Shown here: positions 1 through 64,000 of the stretch, piece by piece
Position numbering within the stretch: the stretch's first letter is position 1
How the letters are laid out: every line of letters starts with the position of its first letter
Source of the DNA: Burkholderiales bacterium
GTDB taxonomy: Bacteria; Pseudomonadota; Gammaproteobacteria; Burkholderiales; Usitatibacteraceae
Length of the DNA stretch: 64,000 nucleotides
Direction: 5' to 3'
Assembly (NCBI GenBank): GCA_033764435.1
Contig: JANRIX010000010.1
Coordinates: 163,220 to 227,219, forward strand
Translations under genes and position numbers: made by a program
The notes under the pieces: model-generated
Database searches by the model: none
What the model was told of the DNA's origin: nothing
The model's input: only the letters and a program-made list of their open reading frames with translations

Positions 1-1015
1 ATTTCTGCTCGCCGCCCAGCACGAATGAACGGATTTTCTGCGTCTCCACCCGGGCTTTCAGTTCGCGCACCGCCTCGGCATCGCCCAGCTCGCCGCTGGC
101 CTGCGCGTCAGCAAACTCGATGGCATGGGCGTTGCGCACCTCGTCATCGCTGAATTTGCTCTGAAAGGCGCGCAGGAACCATTTGCTGTCGGTTGTCGGG
201 CGAAAATCCAGGTTTACCGAGAAAGCTTCGCGTTCGCGGGTGATTCGGTAGTCGCGACGCTCGAATTCCTCCAGTTTGCCGTCATCCCATGCGCCGCCGG
301 TCTCCACGTTCTCCGACCCGAACTTGCGCTTGTCGTAACTGGCGCCCAAGGCCACACCGAACTTGCCGTCCATCAGGCGGTCCGCGAACAGGGCGGTGGC
401 CTTCGGTCCGTTCTGCCTGGTGTTGTCATCGCGGCTGCCGCCGGCTTCGGCGTTGAACACGCGCCCGGGCAGGTCAAATGCGGAAAGGGTCTTCACTTCG
501 ATCGTGCCGCCCAGCGAGTTGGCGTCCTGATCGGGGGTCAGCGTCTTGCTGACCTCCAGCGAGCGAATGAGTCCGGCGGGCAGCACGTCGAGCATCACGC
601 CGCGGCGGCTGGATTCGGGCGCGGGGACCAGCGCGCCATTAATGGTCACACTGTTGAGATCGGCGCCCAGTCCGCGCACGCTCACATAGCGGCCCTCGCC
701 CTGATCACGCTCAACCGAGAGGCCGGGAATGCGCGCCAGCGCTTCGGCAGCGTTGGTGTCAGGCAGCTGGCCGATGTCGTCGCTGGACACCGCGCTCACG
801 ATGTTGTCCGCATCTTCCTGGATCTTCAGCGCCTTGCGAATATTCGCACGCTGACCCGTGACGACGATGCGCTCGATGGGTTGCGCTGTCTTCGCCGCAG
901 GTGCGCTGTTGCCGGTCGCCGGTGGCGGGGTCGTGGCCGGCGCGGGCGGGGTTGTCTGCGCGCCGACGCCCATCGCGGTCAATGCACTCAGCGTCGACAA
1001 GACACCGACAGCCAT
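1..1015 (-). CDS. TonB-dependent outer-membrane receptor, N-terminal part (gene continues beyond window start)
   Basis: Minus-strand translation from ATG at 1015 gives a Sec-type signal (MAVGVLSTLSALTAMGVGAQ). Plug-domain motifs follow: IERIVVTGQR, LARIPGLSVERDQGEGRYVSVRGLGADLNSVTINGA, GGTIEVKT. An in-frame alternative ATG lies at 1081. Absent from the ORF track because its stop lies outside the window. Confidence 0.75.
   Translation of the reverse strand, partial: MAVGVLSTLSALTAMGVGAQTTPPAPATTPPPATGNSAPAAKTAQPIERIVVTGQRANIRKALKIQEDADNIVSAVSSDDIGQLPDTNAAEALARIPGLSVERDQGEGRYVSVRGLGADLNSVTINGALVPAPESSRRGVMLDVLPAGLIRSLEVSKTLTPDQDANSLGGTIEVKTLSAFDLPGRVFNAEAGGSRDDNTRQNGPKATALFADRLMDGKFGVALGASYDKRKFGSENVETGGAWDDGKLEEFERRDYRITREREAFSVNLDFRPTTDSKWFLRAFQSKFSDDEVRNAHAIEFADAQASGELGDAEAVRELKARVETQKIRSFVLGGEQK
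836..847. repeat. GCGAATATTCGC palindrome copy (perfect)
   Basis: 12/12 match, extended form TGCGAATATTCGCA. Inside the TonB-receptor plug domain; reads ANIR on the coding strand. Confidence 0.95.
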
Positions 1016-1353
1016 GCTGGACAAGCGCGGCCGCAATGCGGCGCGAGGACAACGGGTGGAATTCTCTTTTTGGCGGCGCATGACGGACTCCCTTGATTTC
1101 GGAAAGCCCGGACTCTGGCGGCGCGACATTTCAACTCCGTTACGTGTGCTGTCACAGAGCCTCGAAGACACCCCATGCCGCGCGTCGGGAGCCGACATTT
1201 GAGCCCATTGCACCCACGCTCCGAGTCACGGAATGATCGTGGGATACCCATCGACGACCAAGCATGAGCCGTTTGCGCCCCCCTCGCGCCGGCTGACTTC
1301 GCGCTGTCATCCATTTTTCATAATCTGCCGCATCCCTTTCGATTGCCGCCGCC

Positions 1354-2268
1354 ATGCTTGCCCTGCACCGCACACCGCTCTGTATCACGCTGCTCGCTTT
1401 CGTCCTGATCACCGCACTGTTCGCCACGCTGGGCGCGACGAAAGGCGCGGCGGAATGGAAGTTCCTCGACATCGTCGGTGAAGGTGGCATCGCCCTGCTG
1501 GCGGGCATCTGCCTGGTGATGATGTGGGCCAGCCGTCCCGCCGGGCCGGTCACCTCGCTGCTCACGATCGGCCTTGCAGGGATCATGCTGGGTGCGTGGA
1601 CCGACTGCCTTGACGAGTTCTTCAAAGTGGGTGCCAACCAGAGCTGGGACAGCTGGCTGGAGGCGGTGCTCATGCTGGGCGGTGCCATCACGTTGACTGT
1701 CGGCCTCTACTTCTACCGCTTCGAACAGTTGAGTCTGAATGCGCATCTGGAGAAGCGCGAGCGCCTGTTCCGCGATCACCGCGCCTTCGACCGTGTCACC
1801 CAGGTGGCCAACGCCGACTACCTGCGTCGTCAACTGCGTGCGGAGACGGCGCCAGGGCGCGAGCCGGCCGCATTGGTGCTGCTTGACCTCGACCGCTTCC
1901 ACCTCGTGAATCGGGCGCACGGTCCGGCCGAAGGCGACCGCGTGCTGCAGGGCGTGACTCAATTGTTGCTGCTCAACGTGCGCACCGGCGACCTCGTGTG
2001 CCGCTATGCCGGCGACCGCTTCGCCGTGCTGCTCCCGGCGACGACGCCCCAGCGGGCCATGCGCCTTGCCGAGCATTTGCGGCGCGTCATCGAGCAGTGG
2101 CGCCACCATCCCCGAGACGGGACACCACCCCTCGCGCTGTGCGCGCGCCAGGCCAGCTGCCGCGTGGAGGGCGATGTCGATGCACTCCTCTCGAACCTGG
2201 ACCGAATGCTGGACGAATCAAGCAACACCCGCGTGCCCCATCGGGCCGTGCACTCCGCTCACGCCTGA
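1354..2268 (+). CDS. membrane-anchored GGDEF-domain protein with degenerate active-site motif (RYAGD)
   Basis: 304-aa ORF with N-terminal TM helices. GGDEF-like block LVLLDLDRFHLVNRAHGPAEGDRVL...CRYAGDRFAVLLP has the GG[DE]EF motif replaced by AGDRF. Confidence 0.7.
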   Translation: MLALHRTPLCITLLAFVLITALFATLGATKGAAEWKFLDIVGEGGIALLAGICLVMMWASRPAGPVTSLLTIGLAGIMLGAWTDCLDEFFKVGANQSWDSWLEAVLMLGGAITLTVGLYFYRFEQLSLNAHLEKRERLFRDHRAFDRVTQVANADYLRRQLRAETAPGREPAALVLLDLDRFHLVNRAHGPAEGDRVLQGVTQLLLLNVRTGDLVCRYAGDRFAVLLPATTPQRAMRLAEHLRRVIEQWRHHPRDGTPPLALCARQASCRVEGDVDALLSNLDRMLDESSNTRVPHRAVHSAHA

Positions 2269-2276
2269 TCTTCGTC

Positions 2277-3302
2277 GTGGAACCGCGCACCTATCGCCTG
2301 GCCGGCGAACGCTTCATCGCCGGCCTGCACCAGCCGGCGCTGGTGTACGAGTTCGGCTTGCGCTCGGAGGCCGACCCGGGACATCTGCTGCGGGATTGCG
2401 AGTTTGACCCTGCGGCGCTGCGCGATGCCGAATCCAGAGTGTCGCCGGCGGAATTGCTGAAGATGATCGGCAACACGGCACGCGCAGTCGCTCAGCCGGA
2501 CACGAGTTTTCTGCTCGGACAGCAATGGCTGCCCGGCCACTACGGGCCGGCGAGTCATGCCCTGGTTCACGCCGGCTCGCTGGGCGATGCACTGGCCATT
2601 CTCTGCCGCCACCACGCGACCTTGACGCCACTCTTGCGACCCCGCCTGCTGAACGAAGGCGATCACGCTGTCCTTTACTGGACCGACAGTTTCGGCTCGC
2701 CCGCCCTGCGTCCGCTGCTGGTCGAACTGCACATGAGCGCGGTCACGGCCATGTGCCGCTGGCTCGCGGGTGAACGGCTGCCCTGGCGCTTCTGCTTCAA
2801 TCGCGCCCGGCCGCGACATGCCGAACAGCATGCCGTGCATCTGGGCAGTGCGCTGCGCTTCGACTGCCAGCTTGATGCGCAAATCATTGACGCCGACTGG
2901 TTGCGCCGGCCGTGGCCCCGCGCGCAGATCGGTGCCATGCAGGCTTCACTGCATGGCGCCGAGGCTGATGCCGAGGCACGCGACAGCCTGCCCTCATGCC
3001 TCTATGACCACCTGTTGGCGAATATTCGCACGCCGCCCACGCTTGAAAGCACGGCAACCGACTTTGGCATCAGTCCGGCAACGTTGAAGCGCCATCTCAT
3101 GCAGCACGGCACGCACTTCCAGGCGGAGCTGGACCTGGTGCGCGCCCATGTCTCGATCTACCTCATGCAGATCAGGGGGCTCGACAACGAGGCTGTGGCG
3201 GATCATCTCGGCTTTCATGACGCCCGCAACTTCCGCCGCTCGTTCATCCGCTGGACCGGGCTCACGCCTCGCGGGATGCGCAACACGCTCTTGCCGGCCT
3301 AG
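2277..3302 (+). CDS. AraC-family transcriptional regulator
   Basis: C-terminal AraC HTH (ISPATLKRHLMQHGTHFQAELDLVRAHVSIYLMQ...ARNFRRSFIRWTGLTPRGMR). GTG at 2277 is the first start after the upstream stop at 2268; true start uncertain (next ATG is 2464). Confidence 0.55.
   Translation: MEPRTYRLAGERFIAGLHQPALVYEFGLRSEADPGHLLRDCEFDPAALRDAESRVSPAELLKMIGNTARAVAQPDTSFLLGQQWLPGHYGPASHALVHAGSLGDALAILCRHHATLTPLLRPRLLNEGDHAVLYWTDSFGSPALRPLLVELHMSAVTAMCRWLAGERLPWRFCFNRARPRHAEQHAVHLGSALRFDCQLDAQIIDADWLRRPWPRAQIGAMQASLHGAEADAEARDSLPSCLYDHLLANIRTPPTLESTATDFGISPATLKRHLMQHGTHFQAELDLVRAHVSIYLMQIRGLDNEAVADHLGFHDARNFRRSFIRWTGLTPRGMRNTLLPA
3018..3029. repeat. GCGAATATTCGC palindrome copy (perfect)
   Basis: 12/12; inside the AraC gene, frame ANIR (checked against ORF frame). 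Confidence 0.95.
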
Positions 3303-3340
3303 GCCCATCGGCCTGCAAAAAAAGTCCGCAAAATCCCCAA

Positions 3341-3371
3341 AACCCTACCAAGCATGGTGGGGTTTTTTTTC
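3341..3371 (+). terminator. rho-independent terminator downstream of the AraC gene
   Basis: 7-bp stem ccctacc/ggtgggg (one G-U pair), loop aagcat, followed by T8 (3363-3370). Confidence 0.55.
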
Positions 3372-3394
3372 TTGAACCGGTCCAGAATCGGGTC

Positions 3395-3832
3395 ATGATC
3401 GATGACACCCCCGTCCGCAGCACCCTGGTCCGCGAGTTGGTGGTCGGCGAAGCGTCCGGCCCCATTCCGGTGCTGGCACTGCTGCACTGGAACCCGTCAC
3501 GCATCCTCGCGCGGCCGGGCCAGCGCTTCCTCATCGAGGCCGACAACAGGGTCTGGACGGACGCCCACCTGCCTGCCACGGCAGCCGGTACAGGCGACCT
3601 CGGCTTGCAGCGGTTGTCCACTGCCATGTGCCGCCACCGGCAGGCCGCGCTCATGGAGTTGATCGGCACGCTCGGGCGCGAACACGATCATCAGTTCCGC
3701 ATCGGCAAGGGCACGGTGTGGGAGAACCACACTGGCATCGAGGCCGAGATCTTTTTCTACGCCAACGACGTCTACTTCATGTACTACAACAACGCCGGCA
3801 GCGTGATGGTGACGGTGACGCGGCTGGCATAG
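3395..3832 (+). CDS. hypothetical protein
   Basis: 145-aa ORF with no recognisable motifs; the terminator upstream implies an independent transcription unit. Confidence 0.4.
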   Translation: MIDDTPVRSTLVRELVVGEASGPIPVLALLHWNPSRILARPGQRFLIEADNRVWTDAHLPATAAGTGDLGLQRLSTAMCRHRQAALMELIGTLGREHDHQFRIGKGTVWENHTGIEAEIFFYANDVYFMYYNNAGSVMVTVTRLA

Positions 3833-3907
3833 TTGCGTGCGGCATGGATTTGCGTGCGGACGCGTCGCAACGACGCGCCGGGAACGATTTCCGCCACCGC
3901 AAATATT

Positions 3908-3919
3908 GCGAATATTCGC
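3908..3919. repeat. GCGAATATTCGC palindrome copy (perfect)
   Basis: 12/12. Intergenic, ~45 nt upstream of the DUF1428 start, preceded by a half copy (gcaaatattgcgaatattcgca). Confidence 0.95.
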
Positions 3920-3963
3920 AAGCCATCGGATACTCCGATCCACATAAGAAAGCGGAGAACAAC

Positions 3964-4326
3964 ATGGCCCTGTACGTCGATGGATTCCTGCTGCCCATCC
4001 CGAAGAAAAATGTGGACGCCTACAAGAAGCTCGCCCGCAAAGCCGGCAAGATCTGGCGCGAGCACGGCGCCCTGCATTACGTCGAGTGTATTGAAGACGA
4101 CGTGAAGCCCGGCAAGTGGACGTCGTTTCCCCAGGCCGTGAAGCTGAAGAAAGGCGAGACGGTGTGGTTCTCCTGGATCGTCTACAAGTCGCGCAAGCAC
4201 CGCGACCAGGTCAACGCCAAGGTCATGGCCGACCCGCGCATCAAGGCCATGGGCGGGCCGGAAGACATGCCCTTCGACGGCAAGCGAATGATGTGGGGCG
4301 GATTCAAGTCGATGGTCGAGCTGTAG
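3964..4326 (+). CDS. DUF1428 family protein
   Basis: MALYVDGFLLPIPKKNVDAYKKLARKAGKIWREHGALHYVECIEDDVKPGKW matches the DUF1428 N-terminus. RBS aagcggag upstream; in frame with ORF 3628..4326. Confidence 0.8.
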   Translation: MALYVDGFLLPIPKKNVDAYKKLARKAGKIWREHGALHYVECIEDDVKPGKWTSFPQAVKLKKGETVWFSWIVYKSRKHRDQVNAKVMADPRIKAMGGPEDMPFDGKRMMWGGFKSMVEL

Positions 4327-4364
4327 CCCAGCGAGACCACCCTGCCCGTCGCTGCGCATGCCCC

Positions 4365-4610
4365 ATGAACGATCCACTCCATAGCTTGCAGCGCTTCCTG
4401 GGCGAGCTGTTGTCCGGATTGCTGGCGGCGATGGGTCAGGTCGTCCTGACGCTGCTCGCGGTTGCGGGCACCATCACACTCATGATTGCAGCGACGATGG
4501 CCTTTGGCACAACGGGCCTGATGCTTGTCGCAGCCCCGTTGTGCATTGGCCTCTTCATCTGGGCGGTGATGCGCGCAGGCGGGGAAGGATCTGGCAGCGG
4601 CGACGAATAG
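4365..4610 (+). CDS. small membrane protein (2 predicted TM helices)
   Basis: 82-aa hydrophobic ORF MNDPLHSLQRFLGELLSGLLAAMGQVVLTLLAVAGTITLMIAATMAFGTTGLMLVAAPLCIGLFIWAVM, in frame within ORF 4116..4610. Confidence 0.4.
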   Translation: MNDPLHSLQRFLGELLSGLLAAMGQVVLTLLAVAGTITLMIAATMAFGTTGLMLVAAPLCIGLFIWAVMRAGGEGSGSGDE

Positions 4611-4614
4611 CGCC

Positions 4615-5913
4615 TTAGAGCTGCGGCCGTGCCGGCGCAGCGGGCGGCGCGGGCGGTACAGGCGGCAAAGGAAGCGCAGGTGGTGATGGCAGCGGTGGTG
4701 GGGATGGTGGCGTTGGCGGCAGCGCATCGGCCACCACCACGGCGACCGCAGCAGGCAGTCTGGGCGGCGGCGGTGCTGCAGGCGGTGCAGGCGCGGTGGT
4801 TGCACCCGGGAGCGGTGGCGGTGCCGGCGGCGCCGGTACGACGAGCGCGACATTGCCATCGGCCCATTGCGAATATTCGCCTTCCACACTGCGCGCGGCG
4901 AACTGGTTCGAACCTTCGCGCGGACGCTCCATGAGCACCATGCGCTTGCCCGGATAGTCGAACGTGACCACGTAGCGTTTCAACAGCGCGATGCCGATCG
5001 CGCCCTGGCGATTGCCCAGGCCGACCGCCTCTTTCTCTTCATACGACACCGCCACCTCGCGCGCCTGCAACACCGCCTCGCCGTGGCCCCGACTTTGACC
5101 AAACGCCACATTCACCGGCGCGCCCTTCAGCGTCTTCGACTTGCCGGACACATAGCACGCGGTCTGCGGCTCGCCCTGTTCCGGCATGCGGATTTCCGGC
5201 TTGCTGCCGGCGATGAGCGCCAGCGCGCTGTTCTTGCCAGTGTCCACATGAACATGCACTGGCACTGGCTTGTTGGCGAGATTCACGCTGAGATCTGTAT
5301 AGATGTGCCCGCTGCGAATCGAAAGCGGCAACACGGCGACGCCCGCACGCTCAGCCGGCGCGGTCCAGCGCTTCGGATCGAAGAGGCGCACCCGCCCGCG
5401 CTGATGGTCGATCTCCACCACGAACCGCTTGAAGAGATCTGCGCCGATCACGCCCTGGAAGTTGATCTTCTCGAACCGCTCCGGGCAGGGCATGGACTGT
5501 CCCGGGATGACGACAGCCGTGAGATCGGAAAACTTCACCCGGCCAAAATCGAATTCGAATCCCGGCGTGATGACGCCGGTCGGCGTTGCCGGGTTGTCGG
5601 CCGGCCCCAGCTTCCGCGCCTTCGAGGTATCGAGCTTCAGCGCCTTTGTCGCTGGCCCATCAATGATGACCGACACCGGCGCGCCCGTATCGAGGATGAA
5701 GTCGTAACGCCCGCCGCGGTTGACCGCGCCGGTCAGGATCACCAGCCCGCCCGGGCCCTCGCGAAACGCGAGCTCGATCGGCTCGTCGGCGCGGGCCGGA
5801 TCGAACTGCGCCTGCACCGTCGGCTCGGTGAAGCCCATCAGTGCGTATTGCAGGTTGCAGCCGGCCAGCACCTGCAGGAGCAGGGCGGCGAGCAGCAGCC
5901 TCGGAGCCCGCAT
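4615..5913 (-). CDS. retropepsin-like aspartic protease lipoprotein with Pro/Ala-rich C-terminal tail
   Basis: Lipobox LLQVLAGC. Two DTG motifs (FILDTGAPVSVI, VHVDTGKNSALAL). C-terminal PAPPAPPPLPG...PPVPPAPPAAPARP tail. Start at M80 (5913) or M76 (5925) of ORF 4615..6150. Confidence 0.7.
   Translation of the reverse strand: MRAPRLLLAALLLQVLAGCNLQYALMGFTEPTVQAQFDPARADEPIELAFREGPGGLVILTGAVNRGGRYDFILDTGAPVSVIIDGPATKALKLDTSKARKLGPADNPATPTGVITPGFEFDFGRVKFSDLTAVVIPGQSMPCPERFEKINFQGVIGADLFKRFVVEIDHQRGRVRLFDPKRWTAPAERAGVAVLPLSIRSGHIYTDLSVNLANKPVPVHVHVDTGKNSALALIAGSKPEIRMPEQGEPQTACYVSGKSKTLKGAPVNVAFGQSRGHGEAVLQAREVAVSYEEKEAVGLGNRQGAIGIALLKRYVVTFDYPGKRMVLMERPREGSNQFAARSVEGEYSQWADGNVALVVPAPPAPPPLPGATTAPAPPAAPPPPRLPAAVAVVVADALPPTPPSPPPLPSPPALPLPPVPPAPPAAPARPQL
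4869..4880. repeat. GCGAATATTCGC palindrome copy (perfect)
   Basis: 12/12; in the retropepsin-like gene (minus), reads EYS (frame checked). Confidence 0.95.
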
Positions 5914-5954
5914 GCTGCGCTGCATGCAATCAGGTTGGATGGACTTCCTGGACA

Positions 5955-5966
5955 GCGAATATTCGC
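5955..5966. repeat. GCGAATATTCGC palindrome copy (perfect)
   Basis: 12/12; in the 5' leader ~30-40 nt upstream of the retropepsin-like gene start. Confidence 0.95.
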
Positions 5967-6311
5967 GACGAGACATGGCGCACCTCAGCGGGTCGGCAAA
6001 GCGACGAGTGTCTGCCGCAGAGGCCAGCCGCTCAAGCGCGATTCGATGAAGCGGTGAAATCGCGGCGTGAAATGCAGGGCGGTCCTGCCGCGCCTGCCGA
6101 GCGATACAGAGCGTCACAAATCGGCACATTCGATACCAAATGCCGCTCAATTTTGCGCTGCGCTACGCGCGCGCGGCCATCGCCGCGCATGGCGACAAAC
6201 CGTTCGTCGCCTGATACAAAATTTCCGGCTTTCCCTATCAAGCATGGTGGGGACAAGCGCCTTCAGCCCTGCTAACGTCGAGAAGTTCCCGCCCAGGATG
6301 AAGGAGGCCCC

Positions 6312-8459
6312 ATGCCGTCACGCCAAGTCAACCTCACCCATGCCGGACTTCGCACGCTGGACGCCCGGCCAGACCGCCTCGATCTGCGCGACCGCCCGTA
6401 TCTGCCCCCGGTGCGATCGCTGCCGCATCGCTACCCCAGCGACGCCAATCTCCGGAAACTCCTTCCCGATTACCTGAAGAAAAAGATGGTGCTCGATCAG
6501 GGCCAGGAAGGCGCATGCACCGGCTTTGGTCTCGCGGCCGCCATCAACTTCATGCTCTGGTACAGGCATGTCGAAACCAAAGGTCGCTACCCCTACAAGC
6601 GGGTCAGCCCGTACATGCTCTACGACCTCGCGCGCTTCTACGACGAATGGCCGGGCGAGGACTACGACGGCTCCAGCTGCCGCGGCGCCATGAAGGGCTG
6701 GCACAAACATGGCGTCTGCGAATATTCGCACTGGACCAGCTCGGTGAAGCCCGGCGGAACCTCGGGAAAATCATCGAAGCCGTACAAACCCAATACCGGT
6801 TGGGCATTCGATGCGGCCAACTGTCCGGTCGGCATCTACTACCGGGTCAATCGCGAGTCTGTCACCGACATCCAGGCCGCCATCAACGAAATGGGCGCGG
6901 TCTACGTCGCGGCCACCGTCCACGCCGGCTGGGACAGCGTCAAGCTGGCGAATGCCCGCCTGAAAAGCCACGACGACATCCCGGTCATTCCGTGGACGAA
7001 GGACTATCAAGCCACTGGCGGTCACGCGTTTGCGCTGATGGGCTTCAACGAATCCGGCTTCGTCGTGCAGAACTCCTGGGGCGACCGATGGGGCAACCAG
7101 GGCTTCGCCGTGATCACCTACGCCGACTGGGTTGCCAACGGCTGCGACGCGTGGGTGTGCTCGCTGGGCGTGCCACAGGTCAAGCCCGGGTCGGCTGCCA
7201 ACGCGGCAACGGTGTCGCGCGTGCGCCAATTGAATTCGTCGGCTGTCACGCCGGCTGCGGCGCTCGCCTCGACAGCGCCTTCTGCCGCCGAGCCGTGGGA
7301 CGTGGACACCGCCTACGCGCACACGCTGGTCGCCGGCAACAACGGCGTCGTCCGCCACAACACCCCTGATATCGGCAGCGCAGCCGCCCAGGTCGAGAAG
7401 ATCCTCGTCGATGCGCCGCTGGCCTGGGCCAGGGAAACAAAGCTTGCCAAGTCCGGCAAGCCACTCAAGCTGATGCTCTACGCGCATGGCGGCCTCAATT
7501 CGGAAGACAGCTCGGTGAAGCGCATTCGCAAGCTGGGACCGTACTTCCTCGCCAACGGCGTGTACCCCGTGTTCTACACCTGGCGCACCGGGTTCATGGA
7601 AGTTGTGAAAAGCGCTCTCGGCGACGCATTTGCCCCGAGTGAAGCGCCCGCGTCGGGCAAGCTGGCCGACGCCAAGGACGCGCTGATTGAGGCGATCTGC
7701 CACGGCACGCGCGCCATCTGGAACGAAATGACGGAGAACGCCGCGCGCGGCGCCGACGCCGGACACGCGATCGACCTCGCGGCCGAGGCGATCGTCATGC
7801 TCGCCAGCAAAGTCGATCTTGAAGTGCATCTCGTTGGCCACTCCGCCGGATCGTTCGTCCACGGCCACCTCATGGACGCGCTCGCCAAGCGCAAGCTGCC
7901 GGTGCACTCGCTGACCCTCTACGCCCCCGCCTGCTCACTCGACTTTGCCAATGAACACTTCGTCCCGGCGGTGCAGAAGAAGCGGCTGGCCAAGGACGCG
8001 TTCTGGCTGCACGTCCTTTCCGACAAGCGCGAGCGTGCGGATTTCGTGGGGCCCGGCACGACCCGGGTCTACGGCAAATCCCTGCTCTATCTCGTCAGCC
8101 GAGGGTTCGAGAGCACGCGCAAGACGCCACTCGCGGGGCTTGAACACTGCCTCGATACGCGCGCCGACAACCCCGACGATGATCTGTGGACAAAGGCGCT
8201 CTACGAGAAGGATGTGCTGGCGTGGCGGAAGTTCGTTGCCACGCTGCCCGCGCAGGCGGATGGCAGGGCGGCGGTGGAGGTCACGGATGCCGATGTCGTC
8301 ACTGAGAAACTGAACGCCGACGGGACCATGTCGACCACCAAGGCCTCGCACGGCTCGTTCGACAACGATGTCGATGTTGTCACGCGCACGATCAATCGCG
8401 TGCTGGGGGTGGCCCCCGGCGCGAAGTTGGCGGTGCCGGTCGTGGATTTGAAGTATTGA
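6312..8459 (+). CDS. fusion protein: N-terminal papain-like (C1) cysteine peptidase domain + C-terminal alpha/beta-hydrolase domain
   Basis: RBS aaggagg before ATG 6312. C1 motifs: QGQEGACTGFGLAAAINF (Gln/Cys), GGHAFALMGF (His), VVQNSWGDRWGNQGF (Asn-Ser-Trp). Hydrolase motifs: LMLYAHGGLN (oxyanion HGG), LVGHSAGSFV (GxSxG nucleophile), C-terminal SHGSFDND. Confidence 0.8.
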   Translation: MPSRQVNLTHAGLRTLDARPDRLDLRDRPYLPPVRSLPHRYPSDANLRKLLPDYLKKKMVLDQGQEGACTGFGLAAAINFMLWYRHVETKGRYPYKRVSPYMLYDLARFYDEWPGEDYDGSSCRGAMKGWHKHGVCEYSHWTSSVKPGGTSGKSSKPYKPNTGWAFDAANCPVGIYYRVNRESVTDIQAAINEMGAVYVAATVHAGWDSVKLANARLKSHDDIPVIPWTKDYQATGGHAFALMGFNESGFVVQNSWGDRWGNQGFAVITYADWVANGCDAWVCSLGVPQVKPGSAANAATVSRVRQLNSSAVTPAAALASTAPSAAEPWDVDTAYAHTLVAGNNGVVRHNTPDIGSAAAQVEKILVDAPLAWARETKLAKSGKPLKLMLYAHGGLNSEDSSVKRIRKLGPYFLANGVYPVFYTWRTGFMEVVKSALGDAFAPSEAPASGKLADAKDALIEAICHGTRAIWNEMTENAARGADAGHAIDLAAEAIVMLASKVDLEVHLVGHSAGSFVHGHLMDALAKRKLPVHSLTLYAPACSLDFANEHFVPAVQKKRLAKDAFWLHVLSDKRERADFVGPGTTRVYGKSLLYLVSRGFESTRKTPLAGLEHCLDTRADNPDDDLWTKALYEKDVLAWRKFVATLPAQADGRAAVEVTDADVVTEKLNADGTMSTTKASHGSFDNDVDVVTRTINRVLGVAPGAKLAVPVVDLKY
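6718..6729. repeat. GCGAATATTCGC palindrome copy (perfect)
   Basis: 12/12, extended TGCGAATATTCGCA; in the C1 peptidase domain, reads CEYSH (frame checked). Confidence 0.95.
8139..8459. repeat. direct repeat copy A (3' end of the peptidase/hydrolase gene), paralogous to 14676-14993
   Basis: Encodes LEHCLDTRADNPDDDLW...AWRKFVATLPAQADGRAAVEVTDADVV...SHGSFDNDVDVVTRTINRVLGVAPGAKLAVPVVDLKY. About 70% aa identity to the downstream remnant. Confidence 0.75.
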
Positions 8460-8469
8460 TCGAGCGCAC

Positions 8470-9921
8470 ATGAACCACCCGGACACAACGCCAAAGGAGC
8501 GATTGGAAAAGGAAAAGCTCAGGCTTGAGATTGCCCGCCTTTATGGCCTGTCCAGTATCGAAACTGAGAAAGCCAAGACTGATCTGAAAATTGCATCGGA
8601 CTCATTCAGGCGTCAGATCACGATCGCCGTGGTCGGACTGCTGATTCCGGCGCTTTCACTCGTTTGGTCTGTGCACTCTTACACCGAGTCCCAACGGGCA
8701 CGATCCAGCGAAGCCGACTCAAGGGCAAAGGCCGAGCGTGAGGCCTCCCTTGAGAAGTCCAAGAGTGAACTGGCCATTCGCGAGCGCCAAATGTTGATCC
8801 AAGCGCTGGGCCTACTTTCGAAACCAGATGCGGCAGAAAGAATTGCGGGTGCGGTGGCGCTCTCCGCGGCCGTCACGCCAGGCAGCCCGGAAGCGAAAAT
8901 TGCCACAGGCGCACTCCTCGCCCGACTTGCGCACGAAACAGACATTCCCGTGATCGAGGCAGTCTCCAGATCAGTGGCAAATTTCGGGGTTTCAGCCGCA
9001 CCAGAAATTGTCTCGCTGAACCAGCGCTCTGCCTACTCAGTTGCAACAAGCGTCGCAGACTGGTCCGCAGTATCCGATCGGAGATTGACTGAACGGGAAC
9101 GAAAGGCAATCCACAAGTCGGAGGAGAGCGAAAGGGCTTGGCTTTGGAGTCACGTTGGTGCCGTACTTGAGCGATCAGGACTCCCTATGCAGCCGGATCT
9201 CGAAGGCATCAATAAGTCCAGCTCGATCGCGGAGCTCAACATCCTCGGATCGAAGAAGTTCTGGGCTGTCTACACAGACAGAAGAGAGTCACTGCTGAAG
9301 CGACAAGGCGCAGGTTCGGCGCCAGAACCTGAAGGAGAGCTGGCGCCGAATCACCGTCGACACATTGCCTTGATCGAATCTCAAATCAGCCGGCATGCTC
9401 GAACTCTGGCCGGCACAAGCCTCGCATTGGTTCAAATACTTCGCACATCAAGCCCGGAGGCCATTCAAAAGCTGGACCTGAGTGGCATTTCTCTCACCCG
9501 CGGCAACCTCGATGGCACGAACCTCATGCGTGCAAGACTGAAGAGTGCACTCGTCTACGCAAGCCTCAGAAACGCAAATCTCAGCGGGGCCGTGTTGAGC
9601 AACGCACACATAGAGGGGCCAATGGGGAGAGCCGACTTCAGAACGGCAAACTTGGAGGGCGCGCAGATCAGAGGCATTGGCCTGCTGCAGGTGCTCTTTT
9701 TCGGCCGAAGCTGCAAGGCGAGCGCCGACAGACGGTCACGGTTTCCGATCATGGATGAGAATGGACGCAAATTGCTACTGGATCACATTACCGGGGGCAT
9801 AAGTGCCGATGGATTCAAACTCCTTGGCAATCAAGAAAAACAAACTGTCACTGCGGATAGCTTCAAGCAGAATGTCGCTCGCTTGCTGGTTGATTGCCTG
9901 GCGCCTGAAGTGATCCCATGA
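8470..9921 (+). CDS. pentapeptide-repeat protein with N-terminal coiled-coil/TM anchor
   Basis: One TM helix (ITIAVVGLLIPALSLVWSV). C-terminal pentapeptide repeats (LSGISLTRGNLDGTNLMRARLKSALVYASLRNANLSGAVLSNAHIEG...ADFRTANLEGAQIRG). Starts 11 nt after the upstream stop. Confidence 0.7.
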   Translation: MNHPDTTPKERLEKEKLRLEIARLYGLSSIETEKAKTDLKIASDSFRRQITIAVVGLLIPALSLVWSVHSYTESQRARSSEADSRAKAEREASLEKSKSELAIRERQMLIQALGLLSKPDAAERIAGAVALSAAVTPGSPEAKIATGALLARLAHETDIPVIEAVSRSVANFGVSAAPEIVSLNQRSAYSVATSVADWSAVSDRRLTERERKAIHKSEESERAWLWSHVGAVLERSGLPMQPDLEGINKSSSIAELNILGSKKFWAVYTDRRESLLKRQGAGSAPEPEGELAPNHRRHIALIESQISRHARTLAGTSLALVQILRTSSPEAIQKLDLSGISLTRGNLDGTNLMRARLKSALVYASLRNANLSGAVLSNAHIEGPMGRADFRTANLEGAQIRGIGLLQVLFFGRSCKASADRRSRFPIMDENGRKLLLDHITGGISADGFKLLGNQEKQTVTADSFKQNVARLLVDCLAPEVIP

Positions 9922-9971
9922 AATTCGGGATCAGTCGTTGCCCGAATTGAATTTTCCGGAGCCACATAATC

Positions 9972-10907
9972 ATGCCACCCACCCGCATCGCCTTCACCTC
10001 CTGCGCCCGCATCGAGGACTTCCCTTCCCAGCCGCAGTGGAAGGAGATCCAGGATGCCGAACCGCACTACCTCCTCCTGCTGGGCGATCAGATCTACATG
10101 GACTACGGATTCAGCAGCGAGCCGAACGGTTCGCCTGCCGACTATCCGCTGGACAAGTTTCGGGACACGATGGCGGCAAAGTACGCGCGCCAGTGGTCGG
10201 AGACACATTTCAAGGACCTGCTTGAATACATGCGCGCCGAGGAGTCTCCAGACAAACCGCGAATATTCGGCACCTGGGACGACCATGACTTCGGCTGGAA
10301 CAATGCCTTCGGCCTGCAGCCGAAAATGACGCCCGACAAATACCAGGCCACGCTCGACCTCTTCCATCAATGGATGAATTGCTCGACCAACCGGCCGCAT
10401 GTGTACTGTCACGCGGACATCGGCGACTTGGCCCGGCTCATCATCCTCGATCAGCGCAGTCACGCTGAGCCCGCAAGCCCGACCAAGCCGACGGCGTCGT
10501 TGCTGGGCGCGGACCAATGGGCGTTTCTGCGGGACAAGCTCAACCACGACAAGCAATACACCCTACTCTGCGGCGGGCTCAGCCTCACCCGCGGCAAGGA
10601 CAACTGGGAGGAGTACCAAGACGAGTACCAGCAACTGCGCGATCTCATCGAGGATCGCGAAGGCGTGATCTATCTGGGCGGCGACATCCACAGCAACAAA
10701 TTCATGAAGCCCGGCGATGACCGGCCGTGCTACGAGATCATCTCATCCGGGCTGGCCGTCAACCTGCTCGCGCTGACGTCGCTGGGCATTGACGATCGCC
10801 ATAACTGGAGCTATCTCGACCTCTCCGAAGAGGGTGTAAAGGTGGTGCAATCCACGTCGGGAAAGCTCAAGCGGCACGCAATCCGATTTGACAATTGGTG
10901 GGGCTGA
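9972..10907 (+). CDS. PhoD-like / calcineurin-like metallophosphatase
   Basis: Metallophosphoesterase signature blocks ARIAFTSC, LLLGDQIYMDYG, WDDHDFGWNN, LGGDIHSNKF. Confidence 0.75.
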   Translation: MPPTRIAFTSCARIEDFPSQPQWKEIQDAEPHYLLLLGDQIYMDYGFSSEPNGSPADYPLDKFRDTMAAKYARQWSETHFKDLLEYMRAEESPDKPRIFGTWDDHDFGWNNAFGLQPKMTPDKYQATLDLFHQWMNCSTNRPHVYCHADIGDLARLIILDQRSHAEPASPTKPTASLLGADQWAFLRDKLNHDKQYTLLCGGLSLTRGKDNWEEYQDEYQQLRDLIEDREGVIYLGGDIHSNKFMKPGDDRPCYEIISSGLAVNLLALTSLGIDDRHNWSYLDLSEEGVKVVQSTSGKLKRHAIRFDNWWG

Positions 10908-10969
10908 CCTCGGCTACACATCAGGGGACTTTGCAGGGGATTGCTTGCAATCCGGAAAGGGGGCGAACG

Positions 10970-13306
10970 ATGAGTACCAAGCGGAAATCACGAGTGGCAT
11001 CCTCCAGAGCGCCAAAGGAAGAGATTGAGCTGTCGATCTGCGCCTTTGGTGTCGACCCTTTGACGATCACCCTGCCCGATCCGTCTTCGGACATGCAGTC
11101 GGTGAACATCAAGCAGCTCATCCTCAACTCGACTGCGGAACTCTGGACATACACGCTTCAGAACCGGATGCGCTGGCAAAGCGAAGATGGCATCTCGTCG
11201 AAGCTGACTCGGAAGGCCCGGGGCGCATTCGAAGAACTGGGAATCGCCCCGAGCGAGTGGTCCAAGCTGGCCTCCAGCAAGATCGCCCAGATTTCAATCC
11301 CCGTTGATCGGCTTGGCCAGAACGCGCTTCGACTCATGCCGTGGGAGTTCTTCATCGCCTCCGCGCTGGCCGCTGATCCACGAGTGCCCATCGTCCGCAA
11401 AGCTGTATTCACTCAGTCCGCAAAGCCTGCAACTCCAGAGCGCACCAACAAGACCATTCTCTTTATCCAGAGCGCGCCAGGCCGGTTGGGCACAGCGTAC
11501 GACTTTGATTCAGAGAAAAAGCTGGTCAGGTCAACGTTCAGCGACGCCACTGTCAAGATTCTGGAAAACCCTGACATCGCCGAGATCCGCAGGTGCGTTG
11601 TAGATCTGGATCCCGAGGTGATTCACTTCGCTGGCTTCGATTATCGGCAGGCGATGGCAGAGCTGTCGGCTGACGCCGCGGGCGAGTACCCCTCCGCGAT
11701 CCCGCGAGTGGGTGCGTGGCCAGAGGACTCGTTTGACGGCGTCGTTCTTGGTGACCCCGCTCAAGGTGTCGTCGCGCACCATTCCGCCGAGTTTGCCGAC
11801 GCCCTGTGTGCCGGCAAGCGGGGGCCGGTCATGGTTTGCCTCGCGTGCTGGCATGGCGCGACCGCGCTCGCGCCCGAGCTAGTGCTGGCCGGCGCGCGGA
11901 GTTGCTTCTGCTTTCAGGACATTCTGGATGATGAGTTCGCCGAGACGATCCTGTCGTCCTTCTACCGCTTCTGGCGCGACGAGAACTGGAAGCTCGGCCC
12001 CGCCTTCACCAACACACTTCGCCACTTGTGGAAGCAGCCCGGCGGCGTGCGCGGCACCGGCATCGTTCTTCTCACCACCGACGAGCTTGTCGCCCGGAAC
12101 ACACCGGAAACCGAGCCGCAGAAAACAGAGGCAGCTCCCCCGCTCAGGGGGAAGAAGTTGGCAGACGCGAACCTCCCGGCGTTGATCGGCTTCGACATTC
12201 GCCCGCACAACGAGCTCAACTACGCGATGCTCCATAACGCGCAGCCACTGTTCAAGAGCTTCCGCATCATTCGCCTGTCCGACGCAGAGTTCGAGGACTT
12301 GGAAATCACGGTCGACCTTTGCACAGGACCGGAAGGCAAGGCGTTCCGACGCACGACAGCATTGCGCGTTCAAACGCTTGATCTCACGCGTGAGATCGTC
12401 ATCCCCCTCAATGCGACCCTCTCCCGCCAGATCCGCGAAGCAGTGTCCAGCAGCCTGTTCGTCGAGATCGCCTGTGGCGGCAGAATCCTTCACCGAGAGA
12501 CCCATCGAGTCCGCCTGCTGCCAGCGGATCAATGGAAAGACAGCGCCAAGGACAGCCGCTGGCTGCCCAGCTTTGTGCTCCCGCGCGACCCGGCCGTCAC
12601 CCACGTCATCCGGGACGCGCACAAGTACGTCAAAGTCCTGCGCGATGATCCCGACGCCGGATTCGAGGGCTATCAGGTCTACTCCAGCATCGACGACGAG
12701 AGTGAGCACAGCGAGGACGAACAGATCGCCCTGGATCTGCAAGTTCAAGCCATCTGGGCCGCGATCGCACACGAATGCCGGTTGGTCTACATCAATCCGC
12801 CGCCCACCTACAGCGATGGCTTCGACTCACAGCGGCTGCGCACACCCAGCACGACAGTCAATGGTCAGATGGGCACCTGCATTGACCTCGCGCTCCTGTT
12901 TGCCGCCTGCCTGGAGTTCGTGGACATCTACCCCGTCATCTTCCTGCTGGATGGTCACGCACTTCCCGGCTATTGGCGCAGCGAGACCGCACACAGCCGA
13001 TTCGTCTGCATCGACAACCCCGGCGACGCGGCTGTCCGCCAGAGTCGAAGCAGTGCCCTCGCCGGTGGGTCGAAACTTGGGGACGGCTGGGTCTTTGACG
13101 AATCGATTTATGAGGAAATCAGAAAGGAAATCGAAATCGGCAATCTGGTGCCCGTCGAATCGACCCGACTGACCCAGGTCTCGTCATTCGCGCAGGCCGT
13201 CGAGCTCGGCACGCGCGCCCTGGCTTCCGCATCGGGCTTTCAATGCATGCTCGACATCCATATCGCGCGGCAATTGAACGTAACGCCGCTGCCCATACAG
13301 GAGTAA
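10970..13306 (+). CDS. CHAT (caspase-like) domain + C-terminal transglutaminase-like cysteine-protease domain protein
   Basis: RBS aaaggggg before ATG 10970 (M26 of ORF 10895). CHAT-like block VIHFAGFDY...VMVCLACWHGATALAPELVLAGARSCFCFQDILDDEFAETILSSFYRFW. C-terminal transglutaminase-core-like block GTCIDLALLFAACLEFVDIYPVIFLLDGHALPGYW (Cys..His..Asp). Confidence 0.65.
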   Translation: MSTKRKSRVASSRAPKEEIELSICAFGVDPLTITLPDPSSDMQSVNIKQLILNSTAELWTYTLQNRMRWQSEDGISSKLTRKARGAFEELGIAPSEWSKLASSKIAQISIPVDRLGQNALRLMPWEFFIASALAADPRVPIVRKAVFTQSAKPATPERTNKTILFIQSAPGRLGTAYDFDSEKKLVRSTFSDATVKILENPDIAEIRRCVVDLDPEVIHFAGFDYRQAMAELSADAAGEYPSAIPRVGAWPEDSFDGVVLGDPAQGVVAHHSAEFADALCAGKRGPVMVCLACWHGATALAPELVLAGARSCFCFQDILDDEFAETILSSFYRFWRDENWKLGPAFTNTLRHLWKQPGGVRGTGIVLLTTDELVARNTPETEPQKTEAAPPLRGKKLADANLPALIGFDIRPHNELNYAMLHNAQPLFKSFRIIRLSDAEFEDLEITVDLCTGPEGKAFRRTTALRVQTLDLTREIVIPLNATLSRQIREAVSSSLFVEIACGGRILHRETHRVRLLPADQWKDSAKDSRWLPSFVLPRDPAVTHVIRDAHKYVKVLRDDPDAGFEGYQVYSSIDDESEHSEDEQIALDLQVQAIWAAIAHECRLVYINPPPTYSDGFDSQRLRTPSTTVNGQMGTCIDLALLFAACLEFVDIYPVIFLLDGHALPGYWRSETAHSRFVCIDNPGDAAVRQSRSSALAGGSKLGDGWVFDESIYEEIRKEIEIGNLVPVESTRLTQVSSFAQAVELGTRALASASGFQCMLDIHIARQLNVTPLPIQE

Positions 13307-13310
13307 GGCC

Positions 13311-14660
13311 ATGAGCACGTTTAGCGCAGAAAACCGCAAGGATGTGGGCGAATGCATCAAGTCTTCCATCTCCTCCATGGAGAGCCTTTTTTCGGCGGAG
13401 CACATGGAAGCCTCGGAGCGGATGACCGGCCGCCGACGCAGCGGTGCGACGCTGCGACAGCAGCCGCGCCTGCAGCTGGTGGATGTCGACGGCGTGTTGC
13501 GCTGGCGATACCGGGATGTCGAGGCCGGACCGAGCGGGAGACGTTCGCTCCGCGCCATCGCTGCCACGGCCATGGGAGATGTCGTGGTCGACCTCCCCTT
13601 GAAGCCGTTGAACCGCAATCAAGTGCTGGCTGCGATGCAAAGCCTCGATGATTCCCTCACGCCCTCGCGCGGGCTGCGAGTGATTCACGAGGGTCAACTG
13701 GTCAAGGCACCGGAGATCGAGCACCCGGCAAAGGTTCTGCTCTTCATACACGGCACCTTCAGCAAGGGCGAGGCCCTCTACGACGAACTCAAGTCCACCG
13801 AGGACGGCCACAAGTTCCTGCATTGGGCGCATGAGCACTATGATCACGTGCTCTTCTTCGATCATCCCACGCTCGCCGTCAGCCCCATACTGAATGCCGT
13901 CGAGCTCAGCACACTTCTGGCGGGCCGCTGCAGCAGCATCGACATCATCGCCCACAGCCGCGGCGGCATCGTCGCCGCGTGGGCCGCCAAAGGCATGAAA
14001 CTGCCCCTCGGCATCGTGTGTACGCTGGGTAGTCCGCTCGATGGCACCAGCCTGGCCAGCCCCTACCGCCTGCGCGACACGCTGGACTACTTCGCCAACG
14101 TTGCCGCCGCTTGCAAGCTCGCCACCGGCGCACTCGGCGCTGTACCGTTTGCAGGTCCGCTGTTCGCAGCGACGGCCGGACTCATGTCTGTATTGCAAAC
14201 CGTCCTCTACGCCTCTGCCAAGACACCGCTCATCGACGCGGGCATTGCGATCGTGCCCGGCCTTGCAGCGCAATCACGTGTCGACAACAATCCGGAGCGG
14301 ATAGCGTTGCAGGATGACCGTACGGCGGCCCACGTATCCGGGACTTTCATCGGTGTCACCGCAAACTTCAGCCCGCAGCATATCGACGAGCCGATTTGGC
14401 AATTCTGGAAGCGGTGGCAGAGGCTGCCGTGGTCAGTGGCCAACAAGGTCACGGATGCCATCTTCGAGTCGGCCAACGATCTTGTCGTCGACTGCGACTC
14501 TGCAAAGAAATTCTGCGGCGCACCCGCAGCCGCCACGCAGATCTTCGACTTTGGTGACACCCATCTCGTGCATCACTGCAACTACCTGACGCAAAGCAGA
14601 ACGCTCGACTTCGTGAAGACGCATTTGACCGACCGGCATGCCGCAGCCGGGAGAACGTAA
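13311..14660 (+). CDS. alpha/beta-hydrolase (lipase/esterase-like) protein
   Basis: LLFIHGTFSKGEALY (oxyanion region) and IIAHSRGGIVAAW (GxSxG-type nucleophile elbow). Stop TAA 14658-14660 is in frame with the downstream remnant. Confidence 0.7.
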   Translation: MSTFSAENRKDVGECIKSSISSMESLFSAEHMEASERMTGRRRSGATLRQQPRLQLVDVDGVLRWRYRDVEAGPSGRRSLRAIAATAMGDVVVDLPLKPLNRNQVLAAMQSLDDSLTPSRGLRVIHEGQLVKAPEIEHPAKVLLFIHGTFSKGEALYDELKSTEDGHKFLHWAHEHYDHVLFFDHPTLAVSPILNAVELSTLLAGRCSSIDIIAHSRGGIVAAWAAKGMKLPLGIVCTLGSPLDGTSLASPYRLRDTLDYFANVAAACKLATGALGAVPFAGPLFAATAGLMSVLQTVLYASAKTPLIDAGIAIVPGLAAQSRVDNNPERIALQDDRTAAHVSGTFIGVTANFSPQHIDEPIWQFWKRWQRLPWSVANKVTDAIFESANDLVVDCDSAKKFCGAPAAATQIFDFGDTHLVHHCNYLTQSRTLDFVKTHLTDRHAAAGRT

Positions 14661-14675
14661 CGCAAGGTCGGCCGC

Positions 14676-14993
14676 CTCGCCCACTGCCTCGACCCGAAAG
14701 CGGACAACCACGACGACGACCTCTGGACACCACGCGAATATTCGCAAGTGGTCGCGTGGCGCGATTTCGTCCGCGCGCTGCCCGCGCAGGCCGACGGCCG
14801 CGACGCCGCGGAAGTCGTCACCATCGACGTCGTCCCCGCCAAGCTCGGCGCGGACGGCAGCGTGGTCACCATCGAGTCCACCCACGGCTCGTTCGACAAC
14901 GACCTCGAAACCATTTCGCGGACGATCAACCGGGTGTTAGGCAAGGTGCCGTCGGCGCCGCTGGAGGTGGGGGTGACGGATTTGAAGTATTGA
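14676..14993. repeat. direct repeat copy B (paralog of 8139-8459)
   Basis: See copy A. Contains a perfect GCGAATATTCGC copy that the upstream copy lacks. Confidence 0.75.
14734..14745. repeat. GCGAATATTCGC palindrome copy (perfect)
   Basis: 12/12; within the gene remnant, reads EYS. Confidence 0.95.
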
Positions 14994-15012
14994 GTAAGGG
15001 GTGGCAGAGAGT

Positions 15013-15024
15013 GCGAATATTCGC
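15013..15024. repeat. GCGAATATTCGC palindrome copy (perfect)
   Basis: 12/12, extended TGCGAATATTCGCA; intergenic. Confidence 0.95.
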
Positions 15025-15078
15025 AAGCGCCAGCGCGTCGGCGGCGACGGTTACGTAACGGAATGTCATGATTCTGCA

Positions 15079-15090
15079 GCGAATATTCGC
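15079..15090. repeat. GCGAATATTCGC palindrome copy (perfect)
   Basis: 12/12; intergenic. Confidence 0.95.
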
Positions 15091-15159
15091 AATTGGCAGC
15101 ATCAAACCGCCTCACAGCGCAATTCGCTGCCGGCGTCACAAAAAGCCACCAGAAAACAC

Positions 15160-15192
15160 CAGAACCCTACAAAGGTTGATGGGGTTTCTTCT
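15160..15192 (+). terminator. terminator-like hairpin + T-tract (member of the ccctaY..tgggg hairpin family)
   Basis: aaccctacaaaggttgatggggtttcttctc; related to the hairpins at 3343 and 6233. Confidence 0.35.
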
Positions 15193-15590
15193 CGCCAGCT
15201 TAGACATACTGTCTCGTAACGTTGCCTTCATCGATGCCCTGCGCAAGAATGACCCGTAAATGATTGACATCGTCCTGGACGACTTTGCCAATGCGCTGGC
15301 CGAACTGCTGACGACGAACGAGATGTCGATAACGCCCGATACACAATCAATCGCCGACGACGGCGAGCCGACTTGACCAGCGACGCAATGTGACTCGATC
15401 AATCCAAAGCCGAGCAAATGCGCATCACTCTCAGAACGAGGATGAAGAACCAGCTCGTCCAGGCTGTCGTGAAGGGGCGAGGGATGAGATGACAGAGGAA
15501 GAGGAGCGGCATGCGGGGCATGAAGACGTTAGGTCAAGAGCGGCGATTGTGATCGCCAAACCATAGTCCTACAAGGCATTTGACGGTATC

Positions 15591-16595
15591 TTGGCATTGC
15601 ATAGCCCAATGCCGCGCTCATTGAACCGACCGAAAGAAATCAAGGTCGTTGCAGGAAAGGGGAAATACTTGTTTAACTCGCAGATTGGTCCACTAGACGG
15701 CCCTTCCTGGGAGGCGCTGTGCCAAGAGGCCCTCAAGAGACGGCACCATTCCGAGGGATACCAAGAAATGAAAGCGTCCCCCGGCGACTATGGGATTGAT
15801 GGCTTCACACTGGATTCTGGACTTGCCTTTCAGTGCTATTGCCCGGAAAAACACTACTCTCGGCCAGAGCTGTATGAAAAGCAGAGAGACAAAATCACAG
15901 AAGACGTAGGGAAGCTACGGACGCATCAGAAGCCAATTCTCGACAGAGTTGGGAGCAATAAGTTCTCGAAATGGATATTCCTTACCCCTGAGTATGACAA
16001 GAATGATCTTCTCGCCCACGCAAGAAGCAAAGAAGTAGAAGTTCGAAGCTGGAACCTACCATTCCTAACTTCGGATTTTCAGATAGTAATAAGGGATGCC
16101 TCTGACTACAGAACTGAAATCAATGAGATCCGCGTCCTCAGTCTGGAGCCCCTCTACTTTGAGGATGAAGTCCCGACCCTAAAAACGATTCAGGGCGAGA
16201 AGGAAGAGCACGAAAAAAACATCGAGAGGAAGTCCAAGGCCCGACTTGCAGGGGCCGAACAAAGCCCTCGCTATTCAACTCGACTGGAGCAACTGCGTCA
16301 GAAGACTCTGGAGAGTTTTTTTGAGTACGAAGATTTCTTTCGAAAAATTAGTGACGACGCGCCGTTGATTTACGTCAGGCTAGTTCGACTAATAAATGAG
16401 TATGAAGAGATGGTGGTCGAGTCCTCCACCACATGGTCGGGAACAGCACAGGACCTAACTGAAAAAATTCGTGATGACCTAGCTTCTAGGATTTCTCAAG
16501 AGCTTGCGCCACAGATATCAGCGGCCACTGCAATGAAGATAGCCAGAATAATGACTGCGCGATGGATAGCTGTTTGCGAGTTGGACTATGGATAG
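15591..16595 (+). CDS. Lamassu/ABC-3C-like system, putative effector subunit (LmuA-like)
   Basis: 334-aa ORF in a ~45% GC block, first of three translationally coupled genes (overlaps 16588/17046). Weak PD-(D/E)xK-like pattern (GDYGIDGF...QCYCPEK). Assignment rests on position and architecture. Confidence 0.4.
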   Translation: MALHSPMPRSLNRPKEIKVVAGKGKYLFNSQIGPLDGPSWEALCQEALKRRHHSEGYQEMKASPGDYGIDGFTLDSGLAFQCYCPEKHYSRPELYEKQRDKITEDVGKLRTHQKPILDRVGSNKFSKWIFLTPEYDKNDLLAHARSKEVEVRSWNLPFLTSDFQIVIRDASDYRTEINEIRVLSLEPLYFEDEVPTLKTIQGEKEEHEKNIERKSKARLAGAEQSPRYSTRLEQLRQKTLESFFEYEDFFRKISDDAPLIYVRLVRLINEYEEMVVESSTTWSGTAQDLTEKIRDDLASRISQELAPQISAATAMKIARIMTARWIAVCELDYG

Positions 16596-17049
16596 CCCAA
16601 TCGTCGAACTTGTATTCCGGCGCCAGCCATCGGCGGTGATTCCAGAACACAGACCACTTTACAAGATCTCTCAGCTTGCGCTGATCCTAAATGTCTCATC
16701 CCGCGCTGGACGATCTAAAGTTTCGCGATTGCACTTATTGAACTGGGCGCTAAAGAAGAGATCGCGACAACTGTTGCTAGAACGTGCTGCTGAAAGCGGC
16801 ACACTTAGGATTCAAGCTTGGGGCTTCGATCCCATTCTTGCATTTGCAATTCGCTTTGCACTCGCTGACGGCATTGTTGCAGATACGTCGACCGGTTATG
16901 AGCTCACGGAGAAAGGAAGATCCTTTGCCATGGCCATTCTGAAAGATCCCACTTTGTTGGCGAGCGACAAAGTTTTTCTAGAAAGAATCGGAAAAGGCAT
17001 TACGGAAACAATGGTGGATGCTGTGGCAAATGACTGGGACATTAGATGA
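16588..17049 (+). CDS. Lamassu/ABC-3C-like system, small middle component (LmuC-like)
   Basis: 153-aa ORF overlapping both neighbours by 8 and 4 nt; no catalytic motifs. Confidence 0.4.
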   Translation: MDSPIVELVFRRQPSAVIPEHRPLYKISQLALILNVSSRAGRSKVSRLHLLNWALKKRSRQLLLERAAESGTLRIQAWGFDPILAFAIRFALADGIVADTSTGYELTEKGRSFAMAILKDPTLLASDKVFLERIGKGITETMVDAVANDWDIR

Positions 17050-19091
17050 AGATAAATGCGATTCGGGTCAAGATTTCGGCAACCGAAGGTGACTTTGGAT
17101 TTAATTTCCAGTTTGGTAAGAATCTGACAATCATTAGAGCCAACAACACAAGCGGTAAGAGCACTCTAATCAACTGCTTGCTATACGGCCTGGGCATGGA
17201 AGAGCTGATTGGGGGCAAGGGGGAAAGGACGCTCTCGTCCGCGGTCAAAGACGCGTTCGATCACGGCCAAAAGAAGATTCAGGTTCTTAGCTCTGAAGTA
17301 TGGCTTGAGATTGAAAACTCTCAAGGTGCAATAGTCACACTTCGGAGAGCCATCAAAGATAAATCCCGCGACTCAAAGCTAATCGAGATTTATCCCGTCG
17401 CATTTCTGACAGAGGGCGAAACGCCAATCACCTCAACTCCAACATATTTGCACGATCCCGGAAGCGCCAAGAACCAAGGGGGCTTCTATCATTACTTGGA
17501 ACAGTTCCTCCAACTCTCACTGCCGAGAGTACCCACAGTTTCTGGCTCCGAAACGAAGCTCTACATTCAATGCGTTTACACAGCTTGTGCTGTAGAACAA
17601 AAAAGAGGTTGGACTGACTACCTAGCAAACATGCCATTTTTTGGTATCAGAGATGCGAGAACCAGGGTTGTTGAATACATTTTGGGACTCGATGTATTTG
17701 AAACAAATTCTGAGAGAAATAGACTCAACCAAGAGTCAATTGAGATCGATAAGGACTGGAGATCATTGGTTGAGCAAATGAATTCGAAGGGGCTTCGAAT
17801 CGGCGCAAAGTTAGTCAACCTTCCAGCTACGCCGACAGTGTCGTTCGATCCCAATCTCGTGGCGTATGTCTTCCCACAGGGCCAAGCGACCATCACATTG
17901 TCAGAGCATCTCTCGGCGCTTCGATCGCGACACGCAAGTCTCGAGGCTCAAAGAGATCGATTCCGCTCGAACGCCAGCCAAGAATCCATACAAGCAGTCG
18001 ACTCCACAACAGAGGAGTTGAGCCAGCTGAATCTTTTTCACGGCCGCTCTCTTGCTTATGTCGAGCAACTAAAGATTTCACTCTCTCAGTATGGCGAGCA
18101 ACTGGAGGAGACAAACGAAGATCTGTCTAGGAATAAAACTGCCGGGAAGCTACAAGAGCTAGGTGCAAAATTCGAATTCAGCACCAGCTCCAACATCTGC
18201 CCAACTTGCGATCAACCGATCAATGAATCTCTGATACCAAAGGCAATCTCAGGACCGCAAATGGATCTTGCGTCGAACATTCGATATCTCGACAGTCAGA
18301 GGAAGATGCTCGAACGGCAGATTCTTGGAATACAACAGAGCTTAGCTGATGCCGAATCGAACACGAAGGCGTTTGAAGCTCAGATTCGGACCAAGACGCA
18401 GTTTCTTGCCAACCTAAGGGGAGACATTTCAACTGGAGCTGCAGAGTCTCGGGCTGTTGCCCGAGAGCAAGCCCAAATTGAACTTGAAATAGAAGCATTG
18501 GAGAGATTGGTTTCGGATCTCGCCCCGTCCTTAAATCGGATAAACGCACTAGCCCTGAAACTAAGAGAAAACCAAGCATTTCGCAACACTCTTCCTAAGT
18601 CGATCTACACGGAATCTGACGAAAGCAAGATTCGAATTTTTGAGAAGCAGTTTCGAGCAAATGCCGGCTCCTTTGGATACGAAAGCGCTCCAATCAATGA
18701 GATTGGCATTTCCTTTGAGAAACTTACTCCGAGTTGGGCAGACATCGAATTGCGCGAAGTGATTGACCGAGACATTCAAGCGGAATCAAGTGCCAGCGAT
18801 TTTATAAGATTGATCTGGAGCTACTTACTAGCACTTCACCAGACTTCGGCGCTGAGCGCGGTTGACGGTCGACATCTCGGCCAGCTAATTCTCGACGAGC
18901 CTGGACAGCACTCAATGGCTGCCCCGAGCCAGCACGCCCTACTTAAGCAATTAGCCGCTGAGAAAGAGCTTCAAAGCATTGTGTCAGCCTCGTTTGATGA
19001 GACCGAGGAGGTATTCCTGAAGGCAACCGCAGGCATTGCGTTTGAATTAATTCGCTGGGAGGGAAAGCTGATTCAACCACTCGATGCGTAA
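17046..19091 (+). CDS. SMC/Rad50-like ABC ATPase with coiled-coil and CxxC zinc-hook (LmuB-like)
   Basis: Walker A IIRANNTSGKST at the N-terminus. Long coiled-coil with ICPTCDQPINESLIP (CxxC hook) at its centre. C-terminal Walker B QLILDEPGQH. Confidence 0.7.
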   Translation: MKINAIRVKISATEGDFGFNFQFGKNLTIIRANNTSGKSTLINCLLYGLGMEELIGGKGERTLSSAVKDAFDHGQKKIQVLSSEVWLEIENSQGAIVTLRRAIKDKSRDSKLIEIYPVAFLTEGETPITSTPTYLHDPGSAKNQGGFYHYLEQFLQLSLPRVPTVSGSETKLYIQCVYTACAVEQKRGWTDYLANMPFFGIRDARTRVVEYILGLDVFETNSERNRLNQESIEIDKDWRSLVEQMNSKGLRIGAKLVNLPATPTVSFDPNLVAYVFPQGQATITLSEHLSALRSRHASLEAQRDRFRSNASQESIQAVDSTTEELSQLNLFHGRSLAYVEQLKISLSQYGEQLEETNEDLSRNKTAGKLQELGAKFEFSTSSNICPTCDQPINESLIPKAISGPQMDLASNIRYLDSQRKMLERQILGIQQSLADAESNTKAFEAQIRTKTQFLANLRGDISTGAAESRAVAREQAQIELEIEALERLVSDLAPSLNRINALALKLRENQAFRNTLPKSIYTESDESKIRIFEKQFRANAGSFGYESAPINEIGISFEKLTPSWADIELREVIDRDIQAESSASDFIRLIWSYLLALHQTSALSAVDGRHLGQLILDEPGQHSMAAPSQHALLKQLAAEKELQSIVSASFDETEEVFLKATAGIAFELIRWEGKLIQPLDA

Positions 19092-19097
19092 TTGCCT

Positions 19098-19826
19098 ATG
19101 CCGGTTTTTCGAGTAATTCTTGCTTCTCAACTCCGCCTCCTAACCTTCCGCGAATTCAAACCCAACCTGCGCGACCACTGGCGCGCGTATCTGGGCTGGG
19201 GGATGTTCTGGACGTGGGTGGCGGGCATGGGCCGGTATTGGGACAACCCCAAAGCCGAGTGGTGGCAGGCGCTGGGCCTGGGCTCGATCGCGTACATCTT
19301 CACGCTGGCGCTGGTGCTGTGGCTGATCATCCTACCGCTCAAGCCGAAAAACTGGACCTATCGCAACATCCTTATCTTCCTCTCGCTGACCTCGCTGCCG
19401 GCGGTGCTGTACGCGATCCCGGTGGAGCGCTTCATGCCGCTCGCCCAAGCGCAGGCGGCGAATGCGTGGTTCCTCGGCATCGTGGCGACGTGGCGGGTGC
19501 TGCTCTTGTGGTTCTTCATCCGCCGCGTGGCGCGGCTCTCCTGGCTGGACACGCTGGTGGCGTGCCTGCTGCCGCTCACGCTGATCGTCGTCGCGCTGAC
19601 GGCGCTGAACCTGGAGCACGTGGTGTTCAACATCATGGCGGGCAACACGCCTGAGCAGCAGTCCGGCAATGATCGGGCCTACGGGATTCTGTTTGTGATC
19701 ACGTTCTTTTCCATGATGCTCTCGCCGATTTTGGTGCTGGTCTATTTCGCGCGGGCAGGCATTCGGCTGCGGGAGGTGCGGGCGGAGCGGGATGCAGAAG
19801 AGGCTGGCCGACGCACGGGACAATAA
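19098..19826 (+). CDS. multi-pass membrane protein (6 predicted TM helices), hypothetical
   Basis: ATG 19098 lies 7 nt after the ATPase stop. GC returns to ~62%. Highly hydrophobic 243-aa product. Confidence 0.55.
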   Translation: MPVFRVILASQLRLLTFREFKPNLRDHWRAYLGWGMFWTWVAGMGRYWDNPKAEWWQALGLGSIAYIFTLALVLWLIILPLKPKNWTYRNILIFLSLTSLPAVLYAIPVERFMPLAQAQAANAWFLGIVATWRVLLLWFFIRRVARLSWLDTLVACLLPLTLIVVALTALNLEHVVFNIMAGNTPEQQSGNDRAYGILFVITFFSMMLSPILVLVYFARAGIRLREVRAERDAEEAGRRTGQ

Positions 19827-19884
19827 AGATGCGGTGAATTCATCATTGGTCTGAGAGTCGAAAGGCAGGCCAACCTTCCATGGG

Positions 19885-20724
19885 GTGACCAGATTGGGAT
19901 ATCAACGATGCAGCTTTGGGCTATTCGCAGGCGGATTGTTGGCCTCACTCTTTGTCGCAGCGCAAGAGTGCAGGCCGATTGAGAACCTGGAGAAGGTGGC
20001 TGACAAGAGATTGATCTTTGTTGGCGAGCTTCACGGCACAAAAGAATCCCCGCAATTCGTTTCCGACCTGACGTGCGGTTTGCTGCACATGAAGAAGCAG
20101 GTTGTTCTTGCAGTTGAGATGTCGAGTGACTTTCAGCCAGATTTGCAGTCAGCTATCAACGCGCCATCGGAACAGCAAGCTCTTGCCGAACTGGAGAAGC
20201 TTCGCTTTTGGGATGCGACGATGCAGGACGGGAAGCGCAGCTTGGCCTACATGAAACTGTTGAGGACGGCTTGGAGCTGGAAGCGGCAATTCCCTGACTT
20301 CGATGTTGCGGCAATCGATCTCTCGGGGTCCAGTTTCCCGTCTGCCAGAGCTGAGTTCATGGCAGGTGAGATCAGAAAGATTCTGAATCGCGACAGGCAG
20401 GTGGTGGTTGTCGCTTTTACTGGAAACATTCATGCTCGCAGACAGAAGGGAACACCCTGGAACAAGGCGTTTGTCCCAGCCGCCTCTCTGCTCAACGATG
20501 TTGAAATGGTCTCGCTGAATATGGACTACACGGCAGGGACAGCTTGGAACTGCGGGGGGCGCGGCTGCGGCATCAATCCAGTTTCCGACTTGCCAGTGAC
20601 TGGCAAGTCAACGAAGCCAAGCATTCAGATCAGTCAAGCGGACCCCTACTACGACGGCGTTTATCAACTCGGTGAAGTATCCGCCTCACCGCCTGTTCGA
20701 CAATCCCCAACAGCGAGTAAGTGA
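19885..20724 (+). CDS. hypothetical secreted protein (possible TraB/Tiki/ChaN-like fold)
   Basis: N-terminal signal (FGLFAGGLLASLFVAAQ); LIFVGELHGTKESPQF block; ~50% GC. Confidence 0.5.
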   Translation: MTRLGYQRCSFGLFAGGLLASLFVAAQECRPIENLEKVADKRLIFVGELHGTKESPQFVSDLTCGLLHMKKQVVLAVEMSSDFQPDLQSAINAPSEQQALAELEKLRFWDATMQDGKRSLAYMKLLRTAWSWKRQFPDFDVAAIDLSGSSFPSARAEFMAGEIRKILNRDRQVVVVAFTGNIHARRQKGTPWNKAFVPAASLLNDVEMVSLNMDYTAGTAWNCGGRGCGINPVSDLPVTGKSTKPSIQISQADPYYDGVYQLGEVSASPPVRQSPTASK

Positions 20725-20788
20725 GCTTGTCAGTTGGGCGTTTATTCAATTAGGGCGGGCTTAATCGTTTCGGCTGGTTTCGTGCACT

Positions 20789-20982
20789 CCGAATATTCGC
20801 AGTGCACGTTTGAGACGAACTTGGGCCCCGGCCCGTCATTCCCGCGAAGGCGGGAACGGGGCGACGGGGATGCGATTGCCATTGCGACTAAGTGGAGTCC
20901 GGGTGACTTCGATTGGACGCTGCAGGCGGTCCCGCAGGGATTCAGCAGTCGCCCCAAGCGACTGGTTAACAATATTCGCACT
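20789..20982. repeat. composite repeat element bounded by degenerate GCGAATATTCGC-like ends and containing a REP-like hairpin (20839-20856 ttcccgcgaaggcgggaa)
   Basis: Left end ccgaatattcgcagtgca (11/12); right end aacaatattcgcactgca (9/12); internal hairpin shared with the elements at 22283 and 33284. Confidence 0.5.
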
Positions 20983-21032
20983 GCAAGCGGGGCGCTGAAT
21001 CCCGGCTACGACATCGCAAGATCTTCGGCTCC

Positions 21033-21066
21033 AAAAAAATCGGCCGGCCCACTCAGTGGCCGGCCG
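21033..21066 (-). terminator. rho-independent terminator (minus strand)
   Basis: 8-bp GC stem ggccggcc/ggccggcc with loop cactcagt, followed on the minus strand by T7; lies just downstream of the small ORF 21140-21268. Confidence 0.5.
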
Positions 21067-21139
21067 CAATTCCCGTGTATCTGCTGCGGTGCTGCGGTTG
21101 CTGCGGTGCTTCCAAGTGATGGGGTGGCGGTGCGGGCGG

Positions 21140-21268
21140 TCAGGCGAGCACCGGAATGCTGGCGAGCGCGATGCCCGCGACGGCGATGATGACCGCGATG
21201 GCGGTCAGGATGATGCGGCGAACCGGGCCGGGGCGCGGTCGCTCGGGTGTGGCGCTGACGACGTACAT
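21140..21268 (-). CDS. small hydrophobic peptide (42 aa), hypothetical
   Basis: MYVVSATPERPRPGPVRRIILTAIAVIIAVAGIALASIPVLA with RBS aggaaagg and the terminator above; below ORF-track size cutoff. Confidence 0.3.
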   Translation of the reverse strand: MYVVSATPERPRPGPVRRIILTAIAVIIAVAGIALASIPVLA

Positions 21269-21530
21269 GAATGCCTTTCCTCGTGGTGACTGCGCTTGTT
21301 GCGATGATTACGTAGAGCCGCAACAGGCGCAGGCGAATCCTTGCAGATTTCATACGATTTGAAACCTACCAACCTTGATAGGTTTGGCGGATTTTTTCGA
21401 TGTTTCGACAGATAACCACGCAAATCCCGCATCGCGGGCGAGGGTTTGCGGAAGAATTGTGCCGGGCGTTGGTTACACTTTCGTTGTTCTGGCATTCGTT
21501 CAGCTTGCACGGTGCTTGCACTCGGGCCCG

Positions 21531-21580
21531 TTCATGCTTCGACACCTCAGCACGAACGGGAAGGGGGTTGGGGTGAATGC
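21531..21580. repeat. intergenic repeat family 2 (cttcgaYacctcagSacgaacggg), copy 1
   Basis: ~85% identical over ~40 bp to 31291-31340. Confidence 0.4.
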
Positions 21581-21670
21581 CTGGAATGCCTGGTTCGTTT
21601 CGCGCCGGCATGCATGCTTTTCTCATCAGCAAAAAATACAGCTGGCGCACTCGCGCCACATCCATACATC

Positions 21671-22198
21671 ATGAGCACGCTGAAATTCCGCCCCGCCACC
21701 GCCGCTGATGTTCCCGCCATCACGGCGCTGACCAACCTTGCCTATGCGGGCAACAATTCGGGAAAAGCCTGGACACACGAGGGCACGCTCTTCGACGAGG
21801 CGCGGACGAACGACGCGGAAATCGCCGGTCAACTCGCGGCACCGGGCGCGATGTTCCTGCTGGGCTTCGAGGGGGATCGTCTCGTCGCGAGCGCGCTGCT
21901 CAAGTTCAGTGACGCAGAGGGCTATCTCGGCATGCTGTCCGTGCACCCCGAGGCGCAGGCGGGCGGTGTGGGCAAGCAGATGCTGGCGGAGGCGGAGCGC
22001 ATGGCTATCGAGCGTGGCTGCATCAAGATGACGATGATGGTGATCGCCACGCATCGGCCGGAGCTGGTGAGCTATTACCAGCGGCGCGGTTATGTACTCA
22101 CTGGACGCTACGGACAGTTCTCGCGGCCGGCGGTGAAGGCTTATGCGGAAGAGATCGGGATGCGGCTGGAGTGGATGGAGAAGACATTGAGGTCGTAA
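21671..22198 (+). CDS. GNAT family N-acetyltransferase
   Basis: 175 aa; acetyl-CoA-binding block QAGGVGKQMLAEAERMAIERGC. Start at M76 of ORF 21446..22198. Confidence 0.85.
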   Translation: MSTLKFRPATAADVPAITALTNLAYAGNNSGKAWTHEGTLFDEARTNDAEIAGQLAAPGAMFLLGFEGDRLVASALLKFSDAEGYLGMLSVHPEAQAGGVGKQMLAEAERMAIERGCIKMTMMVIATHRPELVSYYQRRGYVLTGRYGQFSRPAVKAYAEEIGMRLEWMEKTLRS

Positions 22199-22249
22199 CG
22201 GAGTCGCCCTTTTTTAAGAAAGGGAGAAGTGCACAGGTCATCCTAGTTT

Positions 22250-22396
22250 GCAAATATTCGCACTGCCTACACAAATTGCTCCGTCGTTCCCGCGCAGGCG
22301 GGAACCTAAGTTGGTGGGAACAACTTGCTGAACTTGGGTTCCCGCCTGCGCGGGAACGACGAAGTCGGAGGCGGTTTCGCGGCTGCGAATATTCGC
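22250..22396. repeat. palindromic REP/MITE-like element (core 22283-22361) flanked by GCGAATATTCGC copies
   Basis: Left arm cgtcgttcccgcgcaggcgggaacctaagtt and right arm aacttgggttcccgcctgcgcgggaacgacg are reverse complements (1 mismatch). Each arm is itself a hairpin. Flanked by gcaaatattcgc (22250, 11/12) and gcgaatattcgc (22385). Confidence 0.6.
22385..22396. repeat. GCGAATATTCGC palindrome copy (perfect)
   Basis: 12/12, extended TGCGAATATTCGCA; intergenic, right end of the REP-like element. Confidence 0.95.
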
Positions 22397-22577
22397 ATTG
22401 CGAAAGTATTCACATCTCCCAATCCTCGGGGTGTTCCCGCAATCGCCATAGTGGCCGTAGCAATTTCGCTACATCAGCAATGACGATTGATCTGTACCGT
22501 TGACAGCCGCACCGGGCGGCTTGAATACTGCGATCACTTTCCCACCGCACGCACCCGACTCATCGGGGCACACAATC

Positions 22578-25500
22578 ATGACCCGCACACGTTCCGTCGC
22601 GGCCGCGCTGGCCGCGTTGCTGTTTGTTGCTTCCATTCACTCGCTGGCGCAGGATGCACCGAAAGACGCCGCTAAGCCGACAGGCGCTGACACTATACCG
22701 GCAGGCGCCGACACCAAACCGGCCACGCCCGAGAAAAAGAAATGGGACGTGAACAACCCGCCCGGCGAGAAGGCCACCGTGAAGCTGGACACGCGCACGG
22801 GCACGTGGATGACCGTGGACGTAAGCCCGGATGGCAAGCGCATCGTGTTCGATCTCCTGGGTGATCTCTATCTCCTGCCCATCGAAGGCGGTGACGCGAA
22901 GCCGCTCACCTCCACCATCGCGTGGGAGATGCAGGCGCGGTTCTCTCCGGACGGCAGGCGCATCACCTACATGTCCGACGCGGGTGGCGGGGACAACGTG
23001 TGGGTGATGGATGTTGAAGGAAGCGCGGTTGGCAAAAACGCACGTGAAGTGTCGAAAGAACCGTTCCGCCTGATGAACAACCCGGTGTGGCATCCCAACG
23101 GCCAGTACATCGCGGCGCGCAAGCACTACACCGGCACGCGCTCGGCGGGCTCGGGCGAGATCTGGCTCTTCCATGTGAGCGGCGCGGCCGATGGCGGCGG
23201 CGTGCAGCTGAACGAGAAGCCGAACTGGCAGAAGGATCTGGGCGAGCCGGCGTTCTCGCCGGACGGCCGCTATCTCTACTACTCGCAGGACACGACACCC
23301 GGCACGACATTCGAATACAACAAGGATTCGAACAAGCAGATCTATGTCATCCAGCGGCGCGATCTGGAGCGCGGCAAGACGGAGGTGTTCGTGAGCGGCC
23401 CCGGCGGCGCGGTGCGGCCCACACCTTCGCCCGACGGCAAGTGGCTGGCGTTTGTGCGCCGCGTGCGCGAGCAGACGACGCTCTTCCTGAAGAACCTCTC
23501 CACGGGTGAAGAGAAGCCGGTGTGGAGCGGGCTGGAGCGCGACATGCAGGAGGCGTGGGCCATGCACGGCGTGTATCCCGCGTTTGCGTGGATGCCGGGC
23601 TCGAAGGAAATCGTGGTGTGGGCGCAGGGTCGCATCTGGCGGCTGGATCTTTTCAGCGGCGCGGACGGCAAGGCGAAAGCGAAGGAGATTCCCTTCCGCG
23701 TGCAGCATGAGCGCGAGGTGCGCGTGCCGGTCCGCTTCGAGCAGACGGTGGCGCCGGACACGTTCAATGTGCATCAGCTGCGCTGGGTGAATGTGAGCCC
23801 GGCGGGCGACAAGGTGGTCTACTCCGCGCTGGGGCAGTTGTATGTGAAACCACTCGGCTCGCAAGGCGAAGCCAAGCGACTCACCACGCAGAACGAGCAT
23901 TTCGAATTCTTCCCGCGCTTCTCGCGCGATGGCAGCAAGGTCGTGTTCGCCACCTGGAATGACCAGGCGCTAGGCAGTGTCCGCGTGCTGGACCTGAAGA
24001 CCAACAAGGAAACAGTGGTCACGCGTGCGCCGGGCAAGTATCTGCAGCCGGTGTTCTCGCCGGACGGCACGAAGGTGCTGTACGTGAAGCAACGCGGCGG
24101 TTTCCTGACGTCACCCTGGCACGGCATCGAGAACGGCGTGTACGTGGTGTCGGCAGATGGCAAGGGAACGCCGAAGCTCTTGACCGAGGATGGCCTCTGG
24201 CCGCAATTCGGCAACTCGAATGAGCACTTCTATCTCACCCGCACGCGCATGACCAACGAAGTGGACCGCGAGGCCACCCTGGTGCGGCTGAAGCTGGACA
24301 TGTCTGAAGAGCCGCAGGTCATCGCCAAGGGCGACCAGACCTCCGACTTCGCCATCGCGCCCAATGGCGAGTGGCTCGGGTTTCGCGAACGCTATCGCAC
24401 GTATGTGATGCCGCTGCCGCTCGCCGGCCGCGCAGTCACCATCGGACCGAAGGCAAAGACGCTCCCGCTGAAGGGGCTGGACGTGAACGCGGGCGACTGG
24501 CTGCACTGGTCGGGCGATTCGTCGGCGGTGCATTTCGCGCTGGGCGATGAACTCTTCACCCGGCCGCTGAAGGACTCGTTCGACTGGCTGCCGGACTCGC
24601 CAAAGCCCTCGCCGAAGCTCTCGGAGAACGGCGTGAAGATCGGCTTCACCGCGAAGACCGATGCGCCGACGGCGACGGTGGTGATCTCGGGTGCCCGCAT
24701 CGTGACCATGAAAGGTGATGAAGTCATCGAGAACGGCCGCATCGTGGTGAAGGGATCGCGAATATTCGCAGTGGGCCGCGCGGCTGACATCGCGGTGCCG
24801 CCGGGTGCCACGCTGATCGACGCCACCGGCAAGACCATCATCCCCGGACTCATCGACGCGCACTGGCACGGCGGCATGAGCGAGGCCGGCATCATCCCGC
24901 AGCAGAGCTGGATCAACTACGCCTCGCTCGCGTTCGGCGTGACGGCGATGCACGACCCGTCCAACGACACGCCCAGCATCTTCACCCAGGCCGAGCTGCA
25001 GCGCGCGGGCAAGGTGGTGGGGCCGCGCATCTACTCGACGGGCCAGGTGATGTATGGCGCGAAGAGCCCGGGCACGGCGGAGATCAACAGTCTCGACGAC
25101 GCGCTCACACATCTCAAACGCTTGAAGGCGGCCGGCGCCATCTCGGTGAAAAGCTACAACCAGCCGCGCCGCGACCAGCGCCAGCAGGTGCTGGAGGCCG
25201 CTCGCCAGACGCGCATGATGGTGACGCCGGAAGGTGGCTCGCTCTTCCAGCACAACATGACCATGCTGATCGACGGCCACACCACGCTGGAACACGCGAT
25301 CCCGGTGGTGAAGTCGTATGACGACGTGAAGCAGCTCTGGACGCAGGCACGCGTGGCCTACACGCCCACCCTCGGCGTGGCCTACGGCGGGCTGGACGGC
25401 GAACACTACTGGTATGCGCGCACCGATGTCTGGCGCCACCCGCTGCTGAGCAAATACGTGCCGAAGACGACGCTGTGGAACCGCGCCGTGCGCCGCCCCA

Positions 25501-26027
25501 CCGCGCCGGAGGAAGATTTCAACGTGCTCAAGGTGGCCGCCAACGCGGTGGACCTGCAGCGCGGCGGCGTGCTGGTGAATATCGGCGCGCACGGCCAGCG
25601 CGAGGGCCTCGCCGCGCACTGGGAAATGTGGACGCTGGGCAAGGGCGGCGCAACACCTCTGGAAGCCATCCGCGCCGCGACCCTGAACCCGGCGCGCTCG
25701 CTCGGCATGGAGAAGGACATCGGCTCGATCGAGCCGGGCAAGCTAGCCGACCTCGTCATCATCGCGGGTGATGTGCTGAAGGACATCGAGCAATCCGACC
25801 GCATCACCCACGTGATGCAGAACGGGCGGGTGTATGACGTGGCGACGATGAATGAAGTGGGTGCCACGCCGAAGACGCGTAAGCCCTTCTTTTTCGAGCA
25901 GGCGTTTGCGTCAGCCGGGCGGAGCGCGCAGGGGCATACGCAGCTGCAAGCACAAGTCCACGCGCAGATTCCCGGACTGTCGGTGGATGACGGCTCGACG
26001 TTCCACGAGGGGTGCGGCTGCCATTGA
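22578..26027 (+). CDS. secreted TolB-like beta-propeller / amidohydrolase-family protein
   Basis: Signal peptide MTRTRSVAAALAALLFVASIHSLAQ. PD40/WD40-like repeats (DVSPDGKRIVFD, ARFSPDGRRITYMSD...). C-terminal amidohydrolase metal-binding motif IIPGLIDAHWHG. Confidence 0.85.
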   Translation: MTRTRSVAAALAALLFVASIHSLAQDAPKDAAKPTGADTIPAGADTKPATPEKKKWDVNNPPGEKATVKLDTRTGTWMTVDVSPDGKRIVFDLLGDLYLLPIEGGDAKPLTSTIAWEMQARFSPDGRRITYMSDAGGGDNVWVMDVEGSAVGKNAREVSKEPFRLMNNPVWHPNGQYIAARKHYTGTRSAGSGEIWLFHVSGAADGGGVQLNEKPNWQKDLGEPAFSPDGRYLYYSQDTTPGTTFEYNKDSNKQIYVIQRRDLERGKTEVFVSGPGGAVRPTPSPDGKWLAFVRRVREQTTLFLKNLSTGEEKPVWSGLERDMQEAWAMHGVYPAFAWMPGSKEIVVWAQGRIWRLDLFSGADGKAKAKEIPFRVQHEREVRVPVRFEQTVAPDTFNVHQLRWVNVSPAGDKVVYSALGQLYVKPLGSQGEAKRLTTQNEHFEFFPRFSRDGSKVVFATWNDQALGSVRVLDLKTNKETVVTRAPGKYLQPVFSPDGTKVLYVKQRGGFLTSPWHGIENGVYVVSADGKGTPKLLTEDGLWPQFGNSNEHFYLTRTRMTNEVDREATLVRLKLDMSEEPQVIAKGDQTSDFAIAPNGEWLGFRERYRTYVMPLPLAGRAVTIGPKAKTLPLKGLDVNAGDWLHWSGDSSAVHFALGDELFTRPLKDSFDWLPDSPKPSPKLSENGVKIGFTAKTDAPTATVVISGARIVTMKGDEVIENGRIVVKGSRIFAVGRAADIAVPPGATLIDATGKTIIPGLIDAHWHGGMSEAGIIPQQSWINYASLAFGVTAMHDPSNDTPSIFTQAELQRAGKVVGPRIYSTGQVMYGAKSPGTAEINSLDDALTHLKRLKAAGAISVKSYNQPRRDQRQQVLEAARQTRMMVTPEGGSLFQHNMTMLIDGHTTLEHAIPVVKSYDDVKQLWTQARVAYTPTLGVAYGGLDGEHYWYARTDVWRHPLLSKYVPKTTLWNRAVRRPTAPEEDFNVLKVAANAVDLQRGGVLVNIGAHGQREGLAAHWEMWTLGKGGATPLEAIRAATLNPARSLGMEKDIGSIEPGKLADLVIIAGDVLKDIEQSDRITHVMQNGRVYDVATMNEVGATPKTRKPFFFEQAFASAGRSAQGHTQLQAQVHAQIPGLSVDDGSTFHEGCGCH
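24758..24769. repeat. GCGAATATTCGC palindrome copy (perfect)
   Basis: 12/12; inside the TolB/amidohydrolase gene, reads RIFA (rare-codon frame; frame checked). Confidence 0.95.
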
Positions 26028-26028
26028 G

Positions 26029-26112
26029 TCTGCCACTGAGGCAGCCACTGGGGCTGCCACTGGGTCTTCCACCGGGTCTTCCACTTAGGCAGCCGCCGCG
26101 GCCGCCGCCGCG
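26029..26112. repeat. 7 x 12-bp tandem repeat (consensus gcWgccaCtggg) between convergent genes
   Basis: Units tctgccactgag, gcagccactggg, gctgccactggg, tcttccaccggg, tcttccacttag, gcagccgccgcg, gccgccgccgcg. Starts 2 nt after the peptidase stop and ends 5 nt before the kinase stop. Confidence 0.8.
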
Positions 26113-26116
26113 CGGA

Positions 26117-27517
26117 TCAGGCGCTGAGGTGGGTCACGGTGCGATCGCGCGGCAGGCGGAAGGTCAGCTGCGTTCCCCGGCCCGGGGCGGAATCGATTTC
26201 GAAGCTGCCCTCCAGCGCACGCATGCGCTCGCGCATGCCGATGAGGCCGTGCGACAGGGGATGCTGTTGCGTGGCCGGCTCGATGCCGGCGCCGTTGTCG
26301 GCGATGACCATCTCGACCCCGAACTCCAGCCGGCGCAGGACCACATCGACTTGCGTGGCCGAGGCATGGCGGGCGACATTGTCGAGCGCGTCCTGCAGCA
26401 CCCGGTACAACGCCAGCGAGTGCTGCTCGCCCAGGCGGATTTCCCGATCCGGCAGGCTGAGATTGCACACGCAGCCGCTCCGCTCGGTGAACTGGCCGCA
26501 GCACTCGCGAAACGCGGCCGCGTAACTGAAGTGGTCGGCCAGCACCGGGCGAAGATTGTCGATGATGTGGCGCTTCACCTTGATCGCCTCATCCAGCGCA
26601 GCGTGCGCGCGGGCAAGCCGAGTCTGCGCAGGCTCATCGGCGCGCGCGGCCGCCTCGTTCGCCGCCGCGCTCACGTCGAGCTTGATGGCCGCAAGCGGGC
26701 TGCCCAGCTTTTCGCGCAGCTCGCTTGCCAGGCGATGGCGCTCGATCTCCTGCGAATCCTGGAGGTGGATGGCAAATCCGCGGAGCTCGGCGGCGCGCTC
26801 GTTGGCCGACTGTTCGAGCGTGCGCCGTTGGGCGTCCCGGTCCGCGGCCTCGCGCTGGCGACGCTGGCGGTCATGCCGCAGCGCATAGGCGCCGGCGCCG
26901 ACGAGCAGGACGATGAGCGCAAGCAGCAGGAAGACCGCCCCGCGCGCGCGGGCGCCGAGCGCATCGCGCTCTGCCGCCTTGGCCGCGCGCATGGTCTCGA
27001 GCTGCGCCTCGATGCGGGTGATGAACGCGTCCAGCGTATTCCCCTCGGTTGATGCGGAGCGGGTGCGGGCGAATTCGGCAGTCAGGTCGGCGGTCTTGAG
27101 GTCGGCCAGCGCAAGGATTTTCTCGGCATCCCGCGTCCGCACGCCCGCCTGCGCAGCGATGCCCCGGACGAGATCATCGTAGCCCTCCAGGCTGCGGGCC
27201 TGCGTGCGAATATTCGTAACCGCTGCGTCAACAGCCTTGATCGTGCGCGGCAGCGGTTCCAGATAGGCGCGGTCGCGGGTGATCATGAAGCCCCGCTGGG
27301 CAATCTCCAATTGCTGCAGCAGCGAGCGCACCTGCTCCACCCCGGCCTGCATGAGTCGGCCCCGCTCGATCGTGGCCAGGTTTTCGGCAATGCCCCGCGC
27401 CGAGTGGTGGCTGATCCAGGCAGCAAGCCCGCCCAGCAACAGCGCAGCCGCCAGGCAGACAATGCCGGCCATGAAGAACGGATTGCGCGGTGGCGCGTCT
27501 TTATCTGTCCCGGACAT
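26117..27517 (-). CDS. sensor histidine kinase, HisKA_3 (NarX/UhpB-type) with 2 TM helices and periplasmic domain; no adjacent response regulator
   Basis: H-box EIERHRLASELREKLGSPLAAIKL. HATPase_c G-boxes VVLRRLEFGVEMVIADNGAGI...GLIGMRERMRALEGSFEI. Start at M40 (27517) of ORF 26117..27634. Confidence 0.8.
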   Translation of the reverse strand: MSGTDKDAPPRNPFFMAGIVCLAAALLLGGLAAWISHHSARGIAENLATIERGRLMQAGVEQVRSLLQQLEIAQRGFMITRDRAYLEPLPRTIKAVDAAVTNIRTQARSLEGYDDLVRGIAAQAGVRTRDAEKILALADLKTADLTAEFARTRSASTEGNTLDAFITRIEAQLETMRAAKAAERDALGARARGAVFLLLALIVLLVGAGAYALRHDRQRRQREAADRDAQRRTLEQSANERAAELRGFAIHLQDSQEIERHRLASELREKLGSPLAAIKLDVSAAANEAAARADEPAQTRLARAHAALDEAIKVKRHIIDNLRPVLADHFSYAAAFRECCGQFTERSGCVCNLSLPDREIRLGEQHSLALYRVLQDALDNVARHASATQVDVVLRRLEFGVEMVIADNGAGIEPATQQHPLSHGLIGMRERMRALEGSFEIDSAPGRGTQLTFRLPRDRTVTHLSA

Positions 27518-27556
27518 GCGGTGCGGAGATGCGGTGCGGAGATGCGGTGCGGAATG
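27518..27556. repeat. 3 x 13-bp tandem repeat (gcggtgcggagat) immediately upstream of the kinase start
   Basis: gcggtgcggagat gcggtgcggagat gcggtgcggaatg. Unit length is not a multiple of 3, so it is non-coding; sits in the 180-bp divergent promoter region. Confidence 0.75.
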
Positions 27557-27713
27557 GTGGTGGGTGTCGGAAGGTGCCGAGTGCGGCGAGTATGGCACGG
27601 CGGCGCTATGATGAGCCATCACGCGAAATTGCACCGGCAGACCCGCCCCGGCAGACCCGACCTACGAACTTGCATCATCACACACCCCTTCGCAACCCAT
27701 GGAGAACCGGCCG

Positions 27714-28829
27714 ATGACCGCGCTCACCGACACGCTCGCGGGCTCCTGGCGCACCACCTTTGGCCCGCTCACGCTCACGGCGTCCGGACGTCAATTCGGC
27801 GGGCACTACGGCGACCACGGAACGTTGCAGGGCACACTGGACGGCACGACGCTCCGCTTCGACTACGAGGAACCGGGTGAGCGCGGCACGGGGCATTTCA
27901 CCCTGAAGCGCGCGGGCCGGTTCGTGGGGCAATACCTCGCCGACGGCAGCGACACCCCGCGCCCCTGGATCGGCGAACGCGGGTGGGACGGGCTCTACAA
28001 CACGACGTTCGGGCGGCTGCGCCTGTTGCACACGACGAACGGCGTCGAAGGCTTCTACGAAGCCGCCGGCCCCGCCGCGCTGCAAGGCCGCGCCGAAGGT
28101 GACCGTCTGCACTTCCACTACGAGGAAAAGAGCGCCAATGGCGAGGGCTATTTCGTCCTCGCTGAAGACGGTGAATCGTTCACCGGCCAGTGGCGCGCGA
28201 GCGGCGACGAGGATTGGAGCGACTGGACCGGCACGCGCATGCACGCGGAGCGGGGCGTGCAGTGGCTGTTCGTCCTGGAGGCGCATTGGCAAAAGAGCCT
28301 CGCCGACAACGACTACGCATTCGGGGACATGCTTCGGGAAGTGTTCGCGCGGCTTGCGAATATTCGCGTGCGCCACCGCATCTTTCACGACGCGGACAGC
28401 CTGGCGCACTGGTGCCGCGAGCTGATGTATCTGGCCGAGCCATCGGTACTGGTCATCGCCAGTCACGGCACGGAGCGCGGGTTGTCGGTACACGGCGAGA
28501 TCATCAACACCACGCGCATCATGCAAAGCCTCGCCACGGCCGAGACGCTCAAGTATCTGCACTTCTCCGCCTGCCTCATCGCCAACGATGAGGAACGCAC
28601 GCTGAAGTCGCCACCCTTCCCCGTCTCCGGCTACACGACAAGCGTGGACTGGGGTGCATCCGCGATGATCGAGTTCACGTTGCTGGACATGGTGTTGAAC
28701 CGCGGCATGACGCCTGATGCGGCGGCGGCGATGCTGCCGAAGCTGGTGACGTATGCGCTGGATGATGCGCCGAAGGGGTCGCCTTATCCGGCAGCGGGTT
28801 TCCGCTTTTTTCCCGCAGCCGCCAAGTAG
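27714..28829 (+). CDS. caspase-like (C14/CHAT-type His-Cys dyad) protease-domain protein with duplicated N-terminal ~55-aa repeat
   Basis: RBS ggagaa before ATG 27714. N-terminal repeats FGGHYGDHGTLQGTLDGTTLRFDYEEPGERGTGHFTL.. and VEGFYEAAGPAALQGRAEGDRLHFHYEEKSANGEGYFVL... C-terminal VLVIASHGTERGLSVHG...LKYLHFSACLI (His-Gly ... Ala-Cys). Confidence 0.6.
   Translation: MTALTDTLAGSWRTTFGPLTLTASGRQFGGHYGDHGTLQGTLDGTTLRFDYEEPGERGTGHFTLKRAGRFVGQYLADGSDTPRPWIGERGWDGLYNTTFGRLRLLHTTNGVEGFYEAAGPAALQGRAEGDRLHFHYEEKSANGEGYFVLAEDGESFTGQWRASGDEDWSDWTGTRMHAERGVQWLFVLEAHWQKSLADNDYAFGDMLREVFARLANIRVRHRIFHDADSLAHWCRELMYLAEPSVLVIASHGTERGLSVHGEIINTTRIMQSLATAETLKYLHFSACLIANDEERTLKSPPFPVSGYTTSVDWGASAMIEFTLLDMVLNRGMTPDAAAAMLPKLVTYALDDAPKGSPYPAAGFRFFPAAAK
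28356..28367. repeat. GCGAATATTCGC palindrome copy (perfect)
   Basis: 12/12; in the caspase-like gene, reads ANIR (frame checked). Confidence 0.95.
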
Positions 28830-28831
28830 TT

Positions 28832-28843
28832 GCGAATATTCGC
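28832..28843. repeat. GCGAATATTCGC palindrome copy (perfect)
   Basis: 12/12, extended TGCGAATATTCGCA; ends 1 nt before the ATG at 28844. Confidence 0.95.
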
Positions 28844-29263
28844 ATGGACATTTCCTTCAGCCTGATATTCGGCGCCGCACAGACCGCGCTCGGTATCGCC
28901 TGGGTCATCGGCGCGCGCAATGATCGCCTGCGCCACAAGCAGAAGTTGGCCGCGATGAAACTCGTCGAGGCTGAGGTGACTCGGCACCGCAAGGAAGAAT
29001 GGTACGACCCGAACAGCGCGATCAGCACGACCACCGAGACGCTGGTGCCGATGGTTGAATATGTGGTCAACAACCATCGCTACACCGCTGCGATGCCGAA
29101 GGATCTTCCGCTTGGCGCCAAGCTGACGGTCGCCTACAACCCGGCCATGCCTTCGGACGCCATGCTGGCCGAGCCGCGTGGCAGGCATGCGGAGATCGCG
29201 GGCTGCGTCATCACGCTGGGCGGTATCGCGGTCGTGCTGGCAAGCCTGGGCATGTTTCACTGA
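28844..29263 (+). CDS. DUF3592-like membrane protein (TM - beta-rich domain - TM)
   Basis: 139 aa with N- and C-terminal TM helices bracketing a soluble core; 15 nt downstream of the caspase-like gene. Confidence 0.5.
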   Translation: MDISFSLIFGAAQTALGIAWVIGARNDRLRHKQKLAAMKLVEAEVTRHRKEEWYDPNSAISTTTETLVPMVEYVVNNHRYTAAMPKDLPLGAKLTVAYNPAMPSDAMLAEPRGRHAEIAGCVITLGGIAVVLASLGMFH

Positions 29264-29373
29264 CCCGCTCGCCGGGCTGAATTTCGCCAGCTTCGCGCCA
29301 GACCTCCGCCCGCGCCGCGGCCGCGCACGGACATCGCGCCGCATTCCAATGGTTCATCTCCAGCGGATGAACC

Positions 29374-30498
29374 ATGTACAGCAGCTATTCCCGAATCGAC
29401 AACGACGTCACCATTGTTGGTGCCAGCTTCGCCGGCCTCGCCTGCGCCCGCGCGTTGGCCAAGCGCGGCGCGCAGGTCACGCTGCTCGATCGCAAGTCCG
29501 ACGTGGGCGAGAAGCTGCACACGACCGGCATCCTGGTGAAGGAAGCGGCGGAGCAGGAAGAAATCCTGCGCGACATGCCGCCCTATCTAGTGCGGCGCGT
29601 GGAAGGCGTGCGACTTTACTCGCCCAATCTGCGCCAGATCGACCTCAATGCGCCGGGCTACTACTTTCTCGCCACCGACACACCCAATCTCATGCGCTGG
29701 CTGGCCAATCGGGCGCGCAGCGAAGGTGTACGCGTGGTGCTGGGGACAGCATTCCAGAACGCGGTGGAGCGGGACGATGGCTGGAAACTGGATGGCGCGG
29801 GCCGCGTGGGACACACGCGCTATCTGGTGGGCGCGGACGGGCCGTCGTCGCGCGTGGCACGCCTGCTCCATCTCGGCGTCAATCGGGAATTCCTGACCGG
29901 GGTCGAGTACGAATATTCGCTCTCAGATATCGACTTGGAAGGCCGGCTGCATTGCTTTATCGACAAGCAGCTCGCGCCCGGCTACATCGGCTGGGTGGTG
30001 CCGGGTGTGCATCACGTGCAGGTCGGGCTGGCGCGGCGTCAGAGCGCGGGTGGGCTCTCCGCCACGCAGGCGATGACGCAGTTTCTGGAAAAGATCGCAC
30101 CCATCGCGGACTTCCGCAATGCATCACCGGTGTCGGTGCGCGCAGGGCTCATTCCCTGCGGCGGGCTGGTGTCGCCGCTGGCGCGGTCATGCGCGCTGCT
30201 GGTGGGCGACGCGGCCGGCATGGTGTCGCCGGTGACAGCGGGCGGCATTCACACCGCGCTGAAGCATGGCCACGCGGCAGGCCACGCCATCGCGGATTTT
30301 CTGCAGGGCAAGGCGGGCGATCCCTGCGGTGAATTCACGCAGAGCTATCCCCGCTTTCGCACCAAGCGGGCGCTCCGCTGGCTGTTCGACCACGCGCAGA
30401 CCGACTGGGCGTTCAATCTGTTTCTCAACACCCCGCCGCTCCGCTGGGCGGCGGGAAAGGTTTACTTTCACCGAAAGGGCGTGTTCCGAGGGAAGTGA
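29374..30498 (+). CDS. FAD-dependent oxidoreductase (geranylgeranyl-reductase-like)
   Basis: Rossmann dinucleotide motif VTIVGASFAGLACARALAKRGAQVTLLDRK; C-terminal GDAAGMVSPVTAGGIHTAL typical of the FAD-binding family. Confidence 0.85.
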   Translation: MYSSYSRIDNDVTIVGASFAGLACARALAKRGAQVTLLDRKSDVGEKLHTTGILVKEAAEQEEILRDMPPYLVRRVEGVRLYSPNLRQIDLNAPGYYFLATDTPNLMRWLANRARSEGVRVVLGTAFQNAVERDDGWKLDGAGRVGHTRYLVGADGPSSRVARLLHLGVNREFLTGVEYEYSLSDIDLEGRLHCFIDKQLAPGYIGWVVPGVHHVQVGLARRQSAGGLSATQAMTQFLEKIAPIADFRNASPVSVRAGLIPCGGLVSPLARSCALLVGDAAGMVSPVTAGGIHTALKHGHAAGHAIADFLQGKAGDPCGEFTQSYPRFRTKRALRWLFDHAQTDWAFNLFLNTPPLRWAAGKVYFHRKGVFRGK

Positions 30499-31073
30499 TG
30501 CTGCACAATGCGGAGATGAACACACCCACCGACGACACCATCATCGCCGAGACCACCGACTGGCTCACTCGCGCCGTGATCGGCCTGAATCTATGTCCCT
30601 TCGCCAAAGCCGTCCACGTCAAGAAACAGATCCGCTATGTGGTGTCGCATGCGACCACGCCGGATGACCTCATGCAGGACCTGCTGCGCGAGCTCGACCA
30701 TCTGGCCGAAGCCCATCCCGAGACGACCGACACCACGCTGCTCATCCATCCTCATGTACTGAATGATTTCCTCGACTACAACGATTTCCTTGAAGTGGCC
30801 GATGCCGCCGTGGAGGAGCTCGACCTCGAGGGCATCCTGCAGGTGGCAAGTTTCCATCCGCAGTTCCAGTTTGCCGACACCGAGGCGGACGACATCACCA
30901 ACTACACCAACCGCTCGCCGTATCCGACGCTGCATCTGTTGCGCGAGGACAGCGTGAGCCGGGCGGTGGAGGCGTTTCCGGAGGCGGAGTCGATTTTCGA
31001 GAAGAACATCGCCACGCTGAGGAAGCTGGGGCATGCGGGGTGGAAGAAGGTGATTGCGGGAGAAGCGAGCTGA
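30495..31073 (+). CDS. DUF1415 family protein
   Basis: 192 aa; start overlaps the previous stop (ATGA); conserved LNLCPFAKAV block. Confidence 0.75.
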   Translation: MMLHNAEMNTPTDDTIIAETTDWLTRAVIGLNLCPFAKAVHVKKQIRYVVSHATTPDDLMQDLLRELDHLAEAHPETTDTTLLIHPHVLNDFLDYNDFLEVADAAVEELDLEGILQVASFHPQFQFADTEADDITNYTNRSPYPTLHLLREDSVSRAVEAFPEAESIFEKNIATLRKLGHAGWKKVIAGEAS

Positions 31074-31081
31074 ATACTGTT

Positions 31082-31093
31082 GCGAATATTCGC
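31082..31093. repeat. GCGAATATTCGC palindrome copy (perfect)
   Basis: 12/12, extended TGCGAATATTCGCA; 8 nt after the DUF1415 stop. Confidence 0.95.
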
Positions 31094-31290
31094 AATATCC
31101 CGATCAATGGGCAGCCCCCAATCGACCTCTCACAAATCAACCGTTCGCCCTGAGGTATCGAAGGGCGCGTGCTTCGATAAGTCTCACGCAACCTGCCCTG
31201 AGTCGGCTGAAGCCTCTTTTGCACTGCATGACTCATGTAGGCATTGCCCATTCGCTAGCTCATTGAGACCGGGAGCCGTTGCACCGTGAC

Positions 31291-31340
31291 CCGTTCATCC
31301 TTCGATACCTCAGGACGAACGGGGTTGGTCGTGTGATCAA
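31291..31340. repeat. intergenic repeat family 2, copy 2
   Basis: ccgttcatccttcgatacctcaggacgaacggggttgg; paralog of 21531-21580. Confidence 0.4.
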
Positions 31341-31364
31341 TTCGGGAAGTGTCTGCAGCTCTCT

Positions 31365-31400
31365 GAAAAAGAAAAGCCCGCCGACTTTCGTCGACGGGCT
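31365..31400 (-). terminator. rho-independent terminator of the SPFH gene (minus strand)
   Basis: Minus-strand stem gcccgtcgac/gtcggcgggc with loop gaaa, followed by ttttctttttc; 34 nt after the stop at 31434. Confidence 0.6.
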
Positions 31401-31433
31401 CAGGTTGAGGTTTATAAACACACTGGCGAAGCC

Positions 31434-32567
31434 CTAGCGGATCTTTACCAGATCCTTCAGCACGCCATCCAGGCCACCGAACACGGAGATCTTGTCGATC
31501 TTCTCGGTTACCTTTTCCAGCGTCTCCAGTTCCTTCAGGCGCAGTGCGGTCGGGTTGTCTTCCATCACCTTGGCGGTGTTCAGCAGGGAACGCGTTGCCG
31601 CGGTTTCCTCACGACGACGGATCACGTTGGCTTGCGCCACCTTCTCCGCCTCCACCACGCGCGCCAGGATGGTCTTCATCTCGCCGGGCAGGATGATGTC
31701 CTTCACACCCACCGACTCGACTTCCAGACCGAACCCGGCCACACGACGCTGGATGTGCTCGCTCACCACCTGGTCGATGACGTGCTTGTCTTCCAGCAGT
31801 TCATCCAGGGTGCGCGTACCCACCGCGGCGCGGAGCCCGAACTGGAGTTCCTTGTACAGGTAGTCCAGCGGCTTGGACTGCTTCGCGAACGCGACCAGCA
31901 CGTCGGTGATGCGGTAACCCGCCGTCAGGTTTACCCGCAGGGACACCTTGTCCTTGGTGAGGATTTCCTGACCGGCCACCTCCAGCACTTGCAGGCGGAG
32001 ATCCACCGGCAACGCCGAGAGTTCACGCGTGTACTGCCAGAAGCCATGCACACCAGCCTCCAGCACGCGATCCACCTTGCCATCCACGTACAGCACGGCC
32101 ACGTGGTACTGCGGCACGTGCATGATGAAGAGGCCTTCCAGACCGGCCACTTTCTTCACCTTGCCGGTGACAGGCGCCAGCTTGGCCAGGAGCTTCTTGT
32201 CCACGTCGAACGTGTCGGCAATGGAAAGCTTTTCCAGGCGGATGTCGATGAATCCCTTCCAGTACAGGCGGCGGGTGTTGGGTGCCAGCACTTCCACGAG
32301 CACGTTGTCCTCGAAACGCAGGCCGACTTCATCGGCACCGGTCTCCAGCACATGGAACTCGCGCTTGGCGATTTCCGGCTCCCACTTCAGCAGGTACTCG
32401 GCCAGCTTGTGATCGAACAGCGGCTTGGCCAGCGGGAACTTCTCGATCGACAGACGAAAGAACGGGTCGAAATGCGAATATTCGCCCGGCTCCAGGACTT
32501 GAACGAAATCTCCCTTGTTGAAGAGGAGAGCGCGTTCATCCTTCTTGATGTGAAACTTTTTCAGCAT
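31434..32567 (-). CDS. SPFH/band-7 (stomatin/prohibitin-like) domain protein
   Basis: 377 aa from M59 of ORF 31434..32741, RBS aggaagacg. SPFH core ...ILTKDKVSLRVNLTAGYRITDVLVAFAKQ...DIILPGEMKTILARVVEAEKVAQANVI. Confidence 0.85.
   Translation of the reverse strand: MLKKFHIKKDERALLFNKGDFVQVLEPGEYSHFDPFFRLSIEKFPLAKPLFDHKLAEYLLKWEPEIAKREFHVLETGADEVGLRFEDNVLVEVLAPNTRRLYWKGFIDIRLEKLSIADTFDVDKKLLAKLAPVTGKVKKVAGLEGLFIMHVPQYHVAVLYVDGKVDRVLEAGVHGFWQYTRELSALPVDLRLQVLEVAGQEILTKDKVSLRVNLTAGYRITDVLVAFAKQSKPLDYLYKELQFGLRAAVGTRTLDELLEDKHVIDQVVSEHIQRRVAGFGLEVESVGVKDIILPGEMKTILARVVEAEKVAQANVIRRREETAATRSLLNTAKVMEDNPTALRLKELETLEKVTEKIDKISVFGGLDGVLKDLVKIR
32474..32485. repeat. GCGAATATTCGC palindrome copy (perfect)
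   Basis: 12/12; in the SPFH gene (minus), reads EYS (frame checked). Confidence 0.95.
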
Positions 32568-32987
32568 GATGCGTCTTCCTTTCTTGGGTTGAAAAATGGC
32601 GGGGGGTTTGTGTCCACTGCCGGGGTGTTCACGCGGGCGCTCGGGAGCGCCCGGGTGAATCGGGTTGCCCCCACGTCTCGCGACGTGAGAACGAAATCGG
32701 GTGTGGGGCCACCTCCCGACCGGACGCGGGCTGTCGCGCAAACAGATGTCCCACGCGAAACGCTGCGTGACGACACCCGTGAGCGCGACCCGTGTTGCAC
32801 CGGCGGGAGACAGGCCGCGCCGCAGACGTGACCACGCATCCCCAGACTGCGGAACACGTCGTCGAATCGTTGGCTGTTGCCTGTTCGCGCCGGCACGCGA
32901 GCGGTGCCGTGGCGTCCGGAGCGGTGTGCAATGTTCCGCACATGAGATGGCCCCGGGTACTGCATGAAGTCCTGGTTAAGGACTGCT

Positions 32988-33058
32988 GATTTCCAGCGGG
33001 AGTCGAACCCGCACTGATCGATTACAAGTCGATTGCTCTACCAATAAGCTATGGATTG
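32988..33058 (-). tRNA. tRNA-Thr(TGT)-like gene with defective acceptor stem (possible pseudogene or partial copy)
   Basis: Minus-strand D-arm TAGCTTATTGGTAGAGC, anticodon arm ATCGA-CTTGTAA-TCGAT (anticodon TGT) and T-arm GCGGG-TTCGACT-CCCGC are canonical. The 5' strand CAATCCA pairs only 4/7 with the 3' strand TGGAAAT, and no CCA is encoded. Confidence 0.4.
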
Positions 33059-33130
33059 GCGATGATCGTGGGAGTCGAACCCACGACAGCCGGTGGGTAC
33101 CGGTGCTCTACCAGACTGAGCTAGATCATC
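33057..33130 (-). tRNA. tRNA-like gene (Trp-tRNA-like body) with a truncated 4-nt anticodon loop
   Basis: Perfect acceptor GATGATC/GATCATC, discriminator G and encoded CCA; D-arm GCTC-AGTCTGGTA-GAGC; T-arm GTGGG-TTCGACT-CCCAC. The anticodon region is CCGGT-ACCC-ACCGG, a 4-nt loop 3 nt shorter than canonical. Confidence 0.4.
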
Positions 33131-33254
33131 AGGTATTCAACACCGCCCGCATCGCGGCATACGGCGCACCAATTTTCAGGCGTGCCGCACCAGGGAGGCA
33201 TGCAGAACCTCGCCCGCTGTCGATGCGTTTGGAGAAGAATTGGGTTGGAGCGAT

Positions 33255-33266
33255 GCGAATATTCGC
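33255..33266. repeat. GCGAATATTCGC palindrome copy (perfect)
   Basis: 12/12, extended TGCGAATATTCGCA; intergenic, left flank of the REP-like element. Confidence 0.95.
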
Positions 33267-33283
33267 AACACTCCGAAGAGGAC

Positions 33284-33356
33284 CGTCGCTCCGGCGCAGG
33301 CGGGAGCCTAAGCTGAACTTGTATGAACTTGGGCTCCGGCCTGCGCCGGAGCGACG
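33284..33356. repeat. palindromic REP/MITE-like element (paralog of 22283-22361)
   Basis: Arms cgtcgctccggcgcaggcgggagcctaagct and aacttgggctccggcctgcgccggagcgacg are near reverse complements; ends 3 nt before the HNH gene stop. Confidence 0.55.
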
Positions 33357-33359
33357 GGT

Positions 33360-33917
33360 TTATCGGTGGCGTGAACTCGCCGGCAGCGCAGCGCGCAGAA
33401 ACTCCATCTGATCCGCCAACACGCGGCGGCCGGACAGAATCATCCACTCGTTCCGCACCGGTCGATACGGCACGTACAAGAGCGGCATGCGCGCTTCCTC
33501 CGGCGTGCGCGCACCCTTGCGCGTGTTGCAGCGACGACACGCGGTGACCAGGTTGGTCCACGAATACTCGCCACCGCGCGACTCGGGCAGGATGTGCTCG
33601 GCCGTCGGGTCCTCCGCATGCTTGCCGCAATAGGCGCACAGGCAGTGGTCACGACGGAACAGCGTGGCGCGCGTCGGGCGCGGCGCGAACAGCGGCGCCT
33701 TCAGCGCATGGCCGCGCACGAAAATGATGCTGCGCACTTCAATCTGCGAACGCAGACCCGACACGGCGTTCACACCGCCACGCAGCGTGGCGATGCGGGT
33801 GCCGGCCGAGTCGTCGATCACATGGCCGCCGGCATAGAAGCCGGCAGCCTCTTCCACCGTCAACCATGAGCGCGCGTGCCCATGGCTGTCGATGGCCAAA
33901 GCGTCCGGGTAAGACAT
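33360..33917 (-). CDS. HNH endonuclease
   Basis: HCLCAYCGK...EHILPESRGGEYSWTNLVTACRRCNTRKG (HNH beta-beta-alpha-Me motif with zinc-ligand cysteines); strong SD caggaggtgac upstream. Confidence 0.8.
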   Translation of the reverse strand: MSYPDALAIDSHGHARSWLTVEEAAGFYAGGHVIDDSAGTRIATLRGGVNAVSGLRSQIEVRSIIFVRGHALKAPLFAPRPTRATLFRRDHCLCAYCGKHAEDPTAEHILPESRGGEYSWTNLVTACRRCNTRKGARTPEEARMPLLYVPYRPVRNEWMILSGRRVLADQMEFLRAALPASSRHR

Positions 33918-34160
33918 TTGTCACCTCCTGTGGGCCTCGTCTGCCGTCAAAGCATCTGAGGAAGTTTGGAAAATGGAACAAGGCATCTCGCCTCATTCCG
34001 GAATGGGTGCCCCCGCATCCCGACAAGCGGGACACGGGGACGGGTACTACAGCCTCGGCCCCTTCACAGATTGGGCGTTGGCGATCGGGGTAGGCATGGA
34101 TCACCTCCTTTCAGTTGCGGGTAGCGCGTGCACCTCATCCCGATGATGAGGCTTGGGACG

Positions 34161-35360
34161 CTATCCCTTGACACAAAGCACTTGCTTCAACGTATGGACG
34201 ATTTCCACCAGGTCGGCCTGCGCGGCCATCACGGCGTCGATGTCCTTGTAGGCGGCGGGAATCTCGTCGATCACGCCACCATCCTTGCGGCACTCCACCC
34301 CGTCGGTCTGGCGCGCCAGATCCTCAACGGTGAAGTTCTTGCTCGCCGCGGTACGCGACATGCGACGTCCCGCACCGTGCGAACACGAGTTGTACGCCTC
34401 CGCATGTCCCTTCCCGCGCACGATGAAGCTCTTCGCCCCCATGCTGCCGGGGATGATGCCGAGCTGATCCTTGCGCGCCGAGACGGCACCCTTGCGGGTG
34501 ATCCACATCGAACGCCCGAAGTGGGTTTCCTTCTGCACGTAGTTGTGGTGACAGTTCACCGCTTCCTGCGTGATCGAGAACTCCTTCGGGATCACGTGAC
34601 GCAGGGACTTCATGACCAGATGCATCATGAGATCGCGGTTGGTGGCCGCATAGTCCTGCGCCCACAGTAGCGCCTCGACGTAGGCTTCAAACGGCTCGCT
34701 GCCTTCATCCAACCAGGCAAGATCCCGGTCCGGCAGATGCACGTCGCGCTTGGCCGCTTCGGTCTTGGCCATCTCGATGGCCAGCGTACCGATGGTGTTG
34801 CCGACGTTGCGCGAACCGGAGTGCAGCATCACCCACACCGACTGCGCCTCGTCGAGACACAGTTCGATGAAGTGGTTGCCGCCACCGAGCGTACCCAGCT
34901 GGGTACCGAGACGCGTCTTGTTGAAGCGTCCCAGGCGGTCCAGCAGACGCAGCTTCCAGAAGCGCTCATCAAGTGCGTCGATGCGGCGCTTCAGTGCAAT
35001 GCCTTCCAGCCCGTCATGCGTGGGGTCCAGCGTTTCCTTGTGCGCATGAACGCCGACAGGGACCGAGCGCTCGATCGCATGGCGAATATTCGCAAGCGAG
35101 TCCGGCAGGTCGGACGCCTTCAGCGACAGGCGCACAGCGCACATGCCGCAACCGATATCCACGCCGACGGCGGCGGGAATGATGGCAGCCTCGGTGGGGA
35201 TGATGGTCCCGACGGTTGCGCCCTTGCCCAGGTGCACGTCCGGCATGATGGCGACGTGCCCAGCGAGAATGGGCAGCGATGCCATGTTGCGAATCTGGGC
35301 GAGCGCCGCGTCCTCCACGGGCACACCGCTCACCCACATTCGGGTGTTTTGAACTTCCAT
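34161..35360 (-). CDS. rtcB: RNA-splicing ligase RtcB
   Basis: GHVAIMPDVHLGKGATVGTII, NHFIELC, HSGSRNVG, HNYV, SCSHGAGRRMSR (RtcB metal/GTP-binding signature blocks). Start at M41 of ORF 34161..35480, RBS aaggag. Confidence 0.9.
   Translation of the reverse strand: MEVQNTRMWVSGVPVEDAALAQIRNMASLPILAGHVAIMPDVHLGKGATVGTIIPTEAAIIPAAVGVDIGCGMCAVRLSLKASDLPDSLANIRHAIERSVPVGVHAHKETLDPTHDGLEGIALKRRIDALDERFWKLRLLDRLGRFNKTRLGTQLGTLGGGNHFIELCLDEAQSVWVMLHSGSRNVGNTIGTLAIEMAKTEAAKRDVHLPDRDLAWLDEGSEPFEAYVEALLWAQDYAATNRDLMMHLVMKSLRHVIPKEFSITQEAVNCHHNYVQKETHFGRSMWITRKGAVSARKDQLGIIPGSMGAKSFIVRGKGHAEAYNSCSHGAGRRMSRTAASKNFTVEDLARQTDGVECRKDGGVIDEIPAAYKDIDAVMAAQADLVEIVHTLKQVLCVKG
35082..35093. repeat. GCGAATATTCGC palindrome copy (perfect)
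   Basis: 12/12; in rtcB (minus), reads ANIR (frame checked). Confidence 0.95.
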
Positions 35361-35450
35361 GGTTTTTCTCCTTGGTGTGATTGTGAAGCAGATTGCGGGC
35401 GCGCTTGTAGACAAGTAGGCCGCGCGCTTCATCGCGGCCCCGCATGTAAG

Positions 35451-35537
35451 TGGTACCCACCGTCCGATTCGAACGGACATGCCCTTGCGGGCGCCTGCTT
35501 CTGAGGCAGGGACGTCTACCTATTCCGCCAGGTGGGT
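35451..35537 (-). tRNA. tRNA-Leu(CAG)
   Basis: Manual fold: acceptor ACCCACC/GGTGGGT; anticodon arm CCTGC-CTCAGAA-GCAGG; long variable arm; T-arm GTCCG-TTCGAAT-CGGAC; discriminator A; CCA encoded. Confidence 0.8.
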
Positions 35538-35549
35538 GTTGATGGGTGA

Positions 35550-35626
35550 TGGCAAGGGTGGTGAGATTCGAACTCACGATGACTGGCTTCAAAGGCCAGT
35601 GCCTTCGGCCGCTTGGCGACACCCCT
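35550..35626 (-). tRNA. tRNA-Gln(TTG)
   Basis: Acceptor AGGGGTG/CACCCTT (one G-U pair); anticodon arm CTGGC-CTTTGAA-GCCAG; T-arm GTGAG-TTCGAAT-CTCAC; discriminator G; CCA encoded. Confidence 0.8.
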
Positions 35627-35637
35627 GGTTGCAACTT

Positions 35638-35712
35638 GGTGGACCCGGCAAGACTTGAACTTGCGACCTCGTGGGTAAGAGCCACTTGCTCTGACGACTG
35701 AGCTACGAGTCC
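35638..35712 (-). tRNA. tRNA-Lys(CTT)
   Basis: Acceptor GGACTCG/CGGGTCC; D-arm GCTC-AGTCGTCA-GAGC; anticodon arm AGTGG-CTCTTAC-CCACG; T-arm GCAAG-TTCAAGT-CTTGC; CCA encoded. Confidence 0.8.
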
Positions 35713-35718
35713 GATGAA

Positions 35719-35872
35719 TGGCAGGACATAGGGGACTCAAACCCCTGACATCCGGATAGAAAATTTGCAGCCTCATCGCAAATTTCAGTGGAGGCTAACT
35801 TGCGAAGCAAGTTAAGCGCCATGGCGCGGCCGAAACTACAATCCGGCGCTCTATCGGCTGAGCTAATGTCCC
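35719..35872 (-). tRNA. tRNA-Tyr(GTA)-like gene interrupted by an ~70-nt hairpin-rich insertion between the anticodon arm and T-arm (probable pseudogene or unusual variant)
   Basis: 5' part GGGACAT-TA-GCTC-AGCCGATA-GAGC-G-CCGGA-TTGTAGT-TTCGG. Then 84 nt containing the palindromes gcgccatggcgc, aacttgcttcgcaagtt and gcctc..gaggc. Then T-arm AGGGG-TTTGAGT-CCCCT (non-canonical T-loop), 3' acceptor ATGTCCT, discriminator G and CCA. Confidence 0.35.
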
Positions 35873-35873
35873 A

Positions 35874-35952
35874 TGGCCTCGCATGATGGAATCGAACCAC
35901 CGACCTCCGCGTTCGTAGCGCGGCGCTCTCATATCCACTGAGCTAATGCGAG
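35874..35952 (-). tRNA. tRNA-Arg(ACG)
   Basis: Acceptor CTCGCAT/ATGCGAG; D-arm GCTC-AGTGGATATGA-GAGC; anticodon arm CCGCG-CTACGAA-CGCGG; T-arm GGTGG-TTCGATT-CCATC; discriminator G; CCA encoded. Abuts the Tyr-like gene with a 1-nt spacer. Confidence 0.75.
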
Positions 35953-35960
35953 ATGAAAGT

Positions 35961-36050
35961 TGGTAGTCGGAACGCGCGAGTTTGGCAAAATCGTGAACGC
36001 GTGACCTCCCGGTTATCAACCGGGTGCTCTCCCCGCTGAGCTATCCGACA
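35961..36050 (-). tRNA. tRNA-Ile(GAT)-like gene with an expanded ~21-nt T-loop (probable pseudogene or variant)
   Basis: TGTCGGA-TA-GCTC-AGCGGGGA-GAGC-A-CCCGG-TTGATAA-CCGGG-AGGTC is canonical to the variable loop. The T-stem ACGCG/CGCGT encloses TTCACGATTTTGCCAAACTCG instead of a 7-nt loop. Confidence 0.4.
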
Positions 36051-36176
36051 CTTGATCGAAAGTCTGGCTCTGCACTCCGACAACCGGATCCAGGCGACGC
36101 GAGTCGCGGTAATCCCATGGACGGTGCGCGCCGCCCAAGTGGTCGCCGAAGTGCAGAGTGAGACAGACGAATGAAG

Positions 36177-36253
36177 TGGGGTGAACGACCGGACTCGAAC
36201 CGGTATCTGCCTGGGTCACATCCAGGGGCTCTGCCAATTGAGCTACGTCCTCC
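36177..36253 (-). tRNA. tRNA-His(GTG) with G-1
   Basis: G-1 pairs with discriminator C. Acceptor GAGGACG/CGTTCAC has one A-A mismatch. Anticodon arm CCTGG-ATGTGAC-CCAGG; T-arm ACCGG-TTCGAGT-CCGGT; CCA encoded. Confidence 0.75.
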
Positions 36254-36256
36254 ATT

Positions 36257-36268
36257 GCGAATATTCGC
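36257..36268. repeat. GCGAATATTCGC palindrome copy (perfect)
   Basis: 12/12; 4 nt upstream of the tRNA-His 5' end (minus strand). Confidence 0.95.
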
Positions 36269-36547
36269 CGCGCGCCGGGGCCAAACGGCCCCGGGCCCGA
36301 CTGTTGACCGCTTTCCGCTGCGCGTGCGGAAGAGCGGAGGCATGCCCGCAAATTCGGTGAGGTGCGCCGCGTACAGCGCACGAACATGCCTGCAACGAAC
36401 CCGCTGTCGCCGCCGGGCAGGCCAACGCCTGCCCGGCACGACATCCGGTGAGGGGTTCCAATCTGACTTCACCGGGTTCTTCCCCGACCGGGGTCTTCTT
36501 TCATCGCTGCAACCATCTGCGCAGCAACAATCGCGGCCGGGAGAATG

Positions 36548-36622
36548 TGGCGTCCCCATGCGGAGTTGAACCGCAGTTGCCGGGCTGAAAACCCGGAGTC
36601 CTGACCGCTAGACGATGGAGAC
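36548..36622 (-). tRNA. tRNA-Glu(TTC)
   Basis: Acceptor GTCTCCA/TGGGGAC; anticodon arm CCGGG-TTTTCAG-CCCGG; T-arm TGCGG-TTCAACT-CCGCA; ends GGGGACGCCA as in enterobacterial tRNA-Glu. Confidence 0.8.
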
Positions 36623-36632
36623 AAAAAAGGGG

Positions 36633-36703
36633 AACACGTGGGTGGAATCGAACCACCAATGCCGGATTTGCAGTCCGGTGCCTTGCCGTTCGGCCACACG
36701 TGT
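36633..36703 (-). tRNA. tRNA-Cys(GCA)
   Basis: Acceptor ACACGTG/CACGTGT; 3-bp D-stem; anticodon arm CCGGA-CTGCAAA-TCCGG; T-arm GGTGG-TTCGATT-CCACC; discriminator T; CCA not encoded. Confidence 0.7.
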
Positions 36704-37880
36704 GTTGAATAAAACCGGCCTGAGACTACAGCCGGATCACCGAACCCTTCGCGGCATCATCAGCGCGTTGCAACACGCGCCGTTCTCCGCTTGTCCACCT
36801 GCCCCGGCTGTGCGCCACGAGCAGGTCGATCGGCATGTCTGCGTTTGTTGACGGAGCCGCATTGCTCCGGTCACGTCCGACTACTCGACGATTCACCTAC
36901 CGTGAACCTTGCGGGCTCCAAAGGGGGATTACCCCACCGTGCGGCTTGGCATCGACACCGGCAACCTTGCGGGTCGCCCGGCATGCCTGCATTCGTGTTG
37001 CCACGTGCAGGATTAAGACATTTGTTCATCGGACGCCGGCAGCGTCTTTGCGTTGTTCATGGTTTCGGAATGATTCTCAGGCCATTCCTCCTGCACGACG
37101 TGCGCTGCCAGCGGTTGCCATCACCTTTTGGATGACGGAATGCCGCACGCCGCATGACGTTCCTTGCGGTACTTGTCGGTGTTTCGCGATCCGGGCTCGG
37201 CATGACTACCAGTGACGGCGCATGCGCGGCCCGTGCCGCTGACACTGCGGCAAAGCCCTTCCTTGCGGGTCGGACCCTGCCACTACCTTTCACCTTCCAC
37301 GTTCGCGATCGGGTTTGTGCGGAGGACGGCACCACCCGTTTCCTTCCCGCGCCACCGTTTCCCCGGCAGTTGCCCACCGGAGCGGTTCGACACAGTCACC
37401 GCACGATCACTTCACGCTTCGCGCCGGCCGGAATCGGACGACGCACCCTTCAACGAGGGCAGGTTCGGCTTGCCTGGATTGACCACGGGTTACCCCGTGG
37501 CGCCGGTGTGCAGTACACCGGCTTTGCGCGTGTCGCCACGCGTTGTCGGCGCCAAGCCGCCATCACCTCTGCCGGCCGAAGCCGGAATCGATGAGTTTCT
37601 TCGGTGCGAATGTTTGCACCATGCCCCAGTTTCCTCGTCGTGAAGAAACTCGAACATGGCGCCTCCGCCGGACGAGTCCGGCGAAGGCACCGACACACAC
37701 ATCGGCTGCGCGGCCGATGCGCGTGTTGAACCAGACGAGTGGCAGTCATCGAGAGCCGCGCGCACAGCTGGCGATGATTGCCTGTTCGTCATCAAAAAAT
37801 CACTTCCCGAATTGTTAAAGAGCAGGCTGTTTCCCGATGGACACAGCGGTGTTGCGGGTGAAACGGTTGAAAAAGACAAC

Positions 37881-37910
37881 AAAAAACCCGGAGTCTTTCG
37901 ACATCCGGGT
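37881..37910 (-). terminator. terminator-like hairpin with flanking A/T runs
   Basis: cccggagtctttcgacatccggg, preceded on the plus strand by aaaaaa (T-run on the minus strand, downstream of small ORF 37943-38116). Confidence 0.4.
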
Positions 37911-37942
37911 TCTTGGTGGTGCTGCTTTGCTGAGAGCTGGCG

Positions 37943-38116
37943 CTACGCGCTCACACTCTCCCACTCGGAACCCGGATTCTGCGGATCAAGGCCATAGCCC
38001 ATGCGCTTGCCAAATGCGGACTGTTCAAGACCGAACAGGACGCAAATGGACAGGGCCATGGCCGGGGCTTTTGCCCGTGCCGCGGAGGTCCAGTTATGTG
38101 TCGTGTTGAAGGTCAT
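37943..38116 (-). CDS. small ORF (57 aa), hypothetical
   Basis: MTFNTTHNWTSAARAKAPAMALSICVLFGLEQSAFGKRMGYGLDPQNPGSEWESVSA with RBS agga 10 nt upstream and a terminator-like hairpin downstream; below ORF-track cutoff; weak. Confidence 0.25.
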   Translation of the reverse strand: MTFNTTHNWTSAARAKAPAMALSICVLFGLEQSAFGKRMGYGLDPQNPGSEWESVSA

Positions 38117-38286
38117 TGAAATCGGGTTCCTGAAAAATTGGTTTGGGTGTTTCTTTTTTTAGGATGCCAAGAAATTTGCGAAGTCGTCAACACCTTTCTC
38201 AAAAAATTTTCGCGCGAGGTCTTGTTTTCCTCGCGCGAACGATTGAAAACGCGATGCGTTGACGCCGACTTCCTTGTGTCTCGAAA

Positions 38287-39744
38287 TCACCCGCCCCAGC
38301 TCTGCAGATTGAGCAACTCGCGCAGGGTTTTCGGGCCATAGGTGACGAACGATGGATCGGGCCGTTCACGATAATTCTCGCGATCCTTCGCAACCTTGTC
38401 GGTACGAAGGTGCTTGTCGAGGATGTCCTTCGGCACCGGATAGATCTTCAGCGCATTGAGCCCGAACACCTTGGCGCGGAGCGCCGGTGTGATTTCGGGA
38501 TAGCCATGCTTGTCGCGCAGCGCCGCTGAAATCTGGAACGTGCGGAACGCCTGGATCTGGTCCTGTGGCGAGCCGTACCAGATCGAATCGGTGCCCCAGA
38601 CAACGTTGTCGGGCCCACAGAATTTGAACAGCTTGCCCAGCCCGTGTGCAGCCGAGTCAGGGTTGCGCATCATGATTCGCCAGGTCGAACCCAGCTCTGC
38701 GTAGACATTGCTGCCCGGTTTGATGCCATTCGCAACAAGGCTGGTGCAGAGGCTGTCGATGCCGTCGCTGCGCTTTTCGTCATACGGGCCCTCCGCCTTG
38801 TCCGCGACCAAGCCGGAGTGGTAGATGAGGAAGTTCATGTCGGGAAAGCGCTTGGCGATTCGACCGACGTCGGCACAGGTCGAGTGTTCGTAGGAACGCG
38901 GGCCGAAGGCGAGTCCCTTGTGAATCGCGATGTTCTTCACGCCGAGCTTCTTCGCCTTCTCGACGAACTTGATGCCGATGTCGTCATCCAGCCAGAAGCC
39001 TTTGCCGTCCGGCCCCCACTGCGTGTAGGTCTTCCACGCGGCGATGGGATATTTCGCGGCCATCTCGTCCATGGCTTCCAGATCACCCGGCGAATTGGGA
39101 TTCACCCGGCCGTGGATGTAGAGGCGGTGCGTGCCGTTCAGCTTCTCCACGATGCGGGAGGTCGCAAACGCTTCCTCGATGGTGAGCGGCTCGCGCTCCT
39201 TGGTGGACGGAACGAAGGAGAGCACCATCAAGTCCGTGTCCGAATCCATGAACACTTCCTTGATGAATTCGTCCTGGCCGATGCAGTTGAGATAGTCGAG
39301 CTGGCCCGGACCCTTGGTGGGTCCGCAGGCCTGCGTCTTCGGCATCTGCAACGGTTTCGCACCCGGCGGCAGCAGCTTGGTCCAGGCACCCGTCGGATTC
39401 ACGAAGTGGCCCTGCACGTCGAAGATGAACTCGTTGCCCCCAACGGTCTTCTGCGCCAGTGCATTGTCGAGTGCGGCGGTCTTGTCGATGTCGTAGAAGC
39501 CGCCCGTCTTGCCGGCTGCGGCATAAGCGGCGTTCATGCCGAGCAGCGTGCTGGCGGCGCCGGCGGCACTCACCAGGAAACTGCGCCGATCCAGGCCGAG
39601 GCGTTTCGCGTTGGCGCTCGCAGCGTCATACGCCAGTTGATTGGCGTGATGATGCTCGCGCTCCAGCGGCAGGGGCGAGTATTCGCCATTGCTGGTGGTG
39701 TCGAGCTTGATGGGCAGGCGCGTGCCGTGCGGGTCGTGGGCCAT
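38287..39744 (-). CDS. Tat-exported amidohydrolase-2 (TIM-barrel metal-dependent hydrolase) family protein
   Basis: Perfect SD aggagg before ATG 39744 (M36 of ORF). Tat motif RRSFLVSAAGAASTLLG. Amidohydrolase_2-like blocks FIFDVQGHF...IHGRVNP...AIHKGL...LIYHSG. Confidence 0.85.
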   Translation of the reverse strand: MAHDPHGTRLPIKLDTTSNGEYSPLPLEREHHHANQLAYDAASANAKRLGLDRRSFLVSAAGAASTLLGMNAAYAAAGKTGGFYDIDKTAALDNALAQKTVGGNEFIFDVQGHFVNPTGAWTKLLPPGAKPLQMPKTQACGPTKGPGQLDYLNCIGQDEFIKEVFMDSDTDLMVLSFVPSTKEREPLTIEEAFATSRIVEKLNGTHRLYIHGRVNPNSPGDLEAMDEMAAKYPIAAWKTYTQWGPDGKGFWLDDDIGIKFVEKAKKLGVKNIAIHKGLAFGPRSYEHSTCADVGRIAKRFPDMNFLIYHSGLVADKAEGPYDEKRSDGIDSLCTSLVANGIKPGSNVYAELGSTWRIMMRNPDSAAHGLGKLFKFCGPDNVVWGTDSIWYGSPQDQIQAFRTFQISAALRDKHGYPEITPALRAKVFGLNALKIYPVPKDILDKHLRTDKVAKDRENYRERPDPSFVTYGPKTLRELLNLQSWGG

Positions 39745-39835
39745 TGCGACATCCTCCTGAAACAAAGCGCTTACATTACGCCGATAGGATGCGCACTGCA
39801 TAAGGTGCCTTCGCACCGGGAAGCCGGGAGACAAC

Positions 39836-40366
39836 ATGATTCTGCACACGCTTCATTCACGCTGGATACTCGCTTTCGCGTTGCTGTTCTTTTGTGGCGC
39901 CGCGCTTGCGCAAATGCCGGGCGGCGGCGGTGATCGCCGCGGCCGCGGTCCGGGCGGCATGGGCGAGATGCCGCGCCGCGAAGCCGGCCCGCGGCCCGGT
40001 CCGCCGGCAGCACCGGTGACCGACCCGCTCTCGGCGTTCGAGCGCGAGCTGCCGTCACTGCGCATGGATCTCCGCCTCGCGCCGGAACAGGTTGCGAACT
40101 GGGATGCCCTCGCCCGCGCCATTCGCGATGCGGCTGAAGCCAACCGTGGCGTCGCCCGCATGGCCGCCAGTCTGCGCCTGGGCGAAGAAGTCCCGCCACT
40201 GGGCAAGGCGCTGGACGCATTGGGTGCGCTCGCAAACCAGCGCGCCGCCGCTCTCGCAGAAGCCAACCGCGCCCATGCCGCGTTGGACACACAGCTCTCG
40301 ACCGAACAGAAAAGCAATCTGACCCGACGCTTCCGGCAGGCGCTGATGGAGCCGTTGGGACCCTGA
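39836..40366 (+). CDS. periplasmic Spy/CpxP-like (LTxxQ motif) protein
   Basis: Signal peptide MILHTLHSRWILAFALLFFCGAALA; Gly/Pro-rich linker; two LxxEQ motifs (LAPEQVANW, LSTEQKSNL). Confidence 0.65.
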   Translation: MILHTLHSRWILAFALLFFCGAALAQMPGGGGDRRGRGPGGMGEMPRREAGPRPGPPAAPVTDPLSAFERELPSLRMDLRLAPEQVANWDALARAIRDAAEANRGVARMAASLRLGEEVPPLGKALDALGALANQRAAALAEANRAHAALDTQLSTEQKSNLTRRFRQALMEPLGP

Positions 40367-40499
40367 TCTTGCCGGCATCAGGGCGGCGCACGCACACACC
40401 ACCCATCGGAAGTACTGAGCGCCGGTGCCCGTTCGGCAGTACGTGGATTTTCCTCTATGCTTCTGGTGCGACGTTCGCCACCCACCCACTGGAGCACCC

Positions 40500-41045
40500 A
40501 TGTTCATCCGCGCCTTTGCCGCTGCCCTGCTGCTGATTCCCGTTCTGGCCCTCGCCCAGCGCCCGCCTTCGGCGCCGCAGCCCGCCAACCCGGCGATTCT
40601 CAAGGCCATTGATGCCGACGTGTGGGTGCCGTACAGCAAGGCGTTCGCCGATGGCAGAGCCAATGACTACATCGCCCTGCATTCGAAGTCGCTGCTCAGA
40701 GTGATGGGGGATGTGAAGTATGTCGATCCCTATGACGGCTTCGCCCGCAACATGACCGAGATGTTCGACAGCCTGAAGAAACAGAACGTCAAGGTGACGA
40801 TCCAGTTCCGTTTCACCGAGCGTATCGCCAGCGCCGACACGGCGTCGGAGCGCGGCATCTACGAATTCGTGATGACGGATGCCAAAGGCAAGGTGACCAA
40901 AAATTACTCCCGCTTTCACAACTTCCTGAAGAAGGAAGGCGGCAAGTGGAAGATCGTCATGGACTATGACAATGGCGAAAAAGGTGCGGTGACCGAGGCG
41001 ACCTACAAGGCCGCTTTCGCCCGCGACGACTACGCCAAGTATTGA
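40500..41045 (+). CDS. secreted SnoaL/NTF2-like (DUF4440-like) protein
   Basis: Signal MFIRAFAAALLLIPVLALA; 181 aa from M26 of ORF 40425..41045. Confidence 0.65.
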   Translation: MFIRAFAAALLLIPVLALAQRPPSAPQPANPAILKAIDADVWVPYSKAFADGRANDYIALHSKSLLRVMGDVKYVDPYDGFARNMTEMFDSLKKQNVKVTIQFRFTERIASADTASERGIYEFVMTDAKGKVTKNYSRFHNFLKKEGGKWKIVMDYDNGEKGAVTEATYKAAFARDDYAKY

Positions 41046-41051
41046 CGCCCC

Positions 41052-42353
41052 TCAGGCCAGCGGCAGACGATAGCGGGTCACGCGGCGCACCGCGTGGCTC
41101 ACATCCTTGCCGCGTTGCACCCCTCGCTCGACCTCGGTGACTTCCAGCGTCACCGCATCCTGTTGCACCACCGGCACCGCGATCAGTGCCTCATAAGGAT
41201 TGATGCCGGCATCCAGCGGCAGCGGTGCGTCAATCCGGCGCAAGGGCTCGCCGCCATGCGAGAACTCGGCCCAGGTGAGCCGCACCGTGCCGGCATCGAT
41301 GCGCTCCGCGTGGCGCCAGACCAGCAGCAGCGCGAAGCCGCGCGCCGTCGGAAACTTCCAGGGCGGGTGATCGAAGATGGCCCCGGTGCGCATGCCGTCG
41401 CTGATCCACGGCTGCGGCACGGCGCGCAGCCCATCGCCCACCGGGAGATTCAACGTCCAATCGCCTTCAATGCTGACGAGGCCGATGCGTGGCAGCGCCT
41501 CACTTCGCGCCTGCAGCATCGCGTTCTTCTGGCGCCAGTCGATGCTCCCGCCCGGCGTGGTGCGCGAAACCTGGTCAAGTGTCGCGGCCTTCTCCTCGGG
41601 AAACGTCTTCACCGGCTTCACCTTCTGCAAGGCGGACGCCCGCGCCCTTGACGGCTCGGCCGGCTGGATAAAGTCGCTCACCAGTCGCGCAACCTCCTTG
41701 CGTCGATTGCAGCCATTCACCGGATTGCCCGACACGGTGACCTGATAGGTGAGCGTGACACTGCGAATATTCGCCAGCTCGTTGCCATGCTCCACGTCTT
41801 TCATGATCGCCTGCACCCTCACATCCCGGCGGCCGGTGAGCCCGTCGATCCAGTTGTTGCGCGGCGGCGAGTGATTGACCAACTCGATCCGGTAGCGCGA
41901 GGTGGGCGCGGCAATCGGCGTCTCGGCGATGCACTCGCCCGGCTTCAACCCCAGGCCGGCCAGTTGCTGATCAAGCAGCGTCCGTTGCTGCGGATTCATC
42001 GCGTCGAGGCGCCGCGTCAGCGCGGCACAGGCCTTTTCATCCGTGGAGAGCTCGTAGCGCCGGAAGCCGCCACCGGCGCGATCGGTTTCCACATAGCGGA
42101 AGCCCCGCTTGAGCAGCAGCTCGGCCGGCCAGGGCGCGCCCTGCTGGGGCATCCAGTAGCTGGCCACGAAGAAACCATCGGCCGTGACCGGCGCCTGGGG
42201 AAGGCGCGGCGGATGCGCGGCACATTCGCGCTCGATCTCCGCCACCGGGGTGCAGGCGGAGAGCGCAATCAGCAGAAGCAGGGGCAGCGCAGGCTGGGCA
42301 AGTCGTGAGCAGTTCAAGTCGTTGGCAGCGATGCGGGAAGATGGGTCGAGCAT
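41052..42353 (-). CDS. lipoprotein, hypothetical
   Basis: Lipobox LLLIALSACT after M11 of ORF 41052..42383; 433 aa with no recognisable domain. Confidence 0.55.
   Translation of the reverse strand: MLDPSSRIAANDLNCSRLAQPALPLLLLIALSACTPVAEIERECAAHPPRLPQAPVTADGFFVASYWMPQQGAPWPAELLLKRGFRYVETDRAGGGFRRYELSTDEKACAALTRRLDAMNPQQRTLLDQQLAGLGLKPGECIAETPIAAPTSRYRIELVNHSPPRNNWIDGLTGRRDVRVQAIMKDVEHGNELANIRSVTLTYQVTVSGNPVNGCNRRKEVARLVSDFIQPAEPSRARASALQKVKPVKTFPEEKAATLDQVSRTTPGGSIDWRQKNAMLQARSEALPRIGLVSIEGDWTLNLPVGDGLRAVPQPWISDGMRTGAIFDHPPWKFPTARGFALLLVWRHAERIDAGTVRLTWAEFSHGGEPLRRIDAPLPLDAGINPYEALIAVPVVQQDAVTLEVTEVERGVQRGKDVSHAVRRVTRYRLPLA
41763..41774. repeat. GCGAATATTCGC palindrome copy (perfect)
   Basis: 12/12; in the lipoprotein gene (minus), reads ANIR (frame checked). 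Confidence 0.95.
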
Positions 42354-42396
42354 AGCACCCACCCGCAACCGAACAACCCCCACCCTGAACGCTGAA

Positions 42397-42963
42397 TCAG
42401 CGCTTCGGCGCCGGCACCACGGCCCGCGGTGCGGCGAGCGATGCCTTCAGCATCCAGTCCAGCCACGCTTCCTGATTCCTGAGCGCATCCACGCCGAGCG
42501 AATCCAGCGCAACCGGCGGAAGCTCCAGCCAGGCATCCGCCTCCCCGGATTCGGTCGTCACCTTCATCCCCGCCTTCCGCGCGATGTGCAGGATGGCGTC
42601 GTTCTGCGCGAGGCAATGCATGAACAGACGTGAGAGTCCCAGATTGCGAGCGCGCATCACCGCGCGGGCGAAGAGCAGGCTGCCCACACCCTGGCCGCGC
42701 GCGGCCGGCAGCACGGAGAGCCCCAACTCGGCCGGATCGGCACGGGAGGCCAGGTGCGCCACCGCCAGCAGGGTGAGGTCATCGGCATACACGCCGAACA
42801 GGGAATCCGAACCGTACGGGATGTCCGCCACATACTTGCGCAAGGAATCATCCGACAGCACCAGGCCGAAACGCAGCCGGCGGTCTTCCGCGTTCAGGGC
42901 AAGAAAGTGATCGGTGATCGCCGCCTGTTGGGCGCGACCGAGTTCATGGACGACGAGGCTCAT
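42397..42963 (-). CDS. GNAT family N-acetyltransferase
   Basis: 188 aa from M38 of ORF 42397..43074; acetyl-CoA motif RGQGVGSLLFARAVMRARNLGLSRL. Confidence 0.75.
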   Translation of the reverse strand: MSLVVHELGRAQQAAITDHFLALNAEDRRLRFGLVLSDDSLRKYVADIPYGSDSLFGVYADDLTLLAVAHLASRADPAELGLSVLPAARGQGVGSLLFARAVMRARNLGLSRLFMHCLAQNDAILHIARKAGMKVTTESGEADAWLELPPVALDSLGVDALRNQEAWLDWMLKASLAAPRAVVPAPKR

Positions 42964-43140
42964 GGCGCTCTCCTGTGTGCGGTATGGCCGCGGGGATCGC
43001 CCGCGCCACAGTTGCACTATCGGGTCGCCGCTATCGAAAAGCCAATCACCAATTTGGATGCCTGCCATCACCACCGCTTATGGCTCGCGCGGCGGGGCGG
43101 TACACTTTTGCTTCTTGCCGAATCAAGCAGGAGCGCCACC

Positions 43141-43740
43141 ATGTCGCATGCCGAAGTCGATGCCTACATCGCCAAGTCCGCGCCGTTTGCCCAGCCCATC
43201 CTCAACGAGCTGCGTGCCCGGGTGCACAAGGCCTGCCCGCAAGTGGAAGAAGCCATCAAGTGGGGCATGCCCTCCTTCCAGTACAACGGAAAGATCCTGT
43301 GCGGCATGGCGGCATTCAAGCAGCACGCCACATTCGGCTTCTGGCGGCGCGAGGTGGCAGCCGGCACAGCCGGCAGCGAGCACGACGCCATGGGCCAGTT
43401 CGGCAAGCTGACCGACGTGAAGCAGCTGCCGACCAAAACCGAATTCACGCGCATGGTGAAGGCCGCGATGGCGTTGATCGACAGCCACGCGCCCGCCACA
43501 CCCGCGACGCGCAAACATCCACGCCCGGCGCTGGCCATGCCGGATGATTTTCAGGCGGGCCTGAAACGGAACAAGGCCGCGCTGAAGACATTCGACGCGT
43601 TCAGCCCCAGCCACCGGCGCGAGTACATCGAATGGATCGTCGAAGCCAAGCGCGACGAGACACGCGCCAGGCACATCGCCCAGGCCATCGAATGGCTGGC
43701 CGAAGGCAAGGCACGCAACTGGAAGTATCAGAACTGCTGA
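43141..43740 (+). CDS. DUF1801 (YdhG/YdeI-like) domain protein
   Basis: MSHAEVDAYIAKSAPFAQPILNELRARVHKACPQVEEAIKWGMPSFQYNGKILCGMAAFKQHATFGFW...; overlaps the convergent phnN fusion by 13 nt. Confidence 0.8.
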   Translation: MSHAEVDAYIAKSAPFAQPILNELRARVHKACPQVEEAIKWGMPSFQYNGKILCGMAAFKQHATFGFWRREVAAGTAGSEHDAMGQFGKLTDVKQLPTKTEFTRMVKAAMALIDSHAPATPATRKHPRPALAMPDDFQAGLKRNKAALKTFDAFSPSHRREYIEWIVEAKRDETRARHIAQAIEWLAEGKARNWKYQNC

Positions 43741-45053
43741 AGATTCAACCGGACGACGACTTGAGCGTGCGCACGGGCTGAAGGTGGCGGCATCGCACCC
43801 ACGCTGTCGCCCGGTCTCGCCAGCCACTGCAGCAGGGCGAGGCCTGCTATGGGCAGGGGCCCATCGTTGACGATTTCCAGATCCACATGATCGGGCGTGA
43901 ACGCGTCCGCGCGAGCCAGCCGCTCGCCCATGGCTTCGCGATCCTCGCGACCGCGACTCTCGATACGCCGCGCCAACGCCTCGCGCGGCGCAGTGATATG
44001 CACCACCTCCAGCTCCGGATACTTGCGCCGCGCCACGGGAAGATGTTCGCGCGAACCGTTGATGACCACGGTCATGCCAGATTGGCGCAAGGCCAGTGTC
44101 TCCTTGCGGATGGCATAGCGGCATTCGTGCGCCGACCACTGGAAGGCGAAGGCATCCCGCGCCTGCAAGCGGGCGAACACCGCTTGCGACACCGACTCAT
44201 GCTGCTCGCCGCCCGGAACTGCCGGCCGGGTGATGACGCGGCGCGCGAAGACGATGTCGCGCTGCAACGCCAGATGATCGCGCGCCCAGGCAATGACGCT
44301 GTCCTTGCCGGCACCCGACGGACCGACCACATACACGAGGCGACCGGGCTTTCCGAACGGCATGCGCGCGATCAGCTCGAAGTCGGCACCGGGCCGCGCC
44401 TCCTCGAACACTGACAGGGCATCGAATGGCTGGGGGCGCTCCAGTTCGTCTGCGAATATTCGCAAGGCCTCGGCGCGGACCTGATCGATGAAGCGGGGAT
44501 GCGCACCCGTGAACGAGTCGGTCAGCGTGAAGTGAAGCCGGAACGCATCCAGCACATGCGGGTAACCCCAGCGCACCAGCATTGCATCCTCAAGCGGCGT
44601 GAGCGGCTTGGCCCGACGGCGCGCCAGATCCGCATCCGACAGCGGTCGGCGATGGGCGTCGAAGTGCGTGACGCAGCGCCGCTCCAAATCTGCGAGCCGC
44701 TCGCTGCCATGCATCGGCGTGAGCGCGAGAAAGTCGTCCAGCTCGGCCAGCTTGAGCCCCGGCAGGGCGAAGCAGGATTCGCGCGCAGCGAACTGCTCGA
44801 CATCTTCCAGCAGTTCATCGAGGCCGCCCGGATCGGCCAGATGAAACGGTGCCTTCAGCGTGGCATGAAAACCGTAACGCCGCGGATGCTGGGTGAAGGC
44901 GCGCAGCGTATCTTCGCGAATATTCGCAAGTGGCGGCGCCGGCAGCGCGCAATGCCGCCAGGCATCGCGGCCCAGCCAGGCGGAGCCCAGTTGCCACAGT
45001 GCCGAGTCTGGTCCGGGCGCGAAGTAGATGGCGTAGCGCGGTTCGCCCGTCAT
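43728..45053 (-). CDS. phnN: fusion of DUF1045 (phosphonate-metabolism, 2H-phosphoesterase-like) and PhnN ribose-1,5-bisphosphate phosphokinase
   Basis: N-terminal RYAIYFAPGPDSALW...FHATLKAPFHL (DUF1045). C-terminal LVYVVGPSGAGKDSVIAWARDHL P-loop (PhnN/guanylate-kinase-like). Confidence 0.8.
   Translation of the reverse strand: MTGEPRYAIYFAPGPDSALWQLGSAWLGRDAWRHCALPAPPLANIREDTLRAFTQHPRRYGFHATLKAPFHLADPGGLDELLEDVEQFAARESCFALPGLKLAELDDFLALTPMHGSERLADLERRCVTHFDAHRRPLSDADLARRRAKPLTPLEDAMLVRWGYPHVLDAFRLHFTLTDSFTGAHPRFIDQVRAEALRIFADELERPQPFDALSVFEEARPGADFELIARMPFGKPGRLVYVVGPSGAGKDSVIAWARDHLALQRDIVFARRVITRPAVPGGEQHESVSQAVFARLQARDAFAFQWSAHECRYAIRKETLALRQSGMTVVINGSREHLPVARRKYPELEVVHITAPREALARRIESRGREDREAMGERLARADAFTPDHVDLEIVNDGPLPIAGLALLQWLARPGDSVGAMPPPSARAHAQVVVRLNLQQF
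44452..44463. repeat. GCGAATATTCGC palindrome copy (perfect)
   Basis: 12/12, extended TGCGAATATTCGCA; in the phnN fusion (minus), reads RIFA (position set from ORF frame). Confidence 0.9.
44916..44927. repeat. GCGAATATTCGC palindrome copy (perfect)
   Basis: 12/12; in the phnN fusion (minus), reads ANIR (frame checked). Confidence 0.95.
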
Positions 45054-45751
45054 GATTGCTCGGCATCCACGATGAGCTGGACCAGATCGCCTGCGAACCA
45101 GGTGCGGCCAAACTCCACCGGCGCACCGGCACTGTCCACGTTGACCCCTTCCACGAGCAGAACCGGACGGCGCGCATCCTGATCGAGATGCTGCGCCACC
45201 TCACGGCCGGGCAGTCGCGCGCTCACGGCGCTGCGCCGCCGGATGAAATCCTGGACGCCGAATTCGGCCAGCGCGGCGGAAATGGAGCCGGTGCGGGCAA
45301 AGACGGCATCCAATCCCTTGAAGCGGCGTGCGCTGAAATGATGTTCGCCCAGCGTGATCGGCCGGTCGTTGGCTTCGCCCACGGCGAGAACACGCAGCAC
45401 CGATGCGCCCGGCCTCAAGTCCAGCGCGGCGGCCACACCTTTCGAAGCCTTGATCACCTCTGACGAGACGAAGCGATGCCGCCCGCGCAGTCCTGCAGCG
45501 GACAGGTTCTCGGAAAAGCGCGTGCGCCGCCCGAGCACATAGTCGACGGCGAGATCAGTGACAAATGTCCCAAGCCCCTGACGTACCTGCACCAGACCCT
45601 TTGCGGCGAGTGCGGCCAGCGCCTGGCGCACCGTATGGCGATTCACGCCGAACCGGCCCGCCAGCGCGTGCTCGCCCGGCAGGCGCACGCCGGCAGCCAG
45701 CCGGCCGGCCGCAATGTCGGCAGCGAGTTCGCGTTCGATGAGCGACCACAT
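45050..45751 (-). CDS. phnF: GntR-family regulator PhnF
   Basis: wHTH RLPGEHALAGRFGVNRHTVRQALAALAAKGLVQVRQGLGTFV plus a UTRA-like C-terminus. Start at MWSLIERE (45751); the ORF track extends to 45910 with an acidic 53-aa N-terminal extension of uncertain reality. Confidence 0.7.
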   Translation of the reverse strand: MWSLIERELAADIAAGRLAAGVRLPGEHALAGRFGVNRHTVRQALAALAAKGLVQVRQGLGTFVTDLAVDYVLGRRTRFSENLSAAGLRGRHRFVSSEVIKASKGVAAALDLRPGASVLRVLAVGEANDRPITLGEHHFSARRFKGLDAVFARTGSISAALAEFGVQDFIRRRSAVSARLPGREVAQHLDQDARRPVLLVEGVNVDSAGAPVEFGRTWFAGDLVQLIVDAEQS

Positions 45752-46012
45752 CGGCTCGGCTTCACTTGCGCTCGCGGTCCAGCCATCTTCCTGAAACGGG
45801 GTCAGCGCATCCTCTTCGATGCGGCCGATCTGGCCTGCGCCATCGGCATCGCTTTCAGCGCCATCTTCCAACGTGTTTTGCGGTTCTGCGTTTGTGACAG
45901 TCATTGTCATGGGGTCGTCACCGGATGTTCATATTGGCTGCGTAGATTCCCGCCCATTGCCGGGATGTCTAGACAAGCTCTGGACCCGGATTCTCGATGG
46001 GAGCTGTGACAC

Positions 46013-46459
46013 GTGCATGACAACCCGACCGCGGAGCGCCAGGACTGGATGCGACTGTTGTCCACCGCGCCGCTGGCCATGCTGGAAGCCTGGGGCGGCA
46101 CACGCCAGGACGCGCACACCTGGTTGCGCCGGCCGGAGACCGGGCTGGTCATGGTTCGCGGACGCATCGGTGCCACCGGCAATCGCTTCAATCTGGGCGA
46201 GATGACGCTGACCCGTTGCACCTTGCGCCTTGTGAGCGGGGAGCACGGTGTAGCCTATGTGCAGGGCCGCTCTTCGCGCAAGGCGGAACTGGCCGCGCTG
46301 GCGGACGCGCTGCTGCAAAGCGCTGCGGCGCGTGCCGAAGTGGAACGCGATCTTCTGCAACCGCTGCGCGCGCGCCGCGCAGTCGATGCCGCACGCCGGG
46401 CGCAGGCAGCGCGCAATACCAAGGTCGACTTTCTCACCATCGCACGGGGTGACGAATGA
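46013..46459 (+). CDS. phnG: C-P lyase subunit PhnG
   Basis: 148 aa; divergent from phnF; typical PhnG length and position. Confidence 0.8.
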   Translation: MHDNPTAERQDWMRLLSTAPLAMLEAWGGTRQDAHTWLRRPETGLVMVRGRIGATGNRFNLGEMTLTRCTLRLVSGEHGVAYVQGRSSRKAELAALADALLQSAAARAEVERDLLQPLRARRAVDAARRAQAARNTKVDFLTIARGDE

Positions 46460-47085
46460 GCCTCGTGAACACGGTCGATCTCGCCGACATCGGACCCGGA
46501 TTCGCCAACCCTGTGCATGCGGCCCAGCAGGTCTTTCGGGTGGTGCTGGATGCACTGGCGCGCCCCGGACGCATCCTCACCGTGGAGGCGGATTCGCCGC
46601 CGCCTGCGGGTGTCGGGCACGCCGCCAACGCGGCGCTGCTGGCCCTCCTCGATCAGGACACCACGCTGTACGTATCGCCCAACATCGGCGAGGCCGCCGC
46701 GCGGCACTTCCGCTTTCACACCGGCTGCCGTGCGACGCCGCGGATCGAGGATGCGGACTTCATTCTCCTCGCCGCGGGCGACGCGTGGCCCGGCAGCACG
46801 GCACTGAAGCTGGGCAGCGAATATTCGCCGGAGCAAGGTGCCACCGTCGTGCGCGAGGTCGGCGGCTTCGACAGCGGATTGCCGCTGGTGCTGACCGGCC
46901 CCGGCATCGCGGACACGCAAGCGTTGCAGTCGCCGGCGCTCGACGGCGATTTCGTCGCCGACTGGCAGGCGCTGCGCGGTCAATTTCCGCGTGGCGTCGA
47001 TCTGATCCTGACCTCTGGCGCGACCCTCGTCGGACTGCCGCGCAGCACCCGCATCCGCGCCGTCACGGAGGTCGCATGTACGTAG
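46456..47085 (+). CDS. phnH: C-P lyase subunit PhnH
   Basis: ANPVHAAQQVFRVVLDALARPGRI...; 4-nt start/stop overlap with phnG. Confidence 0.85.
   Translation: MSLVNTVDLADIGPGFANPVHAAQQVFRVVLDALARPGRILTVEADSPPPAGVGHAANAALLALLDQDTTLYVSPNIGEAAARHFRFHTGCRATPRIEDADFILLAAGDAWPGSTALKLGSEYSPEQGATVVREVGGFDSGLPLVLTGPGIADTQALQSPALDGDFVADWQALRGQFPRGVDLILTSGATLVGLPRSTRIRAVTEVACT
46817..46828. repeat. GCGAATATTCGC palindrome copy (perfect)
   Basis: 12/12; in phnH, reads EYS (frame checked). Confidence 0.95.
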
Positions 47086-48194
47086 CCGTCAAAGGGGGCG
47101 AGCGCGCCATTGCCGCATCGCATGACGAGATTGCCCGCGCGCGGCGCGGCGATCCGGCTGTGCCCGAGTTGAGTGTCGAGCAGATTCAGGAGCAGCTCAG
47201 GCTCGCCGTCGATCGCGTGATGACCGAAGGCAGCGTGTACGACCGCGAGCTCGCCGCACTCGCCATCAAGCAGGCGGCGGGTGATCTGGTCGAAGCCATC
47301 TTTCTCTTGCGCGCCTATCGCGCCACGCTGCCCCGTCTGGGCTACACAGAAGCCATCGACACCACGCGCATGCAGATGACGCGGCGCATCTCGGCCACGT
47401 TCAAAGATCTGCCGGGCGGGCAGGTGCTGGGGCCGACGTATGACTACACCCAGCGCCTGCTCGACTTTTCGCTGGCGGCGGGCACGCCTGTGGCTGCGAG
47501 CGATGACGCTGCGCATGGCGAATATTCGCAACCGGACGCTGCCGATCATGCCTACGCTTCCGTCGTCGAACTGCTCGGCAACGAAGGCCTGATCGAGCGC
47601 CACGAGCCTGACGCCGGTGACCCAGAACCCGCCGACCTCACCCGCGAGCCGCTGTCGTTTCCGGCCGACCGCGCGTTGCGCCTGCAGAACCTGGCACGCG
47701 GCGACGAAGGCTATCTGCTGGCCATGGGTTACTCCACCCAGCGCGGCTATGCGCACACCCATCCGTTTGCGGGCGAAATCCGCTTTGGCACGGTGGAGGT
47801 GGAAATCGTGCCCGAGGAACTGGGCTTCCCCATCGTCGTGGGCGAGATCGACGTGACCGAGTGCCAGATGGTCAACCAGTTCGCCGGCTCGAAGACTGCG
47901 CCGCCTCAGTTCACCCGCGGCTACGGCCTCACCTTTGGTCACGGCGAGCGCAAGGCCATGGCCATGGCGCTGGTGGATCGCGCGCTGCGCGCCGACGAGC
48001 TGGGCGAGATCGCCAGTCACACCAGCCGGGCGCCGGCGCAGATGCAGGAGTTTGTGCTCTCGCACTCCGACAACCTGGAAGCGTCGGGCTTCGTTCAACA
48101 CTTGAAGCTGCCGCATTACGTGGATTTCCAATCCGAACTGGAGCTGGTGCGCAAGATGCGCAAGGCCCACGCCCGCACGGAGGCCGCTGAATGA
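47076..48194 (+). CDS. phnI: C-P lyase subunit PhnI
   Basis: MYVAVKGGERAIAASHDEIARARRGDP...; ATG 47076 is in frame with ORF 46257..48194 and overlaps the phnH end. Confidence 0.85.
   Translation: MYVAVKGGERAIAASHDEIARARRGDPAVPELSVEQIQEQLRLAVDRVMTEGSVYDRELAALAIKQAAGDLVEAIFLLRAYRATLPRLGYTEAIDTTRMQMTRRISATFKDLPGGQVLGPTYDYTQRLLDFSLAAGTPVAASDDAAHGEYSQPDAADHAYASVVELLGNEGLIERHEPDAGDPEPADLTREPLSFPADRALRLQNLARGDEGYLLAMGYSTQRGYAHTHPFAGEIRFGTVEVEIVPEELGFPIVVGEIDVTECQMVNQFAGSKTAPPQFTRGYGLTFGHGERKAMAMALVDRALRADELGEIASHTSRAPAQMQEFVLSHSDNLEASGFVQHLKLPHYVDFQSELELVRKMRKAHARTEAAE
47518..47529. repeat. GCGAATATTCGC palindrome copy (perfect)
   Basis: 12/12; in phnI, reads EYS (frame checked). Confidence 0.95.
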
Positions 48195-49078
48195 ATGCGC
48201 GCAGCGAAATCACCCCAACAGTGGTGGAGGCCGGCTACAACTTCGCCTACCTCGACGAGCGCACCAAACGCATGATCCGCCGTGCATTGCTGAAGGCCGT
48301 GGCCATCCCCGGCTACCAGGTGCCGTTCGGTTCGCGCGAGATGCCGCTCCCCTATGGCTGGGGTACCGGCGGCATCCAGGTCACGGCGTCGGTCATCGGC
48401 GCGGACGACACGCTCAAGGTCATCGACCAGGGCGCGGACGACACGGTGAACGCGGTGAACATCCGCCGCTTCTTTCAGCGCACCACCGGCGTGGCGACGA
48501 CGGAACGCACCGTGGAAGCCACGCTCATCCAGACCCGTCACCGCATTCCGGAAACGCCGCTTCGCGAAGACCAGATCATCGTCTACCAGGTGCCGATTCC
48601 CGAGCCGCTGGCCCACCTCGAACCGCGCGAGGCGGAAACCAAGGTGCTGCATGGCCTTGCGGAGTACGGGCTCATGCACGTGAAGCTCTACGAGGACATC
48701 GCGCGTCATGGCCACATCGCCGACACCTACGACTATCCGGTCATGGTGGACGGCCGCTTCCTGATGTCGCCCTCACCGATCCCCAAATTCGACAACCCGA
48801 AGATGCATCGCAATCCCGCCCTGCAACTCTTCGGCGCGGGCCGCGAGAAGCGCATCTACGCCATCCCGCCCCACACCACCGTGGAAAGCCTCGCCTTCGA
48901 GGACCATCCGTTCGAAGTGCAGAAGTGGGATCAGGCCTGCGCACTGTGCGGCTCGACGGAAAGCTTCCTCGACGAAATGATCACCGACGACAAGGGCGGA
49001 CGCATGTTCATCTGTTCCGACACCGACTACTGCGGCGAGCGCCGTGCCGCGGCCGCCGACCGGAAGGAAGCCGCATGA
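48191..49078 (+). CDS. phnJ: C-P lyase PhnJ (alpha-D-ribose 1-methylphosphonate 5-phosphate C-P lyase)
   Basis: PGYQVPFGSREMPLPYGWGTGGIQVTA and C-terminal CALCGSTESFLDEMITDDKGGRMFICSDTDYC (Fe-S cysteine cluster). Confidence 0.9.
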   Translation: MNARSEITPTVVEAGYNFAYLDERTKRMIRRALLKAVAIPGYQVPFGSREMPLPYGWGTGGIQVTASVIGADDTLKVIDQGADDTVNAVNIRRFFQRTTGVATTERTVEATLIQTRHRIPETPLREDQIIVYQVPIPEPLAHLEPREAETKVLHGLAEYGLMHVKLYEDIARHGHIADTYDYPVMVDGRFLMSPSPIPKFDNPKMHRNPALQLFGAGREKRIYAIPPHTTVESLAFEDHPFEVQKWDQACALCGSTESFLDEMITDDKGGRMFICSDTDYCGERRAAAADRKEAA

Positions 49079-49857
49079 CCGAACTCGACCAACCCATCCT
49101 GCAGATCACGGGCGTATCCAAGCGCTACGGCGACAGGCTGGCCATCGACGACATTCACTTCGCGCTGTGGCCCGGGGAGGTGCTGGCCGTGGTCGGCGAG
49201 TCCGGCTCCGGCAAGACAACGTTGCTCAATTGTGTGTCCGCGCGCCTGAAACCTGACGGTGGCAGCGTGCAGTTCCGCACCCGCCATGAAGGCGTGGTGG
49301 ACATCTACACGCTCTCCGAAGCATCGCGCCGGCTGCTGGCACGCACCGATTGGGGCTATGTCCACCAGAACCCGGCGGACGGACTGCGCATGGATGTTTC
49401 GGCCGGCGCCAACGTGGGCGAGCGGCTCATGGCGCTGGGTGAACGGCACTACGGTCGCATCCGCAGCGAAGCGCTGCAGTGGATGACCCGGGTGGAGATG
49501 CAGGAAGACCGTATCGACGATTCGCCCGCCACGTTCTCCGGCGGCATGCGCCAGCGCCTGCAGATCGCGCGCAATCTGGTCACCAAGCCAAGGCTGGTGT
49601 TCATGGATGAACCCACATCCGGGCTGGATGTGTCGGTGCAAGCGCGACTGCTCGATCTGTTGCGCACGCTGACCCGGCAGATGCATCTCGCCTCGATCAT
49701 CGTGACCCACGATCTGGCCGTCGCCCGGTTGCTGGCCCACCGCATGATCGTGATGAAGGACGGCCGCATCGTCGAGCAGGGCCTCACCGATCAGGTGCTG
49801 GACGACCCGCAACATCCCTACACCCAATTGCTCGTGAGCTCGGTGCTGCAACCATGA
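49075..49857 (+). CDS. phnK: phosphonate C-P lyase system ATP-binding protein PhnK
   Basis: Walker A GESGSGKTT, ABC signature FSGGMRQRLQIA, Walker B VFMDEPTSGLD; start at M51 of ORF 48925..49857. Confidence 0.85.
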   Translation: MTELDQPILQITGVSKRYGDRLAIDDIHFALWPGEVLAVVGESGSGKTTLLNCVSARLKPDGGSVQFRTRHEGVVDIYTLSEASRRLLARTDWGYVHQNPADGLRMDVSAGANVGERLMALGERHYGRIRSEALQWMTRVEMQEDRIDDSPATFSGGMRQRLQIARNLVTKPRLVFMDEPTSGLDVSVQARLLDLLRTLTRQMHLASIIVTHDLAVARLLAHRMIVMKDGRIVEQGLTDQVLDDPQHPYTQLLVSSVLQP

Positions 49858-50600
49858 CATCTCCCAATTTCTCCAGCACTGTGCCGCGGCAAGCGGTCGT
49901 CGAACCCGCCATCCGCATCCGCAATCTGGCGAAGACCTTCACCCTGCACAATCAGGGCGGCGCCGAGCTCGCTGTGCTGCGCAACGTCGACCTCGATGTC
50001 GCGCCCGGTGAATGCGTGGCCCTCGACGGCCCCTCCGGCATGGGCAAGAGCACCTTGCTGAAGTGCATCTACGCCAACTACCGCGCCAGCAGCGGGTCGC
50101 TCGTCGTGCGCGACGGCAACGAGGCCTTCGATCTCACCACCAGCAATCCGCGCGAGCTGATCCGGCTCAGGCGCGACACGATGGGCTACGTGAGCCAGTT
50201 CCTGCGCGCCATTCCGCGCGTGCCGGCGCTGGACATCGTGGCCGAGCCGCTGCTGGACGGCGTCGACGCCACACCCGAGCGGCTGGCCGATGCGCGCCGG
50301 CAGGCCGAGGCGTTGCTGCTGCGGCTGCGAATTCCTGTGAGGCTCTGGAGCGTGGCCCCGGCGACGTTTTCCGGTGGCGAGCAGCAGCGCATCAACATCG
50401 CCCGCGGCCTCATCCGCCAGCGGCCGGTGCTGCTGCTGGATGAGCCCACCGCCTCGCTGGATGCGGACAACCGCGTCACCGTCATGGCGATGATCAACGA
50501 GGCGCGCGAGGCCGGTGCCGCCATCGTCGGCATCTTCCATGACCAGCGCGTGCGGGAAAACGTTGCCACGCGGGTGGTCGACATGCGGGAGTTCATCTGA
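49854..50600 (+). CDS. phnL: phosphonate C-P lyase system ATP-binding protein PhnL
   Basis: Walker A GPSGMGKST, signature FSGGEQQRINIA, Walker B LLLDEPTASLD. Confidence 0.85.
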   Translation: MTSPNFSSTVPRQAVVEPAIRIRNLAKTFTLHNQGGAELAVLRNVDLDVAPGECVALDGPSGMGKSTLLKCIYANYRASSGSLVVRDGNEAFDLTTSNPRELIRLRRDTMGYVSQFLRAIPRVPALDIVAEPLLDGVDATPERLADARRQAEALLLRLRIPVRLWSVAPATFSGGEQQRINIARGLIRQRPVLLLDEPTASLDADNRVTVMAMINEAREAGAAIVGIFHDQRVRENVATRVVDMREFI

Positions 50601-51736
50601 TGGAGCTGATTCTGAGAAATGCCCGCGTGGTGCTGGGTGACGAAGTCGTCACGGGCTCGGTTGCGGTGAAGGACGGCCTGATCGCCGACATCGCCAGCAA
50701 CGGGTCCGCGCTGTCCACCGGCCAGGATCTGGACGGCGACTACCTCATGCCCGGCTTCATCGAGCTGCACACCGACAATTTCGAGCGCCACCTCATGCCG
50801 CGGCCCAAGGTGCGCTGGCCGGAGATGCCCGCGCTGCTCGCCCATGACGCCGAGTGCGCAGCGGCCGGCATCACCACTGTCTACGACGCACTGGGCGTGG
50901 GCGACGCCGATCCCGAAGCCATGCGCGGCCAGGACATGGCACCGATCATCACCGCACTACGCCAGGCGCGTGCCGATGGACTCTTGCGGGCGGATCACCT
51001 GCTGCACATCCGCTGCGAGCTGCCTGCCCCCAACGCGCTCACCCTGTTCGAGCCCTTCCAGCAGGACCCGCTGGTGCGGCTGATTTCGCTCATGGATCAC
51101 ACGCCGGGTCAGCGCCAGTGGACCAACATCGAACAGGCCCGCGTTTACTACACCGGCAAGAAGGGCTGGTCGGACGAGAAGTTCGCGCGCTCGGTGGCGC
51201 AGTCGATGGAAATGCAGGAGAAGTACGCGCTGCCGCATCGCCGCTTCTTCACCGAATATTCGCAGTCCAAAAACATTCCGCTGGCGAGTCACGACGACAC
51301 GCTGCCCGAGCACGTGCGCGAAGCGCATGCGGAAGGCGTGCGCATCAGCGAATTCCCGACCACGGTCGACGCCGCCCGCGAAGCGAAGACGCTGGGCATG
51401 AGTACCGTCATGGGCGCACCCAATGTCATTCGCGGCGGCTCGCATTCGGGCAACGTCGCCGCGGTCGAGCTGGCACGGCTGGGATTGCTGGACACGCTGT
51501 CTTCCGACTATGTGCCGGCCAGCCTGATGGGTGCCGCACTGCAGCTCACCCGCGACGTCGGCTTCACCCTGCCGCAGGCAGTCGCGACCATTTCGCGCAA
51601 CCCGGCCAGGGCATTGGCGCTCGGCGACCGGGGGGAGATCGTGACCGGCAAGCGCGCCGACCTCGTTCAGGTGCGTATCGCCAACGGCCAACCCGTGGTG
51701 CGCGCCGTCTGGCGCGAAGGCGTACGGGTCATCTGA
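50600..51736 (+). CDS. phnM: PhnM (alpha-D-ribose 1-methylphosphonate 5-triphosphate diphosphatase), amidohydrolase fold
   Basis: MPGFIELHTDNFERHLMPRP, SHDDTLPEHV, GAPNVIRGGSHSGN; contains one 11/12 palindrome copy at 51252. Confidence 0.85.
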   Translation: MELILRNARVVLGDEVVTGSVAVKDGLIADIASNGSALSTGQDLDGDYLMPGFIELHTDNFERHLMPRPKVRWPEMPALLAHDAECAAAGITTVYDALGVGDADPEAMRGQDMAPIITALRQARADGLLRADHLLHIRCELPAPNALTLFEPFQQDPLVRLISLMDHTPGQRQWTNIEQARVYYTGKKGWSDEKFARSVAQSMEMQEKYALPHRRFFTEYSQSKNIPLASHDDTLPEHVREAHAEGVRISEFPTTVDAAREAKTLGMSTVMGAPNVIRGGSHSGNVAAVELARLGLLDTLSSDYVPASLMGAALQLTRDVGFTLPQAVATISRNPARALALGDRGEIVTGKRADLVQVRIANGQPVVRAVWREGVRVI

Positions 51737-51807
51737 GGGCGTCATCTGCCTGTCACCCGCACTTTCTACACTGCGACCCACTTATCTAGACAACCTTGAC
51801 CGCAACC

Positions 51808-52689
51808 ATGCAACCCGCCATCCGCGTCACCGAACTGACCAAGTCCTTTGGCAGCCATGCCGCGCAGCGCAGCGTGGCGCTGGACAAGGTCACGCTGGAA
51901 ATCATGCCCGGCGAGATGGTGGCCCTCATCGGCGCCTCGGGCTCCGGCAAATCCACACTGCTGCGCCATCTGGCCGGGCTGATCGTGGCGGATCGCGGCA
52001 CGTCTGGCGAAATCGTGGTCAACGGCCGCGTGGTGCAGAAGAACGGTGTGCTGGCCGCGAATATTCGCGAAGTGCGCGAAGGCATCGGCTTCGTGTTCCA
52101 GCAGTTCAATCTGGTGGGCCGGCTGCCCGTGATCACCAATGTCATGGCCGGCATGCTCACCCGCGTGCCGCTCTGGCGCAGCCTCACCCGCTGGTTCCAC
52201 ACCCGCGAATATTCGCAAGGGCTGGAAGCGCTGGCGCGCGTGGGCATGGCTGAACGTGCGGCCCAGCGCGCGTCGACACTCTCCGGCGGCCAGCAGCAGC
52301 GCGCCGCCATCGCCCGCACGCTGGTGCAGCAGGCCAAGGTGGTGCTGGCCGATGAGCCCATCGCATCGCTTGATCCGGAGTCCTCGCGCCGGGTCATGGA
52401 TATTCTCGCCACCATCAACCGCGAGGACCACTGCACGGTCGTGGTCTCGCTGCACCAGGTCAACGTCGCCATCAAGTATTGCCCGCGCACGATCGCGCTC
52501 CGCCGCGGCCAGGTGGTGTACGACGGCCCGTCCGAACGTTTGACGCCGGCCTTGCTGCGCGATCTCTACGGCGCTGAGGCCGACGAGATTCTCGATCTGC
52601 CCGACCACATCTCGCTGCTGCAGGACCGTCGCGAGAGCGCCGCGAACGTTGCCGCCCTGCCTTCCATCCAGGCTGCCCAGGCAGGCTGA
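51808..52689 (+). CDS. phnC: phosphonate ABC transporter ATP-binding protein PhnC
   Basis: Walker [10 protein letters not shown], signature [12 protein letters not shown], Walker [15 protein letters not shown] 51808 is in frame with ORF 51796 (which begins at TTG). Confidence 0.85.
52057..52068. repeat. GCGAATATTCGC palindrome copy (perfect)
   Basis: 12/12; in phnC, reads ANIR (frame checked). Confidence 0.95.
52205..52216. repeat. GCGAATATTCGC palindrome copy (perfect)
   Basis: 12/12; in phnC, reads EYS (frame checked); 148 bp from the previous copy. Confidence 0.95.
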
Positions 52690-52733
52690 CCCGAATCAAC
52701 CACCCCATCCGCATCAACCTACCGGAGACCACC

Positions 52734-53714
52734 ATGATCCGCAAACTCGCCATCACCGCCTTGACCGCGCTGGCCGTCGCCAGCGCGAACAGCGCCCTCG
52801 CCGACACCACCAAGGAGATCGTGCTCGGCATCATCTCCACCGAAGCCACCCAGAACCTGAAGCAGAACTGGGATCCGGTCGTGGCTGACATGCAGAAGAA
52901 GACCGGCCTCAAGGTCACCGCCTTCTTCGCGCCCGACTACGCGGGCATCATCGAAGGCATGCGCTTCAACAAGGTGCATGTCGCCTGGTACGGCAACAAA
53001 TCGGCCATCGAGGCCGTGGACCGCGCTTCGGGCGAGGTCTTCACCCAGATGGTCAATGCCGATGGCACGCAGGGCTACTACTCGCATCTCATCGTGCACA
53101 AGGACAGCCCGATCAATTCGCTGGATGACGTGCTGAAGAATGGCAAGAACTATTCGTTCTCCAACGGCGATCCCAACTCCACCTCCGGTTTCCTCGTGCC
53201 GTCCTACTACGTCTTCGCCCAGAACAAGATCGACGCCAAGACCCACTTCAAGATCACCCGCAGCGCCAATCACGAGACCAACGCGCTGGCCGTGGCCAAC
53301 AAGCAGGTCGACATCGCCACCAACAACAGCGAGAACCTGGACAAGATCAAGGAGCGCTTCCCCGACAAGTTCAAGGACATCAAGATTGTCTGGTCCTCGC
53401 CCCTGATTCCGCTGGATCCGCTGGTGATGAGGAAGGACCTGCCGGAAGCCACCAAGACCAAGGTGAAAGACTTCTTCTACACCTACGGCAAGACCGAGAG
53501 CGAGAAGAAAGTGCTGTGGAACCTGTCCAAGCTGTCCGGTTTCAAGCCTTCCTCGAACGCGCAGTTGGTCCCCATCCGCCAACTGGAACTCTTCCGTGAC
53601 AAGACCAAGATCGAGTCCGACACCAAGCTGACCGATGCCGAGAAGAAGGTCAAAGTCGCCGAGATCGACAAGAAGCTGGCCGAGCTGAATCAGCAGCTCG
53701 CGATGGCGAAGTAA
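52734..53714 (+). CDS. phnD: phosphonate ABC transporter substrate-binding protein PhnD
   Basis: Signal MIRKLAITALTALAVASANSALA; PhnD-like periplasmic binding-protein blocks. Confidence 0.85.
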   Translation: MIRKLAITALTALAVASANSALADTTKEIVLGIISTEATQNLKQNWDPVVADMQKKTGLKVTAFFAPDYAGIIEGMRFNKVHVAWYGNKSAIEAVDRASGEVFTQMVNADGTQGYYSHLIVHKDSPINSLDDVLKNGKNYSFSNGDPNSTSGFLVPSYYVFAQNKIDAKTHFKITRSANHETNALAVANKQVDIATNNSENLDKIKERFPDKFKDIKIVWSSPLIPLDPLVMRKDLPEATKTKVKDFFYTYGKTESEKKVLWNLSKLSGFKPSSNAQLVPIRQLELFRDKTKIESDTKLTDAEKKVKVAEIDKKLAELNQQLAMAK

Positions 53715-53723
53715 GGACATCCC

Positions 53724-54527
53724 ATGGCCGCCACCGCCCCCCTACCGCCACTCTCCACCCAGGCCAATCTGCCCAAGACTGAGTGGACCACGCTCATCAT
53801 GTGGGGCGTGGTGCTCGGGCTGCTGGCATTGTCCTGGCAGGGCGCGGACATGCGGCCGGCGGACCTGGTCCGCGATTCCGGCAACATGGCCAAGTACGCG
53901 GCCGACTTTTTTCCGCCCAACTTCGCCAACTGGCAGCTCTATCTGAAAGAGATGCTGGTCACGCTGCAGATCGCGCTGTGGGGCACGGCGCTTGCCGTGC
54001 TGTGTTCCATCCCGCTCGGCCTGCTCGCCGCCTCCAACATCACGCCCTGGTGGATTCACCAGCCGGTGCGCCGCCTGATGGATGCCTTCCGTGCCATCAA
54101 CGAGATGGTGTTCGCGATGCTCTTCGTGGTGGCCGTGGGGCTGGGCCCCTTTGCGGGTGTGCTGGCGCTCTGGGTGCACACCACCGGTACGCTGGCGAAG
54201 CTCTTCTCCGAGGCCGTGGAGGCGATCGACCCGCAGCCGGTGGAGGGCATCCGCGCGACCGGCGCGCACAAGCTGGAGGAAATCGCCTACGGCGTGATTC
54301 CGCAGGTAATGCCGCTGTGGGTGTCGTACACGCTGTACCGCTTCGAAGCCAACGTGCGCTCGGCCTCGGTCGTCGGCATGGTGGGCGCCGGCGGCATCGG
54401 CGTGGTGCTGTGGGAAATCATCCGCGGCTTCTACTACGCGGAGACGGCAGCGGTTCTGCTCATCATCATCGTCACCGTCACCCTGATCGACTTTGCCTCA
54501 GGCCGCCTGAGAAGGACGCTCATATGA
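53724..54527 (+). CDS. phnE: phosphonate ABC transporter permease PhnE
   Basis: 267 aa with ~6 TM helices and an EAA-like loop ...[19 protein letters not shown]. Confidence 0.85.
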
Positions 54528-55078
54528 ACACCATCGAGGACATCCTGGCCGTGATTGATGGTCAGGGTTCGCGCCAATACGGCCGCGAAGCGGTGAGCCA
54601 GCGTGAGCACGCGCTGCAGTGCGCGCAACTGGCCGAACAGGCGGGCGCGCCGGATACGCTGGTGGTTGCGGCACTGCTTCATGACTTCGGCCATCTGGTG
54701 AACAGTACGGCCGACACGGATGGCCCGGATGTGGACGATGTGCATCAGTACATCGCGATTCCTTTTCTCCGTCCGTTCTTCCCGCCGGCGGTGCTCGAAC
54801 CCATCCGCATGCATGTCGAGGCGAAGCGGTATCTGTGCCGCGTGGACCCGGCATATTGGGCCGGCCTGTCCGATTGCTCCAAGCACACCCTCAAGCTGCA
54901 GGGCGGCATCTTCTCCGAGGAGGAGGCGGCGCAGTTCATTCAGCGTCCCTTCGCCGCCGATGCGGTCAAGCTGCGCATTTGGGATGACCGCGCCAAAACC
55001 CCGGGGCTCGAGACGCGACCCACGCGCCACTATGCCGCCGTGATGGCGCGCTGCCTGACGGCAGAATCCGTGATCTGA
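54524..55078 (+). CDS. HD-domain phosphohydrolase/oxygenase-like protein (PhnZ-like position at end of phn cluster)
   Basis: [15 protein letters not shown]...AALLHDFGH (His..HD..His metal ligands); start overlaps the phnE stop; in frame within ORF 53783..55078. Confidence 0.65.
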
Positions 55079-55168
55079 TACCCGGTTTCACCAGGGCTTT
55101 GCGTGCACGACGGCGCAAACCGGCCGCGCTGGCGTTAACATCGGGCACTCGACTCACGATGGTGCCCC

Positions 55169-55591
55169 ATGACAACACTGACCCCTTTCCACATCGCCTT
55201 CCCCGTCAACGATCTCGCCGCCGCCCGCAACTTCTACGGCAGCGTGCTGGGCTGCCCGGAGGGCCGCTCGTCCGATGAGTGGATCGACTTCGATCTTTTC
55301 GGCCATCAGATCGTGGCGCATCTGTCGAAAGAGACATCAACGCGCATCCACAATCCCGTGGACGGGCATGACGTGCCGGTGCCGCACTTCGGTGTGGTGC
55401 TGAAATGGGACGACTTCCATGCGCTGGCCGATCGCATCCGCGCGGCCGGAATCAAGTTCGCCATCGAGCCCTATATCCGCTTTGCCGGGCTGCCGGGCGA
55501 GCAGGCGACCATGTTCTTCTACGACCCGGCCGGCAATGCGCTGGAGTTCAAGTCGTTCAAGGATTTCGGCCAGATCTTCGCCAAGCAGTAA
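55169..55591 (+). CDS. VOC (glyoxalase/bleomycin-resistance/dioxygenase) family protein
   Basis: [23 protein letters not shown]...HFGVVL...[12 protein letters not shown]. Confidence 0.85.
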
Positions 55592-55597
55592 GCGGCG

Positions 55598-56533
55598 ATG
55601 ACTGTTCCCGCCCTCGCTGTCTGGGCCGGCCCGAAGACGACGGAGTACCGCTCGCTTTTTCGCGCGGCCGCACCCGACATAGCTGTCGCGGCGGCGGACG
55701 ACATCGCGGATACATCGTCTGTCGAATGGCTGGCCGGCTGGCGACTGCCGCCCGGATACTTCGCCCGCTTTCCCCGACTCAAGGTGTTCTTCGGGCTCGG
55801 CGCCGGCGTGGACGCGGTGCTGACGCGCGACGACCTAGCGCCCCATGTGCAGGTGGTGAAGCTGGCCGATGCCGGCATGGCGCCACAAATGGCCGAGTTC
55901 GCACTCATGGGTGTGCTCCACTGGCAGCGGCGCATGGGCGAATATTCGCAACAGCAGGCGGCATGCGAATGGAAGCCCCTGCCGCCGCGACTGCGTGCCA
56001 ATGTGCGCGTGACCGTGCTGGGACTGGGTGCCATTGGCGGTGAAGTGGCGCGCACGCTGGCCGACTTCGGCTATCGCGTGAGCGGGTGGAGCCGTTCGCA
56101 GAAATCCATTGCCGGTGTGCGCTGCCTGCACGGGCGCGACGCGTTGCAGGCGCTGCTCGCGGACACCGATGTGCTGGTCAACATGCTGCCCTCGACCCGG
56201 GAGACGCGCGGCCTCATCAATCATGCCGTGCTGTCCGCGCTTCCCGCCGGCGCGTATGTCGTCAACGGTTCACGCGGCGATCAGCTGGATGCGGACGCAT
56301 TGCTCCAGCTGCTGGAGAGCGATCATCTCTCCGGCGCGCTGCTGGATGTGTTCGCCACTGAGCCATTGCCTGCGGACAGCCCGCTCTGGCACCACGCGAA
56401 TATTCGCATCACGCCGCATGTGGCCGCGGTCACCCTTCCGGGCGAAGCGGTCGAGCAGATCGTGGCGAATATTCGCAGGCTGCAAAGGCACGAACCGATG
56501 ACCGGCTTGGTGGAACGCGGCAGGGGCTACTAA
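55598..56533 (+). CDS. D-isomer-specific 2-hydroxyacid dehydrogenase family (GhrA-like glyoxylate/hydroxypyruvate reductase)
   Basis: NAD-binding VTVLGLGAIGGEVARTLADFGYRVSGWSRS; catalytic region NGSRGDQLD...DVFATEPLP...HHANIRITPHVA. Contains three perfect palindrome copies. Confidence 0.85.
   Translation: MTVPALAVWAGPKTTEYRSLFRAAAPDIAVAAADDIADTSSVEWLAGWRLPPGYFARFPRLKVFFGLGAGVDAVLTRDDLAPHVQVVKLADAGMAPQMAEFALMGVLHWQRRMGEYSQQQAACEWKPLPPRLRANVRVTVLGLGAIGGEVARTLADFGYRVSGWSRSQKSIAGVRCLHGRDALQALLADTDVLVNMLPSTRETRGLINHAVLSALPAGAYVVNGSRGDQLDADALLQLLESDHLSGALLDVFATEPLPADSPLWHHANIRITPHVAAVTLPGEAVEQIVANIRRLQRHEPMTGLVERGRGY
55938..55949. repeat. GCGAATATTCGC palindrome copy (perfect)
   Basis: 12/12; in the 2-HADH gene, reads EYS (frame checked). 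Confidence 0.95.
56396..56407. repeat. GCGAATATTCGC palindrome copy (perfect)
   Basis: 12/12; in the 2-HADH gene, reads ANIR (frame checked). Confidence 0.95.
56465..56476. repeat. GCGAATATTCGC palindrome copy (perfect)
   Basis: 12/12; in the 2-HADH gene, reads ANIR; 69 bp from the previous copy. Confidence 0.95.
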
Positions 56534-56715
56534 CGCCGCACGCCGCACTGCGCTTGACCGCGACGGTGCTTCATGGTGTCATGCGCGCACTTAATTCATT
56601 GGTGCCGCAGGTCGCGGCACTGACCCGCCCTCGAGAGGCGCTGCAGCGGAGCCCCTCCGCCACGCTCGATGCCGGGAATTCTGATTAAGGGCGCCTTCTA
56701 CCAAGGAGGCTGCCC

Positions 56716-57456
56716 ATGCAGAACCCGCGTTCCCCCGTTTCTTCTCCCATCACCGTTGGCCGTGTCGTCGGACTCTGGCGCTATCCGGTCAAATCCATGG
56801 CGGCGGAAGCGCTCACCACAGTTGACGTGAACTGGCACGGTCTGGCTGGCGACCGGCGCTGGGCGTTCATCCGCAATGGCGTCCCCAACAGCGGATTTCC
56901 CTGGTTCACGCTGCGGGAGCGCCGAGACTTGAATCACTTCATCCCCCGATTTCTGGATCGTGCAGTGCCGGACAAGTCGCTGGTAGTGGTTCGCGCACCA
57001 TCAGGCGTCGAGTACGAGGTGGCAGATCCGGCGCTGGGAAGGCTGCTCGATGTGAGCGGACTGCGCGCAATCAAGCAAGATCGCGGCATCTTCGACACGT
57101 TCCCGATTTCGCTCGTCACGACTCGGTCGATTGCATCTCTCGTGGCCACGATGGGCAGCCCGTTGGATCCGCTGAGATTCCGGCCCAACATTCTGGTCGA
57201 GACGATCGGGCCCGCCCCGTTTCAGGAGGATGAGTGGGTGGGACGAATTCTTCGGATCGGCGAGCTGCACCTGCGCGTGGACAAGCGTGACGGACGTTGC
57301 GCTGTCATCACCATCGACCCCGTCACCACGGAAGCCAATCCGGAGATCCTGCGTACGGTTGCGGAGACAAGGGAGGGATGTGTCGGCGTCTACGGTTCGA
57401 CCGTGGTCCCGGGACGGGTGACTTTGAATGATGCAGTGGTGATCCAAACCACCTGA
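56716..57456 (+). CDS. MOSC domain-containing protein
   Basis: VGLWRYPVKSMAAEAL (MOSC N-terminal beta-barrel) and ...GDRRWAF...RFRPNILVE...GRCAVITIDP. Confidence 0.85.
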   Translation: MQNPRSPVSSPITVGRVVGLWRYPVKSMAAEALTTVDVNWHGLAGDRRWAFIRNGVPNSGFPWFTLRERRDLNHFIPRFLDRAVPDKSLVVVRAPSGVEYEVADPALGRLLDVSGLRAIKQDRGIFDTFPISLVTTRSIASLVATMGSPLDPLRFRPNILVETIGPAPFQEDEWVGRILRIGELHLRVDKRDGRCAVITIDPVTTEANPEILRTVAETREGCVGVYGSTVVPGRVTLNDAVVIQTT

Positions 57457-57471
57457 TCATCCTGACGCAGA

Positions 57472-57504
57472 CCGGTCGGGGACTGGACATACAGTCCCCG
57501 GACC
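57472..57504 (+). terminator. strong GC hairpin downstream of the MOSC gene (no U-tract)
   Basis: ccggtcggggactg-gacata-cagtccccggacc, 12-bp stem with one bulge, 16 nt after the stop. Confidence 0.35.
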
Positions 57505-57724
57505 AGCACAGCCGCGTGCAATGCTCGTGGGCAATGGCGATTGAATCTGGAAGGCATGATCCGCGTGCGGCGCCGCGCAAGATGGTTTCCGCAAGTGTCG
57601 CAGTGTCGAGTGCTGCAACTATTCGCAATGTCCATCAAGTGATTCACCGCATTGCCGAATTCTGCCAAACTCCCCCCACCAGTCCGGCGCCCGACTCCGG
57701 CCAAACCATTCAGGGAGACAAACC

Positions 57725-58081
57725 ATGAACCTCGAAGACCTGCTGCCGTATCAGACCGATCTCAAGGTTGTGCCCGTGGGCCACACGCTGTTCAGCGAGG
57801 GCGACAGCGGCCAGGACATGTATGTCTTGGTGACTGGGCGCATGGACATCCGCATCAAGGACACCATCGTGGAGTCGGCCGCACCGGGGGCCATCATCGG
57901 CGAGATGTCGCTGATCGACGGCGCGCCGCGCTCGGCCACGGCGGTTGCGCGCGAGGAATGCACGCTCATCGCCATTGACCGGATGCGCTTTCGCCAGATG
58001 ACGCGAGAGATTCCGGACTTCGCGCTGGACGTGATGAAGGGCATGGCCGACCGCCTGCGCCGGCTGGGTAAGTTGCTCTGA
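57725..58081 (+). CDS. cyclic-nucleotide-binding (cNMP/Crp-type) domain protein, stand-alone
   Basis: LFSEGDSGQDMYVLVTGRMDI...GEMSLIDGAPRSATAVA (beta-roll phosphate-binding cassette); 118 aa with no DNA-binding domain. Confidence 0.8.
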   Translation: MNLEDLLPYQTDLKVVPVGHTLFSEGDSGQDMYVLVTGRMDIRIKDTIVESAAPGAIIGEMSLIDGAPRSATAVAREECTLIAIDRMRFRQMTREIPDFALDVMKGMADRLRRLGKLL

Positions 58082-58108
58082 CGATCTCTCGTTGCCGGTG
58101 ACCCGGCG

Positions 58109-58750
58109 TCACTCGACGCGGGTCACTTCCTGCAGCATTTCATTGCGGCGCAGGAACCACGGCACCATCGGCGCGTTGTAGCGCGCCATTTCCGGACGGC
58201 CGACCGCGCGGAGGCCGGACTGCTTCACCCACGTTGCGAGCTCCGCTTCATATTGCGGCACATCGCCCAGACCCCACGCACCGCTGAAATCGCGCACGGC
58301 CACGAGGCGCGCAGGCACTTCGCGCAGGCGCACCGCCGGATCGCGCGGCGCCGGTGCATTGGCCAGCGTGAAGCGCGCAGGGAGCACGAAGGCAACGACA
58401 TGGCGGCCGGTCGCGCTGGCCTCGCGCTGGGTCACCGGCACGGTCATCTCGATTTTTTCCCCGACCGCTGACTGGGTCACGGGCACGGTCATTTCGATCT
58501 TCGTTGCACCCGTGTTCTCGCCCGAGATGTAGCGGAAGAGCGGACGGAATGCGCGGTTGCCGGCTTCGGTGAAGTCGGCTTCGACTTCGATCTCGGCGAC
58601 GACATAGGGCGAATATTCGCGAAGCTCGTAGCGGCCGTCCTTCTTCACCACCTTGAACACGGGTTCTTCAATGGCCATGGCGGCGAGGCTGGTGAACGTT
58701 GCCAGCAGGAACGCGGCAAGGCTTGCGATGAGGGAAATGGCGGCGCGCAT
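58109..58750 (-). CDS. SOUL/HBP heme-binding family protein with an in-frame 45-bp tandem duplication
   Basis: Signal MRAAISLIASLAAFLLATFTSLAAMA; SOUL-like blocks; KIEMTVPVTQ occurs twice 15 aa apart. Confidence 0.8.
   Translation of the reverse strand: MRAAISLIASLAAFLLATFTSLAAMAIEEPVFKVVKKDGRYELREYSPYVVAEIEVEADFTEAGNRAFRPLFRYISGENTGATKIEMTVPVTQSAVGEKIEMTVPVTQREASATGRHVVAFVLPARFTLANAPAPRDPAVRLREVPARLVAVRDFSGAWGLGDVPQYEAELATWVKQSGLRAVGRPEMARYNAPMVPWFLRRNEMLQEVTRVE
58427..58501. repeat. 45-bp tandem duplication inside the SOUL gene
   Basis: ctgggtcaccggcacggtcatctcgatttt... and ctgggtcacgggcacggtcatttcgatctt... at 45-bp spacing, encoding the duplicated KIEMTVPVTQ. Confidence 0.7.
58609..58620. 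repeat. GCGAATATTCGC palindrome copy (perfect)
   Basis: 12/12; in the SOUL gene (minus), reads EYS (frame checked). Confidence 0.95.
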
Positions 58751-58848
58751 TGATGGGTCTCTCCAGGAAAAAAGGCCCGCCCCATGCAGGGCGGGCATTC
58801 AAGCACCGATTACTACAAAACAAAATGCTGCGTCCGGGTCGTCTGGAA

Positions 58849-59307
58849 TCAGGGCAGCACGACCGTGTCGATCACGTGGATCACGCCATTCGTGGTCTCG
58901 ATGTCGGTCTTGACCACTTTGGCGTTGTTCACCGTGACGCCACCGGTGGTGCCGATCTTGAACGTCTTGCCGTTGACGGTCTTCACGTCACCGGCCTTCA
59001 CATCCTTGGCCATGACCTTGCCCGCGACGACGTGGTACTTCAGCACGGCGGCCAGCTTTTCCTTGTCCTTCAGCAGCGCATCGAGCTGGGCCTTCGGAAT
59101 CTTGGCGAAGGCTTCATCGGTGGGCGCGAACACAGTGAACGGGCCCGGTCCCTTCAGCGTGTCGACCAGACCCGCGGCCTGCACAGCGGTCACCAGCGTA
59201 TTGAACATGCCGGCAGATTTGGCCGTGTCGACGATGTCCGACTTGGCAAAGGCAAATGAAGACACGGTAAGTGCGGCGGCAGCGACAGCGGCTTGAAACA
59301 GTTTCAT
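58849..59307 (-). CDS. fasciclin (FAS1) domain protein, secreted
   Basis: Signal [21 protein letters not shown]; FAS1 blocks [31 protein letters not shown]...[13 protein letters not shown]. Start at M175 of ORF 58849..59829, RBS ggaga. Confidence 0.85.
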
Positions 59308-59824
59308 CAGGATCTCCATGCAGTCTGAGTGAAGAGGTTGAAATGCAAGCAGGTGGTCGGGAAACAGCGCACCTTCGGACCTGGCCGACCTCACAGACTC
59401 ATCAGGCGCGACGGACTCGCCACGGGCTTGCACGCCACCGGTTCGGTGGCTGCCGCATCGGTCGCCGACCAGACCGGCCGGCAGAAGCGACCCTCGGCCG
59501 TGCTGACGCCACGATGGGCGACAGCCCCTGCAGACGACGACGCAGCCGATGCGACCACGGCACGATCCTGATGAACTGCGGGCGCGGCCAGTGCGCGAGT
59601 GCTGCGCTCTCCTGCCAACCCGACGTCGAGACCGATCAGACCTGCGAGCAGAGCCGGTACCCACCCAACCCACACACCCGTTCCCGTTGACTTGCTGTGC
59701 ATGACCATCCCCTGTTGTCCAGAACTGCGTGGAACCCGGGCAATCCATGCCGGCCCGGCTGCAGGAGACGTCTCGGCACCTCGAAAACGGTGGCGGAAGC
59801 CCGTGGACCGGTGGCACAATGCCT

Positions 59825-59865
59825 GTCACGTAGTCTTCTCAGTCAAAACGTGACTGATTAGTCAC
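59825..59865. promoter_or_regulatory. putative TetR operator: imperfect 16-bp palindrome gtgactgattagtcac plus upstream gtcacgtagtc half-sites
   Basis: Located 40-80 bp upstream of the TetR start in the divergent fasciclin/TetR intergenic region. Confidence 0.4.
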
Positions 59866-59902
59866 GAATTGAACTTCAAAGTTCATTGCAAGTCAATCAT
59901 TC

Positions 59903-60523
59903 ATGCTCGATATAAAAATTCCCTTTAGAAAACAGCAATTTGAGGCGCGCGAAGAAGCCATCCTCGATGCCGTGAACCGGCTCCTGAGCGAAAAAGGCTT
60001 CGACCTCATGACCATGGATGACGTGGCCGAAGCGGTTGGCGTGGCCAAGGGCAGCCTCTATAAACACTTCTCCTCCAAGGAAAAGCTGGCGGCAGCCACG
60101 CTGACCCGGCTGCTCAACCAGACCCTGGAAATACTCGACGCCATGCCGGCCGACTGGACGCCGGGACGGCGGCTGGAAGGGATCCTGCGCTGGTCGATCC
60201 AGCACCGTCTGCGCGGTGGCGTACCGCATTTGCCGTCCACTCGTGGTGCGCTGCAGCGCGCGCTGATGATGAGCCTTGATTACCTCGCCGTGGCAATCAA
60301 GGTGAACAAGCGGTTCTACGGACTGGTGAAGGATGCGAAGGCCGCGGGCGAACTCAACGCCGCCATGCCGGATGACGTCATCGTCTACACCTTGTACTCG
60401 CGCTCCTGCGATCCGACGGTGGAATTCCTGCGCCGCGACGGCAAACTGAGCCACGAGGAGATCGTCGAGGCCATGGTCACGGCGACCTTTGCCGGACTGA
60501 ACGCACGGCCGAAGGCAGACTGA
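59903..60523 (+). CDS. TetR/AcrR-family transcriptional regulator
   Basis: N-terminal HTH LTMDDVAEAVGVAKGSLYKHFSSKEKL. Confidence 0.85.
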   Translation: MLDIKIPFRKQQFEAREEAILDAVNRLLSEKGFDLMTMDDVAEAVGVAKGSLYKHFSSKEKLAAATLTRLLNQTLEILDAMPADWTPGRRLEGILRWSIQHRLRGGVPHLPSTRGALQRALMMSLDYLAVAIKVNKRFYGLVKDAKAAGELNAAMPDDVIVYTLYSRSCDPTVEFLRRDGKLSHEEIVEAMVTATFAGLNARPKAD

Positions 60524-60566
60524 GCGTCCGCGTCGCCCGAGCCGCGCGCACGGGCGACGCAAACCT

Positions 60567-60578
60567 GCGAATATTCGC
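60567..60578. repeat. GCGAATATTCGC palindrome copy (perfect)
   Basis: 12/12, extended TGCGAATATTCGCA; ends 2 nt before the GTG start of the KefG-like gene. Confidence 0.95.
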
Positions 60579-60580
60579 AG

Positions 60581-61123
60581 GTGATCCTGCTCCTCCACGC
60601 CCACCCCTATCCCTCACGCTCGCGGGCGTGCAAAGCGCTGCTCCACGCGGCGCGCGAGGTGGCGAATATTCGCATCCACAGCCTGTATGAGCGGTATCCG
60701 GACTTCGACATTGATGTGACCGGGGAACAAGCCCTGCTGCGCGAAGCGGCGCGCATCGTGGCGTTGCACCCCATCTACTGGTACGCCCCGCCCGGCCTCT
60801 TCAAGCATTGGCTGGACAAGGTGCTGGTGCGCGGCTTCGCCTACGGACCCGGTGGCGACGCGCTGGTCGGCAAGTCCTTCCTGTGGGCTCCCACGACCGG
60901 TGGCGATGACCACGCCTATTCGGCGGCCGGCATGCATGAACATCCGTTCACCGCCTTCATGGGACCGATGCAGCAGACCGCGCGCTATTGCCGCATGCAC
61001 TGGGAAGAGCCCTTCGTGCTGCATGGCGCGCATGTGATGGACGACGCCACGCTGGCCGCGCAGGCGGCAGCGTTCGCGGCACGCCTCGCCCATCCGCCCG
61101 GACAGGCCAGCCATGCTGTTTGA
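60581..61123 (+). CDS. kefG: NAD(P)H-dependent oxidoreductase, KefG/KefF-type ancillary subunit of the K+ efflux system
   Basis: [22 protein letters not shown]... flavodoxin-like NAD(P)H-quinone-oxidoreductase fold; overlaps kefC start by 11 nt; GTG start. Confidence 0.7.
60662..60673. repeat. GCGAATATTCGC palindrome copy (perfect)
   Basis: 12/12; in the KefG-like gene, reads ANIR (frame checked). Confidence 0.95.
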
Positions 61124-62972
61124 CGCCTTCATCTATCTCGCCGCCGCAGTGCTGTGTGTCCCGCTGGCCAAGCGCTTCGGCCTGGGCGCCGTGCTGGGCT
61201 ATCTGATCGCCGGCGCCCTCATTGGTCCGTGGGGGCTCAAGTTCGTGAGCGACGTGGAGAGCATCCTGCACTTCTCCGAGTTTGGCGTGGTGCTGATGCT
61301 GTTTGTGATCGGCCTTGAACTGGAGCCGCAACGGCTCACCTCGATGAAGAAGGAAGTGTTCGGCGGCGGCAGCCTGCAGATGGCGCTCTCGGGTGGCGCG
61401 CTCATGCTGGCCGGCCTCGCGCTGGGCCTGGACTGGCGCGCGGCATTCGCCGCCGGTTTCGCGCTGGCACTCTCCTCGACCGCCATCGCCATGGCCACCA
61501 TGGATGAACGCAACTTCACCCAGACACCAACCGGCCGCTCTGCATTCGCCGTGCTGCTCTTCCAGGACATCGCCGCCATTCCGCTGCTGGCGGTGGTGCC
61601 GCTCCTCGCTGTGGCGGGCGCCGGTGCTGATGCCGCGAGCGCAACGCCGGTGTGGCAACGCGCGGCGATCGCCTTTGCCGCGATCGCGGGCGTCATCGTC
61701 ATCGGGCGCTACCTCACCCGCCCGGCGCTCGCCATCATCGCGGGCACCCATCTGCGCGAGGTGTTCACGGCCTTCGCGTTGCTGCTGGTGATCGGCATTG
61801 CGCTCCTCATGTCGGCGGCCGGTCTCTCCATGGCGCTGGGTGCCTTCCTCGCCGGTGTACTGCTCGCCGGATCGGAATACCGCCACGCGCTGGAAACCGA
61901 CATCGAGCCGTTCAAGGGCCTGCTGCTCGGGCTCTTCTTCATCTCGGTCGGCATGAGCATCGACTTTGGTCTTCTCAAGTCGCAGCCGCTCATGGTGGCG
62001 GGGCTGGTGGTGGGCCTTCTCGTCCTGAAGCTCGTCACGCTGTGGCTGGTCGCGCGCATTCTCGGCGTCACCACGCGCCAGCGCTGGCTCTTCGCTGTAC
62101 TGCTCTCGCAAGGTGGCGAGTTCGCGTTTGTTGTGCTGGCAGCAGCCAAGACCAGCGCGGTCATCGCGCCGGAATGGAATGCGCTCCTCACCATTGCCGT
62201 GGCACTTTCGATGGCCACGACACCACTGCTGCTCATCGCTCACGACCGCTGGGTGTGCCGCGAGGCGGCCGCGCAGCGCGAGGCGGATGCCATCGATCAG
62301 TCCGGCGACGTCATCATCGCGGGCTTCGGCCGCTTCGGCCAGATCATCGGCCGCCTTCTCATCGCAAATGGCATCCGCCCGGTGGTGCTGGACCAGGACC
62401 CCGACCAGATCGAGATGCTGCGCCGCTTCGGCTACCAGGTGTTCTATGGCGATGCGACGCGGCTGGATCTGCTCGAAGCCGCCGGGGCTGCGCGAGCCAG
62501 ACTGCTGGTCAACGCCATCGACGATGTCGACGCCAATCTGGCGCTCACCGATCTCGTGCGCGAGTCCTTTCCGAATATTCGCATCCTGTCCCGCGCACGC
62601 AACGTCTCGCACTACGTCGCGTTGCGGACACGCAAAGTCGAGGTCGTCGAACGCGAGACCTTTGAGGCCGCGCTCCGTCTGGGTCGCCATGCACTGGAGG
62701 CGCTGGGCCTTGATCGCTATCGCGCCCGCGAGCTGGCCGACCAGTTCCGCCGCCACAACATCGCGACCATGGATGCGCTCATTCCCCACTTCAACGACGA
62801 AGCCAAGCTGCTCAGCGCATCCAAGGCGGGGCGACAGGAGCTCGAAGAGCAGTTCGCGCAAGACCGCCAGGCCTTTGACGCGGCACATGGGAGTGAAGAT
62901 TGGCACGCGAATCGCACTGACAGCGACGCCCGTGCCCACACAGTGCGCGATTCGACGGCGGGACAGGCGTAG
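61113..62972 (+). CDS. kefC: glutathione-regulated potassium-efflux antiporter KefB/KefC (CPA2 + TrkA-N domain)
   Basis: 12-13 TM Na+/H+ exchanger core; C-terminal Rossmann [19 protein letters not shown] (TrkA-N); one 11/12 palindrome copy at 62572. Confidence 0.9.
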
Positions 62973-63019
62973 GCCCACGCCGGACGCACTGATTTTGTGG
63001 CCGGCTTCAGTGGCCGGCT

Positions 63020-64000
63020 TCAGTTGCCGGCCATCAGCTCCCGGCGCAACCTCTCCAGGAACCCCGCCGCCATCTGCCGTCCGGATTCGAACTGCACCTG
63101 CTCGGTAAGCGTGCGTTGCCGCCATCCATCGGCCGCCGCTGCGGCGCCGCGCTCGGCTTCCACGACGGCCAGGGCCGCACACAACTCGGCGATGCGGAAG
63201 GTGGGGCGAAGCAACTCGGCCGCCTGCAAGCCGCGCTGCAGGACATCGAACGCTTCGCCCAGGCGACCCCGCTGACGCAGCATTTCGCCCAGCCGCAGCG
63301 CCTGCGGCGGCAGACTCGCGTGCTGGCGGCTCTGCGACGCCATCTCCATCGCTTGCGCCGCCTGCACGATGCCGATCTCGGTATCGCCGAGGAGTGCATG
63401 CACTTCGCTCATCAAACTGGTGAGCATCATGTCCTGCGAGTGGAGCTGCTGCGCCCGCGTGCGCTCGAGCAAGGTGGCCGCATCCGCCAGCGCCTGCTGT
63501 CCCGCGCGACGCAGACCGACCTCATCGCCCTGTGACGCATGCTGCCTCGCTTCCTTGCGCGCGACATTGACCAGATTGCTCTCCACGCGCAGCAGCAACG
63601 CCGCGCGGCCATCCTTGCGCGCGGCCGCCACGGCTGCGTTGAGCTGAGTGCGCGCCTCGTCGAAGCGTCCGAGATCGCCCAGCAGCACACCGTAGGACTG
63701 ACGCGCCCGGCTTTCCAGATCGGCGTCGCCGTGATTCAGCGCCTCATCAATGGCGCGCAGCACGAAAGGCTCGCACTCTGCCAGCAGCTTGAGCGTGAAG
63801 GAGGTGTTGGCAATCGCGCACAAGGCATGGCCCAACGCGACGCCATCGCCCAGGATTCGCGCCAGCGCTGCCGCGTCAGTTCCCGCAGCGAGTGAGCTGA
63901 TCGAGTCATTGCGCAGGCTATGGCAGCGCGCCGCAGCGTTCAATGCGGCGAGCTCCGCCCGCCTGTCCCCGGACGCTCGCGCCCGCGCATTCGCTTCCTG
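63020..64000 (-). CDS. helical TPR-like repeat protein, C-terminal part (gene continues beyond window end)
   Basis: Alanine/leucine-rich helical repeats with no catalytic motif; ORF runs to the window edge. Confidence 0.4.
   Translation of the reverse strand, partial: QEANARARASGDRRAELAALNAAARCHSLRNDSISSLAAGTDAAALARILGDGVALGHALCAIANTSFTLKLLAECEPFVLRAIDEALNHGDADLESRARQSYGVLLGDLGRFDEARTQLNAAVAAARKDGRAALLLRVESNLVNVARKEARQHASQGDEVGLRRAGQQALADAATLLERTRAQQLHSQDMMLTSLMSEVHALLGDTEIGIVQAAQAMEMASQSRQHASLPPQALRLGEMLRQRGRLGEAFDVLQRGLQAAELLRPTFRIAELCAALAVVEAERGAAAAADGWRQRTLTEQVQFESGRQMAAGFLERLRRELMAGN

Follow-up and report, generated by a model that had tools for sequence, protein, structure and literature searches.

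A 64-kb window, the whole stretch of 64,000 nucleotides of Burkholderiales DNA analysed here, contains a highly iterated palindromic word, GCGAATATTCGC, in 31 perfect and 8 one-mismatch copies. Only a single uncultured clade of Burkholderiales carries the word, the copies of which arose in place by point substitution and not by insertion and are kept far better than their surroundings. The explanation that we tentatively prefer, as a possibility short of an even chance, is a tag for self DNA that a symmetric reader would recognize during uptake or recombination, that is, a palindromic analogue of DUS/USS and HIP1. The first-pass annotation knew of no described element with this sequence, and full-text literature searches with the 12-mer and the 10-mer turned up no account of either as a genomic repeat; thus, the palindromic word appears to be previously undescribed.

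Form and abundance of the word

Every coordinate of the 31 perfect copies reported in the first-pass annotation was verified. Its 8 one-mismatch copies all exist, although two of their positions were wrong by one base (27206, not 27207, and 62571, not 62572), and where it counted at least 10 copies with an extended consensus, exactly 10 reach TGCGAATATTCGCA. At the centre of a compact palindrome of 14-16 bp, tTGCGAATATTCGCAa, the 12-mer is nearly invariant; the flanks of this longer word are unique, and among 170 pooled sites, information ends at +/-2 nt. Markov models (orders 0-5) trained on the motif-masked window predict 0.002-0.006 perfect copies (~0.004 in the first-pass annotation) and give an observed/expected ratio of ~5,000-13,000 (~10^4). 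Dinucleotide shuffles of the window yield 0.01 perfect copies, or 0.22 if one mismatch is allowed. The GC content of the window, previously put at ~66%, is 62.6%. Copies occur at a density of about one per 2 kb, and their spacing over the 64 kb is Poisson-like without regularity (CV 1.01), which is uninformative on the uptake reading.

Across the clade DNA, perfect copies number 171 and one-mismatch copies 27 (16%), and 19 of the latter differ solely at the outermost base. The inner 10-mer is close to all-or-none, with 8 inner one-mismatch copies versus 171 perfect ones. Such a core would suit an orphan methyltransferase recognizing AATATT or CGAATATTCG, linked to a mismatch or short-patch repair bias that would leave the word as a by-product with functionless individual sites, as in the HIP1-type model after Elhai; sites of orphan methylases are contained in HIP1, for which an origin by repair bias has been suggested (PMC4390886). 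Since 37 of the 40 AATATT hexamers in the window lie within CGAATATTCG, a core methylase would mark essentially this word alone. We nevertheless consider this origin unlikely: (i) recognition reaches 14-16 bp, beyond methyltransferase sites, none of which is that long to our knowledge, (ii) the 10^4-fold excess is far above repair-bias effects, and we know of none near this magnitude, (iii) sites were built from sequences 5-7 mismatches distant, which requires a graded preference and not near-cognate repair, and (iv) ~300 kb of clade DNA yielded no methylase motif, a weak negative.

Coding and intergenic copies

Reading frames, checked by Pfam and GC3, divide the 31 perfect copies into 10 intergenic, 10 read as ANIR, 9 as EYS, and 2 as RIFA; the earlier counts for ANIR and RIFA stand, whereas EYS had been given as 10. 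No strand is assigned to any copy, and genes are given below with their limits and strand. The ANIR frame is used in the genes for a TonB-dependent receptor (2-1213, -; copy 836..847) and an AraC-family regulator (1998-3302, +; 3018..3029), in ORF 27699-28829 (+; 28356..28367), rtcB (34161-35480, -; 35082..35093), ORF 41052-42383 (-; 41763..41774), the DUF1045/PhnN-like gene (43728-45053, -; 44916..44927), the phosphonate ABC ATPase gene phnC (51796-52689, +; 52057..52068), twice in the 2-hydroxyacid dehydrogenase gene (55598-56533, +; 56396..56407 and 56465..56476), and in the Flavodoxin_2 (KefF/G-like) gene (60581-61123, +; 60662..60673). EYS is encoded twice in an aspartyl-protease-like ORF (4615-6150, -; 4869..4880 and 5955..5966), and in ORF 6312-8459 (+; 6718..6729), the SPFH/Band 7 gene (31434-32741, -; 32474..32485), phnH (46456-47085, +; 46817..46828), phnI (47518..47529), phnC (52205..52216), the dehydrogenase gene (55938..55949), and the SOUL haem-binding gene (58109-58798, -; 58609..58620). 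The two RIFA copies belong to a TolB-repeat/amidohydrolase gene (22500-26027, +; 24758..24769) and the DUF1045/PhnN-like gene (44452..44463).

One-mismatch copies are likewise read as EYS in the genes for an FAD-dependent oxidoreductase (29374-30498, +; ACGAATATTCGC at 29909..29920) and an amidohydrolase (38287-39849, -; GCGAGTATTCGC at 39675..39686) and in phnM (50600-51736, +; CCGAATATTCGC at 51252..51263). Others lie in the PhoD-like gene (9972-10907, +; GCGAATATTCGG at 10259..10270), the CHASE3 histidine kinase gene (26117-27634, -; GCGAATATTCGT at 27206..27217), and kefC (61113-62972, +; CCGAATATTCGC at 62571..62582). These assignments bear out the first placement of copies inside the phn genes, rtcB, and the kefF/G-like flavodoxin gene.

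Wherever the window encodes the peptide ANIR, 10 times in all, it does so with the exact word; the reverse peptide RINA occurs once, and EYS outnumbers SYE by 13 to 2. Copies seldom use the frame that requires CGA and ATA, both rare codons (2 of the 21 coding copies). The frame bias was originally taken as the mark of a selected word, and the ANIR/RINA ratio supports this. Peptide enrichment and codon-linked frame bias are among the listed properties of uptake sequences (PMC2817400).

The full 14-mer is present in 7 of the 10 intergenic copies versus 3 of the 21 coding ones, a preference consistent with recognition by a protein-type surface that exceeds known methyltransferase sites in length. 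Two intergenic copies form full 16-mers, at 3908..3919 upstream of the DUF1428 gene (TTGCGAATATTCGCAA) and at 31082..31093, 9 nt after the end of the DUF1415 gene. The 14-mer at 15013..15024 marks the edge of a Lamassu defence island, and the next copy (15079..15090) is 66 nt off. In the tRNA-array spacer, copy 36257..36268 is 5 nt from tRNA-His (36177-36252, -). Three copies abut start codons: a small ORF (14748-14993) begins 2 nt after copy 14734..14745, the 14-mer at 28832..28843 occupies the 14-nt spacer between a stop at 28829 and a start at 28844, and the 14-mer at 60567..60578 lies between the TetR and kefF/G-like genes. Such positions would suit the operator of a global transcription factor with a very large regulon, and in other phyla the core is a genuine paired operator beside RamB-like regulators and fadE/aceB genes. 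This explanation is highly improbable, however, given that 68% of the copies are intragenic, promoter distance is not fixed, the density reaches 0.5 per kb, and the flank preference T/A differs from the TA/TA of the operator; it also leaves the amino-acid cost unexplained.

Origin, conservation, and REP neighbours

Orthologous codon alignments with outgroups contain substitutions and zero indels. The copies override codon bias, as in synonymous changes from AAC to AAT against a GC3 of ~0.8, and sometimes the amino-acid sequence, as in the replacements of PNVT by ANIR and of NTYAK by GEYSQ. The former is seen at 56396, where ANIR directly precedes a conserved TPH and the outgroup L061 has PNVT (CCGAACGTCACC); at 55938, the outgroups have NTYAK or LDYAL. 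At 56465, L061 already encodes ANIR via GCGAACATTCGG, a synonymous route to the motif, and its counterparts of copies 28356 and 60662 are GCGAACGTGCGC and CCGGGCGTCCGC. A mobile element or recent insertion is rejected by the unique flanks and by these indel-free alignments, which, together with the conservation across relatives, uphold the initial view of a long-resident, selected word.

The perfect word is kept in 30 of 35 orthologous comparisons, with 6.0 expected, among genomes 76-87% identical in protein, whereas the flanks (1-60 nt) are slightly less conserved than controls (0.795 vs 0.822). Copies 22385 and 24758 are kept in JAEUMY, 41763 in L058, 60567 and 60662 in L058 and L059, 47518 in L057 and L059, and both phnC copies in L010, L057, and L059. 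Copy 46817 is perfect in L059 with one mismatch in L057, and copy 58609 is perfect in L057 and decayed in L058 and L059. Several one-mismatch copies have perfect counterparts: 39675 in L058 and L063, 51252 in JAEUMY L010, and 22250 in JAEUMY L033, where copy 20789 also aligns with a perfect copy, although the alignment is poor there (flank identity 0.34). Because copies were made in place, override codon bias or protein sequence, and outlast their surroundings, the force acts on the DNA word itself.

A count in relatives, suggested in the first-pass annotation, found the word in eight further independent assemblies at ~0.3-0.7 copies per kb; it is present in L057, L010/L033, L058, L059, L063, L213, and L215. 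It is absent from L062 and from L061, a 16-kb syntenic sister contig with the same GC content (64%). Extrapolated from a clade density of ~0.5 copies per kb, a 4-Mb genome would hold on the order of 2,000 copies. A Markov-level frequency, absence from relatives, and a synthetic origin are all ruled out.

Some intergenic copies adjoin REP elements, for which no strand is given either. A single dRS3-like REP (CCGTCATTCCCGCGAAGGCGGGAAC...; 20833..20865) lies 32 nt from the one-mismatch copy 20789..20800 (CCGAATATTCGC). A REPIN at 22279..22364 (34-nt arms, 94% complementary) is flanked on the left by the one-mismatch copy 22250..22261 (GCAAATATTCGC) and on the right by the 14-mer at 22385..22396, and another at 33283..33357 (30-nt arms, 93% complementary) is 16 nt from the 14-mer at 33255..33266. 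In clade DNA, a copy lies no more than 45 nt from ~10 of the 11 clear REP loci, and the order 12-mer, REP(IN), 12-mer is common to two unrelated REP families; the RAYT-like gene in JANNSU carries one copy inside and another 21 nt upstream. The word could thus be a minimal REP, or else mark where REPINs prefer to insert or where their insertions end, with a Y1 transposase responsible for its spread. We regard this as very unlikely, since 21 of the 31 copies lie in genes, in frame, and were created by indel-free substitution, the shared stretch is only 12-16 bp with no visible target-site duplication, and the JANNSU gene is bordered by different inverted repeats (GGGGACAGACCACCATT), with no RAYT-like gene in the 64-kb window.

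The uptake model does not predict that intergenic copies should lie so close to REP/REPIN elements, a pattern that would favour the word as the site of an abundant dimeric chromosomal protein with sequence specificity (a nucleoid-associated or chromosome-organising factor), each site being under purifying selection independently of uptake. In E. coli, nucleoid proteins are known to bind REP/BIME elements. The word itself forms a perfect dyad (half-sites of 7-8 bp), its information fades at the edges as in protein-binding motifs, its mismatches are edge-weighted, and its sites are strongly conserved while flanks drift; in Chloroflexota and Saprospiraceae, the core is read by proteins as a paired operator. 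A role in nucleoid structure has been proposed for HIP1 by Xu et al. (PMC5861425). We consider such a protein site a serious but rather unlikely alternative. Its density of ~0.5 sites per kb is far above that of known chromosome-organising sites with sequence specificity, such as parS, matS, and those of Noc and SlmA, of which a genome holds tens; moreover, two thirds of the sites are intragenic, with amino-acid changes as a cost, the spacing lacks regularity, and no candidate chromosomal protein was found in the window or ~300 kb of clade DNA.

A possible tag for self DNA

In the tentatively preferred explanation, the word would mark DNA as self and be read as a two-fold symmetric site, either by a dimeric DNA-binding protein or by a factor that recognizes methylation of the AATATT core. 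The process would be the handling of incoming or recombining conspecific DNA, most likely uptake in natural transformation and/or recombination. Fragments that match better would be favoured in uptake or recombination, so that matches would spread and lost copies would be restored by molecular drive, possibly with selection. Recently imported foreign DNA would be without the tag; the Lamassu island (GC 51%) has zero copies, and 6.7-14.7 kb and 15.1-22.4 kb have zero perfect copies. The abundant-protein site and uptake-free HIP1-type models predict equally well the conservation, the frame bias, the restriction to one clade, and the lack of copies in the island. Neither the window nor ~300 kb of clade DNA showed an evident component of uptake or recombination, a receptor, or a methyltransferase.

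The uptake sequences known so far lack symmetry, whereas this word is palindromic, and we know of no established uptake signal that is a perfect palindrome. The DUS tags of Neisseria and HIP1 of cyanobacteria are similar highly iterated genomic words, and abundance, frame bias, conservation, and clade specificity support the likeness to them pointed out at the outset. Molecular drive by preferential uptake is accepted for DUS/USS and is now proposed for HIP1. The proportion of one-mismatch to perfect copies, 16% for this word, is 21% for kingDUS (PMC3630211). Dyad-paired DUS in Simonsiella provide a precedent for a symmetric tag in transformation, and methylated tags have precedents in HIP1 with DmtC methylation and, in transformation, in the methylated RAATTY of Campylobacter (PMC10046745).

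Abundance and structure of the palindrome

All 31 perfect copies of the 12-bp word GCGAATATTCGC reported by the first-pass annotation were found at exactly the coordinates listed there. The eight one-mismatch copies of the same list also exist, two of them one base away from the listed positions (at 27206 and 62571), and the GC content of the window, taken as ~66%, was measured as 62.6%. In dinucleotide shuffles of the window, 0.01 perfect copies are expected, or 0.22 when one mismatch is allowed. A Markov comparison, proposed along with the claim, bore out the excess: models of order 0 to 5, trained on the window with every copy masked, predict 0.002-0.006 copies, and the observed/expected ratio is therefore ~5,000-13,000. 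The word accounts for almost every occurrence of its central hexamer, since 37 of the 40 AATATT in the window lie within the 10-mer core CGAATATTCG. The counts fall from 37 for this core to 31 for the 12-mer and 10 for the 14-mer TGCGAATATTCGCA. Spacing between copies is Poisson-like (CV 1.01), and no regularity was seen in the 64-kb window, which is too short to reveal periodicity.

Alignment of a pooled and symmetrised set of 170 copies from ~300 kb of same-clade DNA restricts the flank information to the positions +/-1 (T/A, 66%) and +/-2 (T/A, 45%), with none further out, and the sequences flanking individual copies are unique. The recurring unit is a compact 14-16 bp palindrome, tTGCGAATATTCGCAa. 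Its core is sharply delimited: ~300 kb of clade DNA hold 171 perfect and 27 one-mismatch copies, 19 of the latter deviating solely at the outermost base, and the number of two-mismatch copies (n = 11) is close to the estimated chance level.

The perfect palindrome is strongly over-represented in both coding DNA (21 copies, i.e. 68% intragenic) and intergenic DNA (10 copies); because ~85% of the window is coding, intergenic DNA is enriched in copies ~2-3 fold. Reading frames were verified by Pfam matches, GC3 and tRNA calls. The coding copies are read as the peptides ANIR (10), EYS (9) and RIFA (2), so that the frame bias tracks codon preference, the rare-codon frame being used by only 2 of 21. 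The full 14-mer is found in 7 of the 10 intergenic copies and 3 of the 21 coding ones.

Distribution and origin of the copies

To delimit the hosts of the word, we scanned GTDB, with each species represented by one genome, for pairs of copies separated by 40-70 nt. Among the 56 loci returned, extra copies beyond the pair (0.5-0.9 per kb) were present only in two betaproteobacterial MAGs, JAEUMY01 ('new MAG-159') and JANNSU01 ('SOY_31_metabat_153', GCA_031394355.1). The proteins of the window itself are identical to those of a 349-kb contig of an NCBI Burkholderiales MAG. Loci L010 and L033 of JAEUMY01, 8 kb each, share 83-86% DNA identity with the window and contain 7 copies apiece (14 in 16 kb). 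Syntenic loci of further relatives were retrieved via homologues of the 2-hydroxyacid dehydrogenase and KefC genes. Those with dehydrogenases of 87, 78, 78 and 76% amino acid identity to that of the window hold 6 copies in 15 kb (L057), 7 in 18 kb (L058), 9 in 21 kb (L063) and 15 in 21 kb (L059, from JANNSU01), respectively, and those with KefC proteins of 96 and 79% identity hold 6 copies in 12.5 kb (L215) and 2-3 copies in 8 kb (L213). The density over the window and eight further assemblies is 0.25-0.7 per kb. The next relative (L061; KefC 77%, identical gene neighbourhood, GC 64%) has neither a copy nor a single AATATT in 16 kb, and another relative, L062, has zero copies. The word is confined to a single, sharply bounded clade. 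Since copies occupy orthologous positions in independent NCBI, JGI and Logan assemblies, an artefact or a synthetic origin is ruled out.

Within this clade, a sequence-specific force acting on the DNA creates and maintains the word at the cost of codon bias and protein sequence. Its maintenance is seen at orthologous positions, where conservation of individual copies, a point raised by the first-pass annotation, is evident: the perfect word is kept in 30 of 35 within-clade comparisons, against 6.0 expected from random 12-mers of the same alignments, and of the five losses all but one are due to a single mismatch. Several one-mismatch copies of the window are perfect in relatives, and are therefore decayed copies. 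The flanking 1-60 nt are conserved slightly less than control positions (0.795 vs 0.822), so the word is not carried along by conserved protein segments. Its creation can be followed in the outgroups, whose sequences at five window sites are 2-7 positions away from the word. Three of these changes were traced in a codon alignment of the dehydrogenase gene from six clade members and two outgroups, which contains no indels at the three sites: (i) at 56465 a synonymous route against the GC3 bias leads from GCG AAC ATT CGG to GCG AAT ATT CGC, (ii) at 56396 PNVT is replaced by ANIR, adjoining a conserved TPH, and (iii) at 55938 NTYAK is replaced by GEYSQ. The cost is visible across the window as well. 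All 10 ANIR tetrapeptides of its proteins are encoded by the exact word, ANIR (10) and EYS (13) outnumber the reversed peptides RINA (1) and SYE (2), and the codons involved, AAT (33%) and ATT (23%), are minority codons. Spread as a mobile element or MITE is ruled out by the unique flanks, by information extending only to +/-2 nt and by the outgroup alignments without indels.

Perfect copies are absent from 6.7-14.7 kb and 15.1-22.4 kb of the window, ~15 kb in total. The second of these gaps includes a Lamassu LmuA/C/B island (15591-19091, +; GC 51%; LmuB E 4e-105) with zero copies. The comparison with acquired DNA is post hoc and covers one window, and an island specific to JANNSU01 is motif-rich. 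Upstream of Lamassu, an ORF at 10895-13306 matches the anti-phage protein ProA in part and is followed by an ORF at 13311-14660 with DUF7379. A direct repeat of 69 nt (74% identical) is shared by the 3' part of ORF 6312-8459 (8214-8282) and the start of a small ORF at 14748-14993 (14748-14816), which sits between the motif copies 14734 and 15013; the repeat may be a piece of a gene duplicated at the edge of a variable region. Elsewhere in the window, ~9-10 tRNA genes (35451-36703, -; Leu, Gln, Lys, Arg, His, Glu, Cys, a 151-nt Rfam tRNA match and one weak match) are arrayed directly upstream of rtcB (34161-35480, -). Two further tRNA-like matches (32992-33130, -), one with an aberrant anticodon call, are adjacent to a gene for an HNH endonuclease that has PtuB-like matches (33360-33917, -). 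The array, rtcB and the HNH gene together look like a tRNA-repair or counter-defence module.

The matches of the genome scan in other phyla (Saprospiraceae, Chloroflexota) and in one Cellvibrionaceae-labelled MAG contain two copies each. Here TTAGCGAATATTCGCTAA is paired, 60-100 bp apart, around a -35/-10-like promoter (the non-betaproteobacterial loci among L001-L056, and L184-L212; e.g. L024 6266-6348 and L001 5360-5437), and no further copies were found near these pairs. In Saprospiraceae the pair is upstream of a fadE-like acyl-CoA dehydrogenase gene, and in Chloroflexota it separates malate synthase A from a divergent RamB-like XRE regulator. TTAGCGAATATTCGCTAA looks like the operator of a regulon of fatty-acid/acetate metabolism; we found no description of such an operator. 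It has the identical 12 bp core and perfect dyad, but differs from the word in having two copies per locus bracketing one promoter, no genome-wide iteration, other flanking bases and hosts in other phyla. The same phenomenon in other phyla is ruled out, as only two copies per locus exist and these form a paired operator. Taken as predicted operators, the loci would show only that proteins can read this core. For the clade, a transcription-factor regulon with the word as its operator is barely credible, given that two thirds of the copies are intragenic, with no fixed promoter geometry and no common intergenic placement. A reading of the word as the site of an abundant chromosomal protein is rather unlikely.

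Searches of viral and metagenomic sequences added little to this distribution. A 14-mer scan of IMG/VR viral contigs gave single matches only, at about the estimated chance level, except that one locus (L104) holds a second 12-mer copy, and three viral pair scans with gaps of 1-90 nt gave no matches. A metagenome pair scan returned almost entirely operator-type pairs, plus one satellite and at most one contig resembling a clade member. The satellite, ~28 tandem 12-mer units of the form (CGCGAATATTCG)n, occupies positions 300-640 of L209 (metagenome contig Ga0115007_10279532), an unrelated low-GC contig (42%).

REP elements and the search for a reader

REPs are imperfect palindromes of ~20-40 nt that are confined to extragenic space and spread as units. 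The window contains a dRS3-like family (CCCGCGCAGGCGGGAAC) in close association with the word. A REPIN at 22279-22364 lies between the copies at 22250 and 22385, a layout kept in JAEUMY01; the copy at 33255 is 16 nt away from a REPIN at 33283-33357, and the copy at 20789 is 32 nt away from a single REP at 20833-20865. JANNSU01 has a distinct REP family, GTAGCCCGGATGCAGC, in the same 12-mer / REP(IN) / 12-mer layout as the window. Of 11 clear REP loci, about 10 lie no more than 45 nt from a copy, and the 12-mer is consistently found 7-45 nt from the REP/REPIN elements that it flanks (window; L009 7100-8000; L005 3780-3990). L009 also carries a tandem mosaic (~295 bp) in which seven copies occur over 760 bp. 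Target-site duplications were not seen at the REP/REPIN loci beside copies. The adjacency may be due to targeted insertion of REPINs, to a binding protein common to both or simply to long spacers tolerating both kinds of element.

A RAYT-like Y1 transposase gene (L059 14791-15531, -), with copies of the word nearby, is located in the motif-rich insertion specific to JANNSU01, between the dehydrogenase and cNMP-binding genes. Downstream of it are two ~60-bp direct repeats, each beginning with the 12-mer. The inverted repeats flanking this gene are another sequence, AATAGGGGACAGACCACCATT, that differs from the word, which counts against RAYT as the spreading agent. A link of the word to REP/RAYT is very improbable: it shares with REP/REPIN elements that it is palindromic and repeated, and its intergenic copies directly adjoin REPINs, whereas it is only 12-16 bp long, mostly intragenic (68%) and made by substitution, which also excludes a REP-type mobile unit.

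Among the ~50 genes of the window, searches against Pfam, NCBIfam and PADLOC revealed no methylase, pilin, competence protein or other obvious candidate for a reader. Across ~300 kb of clade DNA, a crude scan for motifs of methylases, prepilins, ComEA and DprA gave no credible match. An origin of the word as a by-product of a methylase/repair system appears quite unlikely.

By analogy, the properties of the word would match those of uptake sequences point by point. Since transformation tags also offer precedents for its dyad and its AT core, we rank first, tentatively and at somewhat less than an even chance, that a symmetric reader recognises it as a tag of self DNA during uptake or recombination. 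A more specific version, possible though somewhat doubtful, is that self-DNA tagging evolved independently in a non-Neisseriaceae betaproteobacterial clade, with a 14-16 bp perfect palindrome and a dedicated two-fold symmetric reader. Such a tag would be recognised either by a receptor for uptake/recombination or by a protein that reads the AATATT core in a methylation-dependent manner, and the system would favour its own accumulation so strongly that protein sequences are rewritten.

If true, the self-DNA tag would be the first palindromic uptake/recombination signal and a tractable parallel to HIP1. The sharp boundary, with syntenic sister genomes lacking the word, and the extreme excess make the reader discoverable by comparative genomics: a comparison of gene content across the boundary should reveal the reader, methylase or receptor, and its identification might tell whether uptake sequences and HIP-type palindromes represent a single phenomenon. 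In practice, the word is a diagnostic marker to bin members of the clade and to flag foreign DNA within it, and, provided that the tag acts as HIP1 or DUS do, the design of transforming DNA for these uncultured bacteria could benefit from it.

Comparison with HIP1, uptake sequences and RAATTY

To our knowledge, only two well-studied classes of hyper-iterated short words invade coding sequence, namely DUS/USS, whose function is uptake specificity, and HIP1, whose function has been debated and open for 30 years. The word described here would be a third, independent one, distinguished by the length of its perfect palindrome, by an AT core amid GC-rich DNA and by its extreme, ~10^4-fold excess. 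The earlier statement that no described element has this sequence holds: full-text searches with the 12-mer and the 10-mer gave no description of it as a genomic repeat, and the literature on iterated palindromes and uptake sequences yielded only cyanobacterial, Neisseriaceae and Pasteurellaceae cases.

RAATTY, short and common, is not known to be hyper-accumulated. In Campylobacter jejuni, this palindromic and AT-rich sequence, when methylated, marks self DNA for uptake (PMC10046745). The AATATT core, almost exclusive to the word, could be marked likewise, whereas discrimination in Campylobacter is by methylation alone.

The uptake sequences DUS (Neisseriaceae) and USS (Pasteurellaceae) resemble the word in their 9-12 bp core with weaker flanks, ~0.5-2.5 copies per kb, specificity to a family-level clade and intergenic enrichment (PMC2817400, PMC3630211). 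They are likewise enriched in encoded peptides and show a codon-linked frame bias, and they are missing from genes without homologues in relatives (PMC2817400); they form clade-specific 'dialects', with one-mismatch copies amounting to ~20% of perfect ones (PMC3630211). Dyad symmetry has a precedent among transformation tags in the dyad-paired DUS of Simonsiella (PMC3630211). DUS and USS, however, lack symmetry and belong to bacteria of proven competence, in which a pilin (ComP, ComN) is the known or proposed receptor; the word is a perfect palindrome of uncultured organisms. USS have helically phased AT tracts, which the word lacks. The accepted explanation for uptake sequences is molecular drive by biased uptake and recombination.

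HIP1 (GCGATCGC) of cyanobacteria is likewise a short perfect palindrome, hyper-abundant within and between genes, sometimes palindromically extended, conserved at orthologous positions and restricted to a clade with relatives that lack it (PMC4390886, PMC5861425). Its long unresolved function is now tied to transformation and methylation (PMC4390886, PMC5861425), and together with DmtC methylation it provides a precedent for a transformation tag (preprints 10.1101/2024.09.10.611283, 10.64898/2026.06.24.733823). Nevertheless, the two are unrelated in sequence and phylum: the word is GCGAATATTCGC and not GCGATCGC, and its host is a Burkholderiales MAG. The word is also longer (12-16 bp vs 8-10 bp), has an AT-rich core in a GC-rich genome, reaches an observed/expected ratio of ~10^4 compared with 15-300 for HIP1, and has no known cognate methyltransferases; such cognate enzymes define HIP1 functionally, as receptor-mediated uptake defines DUS/USS. 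From these sequence features, the word appears to resemble HIP1 and DUS/USS in its working and to be a member of neither, differing from both in sequence and host and from DUS/USS in symmetry as well.

Follow-up and report, generated by a model that had tools for sequence, protein, structure and literature searches.

A palindrome-poor interval in an uncultured Burkholderiales genome as a probable mosaic of acquired DNA in a variable defence hotspot

In Synechococcus elongatus PCC 7942, scarcity of the palindrome HIP1 (GCGATCGC) marks genes of recent acquisition (PMC3025956), and foreign genes in cyanobacteria have been detected by oligomer frequency (PMC3497702). The palindrome GCGAATATTCGC, considered here in a 64,000-nucleotide stretch of DNA from a Burkholderiales bacterium (below, the window), resembles HIP1 in being short, hyper-abundant and located mostly within genes. 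For both, few copies per length are read as recent foreign origin, and some native genes have no copies. Formation in place by mutation is presumed for HIP1 and, for GCGAATATTCGC, shown at one site. Unlike HIP1, GCGAATATTCGC has 12 bp with the AT core AATATT; it belongs to a betaproteobacterial clade of 64% GC, where a copy is found every 2 kb or so, and its depletion is shown by replicate cassettes from a single hotspot, not across the genome.

The DNA uptake sequences (DUS), whose copies are conserved at orthologous positions, go together with natural competence, an uptake bias and a receptor such as ComP. DUS and USS share with GCGAATATTCGC the properties of clade-specific 10-12-mers occurring about once per kb in coding DNA, and the Neisseriaceae also belong to the Betaproteobacteria; unlike GCGAATATTCGC, DUS and USS are non-palindromic. 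DUS-poor regions have been used to find mobile elements in Neisseriaceae and Pasteurellaceae (PMC7371117; PMC7811141). Motif-poor DNA as a sign of recent acquisition is thus a known pattern, with the scarcity of HIP1 and DUS as established precedents.

Lamassu/DdmABC systems were reportedly described in 2018 and 2022. The cassette in the window is similar to them in having three overlapping genes (LmuA-LmuC-LmuB), an SMC-like LmuB, low GC content and the character of a mobile cassette; it differs in that the LmuA effector domain has no Pfam match and no close solved structure is found by sequence. Defence islands and integration hotspots are said to hold alternative cargo between core genes. 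The interval studied here likewise has the same two anchors, different defence genes in each genome and one empty site, but unlike integration hotspots it has no evident integrase or att site. Homology-facilitated illegitimate recombination reportedly occurs in transformable bacteria; a one-sided anchor combined with an illegitimate join would yield an imported allele, cargo and a resident 3' remnant. It is the putative mechanism here.

The window contains 31 perfect and 8 one-mismatch copies of GCGAATATTCGC (0.22 expected). Perfect copies are located at 6718, 14734, 15013, 15079 and then at 22385, leaving gaps at 6730-14733 and 15091-22384, and the only 11/12 copy inside 6730-20788 is at 10259. 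Outside this motif-poor interval, or desert, 28 copies in 48.3 kb give a spacing of ~1.7 kb, close to the ~1.6 kb of the first-pass annotation. The counts and coordinates of the latter are correct, except that the copy bounding its desert at 20789 matches at only 11 of 12 positions, so that the second gap is 7.3 kb and not 5.7 kb. About 24 of the 31 copies fall within coding sequence, where each of the three frames is used (ANIR, xEYSx, RIFA). The comparison set consisted of eight related uncultured Burkholderiales, every one of which has the motif. It is specific to this clade of uncultured Burkholderiales, with a density of ~1 per 2 kb: it was found in M (the nearest relative), L085-L087, L089, L090 and L092-L094 (9/9 clade genomes sampled) and in 0/79 more distant loci.

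With a probability of roughly three in four, the desert is a mosaic of separately acquired DNA in a variable hotspot, the motif density following residence time in the clade. The interval between the conserved C1-peptidase-like and Yip1-like genes would be a hotspot of variable and defence genes, holding at least three separately acquired pieces in this genome. Firstly, a block of ~8.4 kb (about 6250-14667), composed of a divergent peptidase allele and four cargo genes, may have overwritten the resident peptidase gene except for its last ~330 bp, presumably by homologous recombination on the left and an illegitimate join on the right. Secondly, the LmuA-LmuC-LmuB cassette would have been inserted after a small ORF, in front of the Yip1-like gene. 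Finally, a ~1.2-kb segment would have brought the ChaN-like gene. Some 870 bp of resident DNA would be left between the first two pieces, comprising the peptidase remnant, a terminator-like spacer and the patatin/small-ORF remnant, and the three interrupting motif copies sit in the remnant and spacer. The candidate features are listed in the table.

Table. Candidate features of the motif-poor interval and its borders (window coordinates)
Feature	Position	Strand	Matches and remarks
C1-peptidase-like / alpha-beta-hydrolase-like protein gene, intact, 715 aa	6312..8459	+	Pfam Peptidase_C1
Perfect motif copy inside peptidase gene	6718..6729	.	final copy ahead of first gap
Cargo gene 1, pentapeptide-repeat protein, 483 aa, GC3 0.60	8470..9921	+	Pfam Pentapeptide E=2e-9
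Cargo gene 2, PhoD-like phosphatase, 311 aa	9972..10907	+	Pfam PhoD E=1.6e-15; holds 11/12 copy 10259
Cargo gene 3, 803 aa	10895..13306	+	NCBIfam NF058533 E=8e-55, 186 bits
Cargo gene 4, DUF7379 protein, 449 aa	13311..14660	+	Pfam DUF7379 E=6.4e-28
Peptidase remnant, last ~107 codons of lineage's own allele	14668..14993	+	L085 2249-2606, 94.7% DNA identity
Perfect motif copy in remnant, read R-E-Y-S	14734..14745	.	orthologs in peptidase genes of M, L085, L086, L087
Perfect motif copy right after remnant stop codon	15013..15024	.	orthologs L085 2593, M (L081) 12127
Perfect motif copy in spacer	15079..15090	.	corresponds to L085 2715, L094 5155
Terminator-like spacer element AACCCTACAAAGGTTGATGGGGTTT	15146..15198	+	common to L085 2801-2820, L094 5222-5272
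Degenerate patatin 3' end remnant and 60-62 aa small ORF	15220..15539	+	64% to L092 9581-9831, L093 1514-1843
LmuA (predicted), 334 aa	15591..16595	+	PADLOC LmuA E=8e-38
LmuC (predicted), 153 aa	16588..17049	+	PADLOC LmuC E=9.5e-21
LmuB (predicted), SMC-like ATPase, 681 aa	17046..19091	+	PADLOC LmuB E=4.1e-105, residues 1-671; Pfam AAA_23
Yip1-like membrane protein gene, native, right anchor of hotspot	19128..19826	+	DNA identity L092 92.8% (full gene), L094 90%, L093 87%
ChaN/Tiki-like gene, 279 aa, GC about 54%	19885..20724	+	Pfam Cofac_haem_bdg E=6.4e-11
11/12 motif copy CCGAATATTCGC	20789..20800	.	desert end in first-pass annotation; next perfect copy 22385

The claim of mosaic horizontal acquisition made in the first-pass annotation is supported by the comparison with the eight relatives; its spacing argument is not, as the gap lengths alone are not unusual. 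When 31 copies were placed uniformly in simulations, the largest gap was at least 8016 in 44% of cases (P=0.44) and the second-largest at least 7306 in 14% (P=0.14); with the observed clustering retained, the fractions were 76% and 44%. Among the 91 internal gaps in 205 kb of clade DNA, 4 reach 7 kb or more. Elsewhere in the clade, L090 and L093 have motif-free gaps of 8.3 and 9.95 kb, respectively, at least 11.5 kb at the end of L092 contain no copy, and the phn operon of the window (47530-52056), of native-looking composition, has none in 4.5 kb. One possibility is that the desert is a chance fluctuation of spacing, that its overlap with unusual genes is post hoc, and that the motif is silent on origin; the simulations and these other gaps would fit it. 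However, depletion does become significant, though only once the foreign segments are delimited by criteria other than the motif. None of the 31 copies lies in the two candidate islands 8460-14667 and 15241-19091 (10.06 kb; binomial P=0.005), both of which were later shown to have no counterpart in M, and not one copy occurs in the 14.76 kb made up by four independently defined low-GC cassettes, which occupy the shared site in the window, M, L093 and L094, where 7.8 copies would be expected (P=3.9e-4). The only copies in the desert fall exactly in the ~870 bp that are resident by orthology, and motif count is anticorrelated with dinucleotide atypicality (Spearman -0.37, with an optimistic P value because the sliding windows overlap). 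Chance is thus an improbable explanation. On its own the cargo block provides weak evidence, with 0 copies in 6.2 kb against roughly 3 expected at clade-wide density.

M, L092, L093 and L094 have the anchors in common, but none of them has 8460-14667, 15540-19127 or 19798-21030. The first-pass annotation had asked whether the islands are absent from relatives and whether the peptidase gene is intact. Such is indeed the situation in M, where the order is the peptidase gene, DHDPS/GntR/proline racemase/DAO, a KAP NTPase and a truncated Yip1-like gene. A PhoD-like gene next to the peptidase gene is present in L090 as well. L092 has an empty Lamassu site, with patatin, the small ORF and ~90 bp followed by the Yip1-like gene. 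At the same site L093 holds a different Lamassu (CTD7/MC3/LmuB_C), unrelated at the tblastn level to that of the window, and L094 contains an nSTAND NTPase and duplicated 5' fragments of Yip1. In L090 there are PhoD, a RES-Xre toxin-antitoxin pair and a type II restriction-modification system. The peptidase gene is followed by other genes, not this cargo, in M, L085, L089 and L092. Variation of the hotspot is seen across seven independent assemblies, and five states of this defence hotspot can be told apart: empty, two Lamassu cassettes unrelated to each other, nSTAND NTPase and KAP NTPase.

The candidate Lamassu cassette occupies about 15540-19127 (3.6 kb, 48% GC), and its ORFs, in the order A-C-B, overlap by 8 and 4 bp. 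PADLOC names all three genes, and LmuB has further matches to SMC and Rad50-like NCBIfam models. No match to an effector domain was found in Pfam, NCBIfam and PDB sequence searches of the LmuA protein. The earlier assignment of a low-GC, Lamassu-like cassette is supported; the cassette is putatively anti-phage. Homologs of the Yip1-like protein (~240 aa) are widespread. The third variable segment, 19798-21030, carries the compositionally atypical ChaN/Tiki-like gene, for which no counterpart was found in M, L092, L093 and L094.

Composition agrees with the islands expected earlier to different degrees: the Lamassu region is strongly atypical (delta* 144-170) and the region 8-13 kb moderately so (89-100), against a background mostly of 30-75. 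The tetranucleotide correlation r is 0.74-0.86 in the cargo versus 0.93-0.97 in most of the remaining window. No integrase or transposase Pfam domain was found in the main ORFs of 6312-20724, no att-like direct repeats were found around the three pieces, and no tRNA flanks them, the nearest tRNAs being at about 33 kb and 35.4-36.7 kb. The lack of integrase, att and tRNA signs, the long motif-free stretches of native composition in the phn operon, L090 and L092 and the origin from a metagenome-assembled contig count against the mosaic reading.

The product of the intact peptidase gene is 100% identical to the NCBI MAG protein P0001. At the DNA level the gene is just 73.6-78.4% identical to all clade relatives, M (78.4%) and L089 (77.7%) being the closest and L085 the most distant. 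For the genes upstream, the closest are L087 and L086 (81-83%), with M lower (76%). The intact gene thus ranks its nearest relatives in another order than the flanks and the remnant do, and the switch occurs near 6250-6300, amid poorly alignable intergenic DNA. Judging by this incongruence, the intact gene is probably an imported divergent allele with its left edge at the switch; the acquired block would then be about 6250-14667, not 8460-14675. The repeat-bounded insert of four genes at 8460 postulated earlier gives way to a block that includes the allele and the motif copy at 6718, and the left 'repeat' is the 3' end of the divergent, phylogenetically incongruent allele, which probably arrived together with the cargo.

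The copy at 6718 has orthologs in M (L081 10407), L087 (10407) and L085 (845), and so it marks clade DNA, not necessarily resident DNA. In L090 a PhoD-like ortholog (70% amino acid and 75.7% DNA identity) lies directly 3' of the peptidase gene, so that a part of the cargo appears to circulate within the motif-bearing clade. From these two observations, the donor of the block was probably a clade member. A clade-member donor explains the motif-free 6.2 kb only in part. Cargo gene 1 has a counterpart in none of the relatives compared. Residues 442-706 of the cargo gene 3 product are similar to the N-terminal part of ProA, an anti-phage protein in NCBIfam; since the score is far below the 1500-bit cutoff, this indicates a shared domain only, and Pfam, PADLOC and PDB searches gave zero matches.

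The remnant differs sharply from the intact gene. Its DNA identity is 94.7% to L085, 83.4% to L087, 83.0% to L086 and 74.2% to M, and about 74% to the equivalent part of the intact copy (8145-8459); L085, so close to the remnant, is only 73.6% identical to the intact copy. At the protein level, 103/105 residues match the C-terminus of P0008 versus 65/105 for the adjacent intact copy. The remnant and spacer together (14668-15198) share 94.7% identity with one relative; each of the three motif copies has an ortholog in L085 (2315, 2593 and 2715), and two have one in M as well (11853 and 12127). At position 8200 of the intact gene, the equivalent of 14734, the sequence is TCTACGAGAAGG. These identities show the remnant to be the 3' end of the peptidase allele native to the lineage, which the imported block would have displaced, and both the displaced gene remnant and the placement of the three copies in original host DNA, proposed in the first-pass annotation, are borne out. 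The right junction is placed at about 14645-14672, where the alignment has no clear microhomology; by translation, the TAA stop codon of cargo gene 4 (14658-14660) is in frame with the remnant. Exchange seems to rely on the homology of flanking genes and to leave pieces of gene ends behind, from the 3' end of the peptidase gene in the window and from the 5' end of Yip1 in L094. A gene-end-remnant signature of cassette exchange without integrase is thereby recorded.

Another explanation is that the cargo genes are ancestral and were lost in the relatives, that the remnant goes back to an old tandem duplication at the 3' end of the peptidase gene, and that these genes are motif-free through gene-specific constraints. 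It is consistent with the position of the PhoD-like ortholog of L090, with the near-native GC3 (0.75-0.81) of three cargo genes, and with the search having found neither mobility genes nor att sites. However, the near identity of the remnant to the intact allele of another lineage, versus ~74% to the copy 6.5 kb upstream, fits replacement and not duplication in place. The incongruence of the intact allele with its flanks, the other genes following the peptidase gene in four relatives and the atypical composition at 8-13 kb also make an ancestral cargo improbable. It is still less likely that the contig joins two co-occurring strains, as could happen in a metagenome-assembled genome with two peptidase alleles resembling different lineages, the remnant and the intact gene then coming from different genomes, since the junction near 14660 joins the DUF7379 gene end to mid-peptidase with no collapsible shared repeat, the Yip1 5' fragments of L094 are a comparable gene-end remnant in another assembly, and the variation of the hotspot recurs in seven independent assemblies.

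The mosaic reading does not make the palindrome an exclusive mark of native DNA, as the first-pass annotation had it. The low-GC cassettes are motif-free and the interrupting copies are in resident DNA, but the claim is too strong: in M and L092, variable DNA of normal GC content is not depleted and has the motif as often as usual (3 copies in L092 7086-10021 and 2 in the hydroxyproline genes of M), and the phn operon lacks it. The motif would be a mark of long residence in the clade, not of nativeness at a locus.

Indeed, 10 of the 11 window copies in aligned DNA are kept 12/12 in M, whereas random 12-mers are kept in 28% of cases (P=2.5e-5), and this conservation occurs amid DNA only 74-93% identical. 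At 24758 the clade reads xxG CGA ATA TTC GCA, with the rare codons CGA and ATA; more than 35 outgroup orthologs have CGC ATC xxC GCC, encoding the same R-I-x-A peptide. At this one site compared with outgroups, the alignment shows a copy arising in place via point substitutions, even against codon bias; the orthologous copies are old and have been retained. Since copies are made in place and kept at orthologous sites, motif density would track the residence time of DNA in the clade, and new arrivals would have none.

The motif, conserved 12/12 and built with rare codons, is probably the more interesting object. A tentative and on balance unlikely suggestion is that GCGAATATTCGC is the recognition signal of a process preferring self DNA, either a palindromic counterpart of DUS or a HIP1-like element linked to methylation or repair, and that natural transformation, with homology on one side, brought in the 8.4-kb block and the single copy in it. 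If so, motif density could be used as a clock of clade residence. The locus is a worked example of how a clade-specific hyper-abundant palindrome helps to separate long-resident from new DNA in an uncultured lineage. The marker has limits: spacing alone is not diagnostic, accessory DNA of normal GC content has the motif, and an imported allele, if its donor is related, comes with a copy of its own.

The small ORF to the left of the Lamassu cassette precedes the hotspot in the relatives too. A second copy of the terminator-like element of the spacer is located near 3331-3368 of the window.

The interval 6730-20788, nearly free of the hyper-abundant palindrome GCGAATATTCGC, is a mosaic: the mosaic structure itself, the orthology of a displaced gene remnant and of its motif copies, an empty site, alternative cargos in relatives and the depletion of the motif in low-GC cassettes were all observed. 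The first-pass annotation, which had proposed mosaic horizontal acquisition, gave accurate coordinates for the observation and was for the most part correct on both the mosaic and the remnant; the boundaries of the first block and the weight put on the motif as proof need correction.

The remnant is the end of a peptidase gene. It is 94.7% identical at the DNA level, together with the downstream spacer, to the 3' end of the intact gene and following spacer in the related locus L085, and 103 of 105 residues match the C-terminus of the peptidase P0008. The identity to the intact C1-peptidase-like gene 6.5 kb upstream is only about 74% (65 of 105 residues). The consecutive perfect motif copies around the interval are at 6718, 14734, 15013, 15079 and 22385; all three interrupting ones have orthologs in L085 (2315, 2593, 2715), and two of them in MAG-159, the closest genome found. 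Thus the remnant and the spacer are resident DNA, as suggested initially. The position equivalent to 8200 carries the motif in every relative, but not in the intact copy of the window.

The intact gene (6312-8459), whose product shows 100% identity to P0001 of an NCBI MAG labelled Burkholderiales bacterium, shares 73.6-78.4% identity with each of the relatives, the nearest being MAG-159 and L089, unlike the upstream genes and the remnant, which are nearest to L087, L086 and L085. The switch occurs at about 6250-6300, and the gene has no internal L085-like segment. A chimeric gene with an internal breakpoint was rejected, as sliding-window identity revealed no segment similar to L085 or P0008. 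The simplest reading is that a single block of about 8.4 kb, made up of the peptidase allele and four genes, took the place of most of the resident peptidase gene, rather than a four-gene insert with repeats at its ends. The block (6250-14667) may have entered by recombination, with homology at the left and an illegitimate join at the right. A degenerate pattern of the peptidase 3' motif site had no match in metagenome contigs.

The last cargo ORF, encoding a DUF7379 protein, and the remnant (together 13311-14993) are in the same frame, parted by a single TAA at 14658-14660. This is probably chance or a side effect of the join, since DUF7379 and the peptidase have no similarity. For the same reason a single paralogous gene broken by a nonsense mutation was rejected; moreover, homology to peptidase alleles starts only near 14668.

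The cargo (8470-14660) codes for four proteins: one with pentapeptide repeats, a PhoD-like phosphatase, a protein of 803 aa and the DUF7379 protein. Residues 442-706 of the 803-aa protein (gene 10895-13306) match the first 248 positions of NF058533, the NCBIfam family of the 1903-aa anti-phage protein ProA (E=8e-55), a match far below the family cutoff that reflects a shared domain only. PADLOC had no match for any of the four proteins. No homologs of the 803-aa protein were found by indexed homolog search or in a metagenome scan, neither it nor LmuA has a sequence match in PDB, and literature searches on DUF7379 and on ProA yielded nothing relevant. The four genes may form a defence-related module that has yet to be described. 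The donor of the block was probably another member of the clade, as in L090 a PhoD-like ortholog lies immediately 3' of the peptidase gene, and the imported allele retains a conserved motif copy at 6718.

The second variable site lies between the small ORF and the Yip1-like gene, which is native from 19128 (92.8% identity to L092). The contents of this site in the window and its relatives are listed in the table. In L090, the peptidase gene is followed by a RES-Xre toxin-antitoxin pair and a type II restriction-modification system. The alternative defence contents make this interval a defence hotspot.

Features of the variable region and contents of the site between the small ORF and the Yip1-like gene
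Genome or locus	Feature	Position	Basis or remark
Window	Peptidase remnant, last ~107 codons	14668-14993	Homology to peptidase alleles
Window	Patatin gene 3' end (degenerate remnant) and 60-62-aa ORF	15220-15539	Comparison with relatives
Window	Site content: Lamassu (LmuA, LmuC, LmuB)	15591-19091	PADLOC
Window	ChaN-like gene	19885-20724	GC ~54%; in segment 19798-21030
L092	Site empty, ~90 bp		
L093	Site content: another Lamassu (CTD7/MC3/LmuB_C)		No tblastn similarity to the Lamassu of the window
L094	Site content: nSTAND NTPase and duplicated Yip1 5' fragments		
MAG-159	Site content: KAP NTPase, PifA-like N-terminus		Abuts truncated Yip1-like gene

The Lamassu-like low-GC cassette noticed at the outset has a GC content of 48% and very atypical oligonucleotide composition; the 8-13 kb region is moderately atypical. 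Searched in distant mode against PLSDB, the DNA of the Lamassu region had only two weak partial matches (67-68%, coverage 11% or less) and yielded no donor; PDB matches of LmuB to ribosomal protein L6 were spurious. No integrase, att repeats or tRNA were found for the cassettes at the Yip1 site, and therefore they may be swapped via flanking homology.

In L094, two 5'-end fragments of the Yip1-like gene (8789-8898 and 9065-9167) lie upstream of the intact gene beside the nSTAND NTPase cassette. They are 92% and 83-93% identical to 19128-19344 of the window, and this gene-end-remnant signature matches that of the peptidase remnant. In MAG-159 (L081 12309-16395), a cluster for hydroxyproline catabolism (DHDPS, GntR, proline racemase, DAO), high in GC and bearing the motif, is situated between the peptidase gene and the KAP NTPase. 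It is absent from the 64-kb window, and thus the hotspot exchanges metabolic genes too.

A third segment, 19798-21030, is missing from MAG-159, L092, L093 and L094. The GC content of the ChaN-like gene within it is somewhat higher than the ~50% ascribed to it.

The window contains 31 perfect motif copies, often in the longer form TGCGAATATTCGCA, and 8 copies with one mismatch, against 0.22 expected from shuffles. The motif is present in MAG-159 (GCA_016791265.1; 90% identity between its TolB-amidohydrolase protein and that of the window) and seven further assemblies (L085, L086, L087, L089, L090, L092, L093/L094) at 0.3-1.5 copies per kb, and has no copies in 79 loci of more distant Burkholderiales and other taxa. 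About 24 of the 31 copies are coding, with every reading frame used (A-N-I-R, x-E-Y-S-x, R-I-F-A). Within blocks alignable with MAG-159 (74-93% identity), 10 of 11 copies are conserved at all 12 positions, compared to only 28% of random 12-mers (P=2.5e-5). At 24758, in the TolB-amidohydrolase gene, the clade (L001, L093, L094) has xxG CGA ATA TTC GCA with rare arginine and isoleucine codons, where more than 35 outgroup orthologs (L002-L040, all with CGC and ATC) write R-I-x-A as CGC ATC xxC GCC. This indicates that DNA-level selection or drive overrides the codon bias of a gene with 85% GC3. Given this conservation and the rare codons at 24758, the copies arose where they stand, through substitutions that run counter to codon bias, and were then kept, which is the premise on which the motif can serve as a gauge of residence time.

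By spacing alone, the gaps are not beyond chance. The first, 6730-14733, with an 11/12 copy at 10259, is as described; the second was said to end at 20788, but the copy at 20789 is only 11/12 and the motif-free stretch is 15091-22384. Spacing outside the interval is about 1.7 kb, close to the claimed 1.6 kb. With 31 copies placed uniformly, the largest gap reaches at least 8016 in 44% of simulations and the second-largest at least 7306 in 14%; with pair and triplet clustering retained, these fractions are 76% and 44%. Long gaps are to some extent common in the clade, with 4 of 91 internal gaps in 205 kb being at least 7 kb. Other gaps in the window lie over ordinary DNA: 47530-52056 spans the phn C-P lyase operon, whose codon composition is native, and 36269-41762 follows a tRNA cluster. 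The final 11.5 kb of L092 (9254-20726), including a glmS-like gene, lacks the motif at normal GC (0.60-0.64), so such stretches are not limited to obvious islands. Copies as markers of island boundaries were rejected, as boundary distances are inconsistent between genomes.

Motif pairs 57-150 bp apart are common: 15013/15079, 52057/52205, 56396/56465 and 60567/60662 in the window, 8395/8452 and 9747/9830 in L001, and 7937/8020 in L092. As 9 of the 91 pooled clade gaps are below 200 bp, the copies are spaced with more dispersion than a Poisson process would give.

The real statistical support for the initial idea comes from a replicated test independent of spacing. The four low-GC cassettes at the Yip1 site (GC 0.48-0.51, 14.76 kb in total) contain no perfect or 11/12 copies, with 7.8 expected at 0.53 copies per kb, the density in the clade (P=3.9e-4). 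In the window, density is 0.65 per kb in DNA shared with relatives versus 0.16 in unshared DNA. However, the corresponding values are 0.56 and 0.61 in MAG-159 and 0.37 and 0.72 in L092, and copies occur in variable segments of normal GC, for example the patatin region of L092 and the hydroxyproline genes of MAG-159. Thus the motif reflects long residence in the gene pool of the clade rather than nativeness at the locus. Newly arrived DNA would lack it, as copies would build up slowly. Absence of the motif says something only across long stretches or when other evidence accompanies it.

The principle that scarcity of an oligomer signals foreign DNA is known; the clade and the motif are new. In Synechococcus elongatus PCC 7942, HIP1 scarcity was used as a sign of genes recently acquired from foreign sources, with the caveat, which applies to GCGAATATTCGC as well, that some native genes lack HIP1 (PMC3025956). 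Oligomer frequencies were used to detect foreign genes in cyanobacteria (PMC3497702), and integrative conjugative elements of Neisseriaceae were located by atypical DUS distribution (PMC7371117). A literature search on the motif string found nothing relevant and no mention of it as a marker of foreign DNA.

Several other elements were observed. A terminator-like intergenic element, AAAACCCTAC[A/C]AAG..TGGGGTTTTTT, occurs at 15146-15198 and about 3331-3368, and also in L085 (2801-2826), L087 (12391-12428) and L094 (5222-5272), 3' of different genes and often adjoining a motif copy. A REP-like GC-rich palindromic element, CGTCATTCCCGCGAAGGCGGGAAC, forms a single copy (20834-20857) and an inverted pair (22279-22312 and 22331-22364, 94% complementary), and L089 and L093 have matches to related pieces. 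About 8-10 tRNA genes are clustered at 32992-33130 and 35451-36703, among them an odd tRNA at 33057-33130 whose called anticodon is 2 nt long and an Rfam tRNA match of 151 nt (35722-35872). Finally, 36700-38200, within the third-largest motif gap, has flat codon-position GC, no Pfam matches and atypical composition (delta* 114-121) over about 1.5 kb, and may be another small island.

Follow-up and report, generated by a model that had tools for sequence, protein, structure and literature searches.

Why does the 3′ end of a peptidase gene recur four genes downstream of the gene itself? In the stretch of DNA analysed here (the window, 64,000 nt, from a metagenome-assembled genome), the last 106 codons of a 715-aa peptidase/hydrolase gene, pepA (8139–8459), are found again at 14676–14993, as the original prediction stated. 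BLASTP of the pepA product (6312–8456) against the translation of 14664–14990 gives 65/106 identities (61%) with 1 gap (E = 6e-40). The two 3′ modules, referred to below as copies A and B, are 68% identical at the nucleotide level, their longest exact common runs measure 11–20 nt, and an identical 11-nt word, CACTGCCTCGA, stands at the left edge of both. Translation of 14400–15020 (...HAAAGRT-stop-RKVGRLAHCLDPKADNHDDDLW...VTDLKY-stop) bears out that copy B begins directly past the TAA at 14658–14660, in the frame of the 449-aa DUF7379 ORF, and lacks any N-terminal part.

In our opinion, the locus is best explained, with a probability of about 60%, by a foreign block (pepA and the four genes that follow it) that replaced the 5′ part of a resident allele, pepB, through recombination that was homologous at the left end and illegitimate at the right. 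The features on which this reading draws are the following, all on the forward (+) strand.

6195..6300, +: conserved leader upstream of pepA, TTTCCCTATCAAGCATGGTGGGGACA...CTGCTAACGTC, a motif invariant in six relatives
6312..8459, +: pepA, intact 715-aa gene; N-domain papain-like (C1 peptidase), C-half alpha/beta-hydrolase-like (GHSAG)
8139..8459, +: copy A, the last 106 codons and stop of pepA
8470..9921, +: cargo gene 1, 483-aa pentapeptide-repeat protein (Pfam Pentapeptide, E = 2e-9)
9972..10907, +: cargo gene 2, 311-aa PhoD-like phosphatase (Pfam PhoD, E = 1.6e-15)
10895..13306, +: cargo gene 3, p803, with no Pfam family
13311..14660, +: cargo gene 4, complete 449-aa DUF7379 alpha/beta-hydrolase (Pfam DUF7379, E = 6e-28)
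14661..14675, +: putative right (illegitimate) junction interval between foreign block and resident remnant, from codon comparison with locus L007
14676..14993, +: copy B (putative pepB fragment), orphan last 106 codons and stop of the presumed resident peptidase allele
14994..15190, +: native 3′ flank of the peptidase gene, with palindromes at 15013–15024 and 15079–15090

Copy B and the right junction

The module belongs natively to pepA, since the best 120 of its more than 6700 homologs are mostly about 700 aa long and align with 96–100% coverage. The protein has a Pfam Peptidase_C1 match, and its fold matches are papains and, weakly, lipases/esterases. Residues His680, Phe683, Asp684, and Asn685 of the module are invariant and lie C-terminal to the GHSAG Ser511 and to Asp571; copy A holds this His680-x-x-Phe-Asp-Asn motif. 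One alternative raised by the original prediction, in which a nonsense mutation cut a once longer hydrolase gene (DUF7379 with the module) in two, would account for the common frame and for the single TAA between DUF7379 and copy B. It is refuted by the best 120 DUF7379 homologs, which are 324–492 aa long (mostly 430–460), end 0–3 residues past a conserved ...L motif, as the window's protein does, and in no case carry the module. Moreover, the module belongs to an unrelated family of about 700 aa, pepA and DUF7379 show no relatedness to each other, and copy B runs on into the native 3′ flank of a pep-family gene; such a split has next to no probability.

By identity and by affinities, copy B goes with another allele. 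It is 97% identical in nucleotide sequence (9 differences, 7 of them synonymous) and 98% in amino acid sequence to the end of P0008, an intact allele of 738 aa at locus L007, from another metagenome; this identity collapses left of 14676 and directly past the stop codon. Codon by codon, the window and L007 differ by 1–3 mismatches per codon through 14675, after which 72 nt are free of mismatches, placing the right junction within a 15-nt interval. Microhomology at the joint is weak (6/9 nt). As a point against the preferred reading, the flanks of L007 are only about 70% identical to those of the window and L007 is no close relative overall; the 97% identity of copy B therefore itself reflects a local recombination tract, in either direction.

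A 12-nt palindrome, GCGAATATTCGC, points the same way; the window has 31 copies of it where 0.01 would be expected. One palindrome lies inside copy B (14734–14745) and two more follow shortly after it (15013 and 15079), while copy A has none, in keeping with the original prediction, and none occurs throughout 6730–14733. At the density seen elsewhere (~0.64/kb), about 5 would be expected in that interval (Poisson P ~0.006). The segment 14994–15190 aligns with the sequence that directly follows the pep-gene stop of L001 and L007, and in relatives palindromes lie 15–60 nt downstream of the peptidase-gene stop. The proposal that copy B is the displaced native 3′ end is thus upheld by its near identity to L007, by its palindrome-bearing flank, and by the phylogenetic signal described below.

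Comparison with loci in relatives reveals the state without the cargo block. Seven loci (L001, L005, L007, L092, L094, L095, and L096) are syntenic, with DUF1428, Asp_protease_2, and one intact pep gene; in L007, L001, L092, and L094, that single gene directly adjoins the upstream flank on one side and the downstream flank with its palindromes on the other. A second module was found in none of the seven syntenic loci and in none of 80 more distant ones, 87 pep-family loci altogether. These data bear on another suggestion of the original prediction, tandem paralogs, taken here to mean that two full peptidase genes flanked the cargo (or the 3′ end was duplicated in place) and the second gene lost its 5′ part by deletion. 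The final structure would be identical, and the still-open frame of copy B and its mostly synonymous differences from L007 are compatible with such a history; against it stand the absence of any two-module locus, the single gene that joins both flanks in four relatives, and the fact that copy B is far nearer to alleles of other genomes (97% and 83–84%) than to copy A (68%). We consider this course of events very improbable. Nor can the repeats be a duplication made by the insertion, as was originally proposed, because they are too diverged and too distant phylogenetically; copies A and B are instead the 3′ ends of two different alleles.

An assembly artefact, i.e., a contig chimera of two strains in which the joint between DUF7379 and copy B existed in no single cell, has to be weighed as well. 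The metagenomic source lends it some plausibility, as does the tendency of relatives' contigs to break shortly past the pep gene, which indicates strain variation at this spot. A switch in the assembly graph, however, needs a common k-mer, and the sequences at 14661–14676 share no long word; the longest run common to both gene ends (20 nt) is located elsewhere than the joint. Moreover, a chimera through the common module would yield a pepA-5′/pepB-3′ gene, not DUF7379 joined to a pepB 3′ end. A chimera is accordingly improbable, if slightly less so than the tandem-paralog history.

The left boundary and phylogenetic discordance

Informative sites were counted as those at which the window agrees with L092 only versus those at which it agrees with L001 only. 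The L092:L001 ratio is 214:105 in the upstream flank, 127:178 in the N-terminal part of pepA, 22:38 in copy A, and 47:17 in copy B. The flank thus contrasts with pepA (p = 6.5e-12) and copy B with copy A (p = 6e-5), while the difference between copy B and the flank is not significant. The picture is unchanged with L094 as comparator or L095 as contrast, and pepA is discordant with the flank at p = 1e-10 to 4e-16.

Neighbor-joining trees agree with these counts. Bootstrap support is 92% for {window, L092, L094} in the flank, 91% for {copy B, L007, L092, L094} versus {copy A, L005, L001, L095} in the module, and 91% for {window pepA, L001} in the N-part. Copy B thus groups with alleles of those genomes whose upstream flank is nearest to that of the window, whereas pepA as a whole is phylogenetically discordant with both the flank and copy B and is probably an imported allele.

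Cumulative curves of informative sites for L092 and L094 versus L001 both peak at 6260–6261, inside the conserved leader, so that the sharpest breakpoint falls about 50 nt 5′ of the pepA ATG; near 8139 there is no significant breakpoint. The original view that an incoming element supplied nothing but a replacement 3′ end does not agree with these results. A breakpoint at the same boundary is seen for L094 too, which implies that whole-gene or 5′ allele swaps recur at this locus, and the breakpoint at 6260 could in part be due to events in the comparator genomes. The N-parts of L094 and L007 group with that of L095, while that of L001 groups with the window. The locus is mosaic in several relatives, and “resident” and “foreign” are therefore only relative terms.

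The module phylogeny among relatives also differs from that of the N-part, which shows that exchange of modules does take place and brings up the possibility that copy B is functional: as an extension of DUF7379 through stop-codon read-through, as the 81-aa ORF (P0241) annotated inside it by PGAP, or as a silent cassette from which the 3′ end of pepA could be converted. Copy B does follow the TAA in frame, keeps 111 open codons, and owes 7/9 of its differences from L007 to synonymous changes. An in-frame position, however, has a 1 in 3 chance of arising, no such extension occurs among the best 120 DUF7379 homologs, and orphan modules are present in 0/80 other loci. As a C-terminal piece of a hydrolase fold that has the conserved His and lacks the Ser and Asp parts, copy B is a gene fragment that cannot be a hydrolase by itself, and 68% identity with exact runs of no more than 20 nt makes it a poor substrate for conversion. 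We give a function of copy B little credence.

The four cargo genes and their possible source

The cargo, which has a lower GC content overall, begins with the pentapeptide gene, 10 nt past the pepA stop; its GC content of 55–57% is the lowest in the block, and the gene is present in 0/96 related loci examined. The probable true start of p803 is the ATG at 10970. Its product has a weak transglutaminase-like match (Pfam DUF553, E = 0.07) and, in the middle, a similarity to the N-terminus of the NCBIfam “anti-phage protein ProA” (NF058533, E = 8e-55, below the cut-off). In unrelated bacteria, homologs of p803 (39–46% aa identity) directly precede DUF7379 genes; in the window, the DUF7379 gene is the last of the block. 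The full cargo is absent from all seven syntenic relatives, the sole cargo gene there being a PhoD ortholog (70% aa identity) directly downstream of the peptidase gene of L005, and no cargo gene was found in the 80 more distant loci. A single unit is thus not supported, PhoD following the pep gene in L005 and the p803–DUF7379 pair being conserved elsewhere.

The PhoD neighbor, unique to L005, also underlies the recombinational or site-specific model closest to the original prediction. In this model, the 5′ ~1.7–1.8 kb of pepA is resident, while its 3′ end (from ~7800–8139) and the four genes derive from an L005-like pep-PhoD donor, the resident 3′ end having been pushed downstream. Copy A groups with the L005 module (89% bootstrap), and a 15-nt insertion at 8052–8066 is shared, among 60 homologs, with L005 (P0006) only. 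Informative-site ratios inside pepA drift weakly toward L005 past ~7800, the shift past ~7760–7940 having a permutation p of 0.014–0.43 depending on the contrast; insertion and drift would both agree with an intragenic crossover. The identical 11-nt word stands at the left edge of both repeats. Yet the two insertions are merely 9/15 identical and lie in an indel-prone loop, and no breakpoint near 8139 is significant. Moreover, the N-part of pepA lacks the signal of the flank versus both L001 and L095 (p = 1e-10 to 3e-5), so that a further event would be needed. The block as such occurs in no other genome at the seven syntenic and 80 distant loci. In our estimation, this model is unlikely, at odds of about one to four.

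As the original prediction noted, the cargo holds no integrase; no integrase or transposase domain was found in real ORFs or long shadow ORFs of the cargo and its surroundings. Some integrative elements insert at the 3′ end of a gene (for a tRNA, tmRNA, or protein) and bring a replacement 3′ end. The window resembles their products in its order of intact gene, cargo, and a direct repeat formed by the truncated, displaced 3′ end; it differs in the missing integrase, in the 32% nucleotide divergence of the repeats, in the discordance of the whole gene and not of its 3′ end alone, and in a cargo that, as a unit at this site, is in no other genome examined. Recombination, homologous at one end and illegitimate at the other, fits better than the site-specific integration first envisaged.

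The neighborhood has features of a defence island or variable hot spot. Between the pep gene and a conserved Yip1-like gene, the defence-type genes differ from one relative to the next. The window has Lamassu, which adjoins the pepA/cargo locus; L001 has a PifA-like KAP NTPase, L005 an R-M system and Xre/RES, and L095 a patatin. Unlike such islands, the four genes of the cargo give no PADLOC match, and p803 alone resembles part of an anti-phage protein.

Proposed recombination and comparable systems

According to the preferred reading, the locus would at first have had a single peptidase/hydrolase gene, pepB, whose type is that of L007/L092/L094, with its palindrome-bearing 3′ flank. The donor would have been a related bacterium with the allele pepA followed on the same strand by the pentapeptide, PhoD-like, p803, and DUF7379 genes. 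Homology may have resolved the left end at or just past the conserved leader (~6260), while the right end, for which the donor would have had no homologous partner downstream of DUF7379, was presumably attached by an illegitimate joint within the resident gene, near codon 609 (14661–14676). About 8.4 kb of donor DNA (~6260–14675) would have entered and ~1.8–1.9 kb of resident DNA been lost, leaving the last 106 codons of pepB as an orphan that happens to lie in frame past the DUF7379 stop. Both pepA and DUF7379 are complete. The direction of transfer, the recombination pathway, and the arrival of pepA and cargo together are what we infer; a single-event origin is unproven because a donor-like locus, with pepA and all four cargo genes, was found nowhere.

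The outcome resembles that of homology-facilitated illegitimate recombination (HFIR), which has been described in transformable Acinetobacter, Streptococcus pneumoniae, and Pseudomonas stutzeri and also in E. coli conjugation (PMC3240628; original papers among the references of PMC5361080). In HFIR, homology anchors one end of the incoming DNA, and the other end needs none to be joined; the recipient gains foreign genes and loses some of its own DNA, and the resident sequence past the illegitimate joint is kept. The window differs in that its case is built on comparative sequence alone, that its anchor is diverged (flanks ~75–82% identical, with an invariant leader of ~25 nt), that the foreign segment is large (8.4 kb), and that the joint has little microhomology.

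A parallel in architecture is the sequential displacement of T6SS effector-immunity modules in Vibrio cholerae, for which HFIR was proposed as the mechanism (PMC5361080), together with the “C-terminal displacement” of Rhs proteins, reported to leave strings of orphan 3′ regions (cited in PMC5361080). In these systems, a module enters via a conserved upstream region, the old 3′ end is pushed downstream as an orphan, and no integrase is involved (PMC5361080). In contrast, what appears displaced in the window is the conserved catalytic end of an enzyme gene instead of the variable tip of a toxin and the immunity gene that goes with it. One orphan is present and no array, with no second module in the 80 other family loci, and the cargo contains no effector-immunity pair. 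Orphan copy B is thus, in our reading, an ordinary recombination scar and not the mark of a new mobile element.

The repeated module and the allele to which it belongs

The intact peptidase/hydrolase gene pepA and the four genes that follow it, here called the cargo, form a set of five tightly packed same-strand ORFs. Behind them lies a headless repeat of the last 106 codons of pepA (the module). The features of this region are the following:

6312–8459, same strand as the cargo: pepA, 715 aa
8139–8459, within pepA: copy A, its last 106 codons
8470–9921, same strand as pepA: pentapeptide-repeat gene (Pfam), with the lowest GC of the block
9972–10907, same strand as pepA: PhoD-like phosphatase gene (Pfam)
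10895–13306, same strand as pepA: ORF p803
13311–14660, same strand as pepA: DUF7379 alpha/beta-hydrolase gene (Pfam)
14676–14993: copy B, the headless second module
15591–19091, + strand: complete Lamassu system (LmuA/LmuC/LmuB), directly after the orphan module
19092–19826: Yip1-like gene, which closes the variable interval on the right

The recurrence of the pepA 3' end after the cargo, on which the original prediction was built, is confirmed. The frame of the DUF7379 gene continues past its TAA as RKVGRLAHCLDPKADNHDDDLW...VTDLKY* to 14993, and this stretch is identical to the last 106 residues of pepA at 61% of positions (E=6e-40) and at 68% of nucleotides, which is far beyond chance. Apart from this module, pepA and the DUF7379 protein are unrelated. 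An apparent extension of the peptidase homology across the TAA, upstream of 14676 to ~14637, is indistinguishable from chance in GC-rich sequence.

The module belongs to the normal pepA gene, since the best 120 of more than 6700 homologs are mostly ~700 aa long, with 96–100% of the query covered. Full-length matching, a papain-like domain and a GxSxG-containing half place pepA in a family of ~700-aa proteins that unite a C1 peptidase with an alpha/beta-hydrolase. Its Pfam Peptidase_C1 score is 23.2 (cut-off 20.7), and in the predicted structure (mean pLDDT 73) the N-terminal domain matches papain folds (E=4e-6) and the C-terminal half weakly matches lipases and esterases; no PDB sequence matched the hydrolase half. 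Invariant across 26 aligned family members are GHSAG (Ser511), Asp571 and His680-x-x-Phe-Asp-Asn, an order of Ser, Asp and His that we take to be the alpha/beta-hydrolase triad. The invariant His680, Phe683, Asp684 and Asn685 fall within the module, which cannot be a working enzyme by itself because it is devoid of the Ser and Asp parts. A protein identical to pepA, P0001, occurs in a MAG with the label Burkholderiales bacterium; when the window's own proteins were looked up by exact sequence, no match came back.

The original prediction had also considered a nonsense mutation splitting a longer hydrolase gene. This possibility is refuted by the best 120 DUF7379 homologs (324–492 aa, mostly 430–460), none of which carries the module and all of which end at the same point, 0–3 residues past the motif after which the window protein has ~8 more residues. 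The latter has 449 aa and scores 98.4 bits with DUF7379 (PF24096; cut-off 33); its gene is complete. Nor does the locus have the organization of a toxin system of the Rhs or CDI type, with a C-terminal module, a cognate immunity gene and orphan arrays. The C-terminal domains of such polymorphic toxins are variable, whereas the module carries family-invariant residues, and no small immunity-like gene follows it. A check of 87 pep-family loci found no second module.

The nucleotide identity of copy B is 97% to the syntenic locus L007, 84% to L092 and 83% to L094, all from relatives, and only 68% to copy A, which excludes duplication in place. The terminal module of the intact 738-aa protein of L007 (P0008) differs from copy B at 2 of 106 residues; the corresponding DNA differs at 9 of 318 nt, 7 of the 9 differences being synonymous, and the identity collapses directly left of 14676 and directly past the stop codon. 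Downstream of copy B, DNA with two palindromes aligns with the post-stop sequence of the intact gene in L001 and L007. By sequence, copy B thus belongs to another allele of the same gene, as its 3' end. It should be added that L007 is not a close relative overall; its flanks are only ~70% identical to the window, so that the 97% identity is itself a recombination tract, which may have moved in either direction.

At 14748–14993, the source MAG is publicly annotated with a hypothetical protein of 81 aa (SF172_03370, P0241). This ORF starts at an internal GTG and is no more than the tail end of the orphan gene fragment. A database search with copy B alone (sparse word index) returned only this annotation.

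Discordant histories of the flank, pepA and copy B

Each of the seven syntenic loci in relatives (L001, L005, L007, L092, L094, L095 and L096) has a single intact pep gene. The upstream DUF1428 gene is kept, together with an Asp_protease_2 gene where the contig extends that far, except that the latter is absent in L005; in L007 only ~300 nt of the upstream flank are on the contig. What follows the pep gene differs: metabolic genes and a PifA-like KAP NTPase in L001; PhoD, then Xre/RES and an R-M system in L005; two small genes and a patatin in L095; a UbiA/HAD gene in L096. A scan of genome contigs found relatives of 54% identity or less and no close empty site.

The relationships of the separate parts were compared at three-way informative sites, at which the window agrees either with L092 only or with L001 only.

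Informative sites in four segments of the locus (window = L092 only : window = L001 only)
Flank, 3300–5812: 214:105
pepA N-part: 127:178
Copy A: 22:38
Copy B: 47:17

The flank differs from pepA (p=6.5e-12) and copy B differs from copy A (p=6e-5), whereas copy B and the flank do not differ significantly. The picture is the same with L094 as comparator and L095 as contrast; across contrasts, the discordance between the pepA N-part and the flank has p=1e-10 to 4e-16. Neighbor-joining bootstraps group the window flank with L092 and L094 (92%), the pepA N-part with L001 (91%), and the modules into copy B, L007, L092 and L094 versus copy A, L005, L001 and L095 (91%).

With both comparators, the cumulative curve has its maximum at 6260–6261, ~50 nt upstream of the ATG. 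This left breakpoint lies just past a leader motif, TTTCCCTATCAAGCATGGTGGGGACA then CTGCTAACGTC (6195–6262), which is invariant in six relatives, while the intergenic DNA around it is only 54–68% identical in the same six. An Rfam search of the leader gave no meaningful match; the motif could be a regulatory site or an RNA. Its position coincides with recurrent recombination breakpoints. In L094 the flank groups with L092 and the window, and the first ~1.2 kb of the peptidase gene with L095/L007; this recombinant tract (window-equivalent ~6160–7450) begins at the same 5' boundary, which indicates that leader-bounded allele swaps recur in the clade.

The main rival explanation, which we consider less likely, places a homologous crossover inside pepA, the 5' part of which would then be resident. 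It keeps some weight, since several comparators are themselves mosaic at this locus and the search for a donor locus found none; against it, there is no significant breakpoint inside pepA, including near 8139. For a candidate breakpoint at ~7800–8140, maximum chi-square tests were weak or not significant. Past ~7800, pepA drifts weakly toward L005, and a 15-nt insertion in pepA is common to L005 only.

A probable recombination scar without a recombinase

The original interpretation of the locus is partly supported. The reported absence of an integrase from the cargo was borne out: Pfam scans of real and shadow ORFs from 3.6 to 26 kb detected no integrase or transposase, hidden ones in shadow ORFs included, and thus no recombinase encoded in or adjacent to the block. 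The repeats of site-specific elements have an identical crossover core and little other divergence. Here 11 nt (CACTGCCTCGA) are identical at the left edge of copies A and B, the overall identity is only 68%, and the homology of copy B to the gene begins a few nt left of CACTGCCTCGA. An element supplying only a new 3' end would leave the proximal part of the gene resident, which is contradicted by the discordance of the pepA N-part with the flank and by the breakpoint at ~6260. Recurrence of the same element at this target was likewise not observed, the full cargo block being present at 0/7 close and 0/80 distant pep-family loci; the 80 distant loci contain neither cargo genes nor a second module.

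The simplest account of these sequences is one recombination event, homologous on the left and illegitimate on the right. A segment of a related donor, comprising pepA and the four genes, would have taken the place of the resident gene between roughly the leader and codon ~609; homology would have resolved the left end, and the right end would be an illegitimate joint within 14661–14676. Such an outcome matches homology-facilitated illegitimate recombination (HFIR), a process put forward to explain how T6SS effectors are displaced in Vibrio cholerae and how C-terminal displacement arises in Rhs (PMC5361080; PMC3240628). In HFIR the donor DNA would enter as a linear fragment, by transformation, conjugation or transduction, and its anchoring would depend on RecA. 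One boundary is homologous: ~6260 lies within flank and leader DNA alignable in all relatives and adjoins the invariant ~25-nt motif. Resident DNA is lost between the joints and kept beyond the illegitimate one: the resident allele lacks codons 1 to ~609 and retains codons 610–715 with the native 3' flank. The illegitimate boundary in HFIR is non-homologous, usually with a few bases of GC-rich microhomology; here 6/9 nt are similar, which chance could give. The window derives from a MAG, and its junctions are those of the assembly.

The variable interval and the origin of its genes

The cargo is composite, since PhoD adjoins the pep gene in L005, and the p803 and DUF7379 genes lie side by side as a conserved pair in unrelated bacteria (L088–L091, 39–46% aa identity). 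The source MAG itself apart, no relative of the cargo proteins exceeds 46% identity. Over its residues 442–706, p803 resembles the first 248 positions of the NCBIfam model "anti-phage protein ProA" (NF058533), a match that stays below the cut-off (E=8e-55), and p803 also has a weak transglutaminase-like match. PADLOC had no match for any of the five genes, a promoter and terminator scan gave no more matches than chance, and literature searches on DUF7379, ProA and the palindrome described next found nothing relevant. The five-gene "operon" is a recent composite.

The 64-kb window contains 31 copies (0.01 expected) of a perfect palindrome of 12 nt, GCGAATATTCGC, at positions including 836, 3018, 6718, 14734, 15013, 15079 and 22385 and extending to 60662. 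This palindrome resembles the hyper-abundant HIP1-type palindromes of cyanobacteria, is found in all close relatives at ~1 per 2 kb, a density similar to that of the window, and often coincides in frame with conserved codons, which in the peptidase gene encode VCEYSxW and xEYSQV. No copy lies in 6730–14733, where ~5 are expected (Poisson P~0.006), or in 15091–22384, which spans the Lamassu island; the sole near-copy in the foreign block, with one mismatch (GCGAATATTCGG, 10257–10270), is inside the PhoD-like gene. The palindrome serves to tell resident from newly arrived DNA, and tracts free of it may be a simple internal sign of recent arrival in this clade.

The Lamassu proteins give strong matches (LmuA, 334 aa, E=8e-38; LmuC, 153 aa, E=1e-20; LmuB, 681 aa, E=4e-105), and the GC of the island is 47–51%. 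The Yip1-like gene is 93% identical to L095 and 88% to L001 at the nucleotide level, far above the ~70–79% of the upstream flank of the same genomes, and is thus another locally discordant segment. The metagenome contigs of relatives (L002–L004, L092–L094) repeatedly stop ~100–500 nt past the peptidase stop codon, a sign of strain-level variation directly downstream of the gene. Elsewhere in the window, seven tRNA genes (Leu, Gln, Lys, Arg, His, Glu and Cys) lie at 33057–36703 on the – strand, with a doubtful extra call at 33057–33130.

A far-reaching joint interpretation, which we regard as improbable, would make the pep gene, with its invariant leader and clade-wide palindrome, a portable homology anchor by which related Burkholderiales repeatedly swap alleles and hitch-hiking downstream cassettes, of defence or unknown function, without a recombinase; the orphan module would be a module-switching reservoir, and p803–DUF7379 with the pentapeptide and PhoD genes an undescribed conflict system delivered in this way. 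In our opinion, the locus represents a known kind of recombination scar, located at a variable spot with defence genes, and not a new type of mobile element. It leaves the current understanding of how such scars arise unchanged. The interval between the pep gene and the Yip1-like gene is a recombination hot spot with different defence genes in each relative, and the capture of foreign genes beside a core gene, without an integrase and with a datable scar left behind, is seen here in a clean natural case.
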